Assembly: GCA_047495785.1 (NCBI GenBank)
Contig: JBLDXI010000013.1
Span: forward strand, 2,170,001-2,234,000
DNA: 64,000 nucleotides
Origin: Lepidodermella squamata
Taxonomy: Eukaryota > Animalia > Gastrotricha
Reading direction: 5' to 3'
In this document: positions 1 through 64,000 of the stretch, one piece after another
How positions within the stretch are numbered: position 1 is the first letter of the stretch
How the letters are laid out: the number at the start of each line of letters is the position of its first letter
Notes under the pieces: generated by a model
What the model saw: the letters and a program-made list of their open reading frames with translations, nothing else
What the model was told of the DNA's origin: nothing
Databases searched by the model: none
Translations under genes and position numbers: made by a program

Positions 1-47
1 AACAGCTACTACAACATCGCTCTTCATTCTACTTGGAGTAGTAAAAA

Positions 48-1181
48 ATGAAAATAATCGCATTGTTAGCCTTTCTCGGCGCCGTTGGTGCCATCCCCGA
101 GTACCAGAAACGCATCCCTCATGGCGATCAAGTCATTCACCCTTGTGACCCAACGAAACTATGGGGCCCTGTCGGCCACTGGGGACCGAATAGTTACGGA
201 AAAACGTCCCTGAACCCGTTTGGCAATGATTTCAAAAATGCTGGCCTTAATTGGCGAGCTGTCTGTAACCTCGACAGTGACGGCGATGGTTACACTAATG
301 GCGAGGAGCTGGGTGACCCAGACTGCCGCTTCGATGGCACCCCAGCCTCACTTGACCTCTATTACACCGAGTACACGAACCCGGGTGTCTGCGAGCCGGT
401 CAACTACCCTGGATGTAAGGACATCAACTCAGCCTTCCTGCTAGCTAACAACCCGGAATGTGCTGCTGCGATCAATGAAAAATGGCCTGGCCAGGGGTTC
501 AGCTGGAAATTAGGCGCTGCGGTGTGGAAGAGTAACCGGACGGCCACGCGCCCGCCGGCTCGTGACATCGCGAAAAATCTCGCAGATGCTAACAAACCAG
601 CCCCTGCTCCAGCGCCAGCAAACCGGAACCAACCAGCGCCCGCGCCCAACAATCGAAACCAGCCGGCTCCGGCACCTAACGGAAACCGGCCTGCCCCGGC
701 TAGCAACAGAACGGCGCCCGCCCCTGCACCAGCAAACCGGAATCAATCAGCCCCGGCTCCTGGAAACCGTAACCAGCCAGCTCCAGCCCCAGCGCCACCG
801 GCCGGCACAGCGCAAGGCATCCGAAATAACAACCAACCAGTCCCGGGACCAACTAATCGTAACCAGCCAGCTCCAGCTCCAGCTTCGACGAGCAACAGGA
901 CTGGCCCTGCGCCAAGGCCTGCTACTAACCGGAACCAAACAGCTCCGGCTTCCGGCCCAGCACCCAGCGGTAGTGTTGGAACCTGGAAGCTTCGCAAAGA
1001 TTGCTCTTGCTTCTGCCCGCGTGGCCCTGTTGATCCCGTTAATAATTCTATATTGAAGCTGGCAGGCGAAGGAATTAGGATTGGAACGCCAAGCTCGGAT
1101 TTTTCTCCTCGAACCGATAGAGACTCGCCCATCTATCCTTGTGTCTGCGCCTGTACGAAGGCTGGACTATGGACCCAGTGA
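48..1181 (+). CDS. Secreted temptin-domain protein, class I (temptin + NRNQPAPAP repeats + CxCxC bracket), intronless
   Basis: Single ORF with signal peptide MKIIALLAFLGAVGA. Temptin motifs HPCD..WGPVGHW..NPFGNDF..CNLDSDGDGYTNGEELGDPDC..PGVCEP, then Pro/Ala/Asn repeats, then WKLRKDCSCFC...CVCAC. Confidence 0.9.
   Translation: MKIIALLAFLGAVGAIPEYQKRIPHGDQVIHPCDPTKLWGPVGHWGPNSYGKTSLNPFGNDFKNAGLNWRAVCNLDSDGDGYTNGEELGDPDCRFDGTPASLDLYYTEYTNPGVCEPVNYPGCKDINSAFLLANNPECAAAINEKWPGQGFSWKLGAAVWKSNRTATRPPARDIAKNLADANKPAPAPAPANRNQPAPAPNNRNQPAPAPNGNRPAPASNRTAPAPAPANRNQSAPAPGNRNQPAPAPAPPAGTAQGIRNNNQPVPGPTNRNQPAPAPASTSNRTGPAPRPATNRNQTAPASGPAPSGSVGTWKLRKDCSCFCPRGPVDPVNNSILKLAGEGIRIGTPSSDFSPRTDRDSPIYPCVCACTKAGLWTQ
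590..960 (+). repeat. Coding imperfect tandem repeat encoding NRNQPAPAP-like units
   Basis: Repeated aaccggaaccaaccagcgcccgcgccc-like units inside the 48..1181 ORF. Confidence 0.8.
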
Positions 1182-2351
1182 TGCTCTCACGAGATGGCAA
1201 CATCGACAATCTCTCTCCACAGATTGTCCTGAACCCTTGACTCTTATTACTTCAATTTTTAAGGAAACACCGTTTTTTCATGTACGAATGAATGAATAGA
1301 ATAAGATACAGCTGCATTAAGAAATAAAAGGATGAAAAGCGAACATTATTTCATTGTTTATATCGGGCGTTGTTCTCTCAATTTTAAGGTACAAGAATTT
1401 GAACTGGTTTCCTATTTCAGCCGCAAGAATAATATTATTCTGGAGAAATCACCTGAATCGTTAGGATTGATGCGGATATCAAATTACGTGACCGACACGC
1501 TAAATCGTAATTATTAGCAGCAATCAATTATTTGATTTATTTATTTCGAATTAAAGGATTAAATCAGTCGAAGTTATCAATTATTCGAAATTACTCGTCA
1601 ATTTTATTCGAGTTTTATTTGCCAACCGAGAGAGTTCTCAATTCAGGACGCCTCTTCGTGCGTTCCGGAAAATTCGTTATTTTTTTCTAATTACTTCATC
1701 ACGGCTATTTTGTTTCGAAAACAAAAAAAATCTGACGGTTTAAAAAAGTTGGGGGTGTACCAAGAGATGAAAATAGCCGAGTGCTCGTAATTAATTGCTC
1801 GGTTTTCTGGCCTGTGTAGCACAAGTATATGAATCATAATTTCTGATAAAGAAAAACCCAACATTTATTTTATAACAATTAAGCCTTCAGCGGAAATCGG
1901 TTTCCAACTTGATTTGAAGCGAAAGAGGAAAGAGGAAGTGATGACAAGATGGATAATTTCAGCAGATTTTCAGCAGAGCGAATTCGCTATAAAACACCTT
2001 TTTTTATTGATATTGAAGCTAAAAAATCGAAAATCGGTAATTTTCCTCCTTTTGATCAAATCACTGAATGCTTTCTTCTAGCTGACCTTTTAATTTAGCT
2101 GCCCACATCTCAAAAAAACCGCAAAAAATTTCATTCAGGTGTTTCAAGTTTTTTTCCTTCCATTTTTTCGAGCGTCGACTGTTGTTCAGAAAAGCAATTA
2201 ATTATCACGATTATGATGAAGAGATGCGCGTGTGGGTTAGCTGGAGACTACTACGGCGATAAATAAATGCCCGGCAACACGCAAGCAAAAACTCGTGATT
2301 CTGCTCATTGTTTGTAATTAGTTTTTGTAGGAGAGTTGCGATAATAATAAT

Positions 2352-3188
2352 ATGTTAACCCCTCTGGTTTGTTTGACGCTGCTTGGCATCGCCGCGGCTA
2401 TCCCAGCGTTCCAGAAGCGAATCCCGTCCGGTGACATTGTCCCTCACCCATGCGACCCTGACAAGAAAATGTGGGGCCCAGTCGGCCATTTAGGCCCAAG
2501 CGACTACAGCAAGACCAAGTTGAACCCATTCGGCATTGATTTCAAGAACAAGAATCTCAACTGGAAAGCAGTTTGCGACATGGACAGCGACGGCGATGGT
2601 TGGACAAATGGCCAAGAGCTTGGCGATTCTAGTTGCCGTTTCGATGGCACTAATGGGGACGACCTTGACGCCTTCATAATCGGCATCGGCCATCCAGGCG
2701 TCTGCGAGCCTGTCAACTACCCGGGCTGTAAGAAAATAAACGAGTGGCTGGTGGCATCGAACCCTGAATGCGCTGCCGAGGTTAACAAGCCATTTGATGT
2801 TCAAATGTTGTTCAGGCTGGGACCTGGCGGAATCTGGCGACGCAACTTGACCGCTGTCCGCCCGGCTGAATCCCGTCCGGCCAACCCTGCACCAGCCCCG
2901 GCCAACAGAAATAACCCGGCACCTGCCCCGCCGGCAAATAGGAACAATCCGGCGCCAGCTCCGCCGACAAACAGGAATAACAATCCTGCCCCTGCCCCAG
3001 CCGGGCGCTCCAACTCGCAGTGGCAGTTGCGCAACGACTGTACTTGCTTCTGTAAGGACAATGGAGTTAGGAAGGGGCCAACCCAGGATCCTCCTTTCAC
3101 GCAATCGCCGGCTTTCAAGGACACGACGTACAACTCGCCGTTGAACGAATGCGTCTGCTCGTGCTCCAAAGCTGGCGCTGGACCTTGA
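2352..3188 (+). CDS. Secreted temptin-domain protein, class I, intronless
   Basis: Signal peptide; HPCD..WGPVGH..DSDGDGWTNGQELGDSSC..HPGVCEP; NRNNPAPAP repeats; WQLRNDCTCFC...CVCSC. Confidence 0.9.
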   Translation: MLTPLVCLTLLGIAAAIPAFQKRIPSGDIVPHPCDPDKKMWGPVGHLGPSDYSKTKLNPFGIDFKNKNLNWKAVCDMDSDGDGWTNGQELGDSSCRFDGTNGDDLDAFIIGIGHPGVCEPVNYPGCKKINEWLVASNPECAAEVNKPFDVQMLFRLGPGGIWRRNLTAVRPAESRPANPAPAPANRNNPAPAPPANRNNPAPAPPTNRNNNPAPAPAGRSNSQWQLRNDCTCFCKDNGVRKGPTQDPPFTQSPAFKDTTYNSPLNECVCSCSKAGAGP

Positions 3189-3941
3189 ATTAATCGATGA
3201 ACAGGAAAAATTTACAATCCAAGGAAACTTTTGTATCTAATATCATGATAAGGGTTGAATTATTCATATCTGTTTTAAATGGTAAGCAGCTGATTTAAGC
3301 TGATGCGCTCTCGTAATTTCAATATTTCACGAAAGGAAGAGAAAGTTAATAAAATGACAACAAGGTGAGCTTTCTCACTGGCGAAGATCTTTCGTTGAAT
3401 TTTCGATTGGAGCCGATTCATTTACGAAAGGAAAATTAATAACTCTTTTTCACTGCGATTTGACGGTATTTCAGGCTTAGCTCATGCTCATAAAATAAAC
3501 GAGTCCAAGTGCTTCATGGGAACTCACAAAATTCCCGTATTTTGTTGAATGTTAGTGTTTCAATCTTGAGCATCCTCGAAAAGTGCTGGCCATGGGACAA
3601 GCTGGACCTGGATGACTGGACAGGTCTATATGACCGGTCATGCCAGTTTAATCGGCCACGTGTTGTATGACCCAATATTCGACCGCGTATTTTTTAAGTT
3701 GGGATTTAAGTTGGAATGCGCAAATAATTTCATTCAATTATCGCTCGTTTCTCGAATCTTGCAGATTATACACTTCTGACAAAGTGCCACTGATGAAATT
3801 TCAATAATTCAAATATTGGAGCCCTGTGGGACCGGGATTTAATTTAAATCAGGAGAAAAAATATAGAAAATCATTGCTGATAGGTCACTGATTATTTGTC
3901 ACGGTTTAATTGTCACTGACGAATATTCTCTCGATGGAATG

Positions 3942-6862
3942 TCACTGATGAAAAGCCACTCGGGATTTGTTGCTGAATTGATGTAATGCTGACAATTGCT
4001 GGGAAGTCACTGCTAAACAAGGGGGTAAATTAGGCATGCAAGAGGAAAACTTTTCAATTCTCCCACCTACCTGGCCTGTACGGTTTTGTCGTTGCTGCAG
4101 CTGTGGTCGTGCTAATGAAAGGGTCTGGAGAGAACGGGGATAATGAATCATTAGTAAATTAAATTAGTAAATTGATGGGTTTAAGGTACTCTGATCTCAT
4201 CTGGATCTAGCGAAACTAAGGTGGTAACAGTTTGGATTTCATTAAAAGTTGTGTAGCTACTGATTCTATCGCTGGCTGGCTTATTTATAGACGCTAATTA
4301 AACGGCCGAAAACTTACTCAGCAAATCGTAAAATCTAGCGACTCGGTCGGTAGATGCCAGCGATTCTGTTGAAACTCGGCAAGCGACACGATAATCATTT
4401 TCCAGGCGATTTCTCACGATTTGTGAGTAGATTAGACGGCAATCAGAGGCGTTGAGCATATAAAGTTCGGGATAATTTGGCACATTTCCATCGGCGTACG
4501 ATGGCTGGAAAGTCGTGTAAAATGACCATTCGTACTTGAGATTCTCAGTTTGAGGGCAAATCGCCGCACTGCAAGTAAAAACGCAGTCGCCTTGTTTCGC
4601 GAAAGGGTAAGTCACTGAATCATTTGCTTGAATGACTTTGATATCTGAGATTATAGGATCGAATGAGAAGTTGACTTGAAAGGGAACCCGGTCAGTTTGG
4701 GTCCCTGCCAAAGTAACGACAGCTGTAGCCTTGATGGCACAAATGCGATTTTGAACAAGATTTTCGCGAGTGAAATGATAGCGGTATCGATTTCCGGCAG
4801 GCCAAACCCTAAAATCGGGTTGTAAGAGACTTAGTGGAACCAGTGAATCCACAATTATCTGATTGGTCGGGTGGTTTCGAGTCTGTGATTGGTTGGTTGG
4901 TTCGAAGAGCACGCGACACGTACCATTTCTTCTGTGATTGCATTTTCTATGATCTAGTAGAGTGGATTCCACTTAGAAGGTAGGGTTGTGACTCAGTGGA
5001 CGAAGCGTCTGATTAAGTGTCTGAAGATGAGAGGTTCGACTCTTAGCAGCTTCGAAATATTTTTAATCCAGAAGTAATACCAGTAAGGAAATATAAAATG
5101 TAGCAGTACACTTCTCAGTCTCAGCCTGGTTAGCTCAGTCGGTAGAGCATGGGACTCTTAATCCCAGGGTCGTGGGTTCGAGCCCCACATCGGGCGGTTG
5201 TACATTTTTGGCCAATACGCATGTATGCGCTTTGAAAGTTAGTTTTTTTAGTTCAGCTTTAAAATTTGGATTAGCTCAAATTGTGGAGCGCTCGCTAAAC
5301 ATTCGAGAGGCAATGGGATCTGCACCCGTATCCTACAAACGATTTTTTTGCCACGAATGCTTCGGCAGCTTAAATTTGGGACTGAATGGCCTTCTAAGCC
5401 AAAAGGGAAAGTAGCTTAGTGATAGCGTATCTGCCCAGTTAGCAAAATATTGAAGGTTCGATCCCTCTAAGCCTTGCTCGATTTTTTGCGATGAGCAGTG
5501 ATTTTTGCAAAAAACCTCACTTCAAAGCAAAACTTTCCCTGACCGGGAATCGAACCCGGGCCGCCGCGGTGAAAGCGCGGAATCCTAACCACTAGACCAT
5601 CAGGGAGATGTGAAATTAAATGCTTGGATTATGTGATCAATTTTCAATAGCTTGTTGAAATTTAAATGAAGACAAAACGAGTGGGCCCGTTCGGGAATTG
5701 AACCCGAGACCTCTCGCACCCGAAGCGAGAATCATACACCTAGACCAACGGGCCTGTGATAGAAAACCCCCATGGGCTTCTAACATGGCAATTAGGATAC
5801 GCCAAAGACAGCGCAAAAAGGTACGCCGAGACCCGGGATCGAACCAGGGACCTTTAGATCTTCAGTCTAACGCTCTCCCAACTGAGCTATCTCGGCTAGA
5901 TGGCAGAAGGGTAATCACTTACCGCGACATTTAATATTTTAAAATCGCAGAAAATAATTAAATGGTGCGTTTCGCGTGCTCTTCGAACCAACCAATCACA
6001 GACTTGAAACCACCCAACCAATCAGATAATTGTGGATTCACTGGTTCCACTAAGGAGAATGAAATAATACGCAGATGATACGAACATACCCGATCTGAAA
6101 ATTCGCCGGACCTTGACCGTCTTCCACAACAAAACTATAAGTTCCATTACTAGGCGAAAATTCAGGAACGGTGAAGGAGAAATCGCTGCCGTACGGTGGA
6201 GGGAAAGGGTTGTAACCTCTGCCTACTCCGATCGCAATTTGACAGTCTCCAAACCGCAGATCAATTGTTCCATTGTAGGCGAAAGTATCTGCCCCACTGA
6301 ACCCAGTAAGTCGTGAAAGAGAAACGGGAGGAAAATCTGGAGGGTCCACATCTACGCTAAGGATCCTTGGATTGACTAAAATAAAGAAAATAAGGAACAT
6401 AAAAACAAGCCGGTAACACCTAATTGAATTTACCTCCAATGTTGACATTGTTCGCGTATGACGAATTTGAAGTTTTATAAACAGTCAGAGTGTCCGAACA
6501 GAAGCCGTAGTAGTGATCATTGATTTTGTAGGATTGCCCGTTGAAACGTATCGACGAAGGCTCCAGTGTCACATAGCCAGATTGCGGATTGTTAATGCAA
6601 GTAGCGCCAATGAAACAGGTATTAGGAGTAGTCTTCTTAAAAATTAACATTCCAACACAGGGAGGTGAGAATGTAAATGTAACAGTGGAAGTTTCTCTGT
6701 AATTGATCCATTGCGGCTGGACAGTGATATTGAAAACAGCATTTTGTGCTAAAACAAAGGGTTGAATGAACCTTTTCTAGAGTAAGGATAGCAGCGCATA
6801 CCTGTGACGATTTGTCCCACACATAACAGCAACAGCAGCGCTACAAAAACGGGCGGTTGCAT
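3942..6862 (-). CDS. Multi-exon secreted protein made of the unrecognised N-terminal module shared with the 48066 and 60040 LDLR-like genes; no LDLa repeats or TM segment seen
   Basis: ATG at 6862 gives MQPPVFVALLLLLCVGQIVT. Exons encode ITVQPQWINY..FTFSPPC, VNPRILSVDV..GTYSF and CVFTCSAAICP..YMLNASDC..YRVACRV..FYDLL, all aligning with the paralogs. Intron 6089->4809 joins in frame (FQIG|GVWPAG). The 3' exons below ~4310 and the stop at 3942 are tentative. Confidence 0.7.
4982..5054 (+). pseudogene. Degenerate tRNA gene (Arg-like body)
   Basis: tRNA-length segment with A-box-like tgactcagtgg, gcgtctga, gaagat and B-box ggttcgactc. Stems are broken; a T-run follows. Confidence 0.55.
5124..5196 (+). 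tRNA. tRNA-Lys(CTT)
   Basis: GCCTGGTTAGCTCAGTCGGTAGAGCATGGGACTCTTAATCCCAGGGTCGTGGGTTCGAGCCCCACATCGGGCG: canonical 73-nt cloverleaf, TTTTT downstream. Confidence 0.95.
5265..5337 (+). pseudogene. Degenerate tRNA-Ala-like gene
   Basis: ttagctcaaattgtggagcgctcgctaaacattcgagaggcaatgggatc resembles eukaryotic tRNA-Ala(AGC), with a mutated anticodon loop, T-loop and acceptor stem. Confidence 0.7.
5405..5476 (+). pseudogene. Highly degenerate tRNA gene, isotype unclear
   Basis: A-box-like tagcttagtgatag and B-box ggttcgatccc at tRNA spacing, in register with the ~141-bp period; T-run downstream. Confidence 0.5.
5535..5606 (-). tRNA. tRNA-Glu(TTC)
   Basis: Reverse complement TCCCTGATGGTCTAGTGGTTAGGATTCCGCGCTTTCACCGCGGCGGCCCGGGTTCGATTCCCGGTCAGGGAA, 72 nt. 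Confidence 0.95.
5683..5754 (-). tRNA. tRNA-Pro(CGG)
   Basis: Reverse complement GGCCCGTTGGTCTAGGTGTATGATTCTCGCTTCGGGTGCGAGAGGTCTCGGGTTCAATTCCCGAACGGGCCC, 72 nt. Confidence 0.93.
5824..5896 (-). tRNA. tRNA-Phe(GAA)
   Basis: Reverse complement GCCGAGATAGCTCAGTTGGGAGAGCGTTAGACTGAAGATCTAAAGGTCCCTGGTTCGATCCCGGGTCTCGGCG, 73 nt. Confidence 0.95.
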
Positions 6863-7354
6863 CAGTTATTCAACTTCTAAATATCACATGTAGTAAGTCA
6901 CATGTACAAATAAAGGATTATTCTATAGCTAGACAAGGAGAAATATAATTTCCCCCTGATCTGGAACCCCGAGCTCGTTTGGCTGAACCGAATCGAGGCT
7001 ATCAAGCTTCTTCTGAGTTATTCCGCGGTGAATTTAACAAAATCCGACATTCAAAACGGTTAACAATTTTAGAATATTATAATTTTTCTAAATGGTTGTC
7101 ATTCGCGATCTTAAAGTTCTTTTACTTCCCACCCGCCCATTGCAGGCAAGGCACAAAAAATCCGGTAAGACTCCTCTTTCCAACGGTTGTAGTCTCGCAA
7201 AATATTCCACGAATAAGCGGAATGGCAAATAAAAAACTTAAACCAAAATTTACGCGACAGGCTGTAATTTCTACTCTTGACACTTGGAAAGGTCAGGGAC
7301 CGATTTGTTGGGTCAAAAAAACAAAAAACATAGAATCAAAGGGAATAATGTCTG

Positions 7355-7387
7355 TCGTCAGCCGTCCCCTAAACCCGGGTAAGGCTT
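7355..7387 (+). mobile_element. 3' terminus of an RTE-like LINE (or its SINE partner)
   Basis: tcgtcagccgtcccctaaacccgggtaaggctt matches the 3' end of the RTE fragment at 22187-22223, in opposite orientation. Confidence 0.65.
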
Positions 7388-9280
7388 CTTCTACTCTGCG
7401 TAATATTAAATATATTAACATCACATGCCTATACGGAGGACGAAAAATAAAAAATCATTTGGTCATTTGGTCATTTGGAATGAATAACGCCATTTTGGTT
7501 ACCTAGCCAATTAGTTGTTTTGTTTCAGATAAATAAATGTCAGGCCCGAAATAAATGTCAGTCCATTTTAAATGTCAGGGGTTCATCAACGTTTGAAAAA
7601 AACAAAGGTCATGGTTTTTGTTCCAGGCAGTACGGTAAGTTAATGAAATGAAATAATACCTACATATTAACGCAATTTTATGTTTAATCATTGGAAACCT
7701 ATCACGGATTCATGGCAATGAATTTTACTGCAGTCTGTGACGATAAAAACCTACATAGCCCTAATGCACACGTTTCTACAACGAGTAGTGATTGTGGAAA
7801 GCGGAAAGCATCTTGCCGCCCTGTTGAGCTGAAAGTTTAAACAAAATATAAGAAAGTATTTCGGACTAAGTACGGGCGGTAAAATTGACAAAAAAGTTAA
7901 ACAAGCTTAGAGGTTCCTTCTGCCAACGATATACCCTTATAGGTTCCTTCAACGTTCAACTGACAAGCTTTAGCGGTTGAGATTACCGATACTAAAATTG
8001 CCGTTGTTGCGGAACTGCAACGCTCAAATACCTTACGGGAGGCCGAGAAATTGGCAATATAATGCTAAGATATTACTTAGCTATTACTTTTAAGTCATTT
8101 CGTGGCCAATTGCTTATATATTGACAAGATAAGCAATATTTCTTGACGTTTGGATAATAAAAAGCAATACTTGAGTATTATTTCAGCAATATATTACTTG
8201 TATATTAGTCATCTATTCTTTGTCTCTCCATTTTTACACGTTGAAAACCGCTTCTCACTTGTCACCCGTGACCTTGAAGCGGATGTAAACGAGCCTTAAT
8301 CCGAGTTTTATTCAACGACGCCAACGACATATTTAATTATTTAAATTTCTTGTAACAATTCTGTTTCCTGCTAAGGAATAATCATAGTTTTGAAAAGAAT
8401 CCAATTTTTTATTCAGAATTTGTGACATTAAAACAGAAATATTTTAGTAAATATTTAGAAATGTTTGCTCGTTGCGATACCAAAATTAACTGTAGCGGAA
8501 CCATATTTCAATAATTGACAATATACTCACTGAGCCGATATTGTTACCGTAGTTACCGAAATACTAACCAGGGCTTATACCTCGAAATGAAATAGGTACC
8601 TCGAAAAATAGGGAAAAGTAGGCTTCTATTCAAGACTAGGCTTATTTGAGATAGGCTTACGCAACCAAGACCTGACTTTATTTTCGGTCTTTCAATCATG
8701 AAACTCATCAAATTTTAATTATTAGTTATTAGTTATTAGCTAGGTCGTCTAATAGCTAAATCATTATGAACGCTACAATAAAAATCATCGTAAATAATCG
8801 ATTATTAAATATCTACTGGCATTTTTCGTTTTTAAATACCGTTCATTCACTATTTGAGATAGGACAATGCATCGACGAATTTCAATTTACATAGGCTTCT
8901 AAACGAGGATGGGCTAACTACGGCATTTGTGTTGTTATTTTCCTACATATTTTCCTAAATAAAATAGGGGTAACACATCAACAGCTGTACAATGCTGAGC
9001 CATCCAATTTTTCGTTCTTTCTTCTATTTCTCACCAGTAAACCAGAATTACTATGGCTACTGTCGTGACGCGTTGAAATCTCAGACGTAGCGCTCAGAAT
9101 TAATGTTATTTCGCCGATTGCCGCGCAGTAGATGTTTGGGCAATAAACGAGCTTCCACACTACGTTCAGCGCTGGATGCTAACGTTTTTATTACAGCTAT
9201 TTTTTCAATTTTTCGAAACATCGTTTTTTGCGTAATAAAACCGACCGGCGATGACTTCAGCCGTTGAACGTATACTAGAT

Positions 9281-9370
9281 AAAAACGTGTTCAAGAGGCG
9301 AAATTTGCTGGCATGACTTAATGAGGATGCCTATAAAGCTGCCAGAATTTTGTCTGCGCCAGGTCAGTTT
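9281..9370 (+). promoter_or_regulatory. Core promoter: AAACGTGTTC, TGGCATGAnTTAA, TATAAA (9332), TCAGTT Inr (9364)
   Basis: TATA-Inr spacing is ~32 nt. The same motifs occur in the same order upstream of 10823 and 14839. Confidence 0.7.
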
Positions 9371-9394
9371 TCATTGTCAACACTATTTTACAAC

Positions 9395-10420
9395 ATGCTG
9401 AAAACGGCAGTTGTGATAGCTCTGTTCGGGGCTGCTTCAATTGATGCTATACCATCGTTTCAAGATCTTATTCCCAATGGAGCCAACGTGCCGCACCCAT
9501 GTTCAACCGCTAAGTGGGGCCCAGTCGGCCACTGGGGCCCGAGAAAGTACGGCAAGCAGTTTCTGAATCCGTTCGGGAAAGACTTCGCTAACAACCGCGA
9601 CTGGAAGGTTTTGTGCAAACTGGACAGCGACCGAGACGGTTGGGCTAATGGCGAAGAGCTCGGCGATCCTGATTGCAAGTTCGAAAACAAGAACAATTGG
9701 GTTGCTTATTCCACAGGCGAGATTACGCACCCGGGTGTCTGCGAACCGGTCAACCACCCTGGTTGTAAGGAGATCAACCGAGAGTTTCTCGAGCCAAACA
9801 GCGCTGAATGTCGGCCGAAGATAAACACTACTTATACGACGAATACGACTTACACCCGTCGTAGAGGATCTTGGCGAACGGCTGCAGGTGCCAGCACCCC
9901 GACTGGTTCTGCTAGGTCCGGATTCAATACCACTGGAAACGCAACAGGTCCCCAGTGGAAACTAAGGGAGAGCTGCACTTGTTACTGCCTGGATAAACCA
10001 CCAAGAAATGAATCTGCCGGAAATTGGTGGGATAGGCGCCCGTCAGTTGATGACAACGACGATGATGGCGATGAAGATGATGATGATGATGACGTCGATA
10101 GCGAAGATGGAGTAGACGCCCCTCGTACCTTGAGTGGAGGAAACGGCCAGAAGGGTCAGAGGGGTGCTCGTGGCAATAACCAGCAAGGAAATCGCGGTGG
10201 AAATAATGACCGAAGTGGTGGTCGAGATAGAGGCGACCGCGGCGGCCGTGACCAGCAGCGAGGACCGCCTCCGCCCAGGGGACCACCTCCACCACCAAGA
10301 GATGGCGGAAGAATGCCAGACCCGCCTGCTATCAACTCCACTACCGCATTCACTGACGGCACCAACGATGCTCCGATCCGCGACTGCATCTGCGCCTGTG
10401 CCAAGCAGAACACTCCATAA
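9395..10420 (+). CDS. Secreted temptin-domain protein, class I, with acidic and RG-rich loop; intronless
   Basis: First ATG at 9395 (MLKTAVVIALFGAASIDA). Temptin motifs, then WKLRESCTCYC - poly-D - RG/NQ-rich - PPP - CICAC. Confidence 0.9.
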   Translation: MLKTAVVIALFGAASIDAIPSFQDLIPNGANVPHPCSTAKWGPVGHWGPRKYGKQFLNPFGKDFANNRDWKVLCKLDSDRDGWANGEELGDPDCKFENKNNWVAYSTGEITHPGVCEPVNHPGCKEINREFLEPNSAECRPKINTTYTTNTTYTRRRGSWRTAAGASTPTGSARSGFNTTGNATGPQWKLRESCTCYCLDKPPRNESAGNWWDRRPSVDDNDDDGDEDDDDDDVDSEDGVDAPRTLSGGNGQKGQRGARGNNQQGNRGGNNDRSGGRDRGDRGGRDQQRGPPPPRGPPPPPRDGGRMPDPPAINSTTAFTDGTNDAPIRDCICACAKQNTP

Positions 10421-10710
10421 ACTCACGAATTTTTTATTTAATACAAAGAATTTGAAATAAACCAAATTTCTCGGTGACGCGACTATGTGAGTAGATTAAA
10501 ACCTCTCTGTGTTCCGACAGCCTTTCCTATATGGTTTTTTCCACTAGCTTGTTGTCAGCTCTCCGTGGCGCTGTAACTCACCGCCTTACTAATAGCAAGT
10601 ATTTTCTAGAATTTTCAAAAGAGACACCGTCATGTTTTGCGTCATAAAACCGCCGATTACTCGTGCTGTAACGGCAGAGTTACCATGGGCCGTCAATAAC
10701 AAAGTGATGA

Positions 10711-10810
10711 GAAACGTGTTCACGGGGCGCGACTATCGTGTCGTTGGCATGAGTTAACGACTCCTGCTATAAAACTGTCGGAGTACTGTCTTCGCTAGGT
10801 TATTTCAGCT
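10711..10810 (+). promoter_or_regulatory. Core promoter of 10823 gene (AAACGTGTTC, TGGCATGAGTTAA, TATAAAA 10768)
   Basis: Conserved with the promoters at 9281 and 14708. Confidence 0.7.
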
Positions 10811-10822
10811 ATACTTACTACC

Positions 10823-11797
10823 ATGCTGACAAGCATTCTTGTTACAGTTCTACTTGGGGCCATTTCAATCGACGCAAGATCGTCATTCTTAGGACTTATT
10901 CCTAACGGAAACAACGTACCGCACCCATGCAATCCTAACGCTAAGTGGGGCCCAGTCGGCCACTGGGGCCCGAGCAAGTACGGCAGCCGGTTTCTGAATC
11001 CGTTCGGGAAAGACTTTTCCAGAAACCGTAACTGGAAAGACTTATGCAAACTAGACAGCGACGGTGATGGCTGGGCTAACGGCGAGGAACTCGGCGACCC
11101 GGATTGCCGGTTCGAAAATACGAATAACTGGGTTGCTTACTCCACCGGGGAGATTACGCACCCGGGTGTCTGCGAGCCGATAAACCACCCTGGTTGTAAG
11201 CAGATAAACCAAGAATTTCTCGGCCCCAGCAATTCTGAATGTGTTCCGAGGATCAACGCTGCTTTTTCGACGAATACGACGTACACCCGTCGTAGAGGAT
11301 CTTGGCGATCTGCAGCAAGTGGTAGCTCACCGGCCGGGTCTGCTCGGTCTGGATTCAATACCAATGGAAATGGGACAGGTCCCCAGTGGAAACTAAGGGA
11401 GAGCTGCACTTGTTACTGCCTGGATAAACCACCAAGAAATGAATCTGCTGGAAATTGGTGGAATAGGCGCCCGTCCGTTGATGATAGCGACGAAGACAGT
11501 GGCGCTGAAGTGGATGACGAGGGCGAAGATGTTGTGCGTAACTTGCCTAGTGGAGGTAGGAATGGCAACCAACGAGGAAATCGTGGTCGATATGACAGAA
11601 GTGCCGGTCGAGGCGACGATCGCCGCGGCGGCCGTGACCAGCAGCGAGGACCCCGTAGGGGAGGACCTCCTCCCCCACGAGATGGTGAAAGAATGCCAGA
11701 GCCACCACTTAACGCCACTACCGCATTCACTGATGGCACCAACGATGCTCCGATCCGCGACTGCATCTGCGCCTGTGCCAAGCAGAACACTCCATAA
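10823..11797 (+). CDS. Secreted temptin-domain protein, class I, intronless (apparent chimera)
   Basis: Signal peptide, temptin motifs and WKLRESCTCYC...CICACAKQNTP. The 3' half is near-identical to the 9395 gene; the 5' end is closest to the 14839 gene. Confidence 0.9.
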   Translation: MLTSILVTVLLGAISIDARSSFLGLIPNGNNVPHPCNPNAKWGPVGHWGPSKYGSRFLNPFGKDFSRNRNWKDLCKLDSDGDGWANGEELGDPDCRFENTNNWVAYSTGEITHPGVCEPINHPGCKQINQEFLGPSNSECVPRINAAFSTNTTYTRRRGSWRSAASGSSPAGSARSGFNTNGNGTGPQWKLRESCTCYCLDKPPRNESAGNWWNRRPSVDDSDEDSGAEVDDEGEDVVRNLPSGGRNGNQRGNRGRYDRSAGRGDDRRGGRDQQRGPRRGGPPPPRDGERMPEPPLNATTAFTDGTNDAPIRDCICACAKQNTP

Positions 11798-12533
11798 ACT
11801 CAGATATTACAAAGAAATTGAAATAAACCAACTTGCTCGATTCAGAGATTGAAGTAAAATTTTTCGCTCCAACAGCTTAGCTTATGGTTGCTAACGACTT
11901 GGGCTGCGATCTATTCCAACAATTATCTATTTTTTAATGTAGTTGCCAGCTTTCGTGGCGTTTGTGACATCGCATCACTAATTGCAGGTATTTTCCACAC
12001 CATATAGACAATATTGATACAGATCGGACACGACACTCACGCACTTAGCATTGGAACACCAATTAAGAACTGTGTACCGTGGATCGGCCACTATAAATCC
12101 GGCCGAAAAGATGCAAATCACATAAATACCAAAAATCAGGAATTATTTGGAGATCATAATGAACCAAACCCCGTTGCGCGATTCGATTTCGTTGCCGAGA
12201 AAATCGAGAACGAAAAATCGATCATTTGCATACTCCCGATTCTTCTCACAGCCAAATACGATGGCAAGGCACTCATTGTTGAGTTGCGCTCGGTCGGAGT
12301 TAGCAGGCGCCGTAATGATACGAGGTTTACCGCCTTGGTCCAGCAGCAACAGCGTAGTCGCTAGCGTCGGTCGGCAGGGAAAAGTTCAGGAAGCCGAGAG
12401 CGGTTGGCGACGCCAGTGCGGTCAAGCGCTGGAAGGCATCTCGCACTCCGGCTTTCACGTAAACTTTTCGGCCCCCACGAGGCGGCAAAGCGGCTCAGCG
12501 ATACGGGCGAAGTCTGGTAAGCGGTGCCAACAA

Positions 12534-12835
12534 CATTGTGTTTGAGGTTGTAAGTTGAAAAAAATCCGCACGCTGATTGGTCAGTTGGCTCGTATCCATG
12601 ACTCCGCCTTGCTACTTGATCGTGCGATCTATATAATTTGTGGCTTTTATTATTTTTATGAAGGCCGTATCGTAGCACGCGTTTCCAACAAATGCGTAAA
12701 ACCATTCATAAAAAGATATTTTTTGCAAACATTTTATGGATCGCACGATCAAGTAGCAAGGCGGAGTCATGGATACGAGCCAACTGACCAATCAGCGTGC
12801 GGATTTTTTTCAACTTATACAACCTCAAACACAAT
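12534..12835. mobile_element. MITE with ~95-bp near-perfect TIRs
   Basis: cattgtgtttgaggttg...gatcgtgcgatc (12534-~12630) is the reverse complement of gatcgcacgatc...cctcaaacacaat (~12738-12835). Confidence 0.85.
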
Positions 12836-13160
12836 CATTGTGTTTGAGCTAAATAGTTGAACTTCTGGGCGCGCGCTGATTGGACAATCGATAGTTGCTA
12901 TGACTCCCGGATGAAACATGTTGGTCGTGCGATCCATGAAAGTGTTTTTTGCCGCAGTAAATTACTACGATTATTATGGGGTTTACGCTCATTGTCAATG
13001 GAAACCGTGCAGAGGGTGTGGCAAGGTCATTTTAGCATAAATAGAAAATAATTTATTAGTGGATCACACGACTAAATTGTTTCATCCCGGAGTCTTAGCA
13101 ACAATAAATTGACCAATCAGCGCACGGGTCAAAGATTAACTTACTACTTGAAACACAATG
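12836..13160. mobile_element. Second, related MITE with more diverged TIRs, directly abutting the first
   Basis: Starts cattgtgtttgag and ends ttgaaacacaatg. Internal gctgattgg...gactcccggatgaaaca is mirrored by tgtttcatcccggagtc...ccaatcagcgc. Confidence 0.8.
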
Positions 13161-14707
13161 ACCTCGGTCTTCATCTGTAAGTGGGCGCCAGTTGGCTTGG
13201 CACCCATGGGTAGTACGGCGTAGGCAACGCGGCCACGCCTACGAGTTGTACACAGCGAGGCGACGAGACGAAGCGTCGTCGAGGCGAAACTGGTGATGCG
13301 CTTGCACCAGGTCGATCGTGAACGCGGCGGAGGCTCGAATTTCAGGATGTAATTGATTTGCCGCAGGTCAGCGACCATGCAAGTTGGCGGCGGCGAGTTG
13401 GACGGCGGTTCGCTACTGCCTTCGCGGCCATCGCATCGAAAACGATGGCATCCTCGGCGATTTCAGGCTTGTCGTGCGATTGCATCGTGGACGGATCGTC
13501 GGTCGCGAGACGTTGGTCTATGATGTGGAGAACAGCATTGGAGCGTGCAAGATTGCACGGAGGTGAGGCACAACAACTGCTGAAAGAAGCTGTGCCGAAG
13601 AACCCAGTTGGACGATCAGGTGTGCGACGCCAATGGGCTGGACCACATTGCCGACGGCGTTGATGCCGCGAACGGCGAACCGGCTAAATCGAGCGTAAGA
13701 AAGTGGGCGCGGCCGTTCGCTAGGACCCGGCAGACATGATCGGGCACGGAACCGTAGGGGGCGATGGTCGACCAGGCCGGCCCGTCCGATCGCTCGAGTG
13801 ATAGAGGTACTTCAACTAGAGTGTCCTGGTAAGAGAGGGAAATGCACATACGACGTAGGCTGGTGGAATCCACCGACGCGTATATAAAGTCATATAAAGT
13901 GGCCTAAAATGGGGTCACGGGCTAAGAGAGGTGAACATCAAACTATAATGGAGAACCGGTGTACAGGCGGGCAGGATAGGAAGACGCGATGAGAACTTGA
14001 AACTCGGGCATTGAGGCACTTTCAAAAGACTTTCCAGAGCTAGGCGCGCACGATCTTCGGCCTTGGTAAGACCCGCGCGCGGGCCTAGTTTCCCTGCTGG
14101 CCGATGACGGGCTCACATTTAGCTTGAAGGCCAAGGCCTGGATCGCTTCAGCATCAGTGAGCGCAAGCGAAGTCCATCAGCTCTTATTTTTTATCCGCCT
14201 AGCGCGGCCTGGTAACACCGTCACATTGCCATTGAACGAAAATGCACGAGGGTTCAACGATTAGTGACGCTGAATGTCGAAACAATGCTCATGCTGCATG
14301 AGTTTCTTATATTTTCTCACTTTTTATCCGCGGCAGTATGCTAGAATATCTGTGGCTAGTATGGTGGCTACTGTCGTGACGCGCGCCAATATCTCCGTCG
14401 TCGTGGCGCTCAGAATGAAAAATCTTTCGCCGATTTGATGTCGCAGTAGATCCACTGGATAATTAATCCACTCTACACGTTCAGCGCTAATCTTTTTATT
14501 AGAGCAATTTTTCTCAATTATTCAAAACCTCATTTTTTGCGCGCAACAAAGCCTAACCGGCGATGGCCTCAGCCGTTGAGCTGCCAAAGACACACCGTCA
14601 TACGTTTTGCGCCGTTAAAACTGGCGCTTTTCTACTCGTGCTCTACTCGCGCTTCAACGGACAGTCATTGAGGTGCTCCTATCAGCCGTCAACAACAAAG
14701 TGATCAG

Positions 14708-14810
14708 AAACGTGTTCGCGAGGCGCAACCATCGTGTTATTGGCATGAATTAACGACTCAGGCTATAAAACCGCCGGAGAATTATCTTCGCTATAGGTCA
14801 TTTCAGTTTT
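14708..14810 (+). promoter_or_regulatory. Core promoter of 14839 gene (AAACGTGTTC, TGGCATGAATTAA, TATAAAA 14764)
   Basis: Conserved with the paralog promoters; 14350-14580 also resembles 9045-9270. Confidence 0.7.
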
Positions 14811-14838
14811 CATCTTCAAGCGCTGTTATTTTTTTACC

Positions 14839-15654
14839 ATGCTGACAAGCGTTCTTTTTACAGTTTTCATTGGCGCCATTTCAATCGACGCAAGACCATC
14901 GTACTTAGGACTTATTCCTAACGGAAACAACGTACCGCACCCGTGCAATCGTACCGCTAAGTGGACCCCAGTTGGCCACTGGGGCCCGAGCAAGTACGGC
15001 AGCCGGTTTCTGAATCCGTTCGGGAAGGACTTTTCCAAAACCCTCAACTGGAAAGATTTGTGCAAACTGGACAGCGACGGTGATGGATGGGCTAATGGCG
15101 AAGAGCTCGGCGATCCTGATTGCAGGTTCTATAACTCGAGTAACTGGGTTCCATACTCCACCGGCGCAATTACGCACCCGGGTGTCTGCGAGCCGATCAA
15201 CCACCCTGGTTGTAAGGAGCTCAACCAAGAATTTCTCGTCCCGAGCAATCCTGAATGTGCGCAGCGGGTAAACATCGCCTTTTCGACAAATTCGACGTAC
15301 CAACGTCCAAGGGGATCTTGGCGAAATGAAACAGTGAACCCGTGGCATCTAAGGGAGAGCTGCACATGCTACTGCCTGGAAAAGAAAGTTAATAGAAACG
15401 ACAGCATGCCAACTGACGGCGGTACCATGACTGGAGTTAACGCCCCTAGTACCTTGTCGAGTGGAAACGGAAATGGCCATGGTGGCGGCAACCAGCAAGG
15501 AAATCGCGTTGAATCACCTCCACCAGCAATAGACTGCCGCGCAAAAGTGCCATCGCCCCCACTCAACGATAATGCTGCATTCAATGACAACACCAAGGAT
15601 AGTGCGCTCAGCGACTGCGTCTGTGCCTGTGCCAAGCTCAGCTATTACCCATAA
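14839..15654 (+). CDS. Secreted temptin-domain protein, class I, intronless
   Basis: Signal peptide, temptin motifs and WHLRESCTCYC...CVCAC. Confidence 0.9.
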   Translation: MLTSVLFTVFIGAISIDARPSYLGLIPNGNNVPHPCNRTAKWTPVGHWGPSKYGSRFLNPFGKDFSKTLNWKDLCKLDSDGDGWANGEELGDPDCRFYNSSNWVPYSTGAITHPGVCEPINHPGCKELNQEFLVPSNPECAQRVNIAFSTNSTYQRPRGSWRNETVNPWHLRESCTCYCLEKKVNRNDSMPTDGGTMTGVNAPSTLSSGNGNGHGGGNQQGNRVESPPPAIDCRAKVPSPPLNDNAAFNDNTKDSALSDCVCACAKLSYYP

Positions 15655-15912
15655 ACTCGCGCACTTTTTTAATTGAAAAAACAGAGAAATTGAAATAAAA
15701 ACCCTCGATTCAGCCCACGCGACTTTGAGAAGAATGAAAATAAACTCGTTCCCACAGTCTATCTTATGCAGCAGGGTCTAAAAAACGGCGGTTTATATTG
15801 AAACAACACGACGTGAAATAACTTATTCAAGCAGAAAAACACCTGCTGATAGGTACACAGGTTAAAGGAAAAACCCGTGTTCACTCATTGTTTCCACTTT
15901 TTTCTGAAAGAA

Positions 15913-18110
15913 ATGTTACACACAACCCTATTGCTATTTGTTTGCCTGGAAACCGTAATATCGCATCCTTGGTTCACATCCTTACTTCCTAACGGCGATA
16001 AAGTGCCGCATCCTTGCAATAGAAATGAAACATGGTTAGGTGTAGGCCATCGTAGTTCAATTGGGGCGGGACCTTTCAACGTTTTCGGCCGAGATTTCGA
16101 TAAAAACGGCAAGAAATGGTCGAAGGCCTTGTGTGAATTAGACAGCGACGGCGATGGTCGTACTAACGGCCAAGAACTCGGCGATCCTAACTGCGTATGG
16201 ACTGATGGGGCGAAACCTAGCGTAACAGACCACTCGAAAATCAGTCACCCTGGTGTTTGCGAACCCTTAGACACCCCGGCTTGTCGGGAGAAGAACGCAT
16301 TCTTGATGGCTGACGAGCAATGCAACAAAGATATTAACAAAACCGATTGGTGCCCGGCTATCAATCGAAAGGGAGTGAAGCAACTCATCCTCCGCTTCAA
16401 TGAGACCAACGTACCTGCCAATGACACTTCCTACATGTGCCAGGAATACTCCTTACCTTCGGACGATGATTACGAAATTATTGCGGTAATTCCGTTTTTA
16501 TCATATAACGTAGTAAGGAGTAAATTTGGAAAAATTTAGAAAATCAGCTTTAGCTATAAAAAATCCTAAAATTTGAAGAAAATGTAGGCCATGCAGTTCC
16601 TGATTTTTTAGCAAGTTTTAAGAATTTTCTCATTTTTATCTGATTTTTTGCAATTTAAAATGTGATTGGACAATTAGTGGGTAATTTTGGACACTCATTT
16701 GCATATGAATATTGATCTAATTTTGACGCGATTTTTACGCTCGAGCTTATTAATTCCATATAATTATTTATTATCTATTTTCAGTGATATATTTAATGCT
16801 ATTTTTATATTCAGTGGGAACCTTTCATCACGAATGTGGAAATTATGCATCACTTGGTGGCCTATGTCTGCGATAAGCCTGATGAGATCCGACGTCTCCA
16901 AGCAATGAAAAATTTCTATAAAAACCCAGTTGTATGCGGAATGGTACCAGTCTGCACCAGCTACTCCCTGATTTGGGCTTTTGGAGTCCCTTCACGTTGC
17001 TACAGCGACGATGTCGCAGTTCCATTCGGCAAAAATTTCTACAACAAAACGATTCTGCAAATTCACTATAACAACCCTCTCCAACGGGACTACTATGTCG
17101 ACTCTTCTGGAATAGTTATATATTACCAGAAGAAACAACGACCTCAGAAAATTGGCACCTTCCTTGTTGGGAATAGCGATATCATCCTGCCGCCGAGAAC
17201 ACCTGTTTCCGTAGTAACAGCAACTGGCTTCAAAGACAACTGCAGCGCTGCTAGGCTGGGTAATAAGAAGTACAATTTAACTTCGATGCTGTTCCACATG
17301 CATAAAACCGGAAGTTATGGCAAGTTGATTTTAACGAAAAAATCCGGCAAGGTGATCACAATCCTCGACCGGTCTATCGACTACGACATGCCGGCGATGT
17401 TGGAGTTCAATGGGAAAAATTACCTGGAACTCGAGGGCGGCGATTCGTTGTCGGTTGAATGCCGTTACAACACCATGGACAGGTCGAAATGGACAACATT
17501 TGGCGAGAGTACCCAAGATGAGATGTGTATTGCGATTTTTGAGATAACGCCATTCATCAATAACCAACTGGCTGATAGTGCCCTCGATATCGGCCCGATC
17601 GATGCTTGCAGCCAGCGGAGCAATGTTATTGGAAATTGCTCGCGTTCTGAATTCAGGAATCTTTTGAACTACACCAAGGTTAACAATATGGGCAGTTTCG
17701 AAAAAGACTGCGGATGCTCTGGCATTTACCCTGTGCCCTCTTGCTCGAGTAAATGCTATGATTTCCTGAATAGGACTGGTTTTCTGAATATGAAACAGTG
17801 CTTGGAAGGTTCGGTTTTCTTTTTGACGGGGGCCGTAATGGATTGGACGCAGACGTTGGCGGTTAGAGCGCATGTTGAGCGATGCATCGCGCTGAAGGAA
17901 CCGCCGAAGAATGGGACCATGTGCACTGCGACAAGTCCTGCCTTGTTGGTTGAAATCCGCGGTAATGCACCTGCAGCTGCAGCAACGACTCAGAAGCCAG
18001 CAGCTCCAGTCGTTCAGGTTACGATGGCTGTAAAAGCTAATACGCAGTCTGGTAGTGTCATTACGGCTTCTGTGGTTCTCACAATTTTGGCAATTTTCCT
18101 TGCTTTTTAA
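15913..18110 (+). CDS. Temptin domain fused to copper type II ascorbate-dependent monooxygenase (DBH/TBH/MOXD1-like); exons 15913-16485, 16815-18110
   Basis: In-frame splice IIA|WEPF. CuH ligands MHHL and QIHY, CuM ligands FHMH and DEMC. Cys-rich C-terminal region and hydrophobic GPI-like tail; no DOMON domain. Confidence 0.9.
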
Positions 18111-18357
18111 GACACTCGAATTCGAAATGTTTGAAAAAATTTCGAAGTGACATTTTCGACCATTTAATTTTCCAGTGATTTTCCCAGTTTTTCGAAATAA
18201 AAACGGATATTATTGCGATATTCCTAAATCGGTTCTGGTGTATGATCTTCTTTTTGCGACCTGATATCGATGCAGGCACCGGTCAAGATTTCACCTGCGT
18301 CAATTTTCTTTAAAGAAATCAGATTAAATAAAAGCTGATTGAATGCGCAAAAACCTC

Positions 18358-19335
18358 AAATTTATTTATTTTATTTATTTAAGAGCTTAAGTCCGTAGCC
18401 GAACGCTCACAACAATGTTAATCGGGCAATCCACTCATAGCCGGCAGAAAAATCAGAGTCATATTCAGTCCGTTTCAAATTCCATTTGTTCATTTTGGTA
18501 GTGATAATACAAAACAACAACAACAATTGGCTCCACATTAACGTTAAAATTAGAGAGAATGAGATGTAAGGTAAGCTCATATAAAAAGTTTCTATTAAAA
18601 TTTACAATTTTTGGGACGCGTTTGAAAACTGGAATGGCGCATCGCCGAGAAGGTAAAGATATACATTTTGTCGACACTCATGCGCTGATTTCGATTCTTG
18701 TACGTGGCGAGGCAAAGCATTCCAAGCTACAGCTCCTTTGAAAGCGAGAGTTGATTGAGCACGTTTGCAAGTGAAAAATGGCACTTCCAAAGCTTGGTCG
18801 AAATAGCTGCGTAGGTTGCGTGGTTGTTCTTTCGATTTGAACATATCGCGCAAAGTTGTAGGCGCTTCTTGGTTCAAGCATTTCCAAACCATTGTGATGA
18901 TGTGCACTTTTCGCTTGCCCGCCATGTCAAGCCAACCCAGTTGATTTTGCATTTCGCTAGGGTCAGCCGTTCGGTCTTTTCGTAGGATGATGCGCATGAC
19001 TCTGTTTTGGACGGATTGAATAGCTTTTAGATTGCTGTCAGACGCCTGGTCCAAAACTGTGTCACAGTAGTTCAAGTGACTCAATACTACTGCGTTAGCC
19101 ATCGTGACCAAAGATTTCCTGTTCAAGTGTTTTGAAGCCATTTTAAGAGCGTAGGTACCTCGGTTCGCCTTAGCGCGAACTTCGCTGATGTGCGTTTTCA
19201 GGAGTAACGCATTGTCCAACGTTAACCCGAGAATTTTCATGGTCTTCGAATCTGCAAGTTTCACACCTTCGACTGTCACTTCGATGTTCGGTTTCTTTCT
19301 CTTGGTTGAGAGGACCAGTAGTTGAGACTTCTGGT
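18358..19335 (-). mobile_element. 5'-truncated L2/CR1-group LINE (C-terminal ORF2, 3' UTR and (TAAA)n tail)
   Basis: ORF 18602-19279 has KILGLTLD..L, VLSHLNYCD, IQSVQNRVMRIIL, QLGWL and G..AWNALP. (TTTA)n at ~18360-18380 forms the minus-strand tail. Confidence 0.85.
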
Positions 19336-19505
19336 CCTCTCAACCTGGCAAAATGAGTTGGAATGAAAAGTTAAATGAGGTAGAAAATATGGTTCCTAGT
19401 GACAAGGATTCCTGCTGACCAATCGTAGAATAGCTGGAACATATTATTTGACCTTCCACTGCAATAGTGGTCTAATCACCAAACAATTTTTAAGATATTT
19501 TTTAA

Positions 19506-20059
19506 CCCTTTCACGGCGGGAAGGACGATTTCGAAATTTCGTCTTTGCTAATTCACAGTTCCATCAATTTAACGAATTTTTCCATCATACTTGGCAAAAT
19601 AATACTTTCGGATGTTGCCTACAAGGATCCGAAAGTCAAATTTAGTTATCTCTTCCCCTCTTAGAATACGATCAATTGTAAAATTTCGAACCGATGCGTG
19701 TTTTTCTTATTTTTTTCAATCGAGTAAAACGATGTCTCGTGTATTTTTCCTGGTCTATCCGACTTCACAGGCGTGTCCGGCAGGGTATAATTGACTACCC
19801 ATTACGTTTTTTCGAAATTCCATGGAAAACTGACGGCACAATAGCCTGGCTGACGATTTCTATGAATTCATCCGGATGAATCTATATTTGAAAAAATAGC
19901 GGGATTGCAAATTTCAGTGAAATCAGTAACTGATGGGAAATATGCGCATCAGACCTTAGAGCATGTGGTTGCCGATTTTCCGATTTCTTCCTTAATTTGC
20001 TGGAAATTTAAAAAATTCTATTTTTTTGCTTGGCTAAAAAATATTCCGCCGTGAAAGGG
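19506..20059. mobile_element. piggyBac-like MITE
   Basis: TTAA+CCCTTTCACGGCGG at left and CCGCCGTGAAAGGG+GTAA at right: 14-bp TIR with a TTAA-like TSD. Confidence 0.75.
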
Positions 20060-20151
20060 GTAAGATGCTAGCTCAGATATTAGTTTATGGCGCTTTTAGT
20101 AGTACACTCGAATTTTTGTTCGCGATGATTGGAAGCAAAGCAAAAGTGATT

Positions 20152-20382
20152 ATATGAGACACGCCGTAGGGACCTTTTTTTTGCCACACAAAAGGGGCGA
20201 CTACGCACTAGTAAAAATGTATGTACAGCAGGGTGTTCAAGAAATAATAAGCGGTTATAAATAGCGTTGCTATTTTTTGGCACGCGATTTAGCTTTTTCG
20301 AGCTAAAAGCTGGATATCATTTAGCAACCAAATATTCTTTCTGGCTTGGATAAGGTCCCTTTTCATACGGCGTGTCTCATAT
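20152..20382. mobile_element. Small MITE
   Basis: atatgagacacgccgta..gggacctt is mirrored by aaggtccc..tacggcgtgtctcatat. Confidence 0.7.
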
Positions 20383-21610
20383 CAAGCTGAAAGTTGAGAG
20401 ATCCTCGATGATGCGAAGATCTAGGTTAACAGTCTTGACGCTTCAGATACCCAACAAATTTTCGAAGCTTAAATTTAACCTGCGTCCCGCCCCAAGTCTG
20501 AAATTTCAGTCCACCTTAATCAAGGACCGAATCTCATCGCGATTTTGAGTTATTATTTAATTTTTTAATGTTAATTCTCGGCCTCTGCGAATTAACTTGA
20601 TATTATCAGCAGTGCTGTGTGTATTGAAACGTGTCACAAACGCGGATAAGGTCGCGTGAGCCTGCTTGAACGCGCAGACAAACACAGGTGCCGCGTGTTT
20701 TTGCGAGCGCATCACACTGTGCGTTGCGCGCGCGTGCGTTTTATTGCCCGTCATCATAGCAATTATTATTATCACGACCAGCAGCGGCGCCGTATAGGGC
20801 GGGGCATGCGTTATTTTCCACTTGTGCCGCGCGCAGAGGCGCTAAAAGAGTTTCCGCGGCCGAAAATAAACGCCGACGTGACATGTGTCCCCGCGCGTAG
20901 TTGACGGGTAAATAATTGTCAGGGTTATTATTAATGTTATAAATCCATAGTAATAGCTCAACCCCGTGTTAGCCTGTGTTTGATCAGAAGCCAAATAAAC
21001 GCCACTCCTTCAAAAACAGTATCGTCTTGTGTAGTATCTAGCTCTGAACTGAACGTGTCACATCTCGTTACAAGGGCAAGAGTCTTAGCCGCCACTTGTT
21101 GTTGTTGTTGTTCTTACAATTATTACCCGTAGACATACTACTAGCCGGCGCCGAGACGTATCGTGTATAGTCGAAACCTATAAAAACTGAATAATACATG
21201 GTTAGCCGCGCGCGGCTAAATCAAGCCGCGGGTCTTGTTCTTCTCATTTAGCGCGCGTGTCAATCATTATTGACGCGCTATTGTATCCATTTATTCGCCT
21301 CATGACCGACAATGCCCTTCCGTATTACTGCATCAGCTCACCTTAAACGCTTTAAATCGATAAAAATTATCTAAGATATTTAAACTCATCACCGGGGTCG
21401 AAAACTATATATATAGCCAGTCCTAATGTTATAAAAGTTTATCTTTCTTTCTATGATGCGAAAAAAATGTCCCTCGAGTGCAATCGCTCGAAATTATCAT
21501 TTTTATACGCATATTAGCATATAACAATTCCTTACATTTGCCGCCGGAAATTTTAGTTTTCTTGGATTTTTATGCTGCTATTATTATTGTTATAGCCTAG
21601 TTTCGAAAAA

Positions 21611-24600
21611 ATGCGATGCCACCGATGTGTGGTACTGCTGAATTGTTTACGCATATTTTTCGTCTCGTATCTGGCCGATGGTTTTCCAACTTATTTGAAG
21701 CTTATTCCAAACGGCGACAGGGTGCCTCATCCGTGTGATCGTAATTCAGCATGGCTTGGCGTCGGTCACCAGTTACCAGACGGTTCGGGCCGGCGAAATT
21801 CTTTCGGTGCAGATTTTCAACGATTAAACAAGTCTTGGACTCGAGAGCTATGCCGGCTAGACAGTGATGGTAATTAATTATACTTCCCCTTTCATTTTAA
21901 GTCTAGAGAATCAACCAAATTCGCTGCATCTCGATTATTTTTATTTTTGACAGCAATTTTTAAGATTTTTATGTTTGAATCGGCCGAAATTTATAAATGG
22001 GTGACCCTATTAACCATAACCCTGACCCAATCCTAATGTTAAACCTAACCCTAATCCTAACCCTAACCAGGAAAACCTCAAAAAATCATCGTGTAAAAGC
22101 AATGAACAAATGAACAAATGAACAAATGAAAATGTTTTATTTTACGTCCACCTTCAGCTAAAAGTGATGGTAATATATATATATACAAGCCTTACCCGTG
22201 AGGGTTTAGGGGACGGCTGACGACGAGAGATCAGCTTCAGGAACAGTCGCGAACAATCTGCTTTTTCCCATGAATTCATAATTTTCTATACTGTTACATA
22301 GTAGCTGCCATTCTTCCCGGTCTCTAGCTGTTACTTCCGCCAATTCTAAATCCGCAATTTTGTGAATTTCGATGCGTCGCATCAATAAGGTTGATTTACG
22401 GGGTCGCCCTCGTTTTTTAGGTTCATTAGGATCCCTGATACGTTTTTCATGTATATAAAAAATTCCGATTTTTAGAAGGCTTCTTCGGAGGCAGTCAGAC
22501 CATCGGGTTGGCGGCCTGCCGCGAGGCAAGTACCAACTCGGGTCGACTGCTTTCCAATAATACATAATACTCGTGAGACTTTCAGGGTCATATTCGTCCT
22601 GCCGAATTATATGGTGTAAAAGCAAGCTCAATTTAAAAAATTATTTAAAAATAGGTAAAATATACCACAAAATTATCTACAAATATTATGAAAATTTACT
22701 AAATCGCAAAAATGTGCAGAAATCATCTGCCCTAATTTAATTAAAAAAATCGAAATTTTCTGAATTAGCACACATTTTTCAATCTCCCTCTAGTCTCAAA
22801 TTAACCTACCTCAAATTAACCTTACGGTTACGGTCTTGAATTTTGGAATTCGAATATTGAAAATATGAATAATTCCTTTTTTTTAAGTTTCTCAGCGGCA
22901 GGAATCCTTAATTCTCTAATTTTATGATATATTCCAGGTGACGGAAGAACTAACGGCGAGGAGCTGGGTGATCCTAACTGTTCGTGGACTGTTGGCTCCA
23001 CCCCTAGTGTAACCAGCCGGGACTTGCTATCTCATCCTGGCGTGTGCGAGCCGACTGATTCGGCCACTTGTTTAGCTAAAAACCGATTCCTACTCACCCT
23101 GGATCCGTGCTTGAAAAACAAAACCAACGACTGGTGCCCGAGCGTTTCACGGCCATTTGTCCGCTCGATCACTCTACACCTCGACCCTGTTCATCTGCCC
23201 GACAGCGAATCATTCAAAATTTGCCAGATTTTCCCGATACCAAGCGATAATTCGTATCATGTAATCGCCTGGGAGCCGTTAGTTACCAACCCGGATTTAG
23301 TCCATAGTGTTACGCTATACGCATGTGACGAATCGAGCGATGAAGCAGCTGCGGCGCTGCAAAAATCGACAAACGCCTCAGAATGTCCGTTAGTACCAAC
23401 TTGCTCGTCGATAATCGCGATTTGGACATCAGGAGCTCCGCGGCGGTGTTTCAACGATCAAATCGGCCTGCCTATGGGCAAAAATTTCTATTCGACTGTG
23501 ATTTTACAAGTTCATTACCTTCGAACGTCGTTGACGAACAAAAAAGTTCGCGACTCTTCCGGCCTGAAGTTGCATTTTACGCCGGTTTTAAGGCCGACTG
23601 AAAAAGGCATGATTGCTGTAGGCCAAAGCGACATTCAACTGCCACCTCGGACTAAGCTGACTACAGCATTCGGAAAAGCATTTCAGGGCGATTGCAGCCG
23701 CCGTCAATTAGCGTCTCATTCATCGTATAAAATCACCTCGATTCATTTTTTAATGCACGAAGCCGGCAATTGGGGTCGATTGACAATCGCTAGAAATTCG
23801 ACCGGGAAACGGCTGACAATCATCGATGAAGCAATAAATTATTTGACGCCGAAATTCGTTGCTTTCAATGTTTCGAGTCAAATCACTATCGAGCCTGGTG
23901 ACGGTTTTGAGGTTGAATGCCGTTACGACACGTCGAAGCGCAGGAAGTGGACATTTTTCGGAGATTCATTCAAAACCGAGGAAAAATGTTTGGTGTACCT
24001 GGAAATCTACCCTAGACCCTCAAATCGTCTATTTCGAAATTTTGCTGACCTGGTAAATTAAGAGCAATTATCAATACCATTTGGAAGAATTTCTATTGAT
24101 TTTAGGGAGATCTGAGCTATTGTGCGAATCGTGAGGCTGTCATTGGAAACTGCTCTAAAAATACTGTTGGTGGAATTTTGGTCAACAGCGAAAAATCCCC
24201 AGAACAGGGCTTAATGGCCAGCTGTACATGCCACTCATATCCATCGACTGCCTGTTCCAGTAAATGCTATGGGTAAGTGAAATTCGTCTACACCATGTCC
24301 CACATTTTGGCAACTCTTTTCTGATTTTGCAACTTCTCGCTGGAAATTTATCCTTTTTTCAAATTGAACCGAGTAATGGGATTAATACTAGTGCTGGGAG
24401 CCTTTCCCAATCGTTTATTTTCTATCTCACCTGAAAAAATGATAAACCTCGGAAATCTCGGAAAACCCCCGAAAAACCCGATGGTTCGATTATTATCGGT
24501 ATTTTACTCGGTTGAATTAAATTTCTCCAGATTTTTTAAATTCATGTTGGTTAGCTTCCAAGTTTACCATTAACACTTCAACTGCCCGAACAAGGGGTCC

Positions 24601-25221
24601 AAGCTCCAGGATTTAGACCCAAATCGTATTTTTCCCTTAAGGAATTTGGAGACATGTATTTCCTTTGGTTGCGTTACATATGGGACACATTGTTACAAAA
24701 TTTTAAATAATTTTTCAAAATTGAAAAATTCGCGTGAATGAAATTGCTGGCCTATAACATCAATATTTTGAGCCTATAAAATCGGCATTAAATCTTCCTC
24801 AATGTTGGAAAATTAGGTGAAAATTATAAAAAGTTGTAATAATTTCATTTTTCGCAGGTTTCTATCTCGCGCCGGTTTGCTGCACAATCCTTGCCTGACA
24901 GGAGTCGCCATTCACTCGATAGCTCGCTACTGGCTGACAATGATGCCCGAACAGCTTTATTACCTTCAATCACAAACCGACCTCTGCTCGACCTTGAGTA
25001 AAAATTCAGCGCCCGCCAACGACACGGTTTGCTCCGAAGAAATCATGCGGCCTCTTCGCGATGACCCGTCTCGCTTCATCGAAGCCTCCGAACGAGGCAC
25101 ATCAGTTAACGCCGCTGACCACATTTTAAGTGGGTCTCTTAAAACCCTCTTGAGCTTTGTGACTATTATAGCTTTTCTTATGCTGACACGGCATACCATT
25201 CAAGTGCATCGAATACAATGA
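21611..25221 (+). CDS. Temptin + DBH-like monooxygenase paralog with substituted copper ligands; exons 21611-21869, 22938-24052, 24106-24272, 24858-25221
   Basis: All three GT-AG introns splice in frame (DSD-G|DG, ADL|GDL, CYG|FLS). Colinear with the 15913 gene, but has VHSV, FLMH and EEKC at the Cu-ligand sites. Confidence 0.85.
22010..22068 (+). repeat. Degenerate (CCCTAA)n-like repeat within intron
   Basis: taaccataaccctgacccaatcctaatgttaaacctaaccctaatcctaaccctaacc. Confidence 0.55.
22172..22631 (-). mobile_element. 3' fragment of RTE-clade LINE with (TA)n tail, in intron 1 of the 21611 gene
   Basis: Peptide PRGRPPTRWSD...ARDREEWQ is typical of the RTE ORF C-terminus; (TA)n at 22172-22185. 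Confidence 0.8.
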
Positions 25222-25651
25222 TTATCTCGAGCTTGCTTCTATAATTATAATATAGGTGAAAAAATGTTCGAATGTTTTTTTTTTTAATTTCTATCACAGC
25301 AATTTTATATTTCGTACGTAAAAATGTCGCTAAAAAATTCGAAAAAATTCTTCATTGTCTTGTTGAGAGAAATTTTAATGAAATTTAATAAAGATGGATT
25401 TTAAATAACAAATGATAATAATTTGCTTTCAAAAGAAGCCGAGTGTGAATTGTTGAATAGACAGTTTAACGTTTGCTTGGCGTTATTTTATGGGCATCTT
25501 TTATCCAAAGGTGTCAATGCCTTGAAACGGCTTTTTGATAAGATCACAAACATTGAATTTACCAAGGCTGAAACAGCGATAACTAACATAGCACAAAGAT
25601 AAAGTGAAACCTAAACTTTATTGTCTCTTGCAGTAAAGAAGGTCACATAAA

Positions 25652-26354
25652 ATGTTGTCATCTCTTAAAAAAATTGAAATTTTTTCCGCATTTCTTCTCC
25701 AATTTATCTCAATTAACGCTGCTCCCACAGCTTTGTTGCTCCAACCAGGTCGTAAGTTTCCCCATCATTTGTTAAGGAAGAATTTTTATCTTTTTATAAG
25801 GTCCATATGAAGGTCGAAAATCGGCATTTTGCGACGGTCAAATTTATGAGATTCATACGAACTTGTGCTGTGGAGGTAGAATCTACCCGGACAAAGCGTC
25901 GATTTATACATGCTGCGGGTCGATGCCTTGTTTAACGAACGTTGGCGTTCAGGTTTACCGAACACTTGGCAGGCATCACGCGGAAGCTGATCCGAACTTG
26001 ATACACCCTGCTCCTGTTCCTCAACCAGCCAGAATCTTCGTGCCGGCTACAGTCAATGTAATTCCTGTCATTCAAGAAAGCCAAATGGACTACTTATGGG
26101 CTCCTGATAATAATGAAGAAGCGTTATTAGGAATTAATTATGACGACAGAGGGCCCGACTATGAAAATGCGTTATCTGAGCAATCCTTAAATGATCAGTA
26201 TGACTCAGGAGATCGGCAAATGGACCCACCAGCACAAGTCGCCCAACCAAGGTCGGCAAGATATCGGAATCCTTACTTCGAAGCTAACAACGGACAACCG
26301 ATATTGTCTCATTTTATCTTTGGAAATCCAGGTTATGATCTCTCAGAAAGATAG
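25652..26354 (+). CDS. Small secreted protein with galaxin-like di-cysteine repeats; exons ~25652-25751, 25801-26354
   Basis: Hydrophobic leader ending INA-AP; FCDGQIY..NLCCGGRIY..TCCGSMPC; acidic D/N/Y-rich C-terminal part. Confidence 0.65.
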
Positions 26355-27338
26355 ATAAAAGTACTGAACATTTTGTGAAGTTTGAATAAAATGGAATATC
26401 CTAATTCTGTTTTTCATTTAGGATTAGTGAATCAGTAACGACGCGATTTGATTTCTGCCTACTTTATCTCACGCCATTCATAAATTGATTCAATTTTTCT
26501 GGTAAATAATTTGATTAGCACGCGATTTTGAGAAAATTTTTGAAAGAAAAAAGTCGATTGAATGACGTAAAAAATGAATTTTTAACTATTCCCAGGAGGG
26601 CGAAACCTTTGTCTTGCCTTGACTTTTGGCAATTTGTGGTATGCAATTTTGTTAAAACTATAATAGAGCTTCCATAGGTAAATCCCAGCAAATCGGGGCG
26701 AAAATTAGGCAATTAATGATTTTTTTAAAGATTTTTTTATTAATTCGCGAGAAACTTGATTACTTAGCCTGAACCTCATCACTTGCCTTGATGCCAATAT
26801 CTTTTTCACAAAAATTGAAGCTCCAGGCCATTGCTTTCATCCCCTTTCATTTTTCGAAAATAGCTATGAATTCGAGGAATTGATAATATTTCAGTAACTG
26901 ATATTGCTCAATTCTAGATTTTTCGAAAGAAACAGCCGTAAGATCGCTGTCGCCACGCCCTTTTCTACAAGTGGACGTTGAATACCATAAGGAGGCGATA
27001 GCTATTGTTGTGACCCGTCTGTCCATGTTTTGTTTGCCCAACCGGCAGGTAGCAGCACAGCACAGCAATGCCGCGCGCTGCATCGTGATGCTTGTTGTGG
27101 AGTAGAAACCAGGGAACAACATAAATGCCGCTCACGCATTACTAAACAACTACTATACAGGGGCTGCTGCACACCAATGTAGTAGTACTATGAGATGGCC
27201 AGCTTTTTACGCATATTCATTTATGAGAGGCCTGTATAATTCATGGCTGAATTTTCTACCCTGGTTCATTAATTTTACGCTTACGTGGCAGAAATTTATT
27301 TCTGATATTATTTTTCTCAGGTTATATTAACCTTAAAA

Positions 27339-28069
27339 ATGAAAATCCATCCGGTGGCGTCGTCTTATGGCTTAATTTTCACCCTTGCGATATTCATCAG
27401 CAAATGCCAAAGTTTTCCTGACTACGTCGGCTACGTCCCGAATGGTGATTTATAATATTCTCATCAATCATCTCTAAAATATTTTAAAAAAATTAGGCGA
27501 TAAAATTCCACACCCATGTGACAGGACAAAAACATGGCCAGGTAACACTTTCGCGCTTTGAATTGAATTTCGAACTTATTTTTTTTTAATATTTATCAGC
27601 TATTGGACATGAATGGCCTGGAGGTCATGGCAAAACAACTCCATTTGGCGATCACTTCCCCGGGGTGAGTTTTGATTTTTGTTTATAAATTATTTTTATA
27701 ATTTTTATGAATTTGTAGCACTGGGGTAAAGAGATTTGTCAATACGATTCTGATGGTATATTTGTTAGGAAAATTATATTGTCAAATGAAGGTTTCCATT
27801 TTTAACAGGCGATGGTCGCACAAATGGCGAAGAACTTGGTGATCCCGACTGTGTTTGGACGCGAGGCGACGAGCCGGCAATAACAGATCCTGAACTCCTT
27901 AGCCACCCAGGTTCGAATTATTATTAGCCGATTGTTCTCTAATTTATTTGATTATTTTTCTCGCTTTCCAGGGGTTTGCGAGCCGATTGACGCCCCGATT
28001 TGCAAGGACAAGAACAAGTTCTTAGGTCGTGACTGCTTGGCGAAATTTCCGACAAAAAGCGAACTGTGA
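27339..28069 (+). CDS. Minimal temptin-domain protein ending KSEL; 6 exons (27339-27444, 27497-27541, 27600-27664, 27719-27755, 27809-27910, 27972-28069)
   Basis: Five 52-61 nt GT-AG introns rebuild VPNGDKIPHPCD..WPAIGHE..CQYDSDGDGRTNGEELGDPDC..HPGVCEP..KSEL*. Absent from the ORF track. Confidence 0.85.
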
Positions 28070-28312
28070 AATGAGAACTGTTAATAAATCATATATCCTG
28101 AGCTCAAATATCATTTCCTGTTGAACTATAACATCAATAATTATGACAGCATTTAAATAATCCTTGACTTCAAGAGCATGTTTTAATGGCGCTTGCCATT
28201 AGAAATAAAATGAGAGATCTTCGAAATTCAAGGGATACATCGATTGAGGAATAAGTGCATCAATCGCGCAGGATGATCCTGTTTCCTGACATATTTCTAA
28301 ATTCGAATCAAC

Positions 28313-29339
28313 ATGATTATTTCAGCTATTTTTCTGGCACTTTTTCTCAATTCAGCCTTGGCAATTCAAGGCTACCAATTCAGGGTGGGTTCCATGTTGG
28401 TTCCACGAATTTAGGTCTGTAAAATCAATTAATTTAGGTACCCAACGGTGAACATGTCCCACATCCTTGCAGTCATCCAATCAGATGGCCTGGTAACTAA
28501 ATGATTTATTGTGTGACCTACTTTTGATTACCGACTCCTGGGTATAGGATTAGGCCACCAGGATCCAGCAGGAGACGGAACAACGAATAAATTCGGCACA
28601 GATTTCGCACTTAGCGATCACACTTGGACTCAAGCTCTTTGCCGGTTAGATTCCGACGACGATGGCCGAACAAATGGCGAAGAATTGGGCGATCCAGATT
28701 GCGTTTGGACGATCTCGGCGACCCCGGCTGTTACAGATCGAGCGCTATTGTCGCACCCTGGTGTTTGCGAGCCTATAAATTCGGCCCAATGCTACGCTTC
28801 CAACTCGTTTTTATCCGGCTACCCTGAATGTTTGACTCTAATGGCTTCGATGGTCGCCGATGAAATTCGGGAGTCGACTACGACTACGCCAAGCACTACG
28901 GCTACAAGAGCTACTAGGGGCGTTACGAACTCTACAATCAGCGTCAGATCAACCACTACTACTACGACCAGAAGCTCGATTCAAACCTCTACAAGATCAA
29001 CGACGACTTCAACATCATCAATAAGTAAGTTTTTTTTTATTTTCTGAAATGCAAGCTATTTTTTGCATATATAGCCCCAGCAGTTTCGACCTCTTTTACA
29101 AGCACGGCGGCTACAACGGCATTGACTACAACGATTTACCTGCCGCGAGGTTGATTTGCGACATCTTAGTTTAAATAAAATACCATTATTTGTTTAATCA
29201 ACCAGCTAAGACGACCGAGCCTACGGTAGGTGCCACTGGTTCGACTTCCCGAAACCAGGCGTTGAACGTGCTGCTATGGTTTTCAGCTGTGTTTGTATCG
29301 AGCTTTGTCATAAGCTCATTTTATTGCCAACATATTTGA
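28313..29339 (+). CDS. Temptin domain + Ser/Thr mucin stalk + hydrophobic (GPI-like) tail, multi-exon
   Basis: MIISAIFLALFLNSALA; spliced FR|VPNGEHVPHPC..WP|GLGH..DSDDDGRTNGEELGDPDC; T/S-rich stalk; ends LLWFSAVFVSSFVISSFYCQHI. Confidence 0.82.
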
Positions 29340-29705
29340 TTATTTGATGTAATTCTAAGTTAAAAGCTTTCGATTGATTTTCGATTTTGATTAATAAATA
29401 TTCTTATACGCTTTTCATACGTAGCAACTCTTTCCAGCTAGAGGTCTGATGAAACAAGACTAAAAAAACTGCGAGATAAAAACCTCTTTTAACAAAAAAG
29501 TGATGTCTCATTTGCCTATTATCCATTATTTAAAGAAAGCAAAATAGGGATTGAGGGGGCTGCTTGTTCTTTTCATTCCACGGCTTTTCATGCGTATTTT
29601 TGTCACCAGGTTGCCGAGTAACACCTCAAAGACGCCGATATTTTGAAGAATTCTAGAATACTGCTATAGAGAGCATTAATCGCATCATCTTCTAAAGATA
29701 GAAAA

Positions 29706-30455
29706 ATGGCCAATCTAAATTTTGTTCTTTCATGCGTGGCACTGCTTTGCAATTTCGTGGAAATCGATGCTTTGGCCGCATATGGCGCCATGGTAAGGAA
29801 CATGCCACTCAATGTTTCGAAACACGATTTCACACGTTATTCTCCAGATTCCTAATGGCCTTCAAGTTCCACACCCTTGCGACACCAAGACCACATGGCA
29901 AGGTATACTCAGCTGCCACTAGAGCGTTTGAATCTTCATTGATTTTTTACAGGCGTCGGCCATCAAAGCCCGGCCGGAAGTGGAGCTAATAACCAGTTTG
30001 GCATTGACTTCGCAGCGGCTGGTCGGACCTGGGGAAATACGTTGTGCCGGAAAGATTCAGACGGTGATGGCAAAACCAATGGTGAGGAATTGGGCGACCC
30101 GAACTGCCAGTGGACGACAGGAGCCTCGCCGGCTGTAACAAACATGGCCCAATTGTCGCACCCTGGTGTTTGCGAGCCGATAACTTCGGCCGGATGCATT
30201 GCGAAAAATACATTTTTAAACAACGTGTCAATTTGTGCCAATTTACTGACGACTACCACGACAGTCGCGACCGGATCGGTTTCAAACACAACTACGGCAG
30301 CTAATTGTGAGTTGAAAAATCAGGAAAATCGGATAGAAATTTGACAGATTTGATTAATTACAGCTCAATCAACGACGACTAAAAAGTCATCGGCTGTTAA
30401 AATTGAAGTTGGAGCAACGTTCACGATTGGAATAGCGATGCTCCTGCTGTTGTAG
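29706..30455 (+). CDS. Temptin domain + Thr stalk + GPI-like tail, multi-exon
   Basis: MANLNFVLSCVALL..; AM|IPNGLQVPHPCD..WQ|GVGH..DSDGDGKTNGEELGDPNC; ends TFTIGIAMLLLL. Confidence 0.85.
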
Positions 30456-30810
30456 ATGCTTCAAGGAACTTTTCTCTTGATTCAATGTGATATTATTATA
30501 AACTGACATGAAAAAGCTTGGATTCTATCTAGAAAGTTCATGGGTTCAGCTTGATGGGGAGAAAAACGTGTTGTTGAAGCTAATAAATAATACTGCTTTT
30601 TGAAACAAGGGAACCATTTTTTCACTGCCGTTTAAACTGTCCAATTAGCACTTCTTAGGACTGAATATTTGAAACAAGGAGGTGAGGAAAAAATGTTAAT
30701 TATCATCGAAGCCCGCCTACCCAATGCTTGCAACCCTGGCACGAAAAGTGCCGAGTGTATTTAAGTTTCAGTTTTTAACGGGTTACGCAGTTGTTCAGTT
30801 TGAGCCCAAA

Positions 30811-32143
30811 ATGCAGCCTTTCTTAGTTTCTCTTATAGCTTTCCTCGCTCTAGCTGCCTCGACGAGCGGCCAAAGTGAGCTGATCTTCAACAGAAAATTT
30901 CATAAATTTACAATTTTTTTTCTCACAAGACGCATCTCGAGAGCGCCGAACTGAGGAGCAGGTCGAGGAGTGGAAATGCGAAACCCACTGGGACCATTGG
31001 GTTACGAAGCACAACAAAAAGTATGACGAGGCTGAGCTGGAGACTAAAAAGGGCCATTTCATGCGGGCCTGCGAACGCATCCTCGCCGCTCATCAGAAAC
31101 ATGTCGCTAAGGGTCGGGATATCAAATTCGGCTACAACGAGTACAGCGCTGAAGATCCTGAGGACCTCAAGAAATGGCTGTTGGGCTTAATTGAAGCTGA
31201 AGAATCAACGACAACGCCTTCCGGTGACGCTACAACATCGACAGCTTCGAGTGATAGTACTGGTCAAAGGAGGCGGAGAAGAGCTGCAACGACCAAGGCT
31301 CAAATCGTCGCACCCTCAAATCCAGTGAAAGGTGTTACCTTGCTTGATGACCAGCCAATCCCTGGCGCAATCATTGACTGGCGCCACCAGGGTAAGATGG
31401 TGGCGATAAAGAATCAAGAGCGCTGCGGTTGTTGCTATGCCATGGCGTCTACAGCAGTTTTCGAGGGTCGAATTGCGGTTGCGAAGAAAACAACCCCTGT
31501 CGCGATATCGGCGCAACAAATTGTCGACTGCAGCCCTGGAAATAACGGCTGCAACGGTGGAAGCTTCGACAAAACCCGGGAATACTACCTTCAGAACACC
31601 AACGGAGGGTTCTACATCAAGGATCAAGATTATCCATTCTCAGGCGCTGTATCGTCTAGCGGGTGTAAATTCGATCAAATCAGGTCTCGCCACGCCGTTG
31701 CATCGCCAACTTTCACGAAAGTAGATCAGAACGATGTTGCCGGCATTGTTCGAGGCCTGCAAACTGGGCCGGTTTTTGCGTCGATTAAGGTGGTTTCGGA
31801 TTTCAACCACTATCAATCCGGCATCTTTGAAGATGAAGAATGCGAGAATCTAGAGTACAGCGACGTAAACCACGGTGTTGCAATTGTCGGCTACGGCAAA
31901 GATCCTAAAACTGGCAAAGATTTGTTAGTCATTGCTTCGAAAATTTATTTAAAATTAATTTTTAATTTTTCCAGTTGGATAATGCGCAATAGCTGGGGAA
32001 CTACTTGGGGTGAGATCTTAGGTTTCCCGATTTTTTTATAACTACAATTTCAATTTTCAGGAATGAGCGGCTACTTTTTGCTTCGAAAGGGCGTCAATAT
32101 GTGCAATGTCGAGGGGCATATTAAATACGCTGATATCAGCTAA
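30811..32143 (+). CDS. Papain-family (C1A) cysteine protease, cathepsin L-like, multi-exon
   Basis: Signal peptide and I29-like prodomain; DWR..KNQERCGCCYAM, SAQQIVDC, GCNGG, NHGVAIVGYG, MRNSWGTTWGMSGYF. Confidence 0.9.
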
Positions 32144-32608
32144 AAGCTGGTATTTTGAAACTATGACATTCGAATTGCGCTCCATCTTTCAATAGCATAA
32201 ATTTGACCTTTATTTATGAATTTTCAGGGTCCCATTTGGTGGCTCTTAATTTCTCAGAAAATAAAAGAAACATGAGATTCGTGTTTTATTACTCTTGTGA
32301 TGATGATGTTTCAGCCAACTCGTGAATGCACAGGTACGTATAACGAGAAAATGATCAGATAAAAAAGTATCAGCTATACTTTTCATGCGTTAGCCTTCTG
32401 CCAGATTTTATGAACACGACATCTATTTCGTAAAAGCGGGGAGTACAAACTTTCATTAATGCTACTATATCTGTAGAAATTTGACATGATACATCCCTGT
32501 AAAAAAACATTCGAGAAAGCTTCACATGTTCAGCACAGTATATCATTTGAAAAATTCATCCATCTTCATAAAGATTCGCTCCACAGATTTCGCTGATTTT
32601 TTAGAAAA

Positions 32609-34001
32609 ATGCTCCTTAAAATTACAGTGGTGGTATCGATCGCTCTGGTGGTCAGCGTATCTGCCCAGATAATGGGTATTAATTTGAAATTGAAACTTCT
32701 GAAACTTCATTTTATTAAAATTTAAGGTGGATTGCGACAACGCCCCGCTTTTAGGACTACATCGCCACCACCTGCGGAAGACGCGGCCGAGGAAGAATGG
32801 GACTGCGAACAATTCTGGTTGAAATGGCTCAAGAAGCATGGTAAAACGTACGATTTAACGATATCAGGCGTGAGGATGATGGTCCTCTTCTTCCGAGCCT
32901 GCGATAAACTGCTAGCTATTCAAGATAAACATGTCGAAAAAGGGCATGATACCAAATTCGGCTTCAATGAATACAGCGCCGAAGATCCTGACGACCTCAA
33001 GAAGTGGCTGTTGGGTCTTGTCGAAGATGCAGGCGGTGACGAAACTCCAGCACCGCCAGTAGCGGCCAGCGATGCAAGTCCTAGCGAGAAGAGGAAAAGA
33101 CGCCAGGCCGCTGATATGATGGCTACTACAGCGAAAACCAACGTGACTAAGGCTAAAATATTGGCACCGCCAAACATTGTAAAGGGAGTTACTTTACTCG
33201 ACTCTGAGACGATTCCTGGCGCTGAAAAAGATTGGCGAAATGATGGGAAATTGGTTGCGATTAAGAACCAAATGAAATGTGGTTGCTGCTACGCCATGGC
33301 TGCGACGGCTGTCTACGAGAGTCGGTTAGCTATCGTCAAGAAAACCGGCCCGGTGGCAATGTCTGTTCAACAAATTGTCGACTGTAACCCGTTGACTAAT
33401 GCCTGTGATGGCGGAAACTTCGATAAAGTCCGGCAGTACTACATTCAGAATACAAATGGTGGAACTTATGTGAACGATGCAGACTACCCATTCATTGGAG
33501 GGGTGTCACCTGGTGGGTGTCGGCTAGAGAGTATCAGGCCGTGGAACCCAGTATCATCACCAGCCCTTATCAGAATCAATTCTGGGGACGTGGCTGGTAT
33601 TATTGATGGGTTGAAGACCGGGCCGATTTTCGCTGGCATGAAGGTTATTGAAGACTTCAATCACTACCAGTCTGGAATTTTTGAAGACTCTGACTGCGAA
33701 AACTTGGCGCCGGGTGATGTCAATCACGCTGTTACAATTGTTGGCTATGGGAAAGATCAGAAAAGCGGCAAAGACTTGTAAGTAAAATATTCAGACAAAT
33801 TTCAAAATCAATCTCGGATTTTTTTAATAGCTGGATCGTAAGAAATAGCTGGGGAACAACATGGGGTGAGTGATTTTATGAGATGTTAAAATTTGATTGA
33901 AATTTCGAGCTTTTTCAGGTATGAGCGGCTATTTTTTGATCAGGAAAGGTGTCAATATGTGCAACATCGAGGCTCGTGCAAAATATGCCGATGTAGCTTA
34001 A
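32609..34001 (+). CDS. Papain-family (C1A) cysteine protease, tandem paralog
   Basis: KNQMKCGCCYAM, NHAVTIVGYG, VRNSWGTTWGMSGYF; same intron positions as the 30811 gene. Confidence 0.9.
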
Positions 34002-34117
34002 CAAATTAAATCGATCGAAAATCACTGTTTGGTTGAATAAATGACTAATTTACTTGTAAAAATATTTATTTTCATGATTATTCATGTCGTAAATTGTCAC
34101 AAGAGCAATAAGTTTTT

Positions 34118-36012
34118 TCAATAAGAGCCGCCTCGTTTAACGATAATCTCCACAGTTGCTGGGACATTCAGGCCTCGGTTCGAGCTCATCTGAGCCAGAC
34201 TAAGCGGCGTCAAGCCTTTCGAAGTTCTCGAATTTCTCAGATTGACAGTTGAAGGGTCAAAATCTAGTAGTAATGCAACCATATCAGGGTCAGCTATGAT
34301 CGCCGCGTGATGAATCGGTAAATACCAAGATCTATCCCGAATTCGGGTTAATCTCAGCATTTCATCCTCACCGCGTTCCAGTAGCAGCCGGGCAATGGCG
34401 ATTGCGCGATAAATCACCGCGAAATGTAGCGGCGATTTAGCGTCGCATTGAGTCGTAGTCATCGAGGCATCTTTGTCGAGCAGAACAGCGACTACGTCGG
34501 TGTTATTAGCTCGAATGGCAACCTCAAGGGCGGTGCATTCGCTGCCGAAATGGCGTTGTTTGACCAGGGCTGGGTAGGCGTCGGTTAGGAAATCGACGAT
34601 ATCGGTGTAGCCACCCTGCGCGGCTAGATGGATGGGCATGGCGCCGTTGAGTGAGTCCGAGGCGATGACGTTCGCCGCCGCGGTTTCGACTAGGTACCGG
34701 ACGACGGCGAGAGAACCGTTAGCGGCCGCGGTCAGAAGGGCAGTTCTCGAGTATTCACAGGGTGCCTCAATATAGGCGCCGGCTTTTTCTACCAGATATC
34801 TGAAGGAAAAAAATTGAAGTTTTAGTTTGATATGATTTATACTGAAAAATGACCTGAAAACTTATAAATTCTAATTTCGCTTCGTATTGTTTGAGAAATT
34901 TAGAAAAATTTAAGTTAGAAACAGTCCGAAATTTTAACCGCAAGTGAAAATGCGATGCGTGATTCTTCCTGCAAATTTTGATTAATTTTCCATTTTCCTC
35001 TAATTTTGGCAATTTAAAGATTTGAAACGCGCTTGAAAGCGAACCTTGAAATAACGAGTTTTGGATGCGCATTAAAATTCAAGATACCTATTCCTATCAT
35101 ATAGGAATCCTAATCCTAATATTAGAAATTAAGAGCGGATTTTTTGTTCAAGAAAATGGGAAGTATTTTTGCCGGCCAAAATCACCACATTTTCCATCTG
35201 ATCTTCAGGTGAATGCTCTGCTAAAACACATTGCTGGATTTATAGTTTTTTTTCATTTCAGTCAGAGTATGGTAAGGACTGATGAGGAAATTAATTGAAA
35301 TTGTCGACTCACTTGACCACCGCCAATTGGTTACTTGCAGCAGCTACGCATAGCGGAGTGCTTTGCCAATTATCTCTCTCCTCCGTGGCATGAGGCGCTG
35401 CATCGATGAGTGCTTCAACGATTTTAACATAACCCCGCTGAGCCGCTAGATGAATCGGCATCTGGCGACGGATGTAGGGCATAAATGGCGCCGCGAAGCC
35501 TGGCTGGTCGTCGAGTGCAAACTGGTTGACGCGCCATTTTTCAATGAATAGCTGAACGATTTTCAGCGCGCCAAATTGCGCGGCAACGTGCAGGGCTGTT
35601 CTGCGCAGATTCTCCTCGTTCGGCACGGCTAACAACGCGTCCGGATCGACTCCAAATTTTTTCGCGTTGTAGAGAATGTTCCGCACAACCGTTAAATTGC
35701 GGTGACTGATTGCCGTATGCAGGTTCCGGAACATCGTATTGAAATCTGATATCGTATAGCATAGTCAATTATCGAATGAATAATAGGAAAAATAAGCCAA
35801 TGAAAAAGCAAAAAATAAAAAAAAACGAAATAAAAGTGCCTACAATTAAATAAGTAAAATATTAAAAAAATGGAAAATATTTAAAAAAGTTACCAGAACT
35901 CGTAACTAATACCCTCCTTACCTCGGATATCATCGTTATCGCTACCCATGACAGTTGAAATCGAAACTGCGGCGATGCCAGCAAACAGAAGTGAAAAAAT
36001 TGAACAGGCCAT
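34118..36012 (-). CDS. Ankyrin-repeat protein with N-terminal signal-peptide-like exon; exons 36012-35922, 35745-35313, 34799-34118
   Basis: TALHVAA, MPIHLAA, TPLCVAA, TALLTAA, SPLHFAV and TPLSLA repeats. In-frame splices DIR|DFNTMF and VVK|YLVEK. Confidence 0.85.
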
Positions 36013-36528
36013 TGCTTCTATAGTTACTATTGATGCTTTTAGTTCCGTGGATTCTAAAATATTTATTTGTTCTCAAGATAAATTATAAGTGGACAGCGGT
36101 TAAGAAGAGTTGTGCATCGTTGCCGTGTTTATCTAATTTGACACAACCTGTACTACGCTACTGCCCAACGTTCTGCCCGAAAAGTAATCATAATCCGATT
36201 AAAAAGTTGCTCATGTGTGCGTTGAAATTTGTTTGGCCGCGTGAGATAATAATTTGCTACGTGACGTGCGTCGCATTTTTTTCTCTTCCATATAGGTAGC
36301 CAAAATAATGCGGGAAAAAGATGTTTTTGTTGTCAACTTCCAGTGCGTTTGTTTTCTGAGGCTATAATATAGGCATTAAGGTGAGAAAGAAACAAAGTCG
36401 TAAAAATTACGATAATATTAGCACTGTCGCTAATTATCATTATAACAGCAGTTTAGTTTATTACCTAGTCATGTGCAAAAAGGGCACGGTTACAATGTCC
36501 GTGAATCACTTACTTACTTCACTTACAT

Positions 36529-36584
36529 TCACTTACTTCCTTGTTTTACTTGATTTAAATCAAGTAAAACAAGGAAGTAAGTGA
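36529..36584. repeat. Perfect 56-bp spacerless palindrome
   Basis: tcacttacttccttgttttacttgattt|aaatcaagtaaaacaaggaagtaagtga. Confidence 0.9.
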
Positions 36585-36685
36585 GTGAAGAGTAAACAAC
36601 ACTTTTTAAGGTTATAATTTATGCAAATGTCTCTTGATTCTAAATCAAGTGAGAAATAGAAAAACAACTTATTTGTAGACGAAAT

Positions 36686-39006
36686 TTAAACACCACGAAT
36701 CAGACCAGAAGTTGAGGCTGAGAGCGCAATTGCAAACAGTGCGACGCACAAATTCTGGTAAAACGGATTTCTGACCAGTAAAATGACCAAAATTGCCGCA
36801 AAAATAGTCGATAAAAAATTACCAATTGCAAGTGTCAATCGGTAATAATCATGGCCTAATTTAGCCCGCCGAAGTCTGTACAGCGATGATAGGCATTTGA
36901 TGCCAGGGATGAAATGAACCGCAATAAACGCAAACATCCAAGGGTAATCGAAGCGATACCTGCAAATCGAGCCGTAATTCGTGTACATAACATCTTTCTG
37001 CTCGTCATATTCGCTTTCGAATTGAAATTCCCGAGATAGGAAATGTTTAGGATTCCAAGCGGCCCAGCAAGATAGGATTGCGGCATTTATAACTGCAAAA
37101 AGTAAGCAATGTCCCGTCAGTATTTCGTCGATCAACAGCTGGACCAAGGATCTCTTAGCATTAACAATAGATATCTGCGTTGATGCGAAGTGGAAATCAT
37201 CGCCATAAGTAACTGAGTGAGGACTTATTTTCGCCGTTGAATTTGCTGGTTTCGACTGATATTTACGGCTGAAAATACTAGTTTTTGCCCAAAAAGCGCA
37301 CATCATGGCGCATAGGCCGCCAATTAGGAGGACTAATCGAAAAGAACAAACAGAACCTCCAGCTAATCGACTGTCTATAACGAAGAATATCGCACTAATA
37401 TCGACCGAGCTACAACCCAAGATCAGAACTAAATTCCACCGCTGTTTAAATTCGGTGAAAATCAGAGATCCGAGCCATATTCCGTTCAAACCAGCTAAAA
37501 CGTGCGTAACTATAGCTGCTTCAAAAGGTACCCCTAGGGTCTTATTCAGCGTCGACCAACTATCGCTCGGGAAATTGCCGTCCTTCGTATTTGGCCAGAT
37601 GAATTTTTCTCCCAAGAAGCGATAAGCTAAAATATTTGTCAATTCAGCACTTTGATTCAACGCGACTTGGTACACAATTTGAAGTCTCGGCGCATTTTCA
37701 ACCACCGAAGCCGAATGGTTGAAGAACCCGAAAAATTGAGGCTCAAAATCCATTTCCAGACGATTCGAATACGATGCCTGGCCTACTCTCAAGCTCAGAA
37801 AATTTGATTCTGCAACGCTCTGATTTGCTATATTCCTAACCCTTGGGTTCAGGTCGAAGTCCCTCAAGCTCAAATTTTGAGTGTTCAATTTTCGCTCGGC
37901 TCGATCAAGCGCTAGAATTACTTCAAGCATACCATCATGACAGTAATATTTCGACTTAGGATCCAATGTTCGGTTAGATCTAGCCGAACTTTCCCGCTCA
38001 AATTCGGGTAAATCGTAGCCTAATGCCGTTTTCCCGTAATTTCGATCTGGTACCAAAATCGGACCGAGCCAAACGACGCTTTTATACTGCTCATATATCA
38101 TTTCCTTGGTACAACCCGGTGGGAGATTGATCAAAGCTGGGTCGAATAGATGAAGCGTTTGACTCGTGAAAACGTATCTTTGCCCTCGAATTCCGAACTG
38201 ATAGGACTTGCACCAGAAATCGATTAGGAAACCACTCCCGCTTGAATCGACGGAAATAATTCGTAGATTGCTGGATTTTAGAGACAACATCAGCTCATCT
38301 GTGACCTTTGGTGCCAATTCGAACCAGGCGACCTTAACGCCAAGATCCGTGCACAGTTGATAGAACAGCTTCGCAGTTCCTACATCGAATAAATTATCGG
38401 AAAACGCGAGTATGGCCACTTTTTTCCACGTTGACTGCAGGCTGACCACTGCGGCTCTTTGATAGGCTATGTTTAGGCCCGGAATTCGAATTCGATAAAC
38501 GTTAGGGTACCTGATTCGATTGGCGACCAAGTTAGGTGCTCCGCAGCCCAATGAGACGGTTGTTAGGCCTAAATGATGGAGGAGAGGACCGGCTTTCTCG
38601 CAACCTGACCGATCATTATTTTGAAAATAAAAGAAAAATAAATAAAAATGAAAAATTAACCTGGTGAGAAAAAAGGACCCAGGGTGATTGGCGCCTTAAA
38701 TGAGTTATTTTCCTGATCATTAGGACTTTGAGCGAAATCCAAAAAGGATTTAGCACTGTTAACAGACAGTGGACCTTCGTTGTAGAAAATAGGTTCGATG
38801 AAGTAGTCTGGAAGTATGTCGGGCTTCGAATTTGCAGCGTCAATTGCGACTTGAGCCGCTAAGCGGCATGTGAACTCTTCAATCGGCATCAGCAGCATTA
38901 CTTTCAATCGGAATTTTTTTGAAGTAGCCAGTGATTGGGTAGATAGACATTCGCATTGACTCACAAAAGTTAGGAAAAATAGGAATCGTCTGAGATTATC
39001 ACTCAT
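36686..39006 (-). CDS. Divergent class C GPCR, GABA-B-receptor-like (Venus flytrap + 7TM); exons 39006-38661, 38604-36686
   Basis: Signal peptide; AAQVAIDAANSKPDILPDY, GPFFSPGC and SLGCGAPNL..RYPNVYR (ANF/VFT motifs). Seven hydrophobic segments include NLVLILGC, CSFRL..FWAKT and ILSCWAAWNP; no cysteine-rich domain. Confidence 0.8.
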
Positions 39007-39561
39007 TCCGTGTTTTAGTTTCAAGCTTTCGAGTCAAAAAAATTTAATAGAAGCGAGTCTTCACCCCTATCCCTTTCATAATGTGCGAATGCACACCCAC
39101 GTCTCGTTAACTCATCCAGAATCTTTGTACTACGTGACTTTTAAAGGGTATACTTCCACGTATTGCCCCTAACATGAGTTAATTATCAAGATATTTGAGC
39201 TGACTTCTGTCAACATGCGGGGAAAGAAACGGGCTCGTCGGCTTTTGTCCTGGGGAGCTCTATTAACGAAATGAAAAGTTCGAAGTCGCGAAAAATTCCC
39301 AAAATAAACGAACATCTCAGAGTCATAGTATCATATAACTAATTAATATCATTTTTGTTTGTCTTTATATTCAAAATAAAGTATTGTTACAATTTTCAAA
39401 ATTTTATGACGTAGCCCGATTTCGAAACTAATTGAATATGAATTGCGAACAAGCTGCGCCATAGGAAATTGAATCTTCAAATGGAATTGAAGCGATAGTT
39501 CCAAGTCATTCTCATCTTTTCTCTTGTGCCTTAACAGTTGTGGTTTTACTTTACAAAAACT

Positions 39562-41466
39562 ATGACTAGGTTATCCTCTTCGTTGTACGCCTTTCTTTAC
39601 AGCTTTGCTTTGTTGGGTTTTCTCACCTGTCTCGACTCATTTCCGTTCTATCAACTGCAAATTCCGAATGGTAACATTTCGGCTGTAAAAACAAAGTTGC
39701 CTTAATCATTAAGTTTTTTAAGGTGGTCGAATTCCGAACCCATGCGATCGATCTATAATCTGGCAAGGCGTTGGTCACGAGAACTCGTCCGGATCTGGCT
39801 CTCGCAATCCATTCGGCCAGGCCTTCGCTGCTCAAGGCCACAGATGGACTAAGGAATTGTGCCAGGCTGACAGTGACAACGACGGTCGAACCAATGGCGA
39901 GGAACTCGGCGATCCAGACTGCACCTGGAACATGATTGGCGAGCCAGCCATGACCGATCCAGCTCAACTTTCCCATCCAGGTAAAATCGAAAATTTATTT
40001 GAAAAATAATTTAAAATGATTCTTCAATTCAGGAGTTTGCGAGCCGATCGAAGCGCCGAAATGCCGGAAGATGAACGATTTTCTTCGCAAAAACGACATT
40101 TGCCGGAGGGTATTGGATCGAATTCGAAAGGAGGAAGAAATGCAAGCAAACAACGAAGAGAGCAGCGAGGCACAGGAGCGAAGCTCCCACTTCACAACGC
40201 CCTACCCACAAACAGGTTTTCACCTCATTTTCTCCCATATTTGAACCTGAATTTTTATCACCATTTTTAATAGAGGAGAAACAAGAAAATGAGAATCAAA
40301 AGCCTGAGGCGGAGACTACAACTGCTTCCACCATGGCTCTGCCCGCCGAAGTTCTAATCTACCGAGGACCTCTCGACGAAGTCATTGGAGGTGAAATTCA
40401 GCAGATCGAACAGCCAGGAAGTGTCAAGACTGAGGAGGCCCAGAAGCAACTGGCCGAACAGCCGAGCAGTTTGCCAACCGATGACATGCTGAAACAACAT
40501 GCTGAACAGCCGAGTTTGCCGACTGATGAAGTTCAGAAGCTACAGGCCGAACAAGGTCAAACCCAACAAGAACCGAGCCAATCTCAAGAATTTCAGGGTC
40601 AAGTTCCGACTCAGCAAGAAACTCAGATTCGGCAGCCAACAGTCAACGATTCGGTACTACCACCGCCTCCCAACGCTGTTGCCTACCAGACCGTGACGAT
40701 GATGGCTGAAAATTTTCCGGTTGAAGTTCAAATCCCGATACCGGGTGTCGGAGATTGGTTCGATCAGTCTTTGACAGATGGTTCGAATCGGCAACAAGCT
40801 TCGGGGACCGAACAGCAACCTTTTGGAACCGAGCAGCCAGCTTTCGGTAACGAGCAGCAAGCTTTTGGAACCGAGCAGCCAGCTTTCGGTAACGAACAGC
40901 AAGCTTTGGGAGCCGTGCAACAACCCGAAACTTCGGAGACTTTTCTTGACAATCAGCAACAGCAGCTTCAAAATCAGCAACAGGTTGGCAACGAACAGGA
41001 GGGACTTGAAAACCGAGCTGGTGGTGTGGTACCCGATCGTACCGAGGTGTTCCAACTTCCAACTGTTTACCAGGAGTTCACCCCGGGTCAAAAGCCTGAT
41101 CTCAAGTACTACTTCGAGCAAACTGGTGGTAACGGAGCTTTCCCTCCAGGGCCAATGGCTGAAGGTCCAGCAGAATTTCGCCAAGCTCTACCGCCACCCA
41201 TGATTGCACCTGGCCCGGCTCCTCCAGGACCAGAGGTGGTTCCAGTGATTGCTCGGCCATTTGTTTCGATTTCGCCTCCCGTTGAAGTTCGACCGATTCC
41301 TCAACAAATCGGTAGGGTGCCAGCCGTAGCCGTACTGCCGATTATGCAACCGCGGTACCCGCCTCCCCGCATTGCGCCTTATCAATGGGCCCGGCACCGC
41401 AGCGGCGCCTGCTCGACAGTTGCGGGCTTCGTCGTCCTAATTTCACTGATGGCCTTATTTTTCTAG
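39562..41466 (+). CDS. Temptin domain + long Q/E/P-rich stalk + GPI-like tail, multi-exon
   Basis: MTRLSSSLYAFLYSFALLGF..; IPNG|GRIPNPCD..DSDNDGRTNGEELGDPDC..HP|GVCEP; joins ORF 40333-41466, which ends VAGFVVLISLMALFF. Confidence 0.85.
40805..40925 (+). repeat. Coding 21/42-nt tandem repeat (FGTEQPAFGNEQQA)
   Basis: ggaaccgagcagccagctttcggtaacga.cagcaagcttt occurs twice, plus flanking partial units. Confidence 0.8.
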
Positions 41467-41757
41467 ACATTATTCTGAAAAAATTATTGTTGCTTTCAAA
41501 TCACATTACCGTCACGCTTTTTTTTATTGCTCGCTCATCTTGACGAAATACTAAATGCAATAAAATTTTAAATTAACCTGTGGACAAAAATTAACGCGTG
41601 GGTTTTTTGCGTCATGAATATCAATTTGAGTGATCGATTTATTTTAATACATGCCCGTCTGATAGCACTTGATCAGGTTGGCCTTGAAGAAGGTGACTCA
41701 CATGCATGATACAAAAAATCCAAACCACATTTCCTTCTGATTAAAAATCAGCCAAAA

Positions 41758-42722
41758 ATGATGGAGAAATTAACGATTTTTCTGCTATTGAGCTTGGCGA
41801 CGCTGGTATCAACATTAAGCAAATACCGGGTGCTAATTCCGAACTCAATGAAAGTACCTCACCCTTGCAATGCTTCGGCAATTTGGTATGGTAAGTTCAG
41901 AAAATTTATGGTTTTTTTCTATTTTTGATAAAATTCGTGAAGCTATCGGCCACGAAAGAGAAAAAGGAGGTGGCCAAAGGACTTCTTTCGGCCGCGATTT
42001 CGTTGTTATTGGCAACCGATCATGGACCGTTGCGTTGTGTCAGGCCGATAGTGACGGTGATGGTAAGACAAATGGTGAGGAATTGGGCGATCCTAACTGC
42101 GTATGGATGGCTGGGGTGAACTTGACCGTTTCAAATGCCAGTAATTTGTCGCACCCTGGTGTTTGCGAACCGATAGACTCGCCTCGATGTGCGAACAAGT
42201 CGTCTTTCCTACTAATGCCGGTTAATAATTGTCCTATGGCGGCTCTTTACAATTATCCAGATCCTGCAAGTAAATTTTAGGCCAGAATTTTCTTTGATAT
42301 TTACCAATTTTTGATCGTCATACCTATTAGGTAACCTGACGATGGGCAACTTGACGATTGCCTCAAATTCAATGGTTGTTGGGAATAATATGACAACACA
42401 GTTTATTCAGTCTCAAACAACAGTTCCTTACTCGGCTACTTCAGCCCGTCCCGATTCAGCTGGGACGTCGAAAAACGATGGAAAAATGGATTACGTCCCT
42501 TCCAGTCCAGCAACGACTTGGGGATTGACGACTTCGGGTCAATCTGGTAATCCACCTGTAATTAGTACGACGCATGCCGCTACTACAACGCAAACAGTTC
42601 CGCTTGCGCAGACTACGGCGAAAGGTCAGCAATCAACCTCGGATGCGAACACCCTGCCTAAAGCTGCGATGACTTCGGTTGTTTTTAATGCGATTTTATT
42701 TATGCAATTAGCCTATTATTGA
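41758..42722 (+). CDS. Temptin domain + Ser/Thr stalk + GPI-like tail, multi-exon
   Basis: MMEKLTIFLLLSLATLVST; IPNSMKVPHPCN..WY|AIGHE..DSDGDGKTNGEELGDPNC; ends VVFNAILFMQLAYY. Confidence 0.85.
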
Positions 42723-42799
42723 GATGGGCTCGGTCTCTCATAGAAGTTGCACAACGGCATTAGTCCAGTTGGAAAATTACAATAATAATAACATGACAC

Positions 42800-43733
42800 T
42801 TGACTGTTAACAAGTGAAAAGTGGGGTTTGACGATTTTTCTATATTTTCCAGCAATTCGCAAAAAGGGTGTTGACTTTAAGAAGGACGAAATTCCAAAAT
42901 GGCTTGCGGAATTTCAGAACTCTAGGATGCTCCCATCCTCCTTAAAAAAACGGGAAAACGTGTGTTGCTTAAAAGTGTTAACGATTGAGGTTGACGTGGA
43001 GACACCAGCTTGATACCGCCAAATTTTCCGAATATTCAGTAAATTTCCTCACCTCAGATTACCCTAAAAATGTGTCGACTGCCAATAAAAAAACATAAGT
43101 AGAACTTATGAAGGGCAAAATAATTTATTAATTGAGGCAATAAAAACTAAATTTTTTATGCGCAATTTTTTGGAAATGATCTGTATAAAGACCAATTTGT
43201 CAGCCAAGCTAGTGACTATTTATATTTGTCTGATATAGCACGAGTAAAGAGTCTATATCTGAACGGAGCCGGCCGAGATTTACGAATCGGAACGAGTCGC
43301 AGACGAGTGGAGATGAGTAAATCGAGTACGGCGAGTTCAGATATAAACGATTTACGAGTGCTGTATCAAAAAATATTGCATGAGCACATCTACTAACACT
43401 ATATTTTTGAAACGAATGCTATATTTGTATGGTATGACATGAGTAAAACGTTTATATCTGTACGGAGCCGGCCGAGATTTACGAATCGAAACGAGCCGGA
43501 GGCGAGTTGAGATGAGTAAATCGAGTACGGCGAGTTCAGATATGAACGATTTACGAATGTTATACCGTAAAATATCGAATTGTCATAGCGACTCGACCTA
43601 TATTTTTGACGACAATTCTATATTTATTTTTGATACCTTTCGACTACTCGTTGATTGATCTTGAAAGCGACATCAAATTCTCACCATGTCAAAAAAGTTC
43701 GCCAAACTCCATTTTTCACTTGTCAACTGTCCA
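42800..43733. mobile_element. MITE (family shared with 53038-53578) containing a nested insert
   Basis: TIR ttgactgttaacaagtgaaaagtggggtttg / caaactccatttttcacttgtcaactgtc; internal blocks are colinear with the 53038 copy. Confidence 0.8.
43231..43566. repeat. Two direct copies of a ~135-bp self-complementary unit nested in the MITE
   Basis: 43231-43368 and ~43433-43566 share acggagccggccgagatttacgaatcg..gagatgagtaaatcgagtacggcgagttcagatat; the ends of each unit are inverted repeats. Confidence 0.8.
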
Positions 43734-44608
43734 TTCTAATTTGGCAACTTCGGTAATGTCTGAAGAGGTTTAGCATTTTTAGTTGTAAATAAAATTTATT
43801 GGTGCGCTTTTGTGCTTTTTTAATAATCCTCCCTATTTAAAATTATATTATGGAGTCACAGTTCGCAGTTATAATGTTGTTATTGAATTAGATGTGGGTC
43901 ATCGCGGAACATGCTTCGAGCGTGGGAGAGACAACCCTTCCCACAACTGCGGAACAGTTACTTCTGAAATTACAACAGTTGCCTCGACGGAAGTTCACTG
44001 CTGCGGTAAAAACGACCGCAATAGAGGTGCAAATTAAAACCACTCGCCCCGCGATGAGAACGCGACACATCCGACATTTTGAAGGATGCAAACACACCTT
44101 TCATGTGGATATTGATCACTTTTTGCCTGTTACAACAGTTTAACCTCGCAATGATGCCTCAGCCGTCCCCAGACGAGCCAATTTCGACGTGGGAACTCAG
44201 ACACTACCCTTTCGAGGAATTACCTCAGAACCTGCATTAATTAACCTTAGTAACAGCTATATCATTCGCCATGTCCCTAGAGACTTTCGATCTCGCTACA
44301 TTTTTATAAACATTCAGGATGTTATCGAGTCAATCATCTAGATTACCTAAACGAGAAAACTGCACTTAAGGGAAGACAAACACGGCGGTACAAAATTTGA
44401 ACTTCAGCGAATAAAATGGAATAAAACTTTTCGAAATGACTTTTTACGATCAACATTTATAGCTGATTATAAAGAGCATACACATAGGCAGCGGTGAATG
44501 AGTAAAGGCAATCATCTGAAATTGAAAGATGATACCTCGCTCTAGCCAGCAGGTCTTGCGAAATTCTTCTTCAGATCCCCCTCATGACATTATCACGTTT
44601 TTAATACG

Positions 44609-45543
44609 ATGATGATGATGATGATGTTGAACAAAGCGCTAGTTCTGTTATCTATTTTGTATCACCCAGTAAGTTCGCTCGCTAGATACAAAGCTTTAAT
44701 CCCAAACGGATACCAAGTTCCACATCCTTGCGATCCAGCAATAATATGGAGCGGTAAAATAACTATAATTTAATTAAAATTTTGGATAAATTCAGTTCTC
44801 CGCTATTCAAGGCGTTGGTCATGAAAGGCAAACAGGTGCAGGGGAGCGAAATGCATTCGGTCGAGATTTCAGCCTGGCAGGTCACATGTGGACGCCTGAT
44901 CTGTGCCGTAAGGACAGTGACGGCGATGGGCGGACGAATGGGCAGGAATTAGGCGATCCTAACTGCGTGTGGAGCTTCAACGCTAATGCAGCCGTTGCCG
45001 ATGCTAGCCAGATGTCTCACCCGGGTGTTTGCGAGCCGATCGAATCGCCGCGATGCGCTAATCGAAATTTATTCCTGCTGCTACCTGTCAATAACTGCTC
45101 GATGGCTGCGAGGTACAACGTCCCAAGATCCGAACGAAGTAATTTTTCTTATAAAAAAAAATTGAAAATTTTAAACGATTTTTGTAGCCTCAACTACGGC
45201 TCCAGCCATCAACGTCACAATGCGTTGGAATCCGACTACTCCAATGAATGAAACAGTTGCAATTTCGACTGCCATGATGTTGATAAATTCGACCACGATG
45301 GTAGCCCTGCCGACGACTGGCATGGCTCCAGCCCAGACTACGCCAGCAATTAGCCAACAGACGACGACAGGTCGACCGATGACGACCATGCCAGCCCAGC
45401 CTGTTGTTGCGGTTACTACTGCTGCTCCCGCCCAAGCAACTCCGGCTAAAACTTCGATGAATTCAAGAGCTTCGGGCATTCAATCAACTTATCAGGCGAT
45501 TCTTCTCGGCCTGCTGTATCTATCATATGGGAAATTTTACTGA
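44609..45543 (+). CDS. Temptin domain + Thr/Met stalk + GPI-like tail, multi-exon
   Basis: (ATG)6 then LNKALVLLSILY..; IPNGYQVPHPCD..WS|GVGHE..DSDGDGRTNGQELGDPNC; ends AILLGLLYLSYGKFY. Confidence 0.85.
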
Positions 45544-46160
45544 AACCACACAAAAATCGAAATATTGCCATGTACCTCAATAAAGGCTGCCCGAACCTAT
45601 TCTTTAAGTTGATTAATTATTAACAATTTTTTAGCAAAATATTCAAGCTTTTAAAGCCATATTTTCGAATGGAACTTACCTTCAACCGGTGTTATTATAA
45701 ATTAATCTCACTCATCTTGTTAAAATGTTTTAGTATTTCAAGTAATTTTATGAAGTAATAAACCTTGATGTAGGTCAAGTTTCCAGTCAAGATTTTTTGT
45801 CTGAATCAGGACTTTGGCTTTTTTCAGGCTATAAGCCTCGTGATTTATTCGCATGCGTGTTCAAAAGTCTTTCCGAACGAACTTTCTCGCAGCGTTTTAA
45901 CGCAAATAATAGGCGTCCCGCAAAACTATAAGCAGCTGGCAAGCCGGAATACATCGGCAAAACGCAAAGAGCCGGAAGCGCAAAGTCTCGCAAGTCGTCA
46001 TTTTTTATATGACACTGCACGACACCACGCCCGCCTCCTCTCTGTCTCGCGCTTTCTTGCTAAAACTTGATATTTATCCTGAGGATCAATTTCACCCCAG
46101 GAGAGATAATCACCTGCGTTTTGGAACGCTCATAGTCGCAATTTCATCGGTCAGAAAAAA

Positions 46161-46867
46161 ATGTTAAAAATCACGCTAATTACCTGCGCAGTTTTTTCAC
46201 CAGCCCTGGGCTACAGCCGCTACAAACAGCTGTTGCCAAATGGTAACAGGGTACCACATCCCTGCGACTCGTCCCTGGTATGGGACGGCGTTGGTCACGA
46301 GCGAGTGACCGGCGGCGGTTTGCGGTCGCAATTCGGCCGCGATTTCGCCCTAGCTAACCACGTTTGGACCGTCGAGCTGTGTCGAAAGGATTCGGACGGC
46401 GATGGGCGCACGAATGGCATAGAACTGGGCGACCCTGATTGCGTCTGGTCGATGAACGGCATACCGGCTGTTACTGATGCGACGAAATTGTCCCATCCTG
46501 GGGTCTGCGAACCTGTCAACGCGCCAAGATGTGCAAATCGCAATGTTTTCCTTCTTTTACCATCAAATAACTGCCCGATCGCGGCTTCATTCAACCAAGG
46601 TAAAGAAGTAGTTTAAATTAAAAAATTGAGTTTTAAATATTTCAATTTCCAGCTCCTAATGGAACTTCATTCAATTTCACGGCGTTTGAGAGTGTTCGAT
46701 CTGCTAATCCTGTAACAACTGCCCTACCAATTACCGTTGTTTCGGCAGAAAAAGTGAAGCAATCTCTTAGCGAAAGGTCATCAGCTAGTGGATCGAAATT
46801 GTCTGAAAAATATCTCTTACCAAAAATGTTACTCATTCTGTATACATTTTTTATTGTGGCAATCTAA
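46161..46867 (+). CDS. Temptin domain + short stalk + GPI-like tail, 2 exons
   Basis: MLKITLITCAVFSPALG; uninterrupted temptin domain; intron after FNQ; ends MLLILYTFFIVAI. Confidence 0.87.
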
Positions 46868-48065
46868 TTGCGATCAATTAATTAATTTGAGAGGGGTCAA
46901 TAAAAAAGTTATATTTAGAAAAATTTCGTTGGTTTTAATTTATTTTAGGGCTAGTATTTATTTTGTCCATCAAACGCTTATAGCCGCTAATCGTTGCTGT
47001 ATGTATGACGGAAGCGGAGGAAATAATAACAGCTGAGACTTTGTTTACTTGAAAACACGCTCCCTGAAGTCCGCGTTTAATCGCCTCGAGATTAATAATG
47101 ATACAAATAATATTGACACGTCTCGATAAATCATCGCTGAGTCATCGATTAATTTTTATTGCGTCTCATACCTAATTTTTTGGCTATTGACCATGACCAC
47201 AGACAAACGTTAATACTCGATGGAATTTCGTCCAAATATCACGCTTTCAAAATTTGCGTTAATTGACCTCGCTAATTAGTTGCATGGCCACTAAGTGAAC
47301 ATTTCTGCGCGGCGAACGCAACCTGAAGCCGCGGCACGTTTCGTCCTGTTCAAACACGAGTCGGATGACACTAATTACGGCAAGTAAACACTAATTAACT
47401 ACTGTGGCAGTGGTCAACTATTTTATTGACCGGACATTTCCGAGGCAACAGCACCATCAGCAGGCTTGCTGCTATACTGCGAAAAAATCAGGCCAAAAGT
47501 GGCGCCGCTTTTGAAATGTCGGCATCGCGCATCAAAATATTATCACTTGTAACTCGCAGTCACATTTTGTTGTTTGTACAAATATTTTCGGCGTTTTTCA
47601 AAAGTTTCCAAGCTTTGAAGAACACAAAACAAAAATAACAACATCAACGTGTAAAAATTTGTTAGGTAGTAGCTGTGTGTGCTCGCGCGCGTAATTTGAA
47701 TTTAAATCTTGAAACAATTAGCTCTCACGAGTGAACAGCTACCATGCATGTGAAAGCCACTGCCACGCTCTGCCATTCTGAGCGAGCGCGCGCGAAAAGT
47801 GTCTCCTGAAAATAATCGGCACGTGCGCGCAAGCTGCGAAAGATATTACATACGTACATTCATCAGGTCTGTGTTTGCGCAAAAGTGAAAATGCGCATTT
47901 TATTTCACAGCGATATGATGATTATGGCGACTTTTAAAAGAATACAGAATTTTTTTTCACATCCGCACGACACGAATTTTTTCAACTCTCGAAATCCTGC
48001 TAATTGAGTCTTTTTCTCAGATCTTTACTTCAATCTCAATTTATTATTTTTTTGCAGAATTAATT

Positions 48066-51000
48066 ATGAAAATATTACTTATTCGGTTAACATTTACCTT
48101 ATTAACAATCAATTTATCAAACGCTGCGAATGAACGGTTGAGAATCAGCGTTCAGCCGCCTTATATTGATCTGTCTCAGCCGAATCCTGGCGCAACTGTT
48201 ACTTTCTACATCTCCGCCTATTGCCCGGCGTCTTTGAGCATTTTCAACGAAAAAACTGGTCAAGTTTTAATTACGCAGGAAAACGTGACCGAAAACACGC
48301 CGCTTCGACTTGACAGTGTTTCTGTCACCGCTAACGGATTCTACATTGCGATTTGCGTCCTGGCTAATGGGAACGATAATTCGAATATTACGACGATTTT
48401 TAGAACTCGGCCTGTCGAGCTGAAAATCGGAGCGAATCCGCGTATTTTAGCCATCGATATTCGGCGGGGTAGTAGCTTGGAGGCGGACGCTTTCTACAAT
48501 TTATCGCGAACTTCAAGTGCGAACTTCCAGGACCATTTCAGCCTACATCGAGCGACGGAATTCGTGCCGAATTCAATTGATTTCGGCAATTATGACCATG
48601 TCGCAATTTTGGTGACAGTCGCAACTGGTTTAGATACATCGGCTGGGAAATCCGGGGAGAATAATATCATTCTCTCAATTCCTCAATTCGATCAAAATGG
48701 AACTTATAGCTTTGTTCAAAAGGGACCTCTTATCATGCGAAGCAACAAAACGTAAAATATTTGAAGTACATAATTCCCGAAAATTTTATCTTGATTTTTG
48801 AAGGGATGGAGCAATTATGGTATTTACCTACACATTTCTGTTGAGCAAGAACGATCTCGTCGCTTCAGGACTTTGCTACGTCGAAGGGACTGCAATTGCA
48901 TCGTTTCGCAGTTCGCCAATAATTCACGATCGAGTCACGTTCCGCTTCGAAATGGCCTACGACCCCTCGGTGTCGTCGATAATTGGTTGGCTAAATTTTC
49001 CCGAATAATTAAAAATTATTAACCCAACTTAATTAGTTGATCGATCGCCTGATGGCAAAGATTCATGCAGCTGTGTCTTCACCTGCAAAGCTGCCGGTTG
49101 CCCTTCGGATAAAATAGCATCCTATGAATGGGCTTTCTACGACCTGCCAAGTGATTCCGAGCAAGACTATGAACTAAGTCATTCTGACGATTACATCGAC
49201 CTGGGCGATGGCACGATTTCACCGAAAAAGCTCAATTACGTCCCGGGCAATCTTGCCCGGCTTGATCAATACATGTTGAACGCTTCAGCCTGCCAAAAAC
49301 TCTACGATAGCATTATGAAAAGCCACGAGGCTAATTCTTATCGAATCAGCTGTCGCGTTGTGTCATCCGGGAGTTCGAGGGAGTTTCTAAGCACCCTGCC
49401 TAGTGGCGTCTCCGGGCTTCAGGTTAAAGCGGCTTCGAATCATGCGAATCTTTACGAATTGCTGCGGCCGTGTTCGGTCGATGAGTTTCAATGCGTGAAA
49501 TCGAAGCAGTGTATACCTGTGACTAAGGTTTGCGACCAGCAGTCTGATTGTATTGACGGGTCGGACGAAGACAGGTCGGCTCGGAACTGCACGCGGCAGA
49601 TCAGCTTCCTTAACAACATCGACTTCAAATGCCCTTATGGGCAGTTTCACTGCAAAAACTCAAGTGAGTGCATTGGTAAAATTTTATTGCTTGAATAGGG
49701 TGAAATCAATTCACGGAACTATTAAGGTGGGTTTGCAAATAGCACGGACATATCTGCCCATACCTGTGGGTCAGCAAGTTTTGAAAGCGGGATGAAGCTA
49801 ATTCAGATAGACTAAAGCTATAATTGGAAAAGTCCTATGATCATCCGAGACGCTCTACTGAGCATTCGGGCAGGCGCAGTAGCATCCTGGGCGGACGGTG
49901 TAGTCGGATGAGCTGAACTCGATCGTTGTTTCGTTGGGCTTGAAGAAACCAGCACCGCCGTGCTCAGGGCGACCTTGTTGTTGACGCTGGTTGTTGCTAC
50001 CGGCTTGTTGTTGGCGAGCACCCTGCTGCTGGCTATTGGTCTCGTTGAACTTGGGCATATCGGCGCAGTAGCACACGCATTCGGCGTATCTCACCCACTG
50101 GGGAGCCGGCATTTCGGGCCTGGAGGAAGAGGATGACGCGTCGACTCCAGCTCGGCCGCTGAAACCGGCAGACAGGCGGCCACCTTGAACATTGCCTCGG
50201 TTGTCAGCGAAAACGCAGGCAACGGCCAAAACAGCAGAAATGATCAGAACGCGAGACATGCTTGAGGATTAGAACTTTTTCAGTTAGTTGAATGTAGAAG
50301 TTGAATTGTTGCTTTGATTCGATGATGTGGATGAGCTGAAATCTGCCGGTTATATAGGAAAATTTGTCTCGCTTGACCTGGCGCCTCCGCCAAATATTTG
50401 TAGTAAACACTCCCTCTTGCCCACGTTTCACTATAGTTTTTTCTAAAGGCAACTCACAACTATGACGTGCACGAAGTTTTTTCGTGTAAAATCTTATAAT
50501 TTCATCAATGAAAAGCCCTATTAGTGTTCATCACGAATGAGTTTATAATATGGTAGAAATTACGTTTCCGTTATCTTTCGAGGTGTGGGAAGGGTAAATT
50601 CACCTCATTTTTGTTGCCAATTTTTCAGAGGAATGCATCCTTATGTCGAAAAAGTGCGATTTCATCCAAGACTGCCTCGACAATTCGGATGAAGACAACT
50701 GTTTCCGCGACTCTTGCTTAGCCGATCGCCAATTTCGATGCAAAAACGGGCAGTGCGTGAGTCACGACTCGGTCTGTGACGGGCGAGCCCAATGCACCGA
50801 TAAATCCGACGAATCCGACGACTTGTGCAAGTCGTGCGATCCAGGCAGCCGAAATCCTGACATGTGGCGATGTCTGTTATCCGAAAAATGCGTTCACACC
50901 AGCCGGCTATGCGACGGCCGGCAAGACTGCGGCGCTTCAGACGCATCGGACGAATCAACTGAGGCGTGTAAAGAGGCGTTCCAACTTCAAATTTCTCGAG

Positions 51001-54000
51001 ATTTCGATAAATGCCCAGCTAATACGATCAAATGCTCGACGAGTTCGATTTGCGTGCCCGTTACAAATGTCTGCGACGGAGTACCGCACTGCTGCCCTGA
51101 TTTCGCGAAATTATTGTCTAGTCACGGTTATAATGGGACTCATTATGGCGATTGTGAGTCTACGGACGAGATTGGTTGTGAAACTGGACAGTGCTACCCG
51201 AAAAACGAATGCGAACAGGTAATTATAATTTTTTTCTAATTTTTCCCGAATTTTTAAATTTTAGTTTTAATTTTTAAATTTAAATTTTAAATTCTTAATT
51301 TTTTTTTAAGAATTGCGTTAGTGTGAAATTGAGAACGGACCACTCAGTTTGCGGCTCTTCAAACAGCCAGCCTGGTCATTACTGCTCTTGCAAACGTGGT
51401 TTTCAGCGATCAGTGTCAAATTTCAGCGAATGCCTCGATATTGACGAATGTTCATCTCCCTTATCGAACAATTGTTCGCAAATTTGTGCCAATACTATTG
51501 GAAGTTACGAGTGTTTGTGCAGCATTGGTTACGAAGAAGTGACCTTGCAGCCTAATAACACAATTCCAGCTGGTATCAGTTGCCGATTTCCTGAAAAAAT
51601 CGACCCGCACATCGTTTTCATCTACGCTGATTCGATTCGGCTATTAAATGGGTCAAAGAACCAGGTCATCGCCCACTCTTCAAAGTTGGGCCAGGAGATC
51701 GGGGTATTTGAGAGGTTTTACATTCATTTTTTCGAGATTAATGTGTTTTAAACAGGCCATGGATGTTGATATTCGAGATGGCACGGTGATTTATGTGGAA
51801 ACTGGAACTTGGAACCTTCGCCGAACTGCGTTGCCGATTTTTTCATCAGCCGAAAATTCCGACCATAGCAACATTCAACCTCCTTCAATTTCCCTCGCGA
51901 TTCCGAACGGATTCTTTCCGAATATTATCGATATTTCCATCGATTTTATCGGCGATAATTTGTATATTGCTTACGTGAAAGGCGAGACTAACCGAGTAAG
52001 CGTTTCGCTGGCGGATGGGCGTTACCCGAAAACGATTTATGAGAGCCATTTGAACGAAATTACGAGTATCGCTGTCAATCCTCTATTCGGACGACTCTAC
52101 ATCGCAACCTACTCGAAAGCTGACAATAAATTGGTGATTATTTTCTCGTCCATGGACGGCGATACAAGTTATGATAAGAAAATTTTCGAAATGAAAATTG
52201 AGGAATTCGGTTCGAATATGATTGCGCCAAGAATATCGGCGATCAGCATCGACTTCCCTGCCGGCCGGCTTTACTTCTCAATTTCTTGCGAAGAAAGCGA
52301 TTTTACAGCTATTTATATCGCCAACTTTGATGGATCTGGCTTGGCGCGACTTGGCATCCACCGACTGAATCCCGTTCCGAAATCGTTCGACGTTTACCAA
52401 GATTCTATTATCGGAATTTTTTCGTCGATTTTCTCGGAGAAGCCTGATGGTTTATCTTATGTTGCCGAAATCGACAAATTCGGGAGGTTGAGCTCGAATA
52501 GCGGTAAAGGTGGCAATTTAACTGGACCGCTTGTGACCGGCCAAGTTAGCCACGTTCGAGTTTTCCATCCTTTGAAAGCCGGATTACTGCCCAATGCACC
52601 GTGCGATGCCTTGAAATGCTCACATTTGTGCCTGCTCAAGTCAAATGGTAGCGCCACCTGTGCTTGTCCACAGGGTGTTTCTCTCATGGCGAGAAATAGG
52701 TCAAAATGCGACACTGCCGTTGTTATTAAACCTCCGCAACACCCTCGTGATTGCCTTATGAATTGCCCTCAGACGAGGGGCAGGTGTGTTAAGGTGGCCA
52801 ATAGCCAGGAAGATGTATTCGTTTGCAAATGTTTCGAGCCTTACTTTGGACCTAGCTGCAACTCGACTAACCACAAAGGATTCGTTCCACCGATGGCTAA
52901 ATCAAAGCTGAAAAACCAAAATATGGTAAATATCGATTTTTCTTCAATTTTAAAAATTTCAATAGATTTCAAACAATTTATTTTGAATTTCGTAAAAACG
53001 AAAAATATAAGAAATTCATTTTGGAATAATTTTGCAATTGACCGTTAACAAGTGAAAATTGGGGTTTGGGGAATTTTCTGTAATTTTTCCAGCTAATAGA
53101 AAAAGTGTGTTGACTTGAAGAGGGACGATTCATGGAATCCTAGATGTTTTTAGTCAGTTTCCCTAAGGATTTTGAATGCTTAAAATCAGACGTCTAGGAG
53201 GCTCCCATCAACCTCAATAGACGTCGATTGAGATTGACGTGGAAGCATTATTCCATCAAAATTTTTGAACATCTAGCAAAAGGTTCCTCACCTCAAATTT
53301 CCCTAAAAAATCTCGACTGCGCATAAGAAAATAACACCAGAATTTTTTTCACGACTAATTAGATATGAATTGATGCAATAAAAAAACTATAATTTTTAAG
53401 GCAGCACTTTTCGAAATGAGAAATTTTACCCGTGATGTTTGAAGCCCATTTTTTGAGTAATTCTGCTGACTATCAACCTATTTTTGATATCGTTCGACTC
53501 TATAGTTCATTGATCTTGAATGCGGCATCAAAATCTCAAAAATTTCGCCAATCCTCTTTTTCATTTGTTAACGGTCAATTTAATAATTAATAATTGCTCT
53601 CAAAAATGAGACCTTATACCAAAAATCAAAATTTTAAAATGTTGAATTTTTTTAAATTTTTTATAAAATTCCCAAAATTATGAAATTAAATTTTTGGGCA
53701 AAATTAATTGACTCGATATTTCTTTGAATTAAATGTGTAATAAAAAATACTTCATTGTATAATTTTACAGACCTTACCAGCTGATAATTTTACGAATGAA
53801 TCGGAGCTCAATGTTGCGGCGAAAACGTCATCTCAACGGCCTTTCGTTTTGATAAGTCACCGAGCAGTCGGCAATTACATGGGATACTTCGTGTCCGTGA
53901 CCATTCTCGTCGCCCTAGTCGCTTTTCTCCTGCTCACCCTACTCGCGATTGCTTGCTATAGGAAAGCAACGCGCCCTCATCGCGCAACTTTACCGACGAA

Positions 54001-54310
54001 AAAACTGAACAAAAAACGCCGCCGGCCAGTCGCTGACCAGCATTCGACGGCATCTAGCGACGATGTGCCTATGACTTGTGATCAACGCGTTTCACTCGCT
54101 GATTTTCTGGTTAGACAAGAGCAGCAGCTAAGGTCGAGTAATGCTGGCAATAACTCGGAAGAATTTGTTCAATGTGAGCAAATTATTCCACCCGCTGCTC
54201 AAGAACTCGACTTCCCACCGCCTATGATTACAGTCAGCTCATCCGCAGATGACAGCAGACAGCAGCCAAGTCAAAAGAATAACGAACAAAACAGCGAACA
54301 CAGGTTTTGA
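48066..54310 (+). CDS. LDLR/LRP-like type I receptor with unrecognised N-terminal module, LDLa repeats, EGF/cbEGF, degenerate beta-propeller, EGF, TM and tail (multi-exon)
   Basis: Signal peptide; LDLa repeats (C..F.C....CI.....CD...DC.D.SDE); DIDEC..C.N..GSYEC; propeller region 51756-52570; CSHLCL..CACP; TM YFVSVTILVALVAFLLLTLLAIACY followed by RK. Confidence 0.85.
49855..50259 (-). CDS. Small secreted CxCxC-bracket protein (Q-rich loop), nested antisense in intron 49664-50628 of the 48066 gene
   Basis: Signal peptide MSRVLIISAVLAVACVFA; WVRYAECVCYC...CYCAC; TATATAA on the minus strand at ~50350-50356. Confidence 0.85.
   Translation of the reverse strand: MSRVLIISAVLAVACVFADNRGNVQGGRLSAGFSGRAGVDASSSSSRPEMPAPQWVRYAECVCYCADMPKFNETNSQQQGARQQQAGSNNQRQQQGRPEHGGAGFFKPNETTIEFSSSDYTVRPGCYCACPNAQ
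53038..53578. mobile_element. MITE in intron of the 48066 gene
   Basis: TIR ttgaccgttaacaagtgaaaa / tttttcatttgttaacggtcaa; homologous to 42800-43733. Confidence 0.82.
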
Positions 54311-54465
54311 ATGAAAATTATTGCAATTCACAACTTTATTAGTGATCAGTATAACTGAATGGAATATTATATAGAGAGTGGAGAATAAAATTGAAATTAA
54401 TTTTATTATTTCAGTGATTCACAGAATCTTAGTTATAAATTTCTCGCCTTGGAAAATGGGTTTTT

Positions 54466-55026
54466 TTATGACTTTGGACAAGCGCAGTAGCAGCCGCCGC
54501 GGACTTGGAAACTGACTGTGTTGTTGAATTCAGGCGATAGGGTGATATTTCTTGGCATGCCGCCCATACCACCCCGCATACCGCCCATACCGCCTCGCAT
54601 ACCGCCCATACCCCCTCGCTGCTGGCCCATGCCCTGTCCTCCCTGCTGGCCTCTTCCACCCTGCTGGCCTCTTCCTCCTTGCTGGCCTCTTCCTCCCTGC
54701 TGGCCTTGTTGGTCCTGCTGGCCATCTTGGCCTTGTTGTTGACCCTGACGGCCTTGTTGCCACTGTCGGGTGTCATTTCCTCGTGACCAGTTGCCTTGCG
54801 TCCAGTTTCTAGCTGGCATGTCCCTGCAGTAGCAAATGCATCCGTCGTGTTTACTCCAAGTGGGTTCTGTACGGTTTGCCATCATCATGTTTCGTCCTCG
54901 ACCATTGCCACCTTGTTGGCCCCAACCACCCTGCTGTCCATTGCCACCTCTGCTCCATGGCTGTTGCGCCACGATGCAAACAACAGCAAGAGCCAAGACA
55001 GTGAAGCTGACGCTCACAAACGACAT
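54466..55026 (-). CDS. Small secreted CxCxC-bracket protein with GQQ/GGMR repeats, intronless
   Basis: Signal peptide MSFVSVSFTVLALAVVCIVA; WSKHDGCICYC...CYCAC; TATAAA on the minus strand at 55093-55098. Confidence 0.85.
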   Translation of the reverse strand: MSFVSVSFTVLALAVVCIVAQQPWSRGGNGQQGGWGQQGGNGRGRNMMMANRTEPTWSKHDGCICYCRDMPARNWTQGNWSRGNDTRQWQQGRQGQQQGQDGQQDQQGQQGGRGQQGGRGQQGGRGQQGGQGMGQQRGGMGGMRGGMGGMRGGMGGMPRNITLSPEFNNTVSFQVRGGCYCACPKS

Positions 55027-55452
55027 TTTTGGTGGATTTTTGGTATTTTAGAGTTTTGGAGAAATGACACGGCTGTAACTTGTGAGAGAGGCTTTATAGC
55101 CACTGGAACCTTATAGCCAGGGTAGGAAAAGTCGTGCCTACATTGACACGATTTCATCTTAGGATCTTTGCTGGCATTAAACTGGATGACGTAGGTGTGA
55201 TCACGTTTCTTTTCAAAGCATCATCGCGTTTTTTTATTTGGGCTCAAATGGGATTAATTCTTGGGCACCAGTAGAAGATTGCTGGCTTCATTGCTTTACC
55301 TCATTGCTTAAAATAAAAAATAATAATAAAACGGGGGAAAAGGTGTTTTATTTTTTTGAAAACATAGCAACAGAGTCTCAATTTCGGATGAATACTTGAA
55401 ATCGCCATTTTATTTGCAATTGTATTTCATTGAAGTAATACCGGCACCAAAA

Positions 55453-57390
55453 TCAAAGGGTACTGTCTGCAGAAGTAATGCCACGCCCGGCTGTTGCTCG
55501 CGAAAAAGCTTCATCTTCCTCGTTCATCAGGGAAGAATAGGCCCAGCTGCAATATTAAAAACCTAATTAATAGGAGATCGAAAGTTAATATCATTTTCTT
55601 ACACTAAGGTTGTCTGACTTGGTCGCCATAGGAAACATATCGAGACTAGAACAATGAAGGCTATCACCGACCAAAACGCTTCATCTAACCACCATAATTG
55701 CCATTGCTTCAGAAAAACTCGGAGATGAAATGAGCCAAAAGGATGAAAGTTCAGAAAACTTACTGGACATGGAGCATTTAGTCCCAAGTATATTCGAATT
55801 GCGACAAATACGACGCTACCTTATTAAAAGAATTTTAAATAATTTAGGAATTTTTCAGTTTTTTCTGAAATTTCTCACTTGTAAAGCAAAGAGCCATGAT
55901 TCCGACCAATGCGTTGTAAACTGATAGTTTTTGCGTGTCACCGTGATGTTTCAGGATGCGAGCTGTTTTGAATAAACTCATAACGATCTAAGAAATAGGG
56001 AATCAACAAGACTCCAAATTTCGCGAAAAATGCTCTTACCCAAGCTATAGAGATTGCATTTCCGAATATTGCAGGAATTCGCGAGTAAATCACCATTTTC
56101 ACGTAAAAAGGCTGCGAAAAAATTTGGAATTTAATTTACGATTTTCATAAAATTCCCCAACCTTCAAAACCGACATAATTGCGGGAACTGTAACTGAAAT
56201 GAAGTAAAAAGTGCCGAAAATAGCGAGAGGGCTGAAAATCGATCGATTGAAGCGATTAGCTTTCGTGGATCCGTATCCCATCGCGATGACAATCAGCAGC
56301 AAACGAAGCGTAGTGCCTTTGATTGACTGAGCTATTTCGGCGGCGATGTTCCATTCAAGTCGAGGCGCTCCAGTTCTATTGACCCCGTAGGCCACCGTAA
56401 GGCTGAAAGCTGATTCTATGAAACCTGTGAAAATTGCAAGTGTGATATAGGAATGAAGTCGGACGACGCCTCGCCAGTCTTTGCCGCAGATTATGACCCA
56501 AACTAGGACTAGCAGGCAATAACCGGCCATAGAGCAGGCCCAGAAGGGGAGTAGAGGCTGGACAGGTGCTGGTAAGTAACCACCGCCTGATGTTCGAACG
56601 TGAATTTGCAGCTGAATTTTCCATTCACCAGTTTTTGAAGAATCATTCGTTATTCCACCGCCGATGTAGAGGACGTAGTTGCCCTTTTTCCATGTCGAAG
56701 CTATCGTGCCCTGCTGTGAAAATGTCAAAATTCAGTCCAAGTAAGGAAAATGATGAGTCCTTACTGATGTCACATTTTGATGTCGATGAGCCGAAGCAGA
56801 CGCGTTTTTACAGGTCGGATAATCCGTCGGTGGGGTAAGCTGTTCGTTCTGAATTAAAAAAACCGGATTAAAATCACCACCTTAATTGAAATAAAAATCA
56901 AACCAAAAGAGATCCAAATGAAGTCCACGCGTTGTTGCATTGTAATAAAGTAGTTTCACTCGCGATGAATTCCGTTAGGCTGCCGTTTTGGCAGGGTCGA
57001 CTAAACTGGTCCATCTTAATAAAACGAATAATTAACAAATATTTTTAGATTTTTTTGAAAGTTTTCACCGATAAAGAGTCGATTCGTACAGGACATGGAA
57101 CGTAACTCAGGACCCAGTTTAAATATAAAGTTGCATTGAACTTAGAATCGACCATACAACGAATGCCTGTGACTTGAATGTTGGCATTCTCGTTAGCTAG
57201 AAATCTCCTCGCTCGAAAAGTATTTTCCTGAAAAATTACTGGCTCAAATTTCAATTTCACAGATTTTCTAAAAATAACTGACCCCGTTTAATGTAACTGT
57301 CTCCCTAACTGGGTCGTAAACGGTAGCTGAGGCTGCAACGATGAGCAGCGAGATGTAGGATATCTTCTCAATAATTTGAACTTTGTACAT
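55453..57390 (-). CDS. TMEM87/GPR107-108 (lung seven-TM, GOST) family protein, multi-exon
   Basis: GYLPAPVQPLLPFW, LIVIAMGYG, QWQLWWLDEAFW..ICFLWRPS..AYSSLMNEEDE; most similar to TMEM87. Confidence 0.82.
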
Positions 57391-57654
57391 ATCTATCTGC
57401 TTAACAAAAAATGGAAGTGAATAATTGTCTGGTAGGAGGGTGCTGCTTTGAACAAACGACAATGATACGTTTGCCAGCTCACAGTACTTGCTATTGGCTA
57501 GCGATAACCCTGCGGCCTTATCAGTCGACGTTTTCCTCTGTAATTCCTTTAATATCACATAATGTTTGCACCGCGAAGGGCGGCAGAGAGAAAACAAAGG
57601 CCGTATCGCAATTTTATTCATGGTTATATGGTAAGACGAAATAAAAATGATTAA

Positions 57655-59645
57655 TCAAAAGTTGCGTGATCGTTCCTCAGCTGTTCTACCCGACGGCCGA
57701 GGCCTGTTATTACTGTTAACCGGCTCGACGTAATGAGGACTGAAATAATTCGGGTCATCGGGTATTGGCTCCTCGATAGGCGGTGGCAGGGAGGCGTCCG
57801 ACCTCCGCATAGTTGAAGCATCCGTGTACTCATCGTCCTCATCCAATTGGGGGTAAGGGGAGGTCCGATTAGCCTGCGAGTTTCTGCTAACCGGTTCCTC
57901 ATACACATCCCCCGGGTCTTTGTCAAACTCGTTTGGAGAGTAACTCCTCGACTGAACAGACAAGGCACTAGCCCGAGTTGTTGTACTTGTTGTGGATTGA
58001 GCTTTCCTCAACGCGACCTGTTGATGATATCTAGAAGACTTCGAGCCTCTTTGAGGAGTAACCATCGGCTGATTCGAAGCTATTGTTGAAACACTGAGGC
58101 TGTTAACTGATCTCAACTCGGCTTTAGCTGCAGGCGGTCTTTGCGGCTGCTGTTCCTCATCCTCAGTTACGCATAGTGTTGTAGAGCATCGATTTCTCAC
58201 TGCGATCAATTTTCCTTTGATCCTAACTCGATACGCGAATATGTTTATTCCGATGGAGATGATGATAAAAATTCCGAAAAATATCAGGGCTATTTCCGCG
58301 CCTGTAAGACTATCGTCGTCGGGAACAACAAATTTTTCTGAAAAAAAAGTAAAAAAATTTAAAACTAGATCAGTATTGAGTTATAGTCATACCTAGGCCG
58401 ACAATCGAAGTTAAAGGTATAATTGTCTTTGTCGTATTTATCTCATTTTTAGCCTCGCAGATGACTCGAAGGTGTTGATTTTTCGCGAGCCATTCGCAGG
58501 TCATACGAGGAACTATTGCTGAAACGTAATTGAAATCGCTAAGAGCCGTTAATATGATTTTGTTCGTTTCAGGGTCCTCAATACTCATAGTGAAAGACGT
58601 TACTCCAGGGCAGGTAGATGTTACTTTGCATTTTAAAACACAGAATTCCTCACTTTTTGTGTTAACATCCGTAACTAAAAATCATAGTTATTTACAGGAA
58701 ATTAAAAATAAATGACAAAGTACTCACGTGAAAATGTGAGGTTCTGAGGTTGGTATTTCAATGTCATCATCAGGTAAGCTCGATTGATTGAATCCTTGAT
58801 ATTAGCCGCCATCTGTGTTGTAGCATTCACAATTCCGGTGCACATCATCGGCCCGATTGTAGCAGCCTCGTCAGCTGTCAGGAAAAATCCGACTTTTTTC
58901 CCATCAGGATATCCCGGGTACTTCAGGATCCCCAAGTCACGGCCACTCCTCGGATCATTCGAGAAATCGCTGTGACCTGCTAGCGCGAATTCGGCGATTT
59001 GAAGCTGACCTTGCTCGTCGATGAATTGCCCCAGCCCTACGTCGAAAGTCAGCAGAGTTGGGAATGTGTTGAAAAGATAGGCTACGACGTCATAAGTTGC
59101 GCCTAAGGAAGAGATGTAACGATCTGAAACCCGTGACAGATTTTCCACGTCCTCAACGTTCACATCTGTAACCATAGGTCTCACTAAAGAGTTCAATCTT
59201 TGTTAAACATAAGCAATATTGAGTGATCTCGAGTTCATTTACCAGGAATGAAAATGTTAAGAATGTAAGGCTGGTAACTAACTCCGTCACATGCAGCTCC
59301 ATACTCTCCGCCAGCTGTCGCATTGATGCCTTCCATCTTAAAGTGATAGCCGTTTTTGTCATCGATCAACCATTCGATTTCGGAGGTTACATCGACCGGG
59401 TTGTTGACGGGTGATTTTACAAGAGTGAATAAGCTCTCATTACACGGTGGGTTGATTTTGAATAGGATTGTTCCAGTTGTGTCGTAACTAATCCACCTCC
59501 CTCTGATGTCATAACAAATGTTGTTAGATTGGCGGAAAAGCTTCTCAGGCGGGCATTCTGAAACAGCTTTCTCAAACCAAAATAGGAATAAGTGTAAATA
59601 TGTGCATGTGATTATATTGGCGATTCTGAGCAGTGCCTTTGCCAT
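57655..59645 (-). CDS. Type I membrane protein with divergent copy of the shared N-terminal/Ig-like module and Tyr-motif-rich cytoplasmic tail, multi-exon
   Basis: Leader MAKALL..; WISYDTTGTILFKINPPC (cf. WINYTANATITFSFDPPC); FCVLKCKVTSTCP..LRVICEAKNE. TM around 58245-58300; tail has VYEEP, PYPQL, EYTDA, PNYF and HYVEP. Confidence 0.7.
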
Positions 59646-60039
59646 AAAAATTAACTTCTTTCAAAAGCAACTAACTCTGTCAACTCCGCATAATAGTTAT
59701 CTCATTCACTGGGGAGGAAAGGAATTGAGATTTTCTTATCTTCATTTTCTTCTATCGTTCTATGTCTCTTATCATCGGCAACATTCAACATTGAGTATTT
59801 TTCGATGAAAAATAGGGCGCCAAATTCATTGAAATAATTAAGCTAAAAAACTCGACAAGAAAACAAAAAACAATGGGAATGAGCCGAAATAAGTGTGAAT
59901 TTTATTGTTATGCTCTAAAAACGCCACAATTGTTATAGAAACATTGAGAAAGGATTAGGAACGCGGTCCTTAAAGCCTACAAGAGCTGACAGGCATTTAG
60001 GGCAATAATACTTGCCAGTTTTTTACATCAATATTCTTA

Positions 60040-63000
60040 ATGATATTGCCAATCTCTATAACAATCATTGTTATAATCAATAAAGGTTGATTTGATAAAA
60101 AAAATTGATTCGTGATCTAAAAATCTGTTTTCAGCTTTCAGTCAAACTACCAATGTCGGGCAGCTGACGATTTCAGTTCAGCCATCAATTTGGATCAACT
60201 ACACGGCAAATGCAACGATTACTTTCTCGTTCGATCCACCCTGCCCTAGCGCGTCGATTTTTTATAAAACACAACAACTTCGGGAAACTTGCGCTGCCGG
60301 GCCAGCTTGCCCTGGGTCGCAATTCTTCCCAGCTTCAACAGTGACATCAGAACCTTTCGGAGCTTGGATACGAGTTACAAATGTTAACCCAATGATGAAT
60401 GGTTACTTTTACGGAGTTTGCGGCTCGAATGGTCGAATTTATCGAACGCCCAATTCAACGAATGAAACTGCTGCGAATCTACTGATCGGCGTTAATCCTC
60501 GCCTGCTGTACATACGAATTTTCGCTGAAACCACCTTGGTCGCTAATTTAACGCGAATAGTCTCGGCTGATGGTTCGAGCGATCGTTTCATTCTGAATTC
60601 GTCGATTGTAAGCGCCGTTCCGTTGACTGGCTACAGCTACCTAGTTGTTTGGTTTGGGGCTGGGCGAGGGTTGGATCCAAACAATCGAGGCGACCCGACG
60701 AGGTCAACTTTCCGATTTACTGTACCGGCTTTCGATGGCGTCAGCGGCAATTACTCCTTCGCAACGAAAGGGAGCCCATCTCAACTATAGTAAGATTCAC
60801 TAAATCCGTTCCTAATATAACTTTGTTATCTCAGTGATGTAACACCCTATGGGGAATGGAACCAATACGTCATAAAGACGAGCGATCTAGCGAGTGCGGG
60901 GCTTTGTACAGTTGAGGGTACAGCGTTCTCCTATCTTCCTGGCGCTCCAGTCTCAGACAAAGTTTATTTCAAATTCGATGTGATCTACCCACTCAGTGTA
61001 GCTGCCATTACTGGTACGATTAATGGATGTTAAGACCTATTTCAGACATTATTTTTTTGAATAGTTGACCGAAGTCAGGGATGCTCATGTTTGTTCAAAT
61101 GCAAAACGGCCGCATGCCCTGCTACAACTCCGCCAAGGATAGATTGGATCTTCTTCGATAACGCAACAATCGCTTACCCAACTGACGTATTCTTTGGACG
61201 TTTTTACCACAATTTAAGTGATAAAACCTACTCCAGGTATCCTATCTGCGGGGCAATGTTCCAGGTAGTCCGGACAGCTATTCTATGAATAATTCTGCTT
61301 GCGATGCGATGTTTAAATCAATAATTAGTAAGCGTACCGCCTTGACTTACAACGCAAGATGTCGAGCATCTATCGGTGACTACACGACCTGGTCATACTA
61401 CACGACTTCTGCAATCAATATGCTATCAATGCCTGTCTACGATCTACTACGGCCGTGCCAACAGAGCGAGTTTCAATGCAAAACTAGTTTGATGTGCGTT
61501 CCGCTGATGAATCAATGCAACGGCAGGCCTGATTGTCCGGATGGTAGTGATGAACAAGGCTGTAACTCAGGTGTCTGTAGCAGAGATGAGTTTTACTGCT
61601 CTGGATCAAGTAAGCAATGTTTCGTGACAAATAATTTTTTATTCCTTTCATCTCAAAATCAGAGGAATGTATTCAAAATTTCAAGCGGTGTGACAGCGTG
61701 ATTGACTGTCTTGACAAATCTGTAAGATTTTCCTATGCTCATCTCGCTGAGCTCTGATTTGCTTATATACCACATAAGGACGAAGCGAATTGCTCGACTG
61801 CCTCGACGCCATGTGCTAGAACCTACTTCAGATGTGCCAGTAAACAGTGAGTATAGCAAATAAAATTGAAATTGATATTTGAAATGAATGTTTCCCTTTA
61901 TAGATGTGTTAGAGGAAGGTAAATCTTTCGTTTAGAAGACCGTACTGCCTCTTATAATATCGATATGCTAAGATATGTTTGTGACGACGATGAAGATTGC
62001 GGTACGATTTCCCGACTCTTAATCCTCCCAACAAGAATTTCTTATTATTGTATAGATGACGGAAGCGACGAAAGACAATGCGGAGGAACTGGAAGAGGGT
62101 GAGATTTTTCAGACTAGAGAAATGCGTCTTTGTTGGGAAGAGATCGCTGTCAAGATTTTTCCATGAAATCCGTAATTTTGGATAGCGATTTCCTATACAA
62201 AGTTTCATCCTTTATCCTCCATGGCATGTGATGGAATTATAAAGCCTACCGTTGGGTTTAGGGGACGGCTGACGGCAAGCGATCAGGAACCAGCAGTTCC
62301 GTATATTATTGAGCTTCAATAAGCGATTCGTTTATTATCGAGGATTTCATTATTTTCTTTGAAGGCCTATGGTTACAAACGCTTGCCTAAGCGGTCAATT
62401 CGTATGCAGTAACCAGCGTTGCATCTCTAACTTGTTAGTATGTGACCGGAATAACGATTGCGGAGACAACAGTGTATGTAAAATAATCATTACCAAGCTT
62501 TATCTTAGTATGCCCCTATAGGATGAAATCAGTTGTGGTTCTTACTACTCCGCAACTTGTGGCGAAGATGGGTACCAATGCAACAATGGAAAATGTGTCC
62601 TTTCCTCTGATCTGTGTGACGGAACGAACGATTGCAGTGAGATTTCTTTTCGAATTTCCAACTTCCAACGGCAAATATGTTTGTATTGCGTAGTTGATAA
62701 TAGCGACGAAAGCATCTGCAGCTTTCTGCCGGGTAGCAATCAGGTCATAATAACAACGCAGTCTCCAATCCTAGAGCCACCGAGCAGAGCGTTATGCCTA
62801 CCGGGTTATAGGCGCTGTGCTAATAGTCGATGCATTCTTGGTAGGTTTTTCCTTTACTAGGTTATTTTTGACATCGAAATCTCACAAACCAGATTGCTTT
62901 TTTAAGATTACCAATTTTGTGATGGTTCGAACGACTGCGGTAGGCAAAAATTACATTGCTTTTCTATGTTTTATCTTATCATCGTGTGTAAGGTGACCAA

Positions 63001-64000
63001 TCTGATGAGGATCCTGCTGTTTGCTCTACTTGCCCGGGCGATCGTTTTCATTGTCAAAACAACAAGTGTATAGCCGTAGCGTAAGCTTCCAGGCGATTGA
63101 AAATCCGCTCTGAAAGTTCTCCTGTATCTTAAGATACCTTTGCGACGGAATAAACCAGTGCGGCGATGGCAGTGACGAAGCTGCAGCGCTATGCCAAAAA
63201 TGCAGTTTGGCTGATAATATGTGGAAGTGCAAGAAGTCAAACAAGTGCATCCATGTCACTTTGCTGTGCTCGAACGGAGGTGGCTACTGCGGAATAATGG
63301 ACAACTCCGATGATTCGGCTGAAGCATGCGTGGTCGCAGCTGCATACGCGGCCGGAATTTCAAATGTCTGCCCGGAAGGTAAAATCCGCTGTAAAACGAA
63401 TTCCATTTGCGTCGACGTTAAAGATCTTTGTAATGGCGTATCTGAATGCTGCTCGTCATCATCGTCTTCCATGTACAGTGATTACGATGATTACGGACTT
63501 TTCGGAAGTCGAAATTTGGTAACCCTCGAGAACGATACACATATGGGATTTTGCGAAAAGACTGATGAAATAGGGTGTCTAAAGGACGCCTCATGCAGTG
63601 TGAACAACGGAGGTTGTGCCCGGAAGTGTTACTCCGTCGAACTGCCTCCAGAGCCAACTTTATGCGATGGAATGAAGAAATCTCAATCTGCCATTTACTG
63701 CGGCTGCCCTCAAGGCTATGAACGTCCGGCTGACAATCTGAAGCAATGCGTCGACATCGACGAGTGCAAGCAACCACTCGCTCACAATTGCTCCCATTTG
63801 TGCCAAAATACGGAGGGATCATTCAACTGCCTATGCCAAGAGGGCTATTCAAAGCCGAACAAAACAACCAACATGCAGGTTGACCTAGCAGCCTTAAATA
63901 AGGGGCTCTGCGAGGTCACTGGCGACTCTTCTGTTCCTGATATAGCTTACGTCAACGATGATACCATCCGCCTCTTGCGGAATAAAAAAGCCAGTATCCT
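60040..64000 (+). CDS. LDLR/LRP-like receptor paralog of the 48066 gene with more LDLa repeats; many small exons; truncated by window end
   Basis: MILPISITIIVIINK|AFSQ..; shared N-terminal module; RPCQQSEFQC..CNGRPDCPDGSDE and many further LDLa repeats; VDIDEC..C.NTEGSFNC cbEGF near 63750. Confidence 0.82.
62242..62300 (-). mobile_element. Short 3' terminus of the same RTE-like element, intronic
   Basis: aagcctaccgttgggtttaggggacggctgacg matches 22187-22222. Confidence 0.65.

Follow-up and report, generated by a model that had tools for sequence, protein, structure and literature searches.

A temptin-domain gene array in the gastrotrich Lepidodermella squamata and its probable derivation from a temptin/copper-monooxygenase hybrid gene

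The window analysed here, a stretch of 64,000 nucleotides from Lepidodermella squamata (assembly GCA_047495785.1, contig JBLDXI010000013.1, positions 2,170,001 to 2,234,000), contains 14 temptin-domain genes between positions 48 and 46867, the end point being the stop codon of gene 14 (Table 1). All 14 were found on the plus strand with the starts given in a preliminary description of this DNA, and each exceeds the curated cut-off (27 bits) of the Pfam family Temptin_C (PF24784). This bears out the description's claim of co-oriented genes sharing one domain, as well as its naming of that domain, for which it had asked for such a profile search. Genes 1-6 scored 88-124 bits in the Pfam search, and a six-frame scan of the animal's own genome with a local HMM matched all 14 genes, the split genes 7 and 8 among them; the weakest piece was exon 5 of gene 8 (35.8 bits). 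In a six-frame motif scan, the domain motif was restricted to the plus strand, with nine exact matches to the degenerate DSDGDG pattern (0.00 expected). Exon joins were deduced from GT-AG mini-introns (49-61 nt) and homology; each of the 14 genes has open reading frames, a leader, a stop codon and canonical splice sites.

Signal peptides and GPI signals were called by hydropathy heuristics only, not by a dedicated predictor. By this measure, the 14 genes have an N-terminal hydrophobic leader, and their products are all predicted to be extracellular. Genes 6 and 9-14 also have a hydrophobic 12-aa window (1.8-3.1) at 0-13 aa from the C-terminus, compared with no more than 1.4 in genes 1-5 and 8. 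The one domain occurs in the four architectures previously outlined, namely clasp-tailed (genes 1-5), fused to an enzyme (genes 6 and 7), minimal (gene 8) and stalked (genes 9-14), the last with stalk exons and the hydrophobic extreme C-terminus expected of the GPI-like tails that had been claimed. The series is interrupted at 31061-38551 by two cysteine protease ORFs and an ankyrin-repeat gene, in whose region one ORF (36686-38551) gave no Pfam match.

Table 1. Temptin-domain genes of the window and the unrelated features among them.
Feature	Position	Strand	Composition	Structure and remarks
Gene 1	48..1181	+	signal peptide, temptin, Pro/Ala/Asn-rich repeat linker, Cys-clasp tail	single exon, 377 aa; Temptin_C 92.9 bits
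Gene 2	2352..3188	+	temptin, linker, Cys-clasp tail	single exon, 278 aa; Temptin_C 87.8 bits
Gene 3	9395..10420	+	temptin, Cys-clasp tail	single exon, 341 aa; Temptin_C 94.4 bits
Gene 4	10823..11797	+	temptin, Cys-clasp tail	single exon, 324 aa; Temptin_C 91.4 bits
Gene 5	14839..15654	+	temptin, Cys-clasp tail	single exon, 271 aa; Temptin_C 92.4 bits
Gene 6	15913..18110	+	temptin, DBH-like copper monooxygenase, Cys-rich region, GPI-signal-like tail	exons 15913-16485, 16815-18110; intron 329 nt, phase 0; Temptin_C 124 bits
Gene 7	21611..25221	+	temptin, monooxygenase-like core	exon 1 21611-21869, exon 2 22938-24052, more exons to 25221; intron 1 21870-22937, 1068 nt, phase 1; 3' part least certain
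Gene 8	27339..28069	+	minimal temptin protein	six mini-exons: 27339-27444, 27497-27541, 27600-27664, 27719-27755, 27809-27910, 27972-28069
Gene 9	28313..29339	+	temptin, Ser/Thr-rich stalk, hydrophobic C-terminal tail	introns 28385-28437, 28493-28547, one from 29025, one up to 29205
Gene 10	29706..30455	+	temptin, Thr-rich stalk, GPI-signal-like tail	introns 29793-29847, 29903-29952, 30307-30363
Protease ORFs	31061-32041, 32732-33781	+	papain-family cysteine protease	unrelated, interrupt array
Ankyrin-repeat gene	34118-34639, 35309-35734 (ORFs)	-	ankyrin repeats	unrelated, interrupts array
Gene 11	39562..41466	+	temptin, long Gln/Glu/Pro-rich stalk, GPI-signal-like tail	introns 39671-39722, 39981-40032, 40216-40273
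Gene 12	41758..42722	+	temptin, Ser/Thr-rich stalk, hydrophobic tail	introns 41891-41942, 42270-42330
Gene 13	44609..45543	+	temptin, Thr/Ala/Pro-rich stalk, hydrophobic tail	introns 44754-44811, 45139-45187
Gene 14	46161..46867	+	temptin, short stalk, GPI-signal-like tail	entire temptin domain in exon 1; intron 46600-46652

Four cysteines, the DxDxDG loop and three histidines are kept across the 14 genes (those in the short exons of gene 8 were read by eye), with two single exceptions, Asn in place of the third conserved His in gene 1 and of the first in gene 11, and they are invariant or nearly so in 51 proteins of other taxa. The four cysteines are those of the two disulfides mapped in Aplysia temptin. 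The loop, as reported earlier, is of the calcium type and is conserved in every gene, and motif conservation by itself suggests that temptin may be a calcium-dependent binding module. The temptin-domain dN/dS of 0.17-0.34 (at dS 0.45-0.74) indicates that the modules are under purifying selection. For the high-confidence temptin model, no solved structural relative was found, which makes it a reasonable target for structure determination; mollusc temptin models of the ESM Atlas superpose on the model of gene 14 with TM 0.82-0.85. The domain is ancient, being present also in sponges, protists and bacteria. The domain phylogeny asked for in the preliminary description (80 columns) was poorly resolved and would accommodate either one or several losses of the enzyme part; a single origin of the 11 non-enzyme copies in the tree was not rejected (AU test, p 0.66).

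In genes 1-5, two CxCxC motifs bracket a low-complexity linker, which in gene 3 is 137 aa long and rich in Asp, Gly, Arg and Pro; gene 4 is a close paralogue of gene 3, with a temptin-domain dN/dS of 0.17 between them. This W..CxCxC ... CxCxC module recurs in four small stand-alone secreted genes 1.4-4.6 kb upstream and, genome-wide, in only one other locus besides these and genes 1-5. The clasp motifs are invariant in the nine genes compared, and the clasp group is monophyletic in the domain tree (SH-aLRT 98). No credible relative of the Cys-clasp tail of genes 1-5 was found among 1.84 billion proteins, which marks it, as judged from sequence, as a lineage-specific orphan module. The tails are of low complexity and fast-evolving (tail dN/dS up to 0.83).

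Genes 6 and 7 were searched for the two catalytic domains of the type II copper, ascorbate-dependent monooxygenases (PF01082 and PF03712), and both score above the cut-offs for the N- and C-terminal domains (37.6 and 43.0 bits in exon 2 of gene 6; 70.6 and 33.0 bits in gene 7). The alignment of gene 6 to human DBH (4zel, E 1.4e-18) covers the copper ligands, all six of which are present (H H H H H M). In gene 7, an uninterrupted frame (22928-24058) encodes the second half of temptin and the whole enzyme core. The first intron contains a minus-strand ORF that resembles a retroelement. Its ligands read H S H L H K, three of the six being replaced (HH to HS, HxH to LxH and Met to Lys). Copper ligands are intact in 27 of the 28 array enzymes checked, gene 7 being the sole exception; because it lacks the full set of six, gene 7 is treated here as a probable pseudoenzyme. 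The copper oxygenase previously said to be attached to the set thus has a complete site in gene 6 but not in gene 7.

Loss of copper ligands and the retroelement-like ORF in gene 7, together with the fast-evolving tails and exon joins deduced from mini-introns and homology, would suit a neutral tandem expansion, with numerous copies in decay or created by faulty prediction and with architectures devoid of biological meaning. This is very improbable, given intact gene structures in all 14 genes, diagnostic residues retained with two single His exceptions, low domain dN/dS at substantial dS, and clasp motifs unchanged across nine genes.

Gene 8 has the minimal layout and the C-terminal KSEL that had been noted, without a hydrophobic tail. 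The classical KDEL-type ER retention pattern is [KRHQSA]-[DENQ]-E-L (PROSITE PS00014). KSEL falls outside it, Ser not being allowed at the second position, and gene 8 was not accepted as a KDEL-type ER-retained protein; retention through a variant motif is possible. The absence of membrane anchors by hydropathy in gene 8 and the clasp chimeras is consistent with a battery for chemical communication, in which free and released temptins would, as in Aplysia and Biomphalaria, attract through the water or on contact, and the expansion would represent signal diversification. The temptin functions shown by experiment, credited in later papers to Cummins 2004/2007 and Pila 2017, are all pheromonal or attractant, and multi-gene temptin families of 12-13 genes are described in snails. 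However, half of the 12 non-enzyme genes seem to be tethered to the membrane, the KSEL terminus of gene 8 is not typical of secreted proteins, and the presence of the domain in sponges, protists and bacteria makes a mate pheromone unlikely as its general function, so that chemical communication is regarded as an unlikely role for the set.

The window lies in the middle of a temptin array of about 43 genes, spanning about 370 kb of the same contig (C13:1.992-2.363 Mb). Hence, the 14 genes described as a superlocus are real, but the array extends well beyond them and consists mostly of enzymes, and since most array genes are enzymes, the 12 non-enzyme genes of the window are the exception. The genome has about 62 merged temptin loci, corresponding to about 67 temptin genes, and 39 of these loci are followed within 3 kb by monooxygenase matches. 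The commonest form is the temptin and DBH-like copper monooxygenase fusion, with about 38 genes in 121 Mb. The fusion is real: a single 517-aa open frame (L001:1631-3184) has the leader, temptin and both enzyme domains, and exon 2 of gene 7 spans both parts. Monooxygenase loci without temptin number only three genome-wide, and one of these is a canonical DOMON-DBH. The window and the array contain no DOMON match, the 13 of the genome lying elsewhere.

The preliminary description saw in these genes a lineage-specific extracellular system. Extracellular location agrees with the leaders of all 14 genes and the GPI-signal-like tails of genes 6 and 9-14, but the domain and the fusion are widespread, and what is lineage-specific is limited to the Cys-clasp tail and the extent of the expansion. 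It further supposed that contacts between temptin domains join the soluble, tethered and enzyme-linked copies, which would build a matrix, glue or mucus modified by the copper oxygenase. The genes lie together in one orientation, and their topologies complement one another (soluble with cross-linkable Cys, GPI-tethered stalks and a GPI-tethered enzyme), and gastrotrichs, to which the host belongs, have cuticular scales and adhesive organs. Moreover, the shell matrix of abalone contains a temptin-like protein (PMC6003135), and Aplysia temptin has been proposed as the 'glue' of a pheromone complex. Such an integrated system is nevertheless unlikely, because tandem duplication fully accounts for the clustering, most array members are enzymes without non-enzyme partners nearby, and one of the two enzymes of the window lacks a complete copper site. 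Still less probable is a self-assembling extracellular material in which the clasp proteins polymerise through CxCxC ladders, stalked GPI-temptins anchor the material to the epidermis, and GPI copper hydroxylases dock on it by their temptin module and hydroxylate it. The polymerising set would comprise genes 1-5 and the upstream clasp-only proteins, and the candidate materials are the cuticle scales or the adhesive. If true, this would provide the first substrate class for the temptin-monooxygenase family and make temptin a matrix-targeting module.

Here it is proposed that the tandem array originated from a temptin/monooxygenase hybrid and that temptin serves as a displayed or released binding module, an explanation that is probable as a whole, highly probable in its structural and evolutionary part and tentative in its functional part. 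The window would be the central and architecturally most varied section of an array descended from a spiralian 'temptin/copper-monooxygenase hybrid' gene, in whose ancestral form temptin, a secreted and disulfide-locked module with a calcium loop, would have occupied the usual DOMON site of DBH-type enzymes, followed by the two-copper hydroxylase core and usually a GPI-type tail. Repeated local duplication would have split temptin from the enzyme and attached other tails: genes 1-5 may have acquired the Cys-clasp/disordered module from the small-secreted-protein family directly upstream, and genes 9-14 a mucin-like stalk and GPI signal joined via phase-1 introns. Gene 8 would have acquired no tail, gene 6 would be the one full enzyme left, and gene 7 would be a copy reduced to three of the six copper ligands. 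On this view, temptin binding would be displayed or released by the non-catalytic copies, either on cell surfaces or within a secreted matrix (cuticle, adhesive or mucus), and its partner may be the one that the enzymes' own temptin module recognises. The documented functions of mollusc temptins being pheromonal or attractant, signalling would fit as well as a matrix.

The temptin-copper-enzyme family has been known since 2009, and the window holds members without the enzyme and with other tails. Temptin-copper monooxygenases occur widely among spiralians and in at least one sponge, mostly disguised by automatic 'DBH-like/TBH-like' names, and by far the largest set found is in the present genome; counts of 'DBH/TBH-like' genes in spiralian genomes should not be taken as catecholamine-pathway genes. 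The window amounts to a natural dissection, having temptin joined to an intact enzyme, to a disabled one, to a stalk or to a cross-linkable orphan tail, and also by itself, and these five contexts therefore make the question of its binding partner directly testable.

Compared with DBH, TBH and MOXD1, gene 6 has the same catalytic core, including the CuH (HH, H) and CuM (HxH, M) sites, as well as a C-terminal Cys-rich region; however, temptin sits in the N-terminal DOMON position. Because DOMON is absent and temptin takes its place, genes 6 and 7 are assigned to the temptin-monooxygenase hybrid and not to DBH proper. A catecholamine-pathway enzyme was rejected as the identity of the fusions, the genome having its own canonical DOMON-DBH elsewhere (L002). 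In abalone nacre, a 'tyramine beta-hydroxylase/temptin-like' major matrix protein has a C-terminal R/G-rich disordered tail (PMC6003135). It resembles genes 3 and 4, with their Arg/Gly/Asp/Pro-rich linker, in being secreted, temptin-like and disordered, a likeness by description and not by sequence, but no CxCxC clasp is reported for it, and its matrix is mineralised, whereas mineral is not expected in this animal.

The Aplysia and snail temptins (about 100-130 aa) share the Pfam domain, the four cysteines and the DSDxD-type calcium loop, and gene 8 has their minimal layout of leader and domain; the nearest named temptin (Elysia) is about 50% identical over 74% of the query. In contrast, 11 of the 12 non-enzyme genes of the window add Cys-clasp tails or stalks with GPI-signal tails, which are not described for temptins. 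The closest known system is the temptin/mono-oxygenase 'hybrid' gene described by Takahashi et al. 2009 (PMC2762978) and considered there to be restricted to Lophotrochozoa, a claim contradicted by a database match in the sponge Sycon. Over 100 proteins combine PF24784, PF01082 and PF03712, from molluscs, Lingula, Watersipora, Macrostomum and Sycon, and the domain and the fusion occur across annelids, a brachiopod, a bryozoan and a flatworm; these proteins bear names such as 'DBH-like monooxygenase protein 1/2', 'MOXD1 homolog', 'tyramine beta-hydroxylase-like' and 'Temptin'. Genes 6 and 7 and about 36 others are arranged like the hybrid (leader, Temptin_C, Cu2_monooxygen N, Cu2_monoox_C, without DOMON), and database members are 33-38% identical over 85-100% of the 517-aa array member. 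Tandem arrays also seem to be present in bivalves (consecutive locus tags in Sinanodonta) and on a related metagenome contig. The gastrotrich array differs from these in its far higher copy number, one probable pseudoenzyme and the enzyme-less derivatives of the window.

All 14 genes between positions 48 and 46867 of the window, numbered here by their start, carry the temptin domain, and the preliminary description was accurate as an account of the feature, which is real. A six-frame motif scan of the window placed the quoted motifs at 14 positions on the + strand and none on the other strand, and DSDGDG, searched as a degenerate DNA pattern in the window, had nine exact matches (0.00 expected). 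Temptin_C (PF24784, Pfam cut-off 27 bits) was found in genes 1-6 at 88-124 bits, two long downstream frames matched Cu2_monooxygen and Cu2_monoox_C in Pfam, and temptin pieces were located in 14/14 genes by a whole-genome six-frame scan and a local HMM. With Pfam, the genome scan and the local HMM, the mismatch to temptin profiles that the preliminary description had named as refuting did not occur, and the domain is temptin. An exact-sequence look-up of seven window proteins in a collection of 15 billion sequences gave zero identical entries.

The genes combine this domain with a Cys-clasp tail (genes 1-5), a DBH-like copper monooxygenase (genes 6 and 7), no further domain (gene 8) or a stalk with a hydrophobic tail (genes 9-14). 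The exon joins of multi-exon genes are predictions, the least certain models being those of gene 7 at its 3' end and of gene 9 in its middle exons, and the queries for searches, folds and trees were single exons or single-exon genes only. The join in gene 6 is fixed because the homologous stretch is unbroken in gene 7 and in one array member outside the window. The position of the first intron of gene 7 is also used by gene 8 and four array members, with introns of about 40-50 nt there. Two retroelement-like ORFs, one of them inside this intron of gene 7, had no Pfam match; by eye, both look like the C-terminal region of non-LTR reverse transcriptases. In genes 9-14, stalk exons rich in Ser/Thr or in Gln/Glu/Pro follow one or two temptin exons; the introns measure 49-61 nt, and those between domain and stalk are in phase 1. 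The statements on signal peptides, GPI and KSEL are heuristic, and on this basis a hydrophobic leader is found at the N-terminus of all 14 proteins and a hydrophobic stretch at the extreme C-terminus of genes 6 and 9-14, being absent from genes 1-5 and 8.

Features of the window and related loci (bare coordinates are window positions; C12 and C13 are contigs, C13 being JBLDXI010000013.1, with the window at 2,170,001-2,234,000 on its + strand; L002, L005 and L006 are stretches of the same genome outside the window)
Feature	Position	Strand	Remarks
Genes 1-5	starts 48, 2352, 9395, 10823, 14839	+	one open frame each
tRNA cluster between genes 2 and 3	5124-5896	Lys-CTT +; Glu-TTC, Pro-CGG, Phe-GAA -	ARAGORN
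Gene 6	exons 15913-16485 and 16815-18110	+	329-nt GT-AG intron between
Retroelement-like ORFs	18602-19279 and 22206-22631	-	second inside gene 7 first intron
Gene 7 first intron	21870-22937		phase 1; 1068 nt; splits loop as DSDG/DG
Gene 8		+	six mini-exons, introns 52-61 nt; C-terminus KSEL
Papain-family (Peptidase_C1) genes, tandem	31061-32041, 32732-33781	+	Pfam
Ankyrin-repeat gene	34118-35734	-	
LDL-receptor class A / EGF-type extracellular genes	49273-49698, 50643-51239, 51648-53048		past array (48066-56728)
GOST seven-transmembrane gene	56099-56728	-	past array
Small secreted tandem family upstream of window	L006:5406-8652, L005:3198-7162 (C13:2,153,198-2,168,652)		leader, W..CxCxC, Gly/Pro/Gln-rich linker, second CxCxC
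C13 block 1	1.992-2.107 Mb	+	~20 genes, mostly enzymes
C13 block 2 (in the window)	2.170-2.217 Mb	+	14 genes, two enzymes
C13 block 3	2.268-2.363 Mb	mostly -	9 genes, eight enzymes
Sole canonical DOMON + copper monooxygenase gene of genome	L002:1568-3364 = C12:758,568-760,364	-	598 aa, single exon

The scan of the genome (a 121-Mb assembly of 151 contigs) found ~62 temptin loci after merging (~67 genes), and at 39 of these loci copper-monooxygenase matches lie within 3 kb downstream on the same strand; temptin-free monooxygenase loci number only three genome-wide, one of them a canonical DOMON-DBH gene on contig C12. One of the array members, L001:1631-3184 in a stretch outside the window, encodes the leader, temptin and both enzyme domains in a single 517-aa frame, and therefore the temptin-enzyme fusion is no artefact of prediction. 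The DOMON-DBH gene of contig C12 is presumably the true tyramine/dopamine beta-hydroxylase, distinct from the ~38 temptin hybrids. The temptin genes of contig C13 total ~43 over ~370 kb in three blocks. The preliminary description had spoken of a superlocus; the window is not a self-contained one, being instead a section of this enzyme-rich array and, from the layout of the array, the part where non-enzyme derivatives concentrate. Three unrelated genes, two for papain-type proteases and one for an ankyrin protein, break up the array within the window. A fifth layout was also observed at L001:5275-5664 (C13:2,107,275-2,107,664), in an array member outside the window whose main temptin exon runs directly into a hydrophobic tail, the stalk being absent.

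The enzyme part of gene 6 matches human DBH (4zel; E 1.4e-18), with all of the copper ligands aligned, namely the HH pair, the third CuH His, the HxH pair and the Met. When these six ligand columns were mapped onto every enzyme piece of the C13 array, 27 of 28 genes had H H H H H M, and gene 7, with H S H L H K, was the sole departure; judging from these residues it is thus probably a pseudoenzyme, and the only one in the array.

A search with the 517-aa array member returned >100 proteins with the same combination of domains (PF24784, PF01082 and PF03712) at 33-38% identity, from bivalves, gastropods, Lingula, the bryozoan Watersipora, Macrostomum and the sponge Sycon, automatically named "DBH-like monooxygenase protein 1/2", "MOXD1 homolog", "tyramine beta-hydroxylase-like" or "Temptin". 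A word-based query with gene 6's enzyme exon alone, which gave DOMON-type relatives only, had implied that the fusion is rare, and this was overturned by the whole-member query. A "Temptin/mono-oxygenase hybrid", in which temptin replaces DOMON, had been reported from Pomatoceros, Aplysia and Lottia and suggested as a lophotrochozoan synapomorphy (Takahashi et al. 2009, PMC2762978); the Sycon match argues against this restriction. Other literature on temptin deals with Aplysia pheromones, a Biomphalaria attractant, snail families of 12-13 genes and shell formation. Full-text literature searches (temptin; temptin + DOMON) yielded no paper that examines what the hybrid enzymes do, and neither temptin nor monooxygenase is mentioned in the paper on the Lepidodermella squamata assembly. 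The nearest sequences (44-54% identity) are from a single metagenome assembly (stretches L017, ENA ERZ27333047 k141_410304, and L018), where temptin-monooxygenase genes likewise stand in tandem; a related, unsequenced animal was probably present in that sample.

The 51 proteins compared from other taxa share, with little or no variation, the PNG turn, four Cys, GVGH, NxFGxDF, DSDGDG, NGxELGDPxC and HPGVCEP; the three internal His, of the HPC, GVGH and HPGVCEP motifs, are kept in 41, 51 and 50 sequences. Each gene of the window retains the four Cys and the Asp loop with the Glu/Asp after it, and the His triad is full in 12, gene 1 being without the third His and gene 11 without the first. A histidine brace, considered from the His at the mature N-terminus of gene 6 and L001, was dropped because this position is Tyr/Phe in 48 of the 51 homologues and His in one. 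The AlphaFold2 model of the gene 14 module is of high confidence (pLDDT 90, pTM 0.84) and mostly irregular, with three short helices. Against the PDB, a sequence-profile search with the temptin domain gave nothing usable (calmodulin only, E 0.9), and the model had zero matches with Foldseek and zero at Z >=2 in an exhaustive VIA-align pass. In the ESM Atlas, mollusc temptins and hybrids fit the same model at TM 0.82-0.85, and bacterial proteins with Temptin_C beside a MopE-type metal-binding motif, Ig-like surface domains and secretion tails fit it more weakly; a Temptin_C-like fold is also found in a haptophyte lipid desaturase. The bacterial pairing with a MopE-type motif, seen through predicted structures, may serve as a lead only. 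On these superpositions, the module appears to be far older and more promiscuous than the name "pheromone" implies.

The tail of genes 1-5, here termed Cys-clasp, starts with W-K-L-R-x-x-CxCxC and proceeds through a low-complexity linker of 37-137 residues and P-P..N.[ST]..F.D.T to a second CxCxC. Four small secreted proteins encoded 1.4-4.6 kb upstream of the window consist of the clasp only and share the invariant Trp, Pro, Phe and six Cys. Still further upstream, clasp relatives with CxC pairs in place of CxCxC were observed. In the genome, the clasp occurs at this locus and once on contig C33 only; it had zero matches in Pfam and among Atlas features, and among 1.84 billion representative proteins, searched by profile, there were no credible relatives. 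Its single match, P0143, was rejected as a homologue, being a satellite-like tandem repeat that aligns with the first motif only. In the temptin tree the five chimeras group together as a single clade (SH-aLRT 98). The simplest reading would be that, where the two arrays border on each other, a temptin gene fused once with an adjacent clasp gene, and that four duplications followed. The AF2 model of the clasp is of low confidence (pLDDT 54.5), with strands falling exactly on both CxCxC, a placement that is suggestive only and would fit equally a cystine ladder closing the linker or intermolecular cross-links.

Pairwise comparison of genes 3, 4 and 5 gave dN/dS of 0.17-0.34 for the temptin part, at dS of 0.45-0.74, and 0.28-0.83 for the tails; therefore, the copies are not recent and the module is under constraint. 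The order of events is not recoverable from the domain tree (80 columns). The quick domain tree fared worse than the constrained trees, and the AU test rejects a single origin neither for the six stalked copies (p 0.56) nor for the eleven non-enzyme copies that the tree includes (p 0.66).

This is a large, constrained, leader-bearing family in which a Cys/Asp-loop/His module is joined to an intact or disabled two-copper hydroxylase, a surface stalk, a cross-linkable orphan tail or nothing. Here it is proposed that the module would be an extracellular, probably calcium-dependent binding unit, which in the enzymes would play the part of DOMON in DBH-type enzymes, that is, targeting or partner binding, and which the derivatives in the window would reuse without catalysis on the cell surface or in secreted material. 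The stronger claim of the first description, that the classes bind one another and that the oxygenase modifies the product, is considered improbable. To a known, unstudied family, the window adds non-enzyme architectures, orphan clasp chimeras and a lone pseudoenzyme. For such proteins, a signalling role is the rival explanation, backed by the mollusc pheromone data; for a role of the binding unit in a matrix, a parallel is found in the abalone nacre protein "similar to TBH/temptin", which has a disordered R/G tail (PMC6003135).

Follow-up and report, generated by a model that had tools for sequence, protein, structure and literature searches.

Host DNA held between inverted repeats (TIRs) is the common feature of plant Pack-MULE and Pack-CACTA elements and of the Pack-TIRs of animals, whose capture routes include template switching and whose cargo has a reported median of 224 bp (Tan et al. 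2021, PMC8277862). tRNA is mentioned neither in the main text of that paper nor in a review of cargo-carrying eukaryotic elements. Multiplication of tRNA-like genes by mobile elements, with most of the genes decaying, is known from tRNA-derived SINEs, which are retroposed and have a single 5' tRNA head without TIRs, and from the TE-associated tRNA genes of birds (PMC8044555), while Dada transposons have small RNA genes, those for tRNAs among them, as insertion targets, with 6-7-bp duplications (PMC3706591). For an Arabidopsis tRNA-Cys cluster that overlaps Helitron annotations, it has been proposed that a DNA transposon captured the tRNA genes, a Helitron call that the authors' own tools did not confirm (PMC10701932). 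Dense, multi-isotype tRNA arrays on mobile DNA have been described in prokaryotes, where they ride large autonomous replicons, such as linear plasmids (PMC12803027), or bacterial viruses (PMC6409571). In the literature that we searched, whose coverage is incomplete and leaves Repbase outside, we found no published eukaryotic inverted-repeat element with a tRNA array as its cargo, the unconfirmed Helitron link of the one-isotype Arabidopsis cluster being the nearest eukaryotic report.

Here we analyse a 64-kb stretch of the genome of the gastrotrich Lepidodermella squamata, referred to below as the window, in which an element of 1,225 bp (4830-6054) carries seven tRNA-type genes between two TIRs, in the layout GAGA / CTTAG...CTAAG / GAGA. 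The coordinates of its parts and of the gene in which it lies are collected in the table.

Table. The tRNA-carrying element and its host gene (positions in the window)
Feature	Position	Strand	Remarks
Host gene	4298..6862	-	four exons, open 390-aa frame, hydrophobic N-terminus, weak Ig/PKD-like features
Host intron 3	4809..6089	-	phase 2, GT..AG, 1,281 nt
Left target-site duplication GAGA	4826..4829		or only GA, 4828-4829
Left TIR	4830..4928	+	99 nt, starts CTTAG, two TGATTGG motifs
Decayed tRNA gene 1	4982..5053	+	promoter boxes A and B preserved; literal anticodon AAG
tRNA-Lys(CTT)	5124..5196	+	intact
Decayed tRNA gene 2	5265..5336	+	most of the stems preserved, no B box; literal anticodon AAC
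Decayed tRNA gene 3	5405..5475	+	promoter boxes A and B preserved; anticodon AGT (Thr-like)
tRNA-Glu(TTC)	5535..5606	-	intact
tRNA-Pro(CGG)	5683..5754	-	fold intact, one change at conserved D-loop G18
tRNA-Phe(GAA)	5824..5896	-	intact
Right TIR	5960..6054	-	95 nt, ends CTAAG
Right target-site duplication GAGA	6055..6058		or only GA, 6055-6056

The two TIR arms are separated by four substitutions and one 4-nt indel, their outermost 38 bp are identical, and the pair occurs only once within the window, where the chance expectation is 0. Outside them stands a direct repeat that, from the one copy compared, can be read either as a 4-bp GAGA or as a 2-bp GA within a GA run. An earlier note on this DNA had rightly recognised the inverted repeat pair and the lack of a protein ORF (the longest ATG ORF has 70 aa, and there is no transposase), but had placed the ends at 4834 and 6050 with a TA duplication. 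TA does border these two positions; the pairing, however, runs 4 bp further on either side, leaving TA inside the TIR and GA(GA) as the direct repeat outside. No inner TIR ends above chance were detected inside the element, and a longer, degenerate TIR reaching to about 4975/5907 was dropped, as 225 of 2,000 shuffles match it. The TIR sequence was not found in the metagenome and viral contigs searched, in which a loosened pattern gave four chance matches, all without a second arm or tRNA.

The window contains further inverted-repeat elements. Two abutting palindromic, MITE-like elements (12534-12835 and 12835-13160) have the ends CATTGTGTTT...AAACACAAT(G) and, like the TIRs of the tRNA cassette, a CTGATTGG motif within each arm. 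A third inverted-repeat family is present in two copies (42793-43740 and 53027-53589) with arms of about 45-50 bp that are 77-83% alike, the first of these copies containing a 199-bp tandem duplication.

ARAGORN and Rfam agree on exactly four tRNA genes in the 64 kb, all of them within the element and scoring 50.7-68.2 bits; they are the Lys, Glu, Pro and Phe genes that the earlier note had named. These four are probably still transcribable by Pol III. The three decayed genes that it had also described are missed by Rfam and by a three-sequence HMM, yet they fit the cloverleaf register and reach 29, 29 and 27 in a score for stems and conserved bases that is our own and was set after the genes had been seen, the background maximum being 28, with 6 of 125,222 positions at 27 or above. 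The A and B boxes that two of them keep have two mismatches in total, a state matched by no background site. Decayed gene 1 may be Arg(ACG)-like, gene 2 Ala(AGC)-like and gene 3 Thr(AGT), the sequence itself giving the literal anticodons AAG, AAC and AGT. A possible eighth gene, suggested by an anticodon-like hairpin near 5385-5403, fell below the score cut and would find no space within the 140-bp pitch.

The cargo is arranged in a convergent layout, with four plus-strand genes pointing inward from the left and three minus-strand genes inward from the right. Measured from start to start, neighbouring genes lie 142, 141 and 140 bp apart in the plus group and 142 and 148 bp apart in the minus group, a regularity that has a probability of about 3e-5 under a crude uniform null. 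The unit repeated at this pitch consists of one gene, its terminator (a run of at least four T follows all seven genes) and roughly 60 bp of 5' flank, and even the outermost genes retain a full 5' flank, of 53 and 63 nt, beside the TIRs. In its spacing, the cargo thus resembles a piece of a compact, organised tRNA array.

The state of the seven genes is bimodal: four are nearly pristine, while the other three show about 13-21% decay. Lesions affect 26 of 111 scored features in the three dead genes, compared to 1 of 111 in the Glu, Pro and Phe genes (Fisher p 9e-8), and this contrast stands beside a difference of only about 4% between the TIR arms. This rules out that seven intact genes decayed neutrally and uniformly once they had been inserted here; the decay predates the insertion. 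Either live genes already stood beside dead ones in the source cluster, or selection or conversion maintained four of the genes in the lineage of the element. Preferential retention of promoter bases was not seen in the dead genes, where 38 of 48 conserved bases are kept as compared to 47 of 63 stem pairs, so that selection acting on the Pol III boxes alone is not indicated.

The animal has very short introns, with estimates of mostly 50-61 nt in the window, and the host gene conforms to this, its other introns measuring 53 and 58 nt. The phase-2 intron to which the earlier note had assigned the element is indeed found in an open gene of four exons, as are the phase-2 introns that it had reported at the same position in two paralogs, of 52 nt (48752-48803) and 45 nt (60790-60834). 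Its figure of about 62 nt for the intron after removal of the element had to be corrected to 52 or 54 nt, using the extended ends, with the GT..AG ends retained.

Database searches with the host gene were carried out exon by exon; the joined translation was used for a local frame check and for alignment to loci in the window and to fetched loci. Exon 4, when searched against a sequence library, revealed relatives in three ENA metagenome assemblies. The closest of these, with 53% identity over the protein and a shared intron 2 (51 nt), is a probable ortholog of the host gene. Its coding sequence continues without a break where intron 3 would lie, this intron having been lost, which confirms the host splice junction, and there is no tRNA within 6.8-11.6 kb of it. 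A more distant paralog in the relative has a 66-nt intron at the position of host intron 3. No tRNAs are present at this position in any of the paralogs, from the window or from the relative, or in the ortholog. The element adds neither an AATAAA nor a strong acceptor on the transcribed strand, and the host donor and acceptor are intact, so that the host gene may still splice.

The host gene and its two paralogs in the window (4298-6862, 48066-49400 and 60100-61400) form a family of apparently secreted, Ig/PKD-like proteins that match nothing in Pfam and whose relatives were found only in ENA metagenome contigs. Their neighbourhood includes an array of at least 13 temptin-domain genes (48-46616), some of which are intronless with Pro/Asn-rich tails and some fused to a monooxygenase-like region. 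Further features are an ORF at 18602-19279 that, by eye, resembles the 3'-terminal part of a reverse transcriptase from a non-LTR retrotransposon, and a near-perfect 62-bp palindrome without spacer (36526-36587) on the 3' side of a receptor-like gene.

That the tRNA cluster arrived as one unit by DNA transposition, as had been proposed in the earlier note, is well supported by the outer duplication, the restored mini-intron, the empty paralogs and ortholog and the lack of inner ends. Since the paralogs and the ortholog are empty and inner ends are absent, the cluster was not a resident of the intron but came with the TIRs. The note had further considered that orthologous introns in relatives might hold the tRNAs without the TIRs; the probable ortholog has neither the intron nor a tRNA, and, as far as they could be checked, neither of the two refuting outcomes that the note had named was seen.

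The locus has TIRs, a target duplication with a clean empty site and no transposase, as a non-autonomous TIR transposon would, and its seven tRNA-type genes are non-transposon host sequence between TIRs, as in Pack-TIRs, with which it also shares the intronic insertion. We consider it fairly probable that the element is such a transposon, of the Pack-TIR type, which captured a compact tRNA cluster and was moved by a helper of the CMCT type. Template switching, in the course of mending an excision site or a broken fork, would have given an ancestor a compact multi-isotype cluster, most likely at a time when this CTTAG-ended element lay within or close to one of the tRNA arrays of the genome. 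Mobilisation would then have depended on a transposase provided in trans, probably of the CACTA/Mirage/Chapaev/Transib (CMCT) type. The element inserted as a 1,225-bp unit into an intron of 52-54 nt and left a GA or GAGA duplication. Three of the tRNA genes had decayed before this insertion, and the cargo would mostly be a passenger.

Helpers of the CMCT clade are DDE transposases that bear the motifs C(2)C and H(3-4)H, and the termini of its elements are usually CA..TG (PMC12730594). The element shares with this clade the 2-5-bp duplication (here 2 or 4 bp) and long TIRs with internal repeated motifs, whereas its CT..AG ends depart from those of most members; with such ends, and without an enzyme in the element, it cannot be filed in the clade. 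Weighing against the capture and movement of a cluster by such a helper are, in addition to these ends, the observation that most animal Pack-TIRs are present in a single copy and originate without transposition (PMC8277862), and the fact that a single copy, the only one in the window, was examined.

In comparison with the systems outlined at the beginning, the element differs from other Pack-TIRs in its cargo, a complete tRNA cluster of several isotypes that spans about 1 kb. It differs from SINEs in that seven different genes, on both strands and with their own flanks and terminators, lie between TIRs, and from Dada in that the tRNA genes are carried inside rather than being the target, the 6-7-bp duplication within a small RNA gene being absent; identification with either was rejected. 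Unlike the element, the Arabidopsis cluster is of one isotype, tandem and without inverted repeats. The mobile arrays of prokaryotes are likewise dense and multi-isotype, but here the carrier is a 1.2-kb non-autonomous element of an animal.

Alternatively, the tRNA block could be a working part of the element, its Pol III genes being kept for an advantage that lets copies with the cassette spread preferentially: bound TFIIIC/TFIIIB might hold the ends open or shield them from silencing, or the host might profit from a higher tRNA dosage. The nearly pristine state of four genes beside three decayed ones, the tight regular spacing and the full 5' flanks of the outer genes next to the TIRs would fit such a role, but the dead genes show no preference for promoter bases, and the contrast needs no selection on the element if the captured cluster already included pseudogenes or if gene conversion took place; we regard this role as unlikely. 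We give somewhat less credence to a scenario in which an empty palindromic element of about 200 bp inserted first and the tRNA cluster was copied in on site by gap filling, never having moved. This is the commonest origin of animal Pack-TIRs (PMC8277862), and comparable empty palindromic elements are present in the window. Gap filling favours nearby donors, however, and no tRNA that could be the source or parent copy is found elsewhere within the 64 kb.

It is quite improbable that the same cargo is bounded by GTGG...CCAC ends with a TA duplication, as in a Tc1/mariner-like or ESTA-like element. The TA flanks at 4834/6050 agree with such ends, as does the intron of 62 nt that they would leave, given the 66 nt in the relative's paralog, and TA-targeting elements can favour palindromic targets. 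Yet the two extra complementary bases and the GA(GA) direct repeat would then both have to be due to chance, for which we obtain a likelihood ratio of about 70 against TA, or of 15 if TA targets favour palindromic flanks, and 52-54 nt is closer to the local intron mode than 62 nt. Two independent insertions in opposite orientation around a resident intronic tRNA cluster, for which a weak end-like motif at 4962-4973 could be cited, are already largely refuted, given that this motif scores 9, which is equalled in 29 of 60 background tiles, that the duplication flanks the outer ends and that the paralogs and the ortholog are without tRNAs here.

The positions of eukaryotic tRNA genes change at about the rate at which unconstrained sequence diverges; a survey attributes the movement to rearrangement and duplication-deletion, transposition never being mentioned (PMC2888827). 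An element that carries intact tRNA blocks would be a concrete route for such relocation, and a family of copies would make it possible to test directly whether dispersed tRNA genes are under selection and whether tRNA genes act as chromatin barriers. Only tentatively, and with more doubt than confidence, do we consider a family of animal transposons organised around an array of tRNA genes of several isotypes, retained by selection to the benefit of the element or of the host. If this were true, either Pol III chromatin would shield the ends of the element, or working tRNA genes would spread in the host and may seed new arrays, and the family would be the equivalent, in animals, of the mobile tRNA arrays known from bacteria and phages. 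The element described here suggests how entire blocks of tRNA genes could change their place within the genome of an animal.

Follow-up and report, generated by a model that had tools for sequence, protein, structure and literature searches.

The DBH/PHM family is a textbook case of two uncoupled copper sites, CuH and CuM. A locus in the gastrotrich Lepidodermella squamata raises the question of what such a protein can be once part of its copper ligands have been replaced and the gene has nevertheless been kept. The window analyzed here is a 64-kb stretch of contig JBLDXI010000013.1 (assembly GCA_047495785.1), eukaryotic DNA in which introns are short. It contains two genes that combine a temptin domain with a DBH/PHM-type core, referred to here as gene A (from 15913) and gene B (21611-25221). 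Gene A has the ligands of an active monooxygenase, and gene B does not. The questions are whether gene B is still maintained by selection, how old its ligand loss is, and whether the product is better understood as a binding protein, a remodeled copper protein, a partner of gene A or a decaying copy.

Architecture and copper ligands

Gene B is formed by four exons on the forward strand, with a total of 1905 nt (634 codons plus the stop). The frame is open throughout and all introns run GT..AG, which confirms the open four-exon frame of the original prediction. Exon 1 (21611..21869) carries the start codon, the signal peptide and the first two thirds of the temptin domain, and ends in phase 1 inside the calcium-loop motif, between DSDG and DG. 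Intron 1 (21870..22937, 1068 nt) contains a degenerate CCCTAA repeat (about 22011-22075) and a fragment of a high-copy retroelement (about 22070-22740), which has an ORF on the minus strand and is covered thousands of times in the source DNA run. Exon 2 (22938..24052) encodes the end of the temptin domain and the whole CuH-type and CuM-type core. It is separated by a mini-intron of 53 nt (24053..24105), whose position is common to relatives on contigs L001, L072 and L002, from exon 3 (24106..24272), which encodes the first part of a Cys-rich C-terminal region. Exon 4 (24858..25221) encodes the remainder of this region, a hydrophobic stretch, a short polar end and the stop codon.

Searches and fold prediction for gene B were run exon by exon, by reference, with exon 2 representing the whole core. 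In Pfam, exon 1 alone matched Temptin_C (E 7.5e-21, 74.9 bits), while exon 2 matched both Cu2_monooxygen (PF01082, E 1.8e-19, 70.6 bits) and Cu2_monoox_C (PF03712, E 5e-08, 33 bits) above cut-off; no Pfam family matched exons 3 and 4. The N-terminal domain retains its DSDGDG...GDP calcium loop, and the temptin domain stands where DBH has DOMON. The Cys-rich C-terminal region is common to gene A and the relatives of gene B, and no similarity between it and the dimerization domain of DBH is detectable. Cysteines, signal peptide and tail had all been predicted to be kept. The core cysteines are indeed all retained and a hydrophobic signal is present at the N-terminus, but the tail is atypical: 11 polar or basic residues come after its hydrophobic stretch, whereas gene A and two relatives described below (P0001 and P0041) have GPI-type tails that end hydrophobic.

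The copper ligands were assigned by residue-by-residue HMMER alignment to human DBH (4zel), with rat PHM aligned as well, and the placement of the motifs was unambiguous in both genes. In DBH, CuH is held by His262, His263 and His333, and CuM by His412, His414 and Met487 (PMC4846438). The former HH pair of CuH in gene B is now His-Ser (23303..23308, forward strand), with the His at 23303-05 and, in place of the second His of DBH, a Ser at 23306-08. The third CuH ligand is retained as His (23513..23515, forward strand), without the NNP that comes after it in the family. The former HxH of CuM reads Leu-Met-His (23750..23758, forward strand), with Leu at 23750-52 where DBH has His and the remaining His at 23756-58, and the former CuM methionine is a Lys (23984..23986, forward strand). 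Three of the six ligands are lost in total (HH>HS, HxH>LxH, Met>Lys), leaving neither the three histidines of a CuH site nor the HxH and Met of a CuM site. This alignment bears out the predicted absence of one CuH His, one CuM His and the CuM Met, and the full ligand set predicted for gene A was also recovered, with HH, H, HxH and M all present (six of six). Gene A has two exons on the forward strand: the first (15913..16485) encodes the signal peptide, the temptin domain and the start of the core, and the second (16815..18110) the core with its six copper ligands, the Cys-rich region and the GPI-type tail. Both genes have the same architecture, with introns at different positions.

The core of gene B is recognizably that of the characterized enzymes. 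It aligns with human DBH (E 2.6e-19) and with the catalytic core of rat PHM (1phm, 1opm; E about 7e-09), sharing their two-domain beta-sandwich organization and keeping the disulfide cysteines, and differs from both at three ligands, having lost the second His of CuH along with the first His and the Met of CuM. AlphaFold2 modeled exon 2 with a mean pLDDT of 81; ten-residue blocks reach 87 or above across most of the core, and values drop to 59-76 near residues 131-160. In Foldseek, this model matches DBH 4zel and PHM best (probability 1.0; TM-scores up to 0.76). The model thus shows gene B with the PHM-type two-sandwich fold retained despite the ligand loss.

Selection and transcription

Selection on gene B was measured between two copies present in sequencing reads, because its nearest relatives are only 39-43% identical in protein and their synonymous sites are saturated. 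Run X2, which is probably the source sample, contains 93% of the region's words, and its contigs hold a second copy of gene B that spans 23563-24237 with 26 listed coding differences. Of these, 25 are synonymous and a single one (Ala>Thr) is not, against a neutral expectation of 77% non-synonymous changes (binomial P about 2e-15). Gene B is under purifying selection, a conclusion that is the same for each possible origin of the second copy (allele, homeolog or close paralog). One of the silent changes, TTA>TTG, lies within the Leu codon that replaces the CuM His, so the "dead" state is common to both copies. The independent 2015 run X1 carries identical variant letters, and therefore the two forms of gene B co-occur in two samples. 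Together with the intact ORFs of its ligand-less relatives, the ratio of 25 synonymous changes to one non-synonymous change upholds the original prediction that the gene is conserved.

The label of X1 as an RNA run is a guess, and its contigs are present on every exon bin of gene B, with exact matches at 21666-21733, 23483-23555 and 25055-25121. Depth is zero or near zero in the unique non-exon bins 21400-21533, 21936-22069, 22740-22873 and 24616-24749. This exon-only coverage fits mRNA and suggests that gene B is transcribed, although no exon-exon junction of the gene was recovered. Downstream of the stop codon, an AATAAA at 25387..25392 on the forward strand is a candidate polyadenylation signal, and the X1 contig extends to 25339.

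Relatives without copper ligands

The closest match of the word-based protein search, and the only member of the lineage that this search retrieved, is P0001 from the metagenome contig L001. It is 39% identical to gene B and is a complete multi-exon gene with ligand columns D,S / L / H,x,R / Y. An exhaustive search added P0041, from the metagenome contig L072, and P0040 (L073), an active-type gene. P0041 is 43% identical to gene B, has the ligand columns D,F / G / Q,x,R / L and is encoded by an intact multi-exon ORF in which the signal peptide is joined straight to the core, without a temptin domain. The ligand loss thus amounts to five of six positions in P0001 and to all six in P0041. A scan of JGI metagenomes with the alignment of gene B and P0001 returned no closer relative.

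In the maximum-likelihood tree, built on the single-exon core, gene B, P0041 and P0001 form a clade with support 93/84 (97/87 for gene B with P0041), although this copper-less clade has three members only, two of them with long branches. It is nested in a 100/100 clade together with the canonical gene A, P0002 and P0040. The branch of gene B (0.69) is no longer than that of gene A (0.82), whereas those of P0001 and P0041 are long. Neither the second CuH His nor the Met nor the NNP motif is left in any of the three copper-less members, and the remaining ligands decayed differently in each of them. Read from these alignments, the pattern is consistent with a single inactivation long ago, after which sites that would no longer matter drifted while the fold stayed constrained. 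Since the nearest relatives are ligand-less too and group with gene B, the copper-less state of this lineage is probably old.

In the wider family, the ligand columns are canonical (HHHHHM) in 125 of 185 sequences; most of the others are truncated, and some 25-30 have replaced ligands. As the columns are mostly canonical, the loss in gene B represents a real departure. Temptin-monooxygenase fusions are common in molluscs and were also found in a brachiopod and a bryozoan, with 30-35% identity in the word-based search. They share with gene B the order Temptin_C, Cu2_monooxygen, Cu2_monoox_C, Cys-rich region and hydrophobic tail. Most of them keep the six ligands, and gene B and its two relatives form with gene A a clade separate from them. 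The automatic names of these fusions include 'DBH-like monooxygenase protein 2 homolog', 'tyramine beta-hydroxylase-like' and 'Temptin'.

Ligand-deficient members of the same family were found in bivalves, namely Pinctada imbricata (KAK3101868), Mizuhopecten yessoensis (XP_021350307 and XP_021348982), Sinanodonta woodiana (KAL3870711 and KAL3870712), Mytilus galloprovincialis (VDI61739) and Argopecten irradians (XP_069108614), and in the tunicate Styela clava (XP_077973645). Their replaced ligand columns read, for example, GGIINV, HHLQHI or DQRHHM. These proteins occupy other positions in the tree than the clade of gene B, indicating that their losses are independent, and repeated ligand loss is evident in lophotrochozoan temptin-monooxygenase fusions.

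Possible roles of the gene B product

Gene B is a natural case of a DBH-like protein without copper sites that selection has maintained, and it most likely descends from an enzyme without being one itself. In PHM, single-ligand variants retain at most about 5% activity each, and the variant H242A binds no CuM (PMC12164859). Gene B combines the equivalents of the H108, H242 and M314 changes. With these losses the oxygen-activating CuM site cannot form, and we infer that canonical hydroxylation is excluded. Both the ligand loss and the PHM mutants therefore support the original prediction of a catalytically dead protein, the product being expected from its sequence to lack activity.

Gene B probably acts outside the cell without catalysis, as a binding or scaffolding protein, as judged from its sequence. 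The product would be secreted or membrane-tethered. It keeps the disulfides and the two-sandwich fold along with the temptin domain, while the CuM site is lost and two of the three CuH histidines are left. It is held under purifying selection and belongs to a probably old sublineage, shared with P0001 and P0041, in which the copper ligands decayed to differing degrees. Its most likely action would be to bind a ligand or a partner protein, either on the cell surface or in secretions, by way of the retained interdomain cleft and the calcium-loop domain of temptin.

Temptin from Aplysia and Biomphalaria is a water-borne pheromone protein whose DSDxD loop binds calcium, and acts as "glue" of the pheromone complex and as an attractant (PMC10075465). 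Gene B shares the Temptin_C domain and the DSDGDG...GDP loop with these proteins. However, temptin proper is a small free protein, whereas its counterpart in gene B is joined to a large body of enzymatic origin. No solved relative of the temptin domain was found in the PDB.

Other protein families have followed a comparable course. The carbonic anhydrase-related proteins CARP VIII, X and XI kept their fold under selection after loss of zinc ligands and have a non-catalytic role, and the same applies to the arthropod hexamerins and cryptocyanin, which derive from hemocyanin and kept its fold after loss of copper ligands. The folds of both groups are unrelated to that of gene B, and the likeness is one of analogy only. 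Pseudoenzymes are common across enzyme families, which makes gene B a useful lead rather than a surprise or a unique case. A literature search found no description of natural DBH/PHM members without copper sites, and no paper on the fusion family or on any copper-less or pseudoenzyme member of it. Gene B provides a concrete copper-site-less case of the DBH/PHM type under selection, along with an apparently old copper-less sublineage. It makes the role of the DBH/PHM fold without its chemistry testable, and may hint at the substrate or partner of the active fusions.

Alternatively, the product of gene B could still work as a redox enzyme, or as a copper protein, through a remodeled site in which, for instance, one copper would be held by the two CuH histidines, or by these and the CuM His upon domain closure. 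Three ligand histidines are kept, no non-synonymous difference is listed at them in the second copy, and the branch of gene B is short compared with those of P0001 and P0041. Any two of the CuH histidines of PHM can hold Cu(I) (PMC12164859), and with three ligand histidines left some copper binding by gene B is possible by analogy. In addition, the copper sites of the closed DBH chain are 4-5 A apart (PMC4846438). The relatives, however, lack five and six of the six ligands, so that no metal site is conserved in the lineage, and in gene B itself the Met has become Lys and the NNP after the third CuH His is gone. The near inactivity of the PHM ligand variants (PMC12164859) also counts against this reading, which is doubtful. 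The His of the SIHF motif had been put forward as a substitute ligand, but it is conserved in neither P0001 nor P0041, and it precedes the lost His by two residues within one strand. A more specific version, in which gene B would be a new mono-copper protein with two CuH histidines and one CuM His holding a single copper across the closed domain interface, is very unlikely. If true, it would mean that a two-copper enzyme with long-range electron transfer had turned into a single-site redox or copper-handling protein.

The original prediction went further than the loss of catalysis and paired gene B with the active gene A, as a binding protein, regulator or heterodimer subunit. Both genes are on one strand and 3.5 kb apart, they have the Cys-rich C-terminal region in common, and DBH itself is a dimer or tetramer (PMC4846438). 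The best tree, in contrast, places gene B with P0001 and P0041, and gene A with active genes. A sister grouping of A and B is disfavored (delta lnL 12.5), although not rejected (p-AU 0.085), and at this level of support the two genes are likely to stem from an ancient duplication rather than a recent one. Within the available DNA of L001 and L072, no active monooxygenase gene adjoins P0001 or P0041, and the latter does without any temptin domain. The window, moreover, contains about 14 temptin-domain genes. From the tree, the loci of the relatives and this number of temptin genes, it follows that the adjacency of gene B to gene A is ordinary clustering; the proposed pairing finds no support in any of the three, and a dedicated partnership is improbable. 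Neighboring temptin genes were the only synteny that the window shares with L001, L072 and L073.

Finally, it is highly improbable that gene B is a young pseudogene with a frame open by chance, as the loss of three catalytic residues, the retroelement fragment in intron 1 and the lack of a spliced read in X1 might suggest, since a decaying copy is strongly disfavored by the 25:1 synonymous excess, by splice sites and cysteines that are all intact and by a deep lineage with intact relatives, and the exon-only coverage in X1 (RNA label guessed) points in the same direction.

Temptin domains around gene B and ligand-less cores in related proteins

Temptin-domain coding regions are abundant in the window, with about 14 of them, all on the plus strand, distributed across positions 45-46700 (near 45, 2352, 9395, 10811, 14845, 15895, 21629, 27412, 28438, 29683, 39722, 41755, 44633, and 46143). 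A monooxygenase core accompanies the temptin domain in only two. The closest relative of gene B, encoded on the metagenome contig L072 (2744-4200), holds no temptin domain, its ligand-less core being fused directly to a signal-peptide-like start, and two temptin-only genes lie downstream of it (about 4560-5920).

Copper ligands have also been lost independently in temptin-monooxygenase or DBH-like proteins of other animals, namely the bivalves Pinctada, Mizuhopecten, Sinanodonta, Mytilus, and Argopecten, and the tunicate Styela clava (P0118, P0105, P0086, P0045, P0020, P0032, P0128, and P0182; accessions KAK3101868, XP_021350307, XP_021348982, KAL3870711, KAL3870712, VDI61739, XP_069108614, and XP_077973645). 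All eight carry automatic names that are either enzyme-type or uninformative.

The C-terminal tail of gene B

The tail of gene B (25100-25221) encodes a hydrophobic stretch of 13 residues, after which come 11 that are polar or basic, whereas the tails of the active-type gene A and of the ligand-less relatives on contigs L001 and L072 are hydrophobic at the very end, as in GPI signals. Because of this difference in sequence, the membrane attachment of the gene B protein may differ from that of the other three.

A second copy and the genetic neighborhood

A second copy of gene B was found at 23563-24237 in two independent runs. It shows no differences from gene B across 22614-23592 and, beyond this part, is about 7.5% divergent over 265 nt, with nearly all changes being silent. 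Such a mosaic of identity and divergence would be consistent with gene conversion, the partners being divergent alleles or homeologs.

Immediately downstream of gene B, a plus-strand ORF of 163 codons (25863-26354) had no match in Pfam. Between genes A and B, a 225-codon minus-strand ORF (18602-19279), for which Pfam gave no above-threshold match, looks like the C-terminal portion of a non-LTR retrotransposon reverse transcriptase. Within intron 1 of gene B (in 22011-22740), a degenerate CCCTAA tract adjoins a fragment of a very high-copy element, for which the source run shows depths in the thousands. The minus-strand ORF of this fragment (22206-22631) ends in a retrotransposon-like R-P-x-x-R-W motif.
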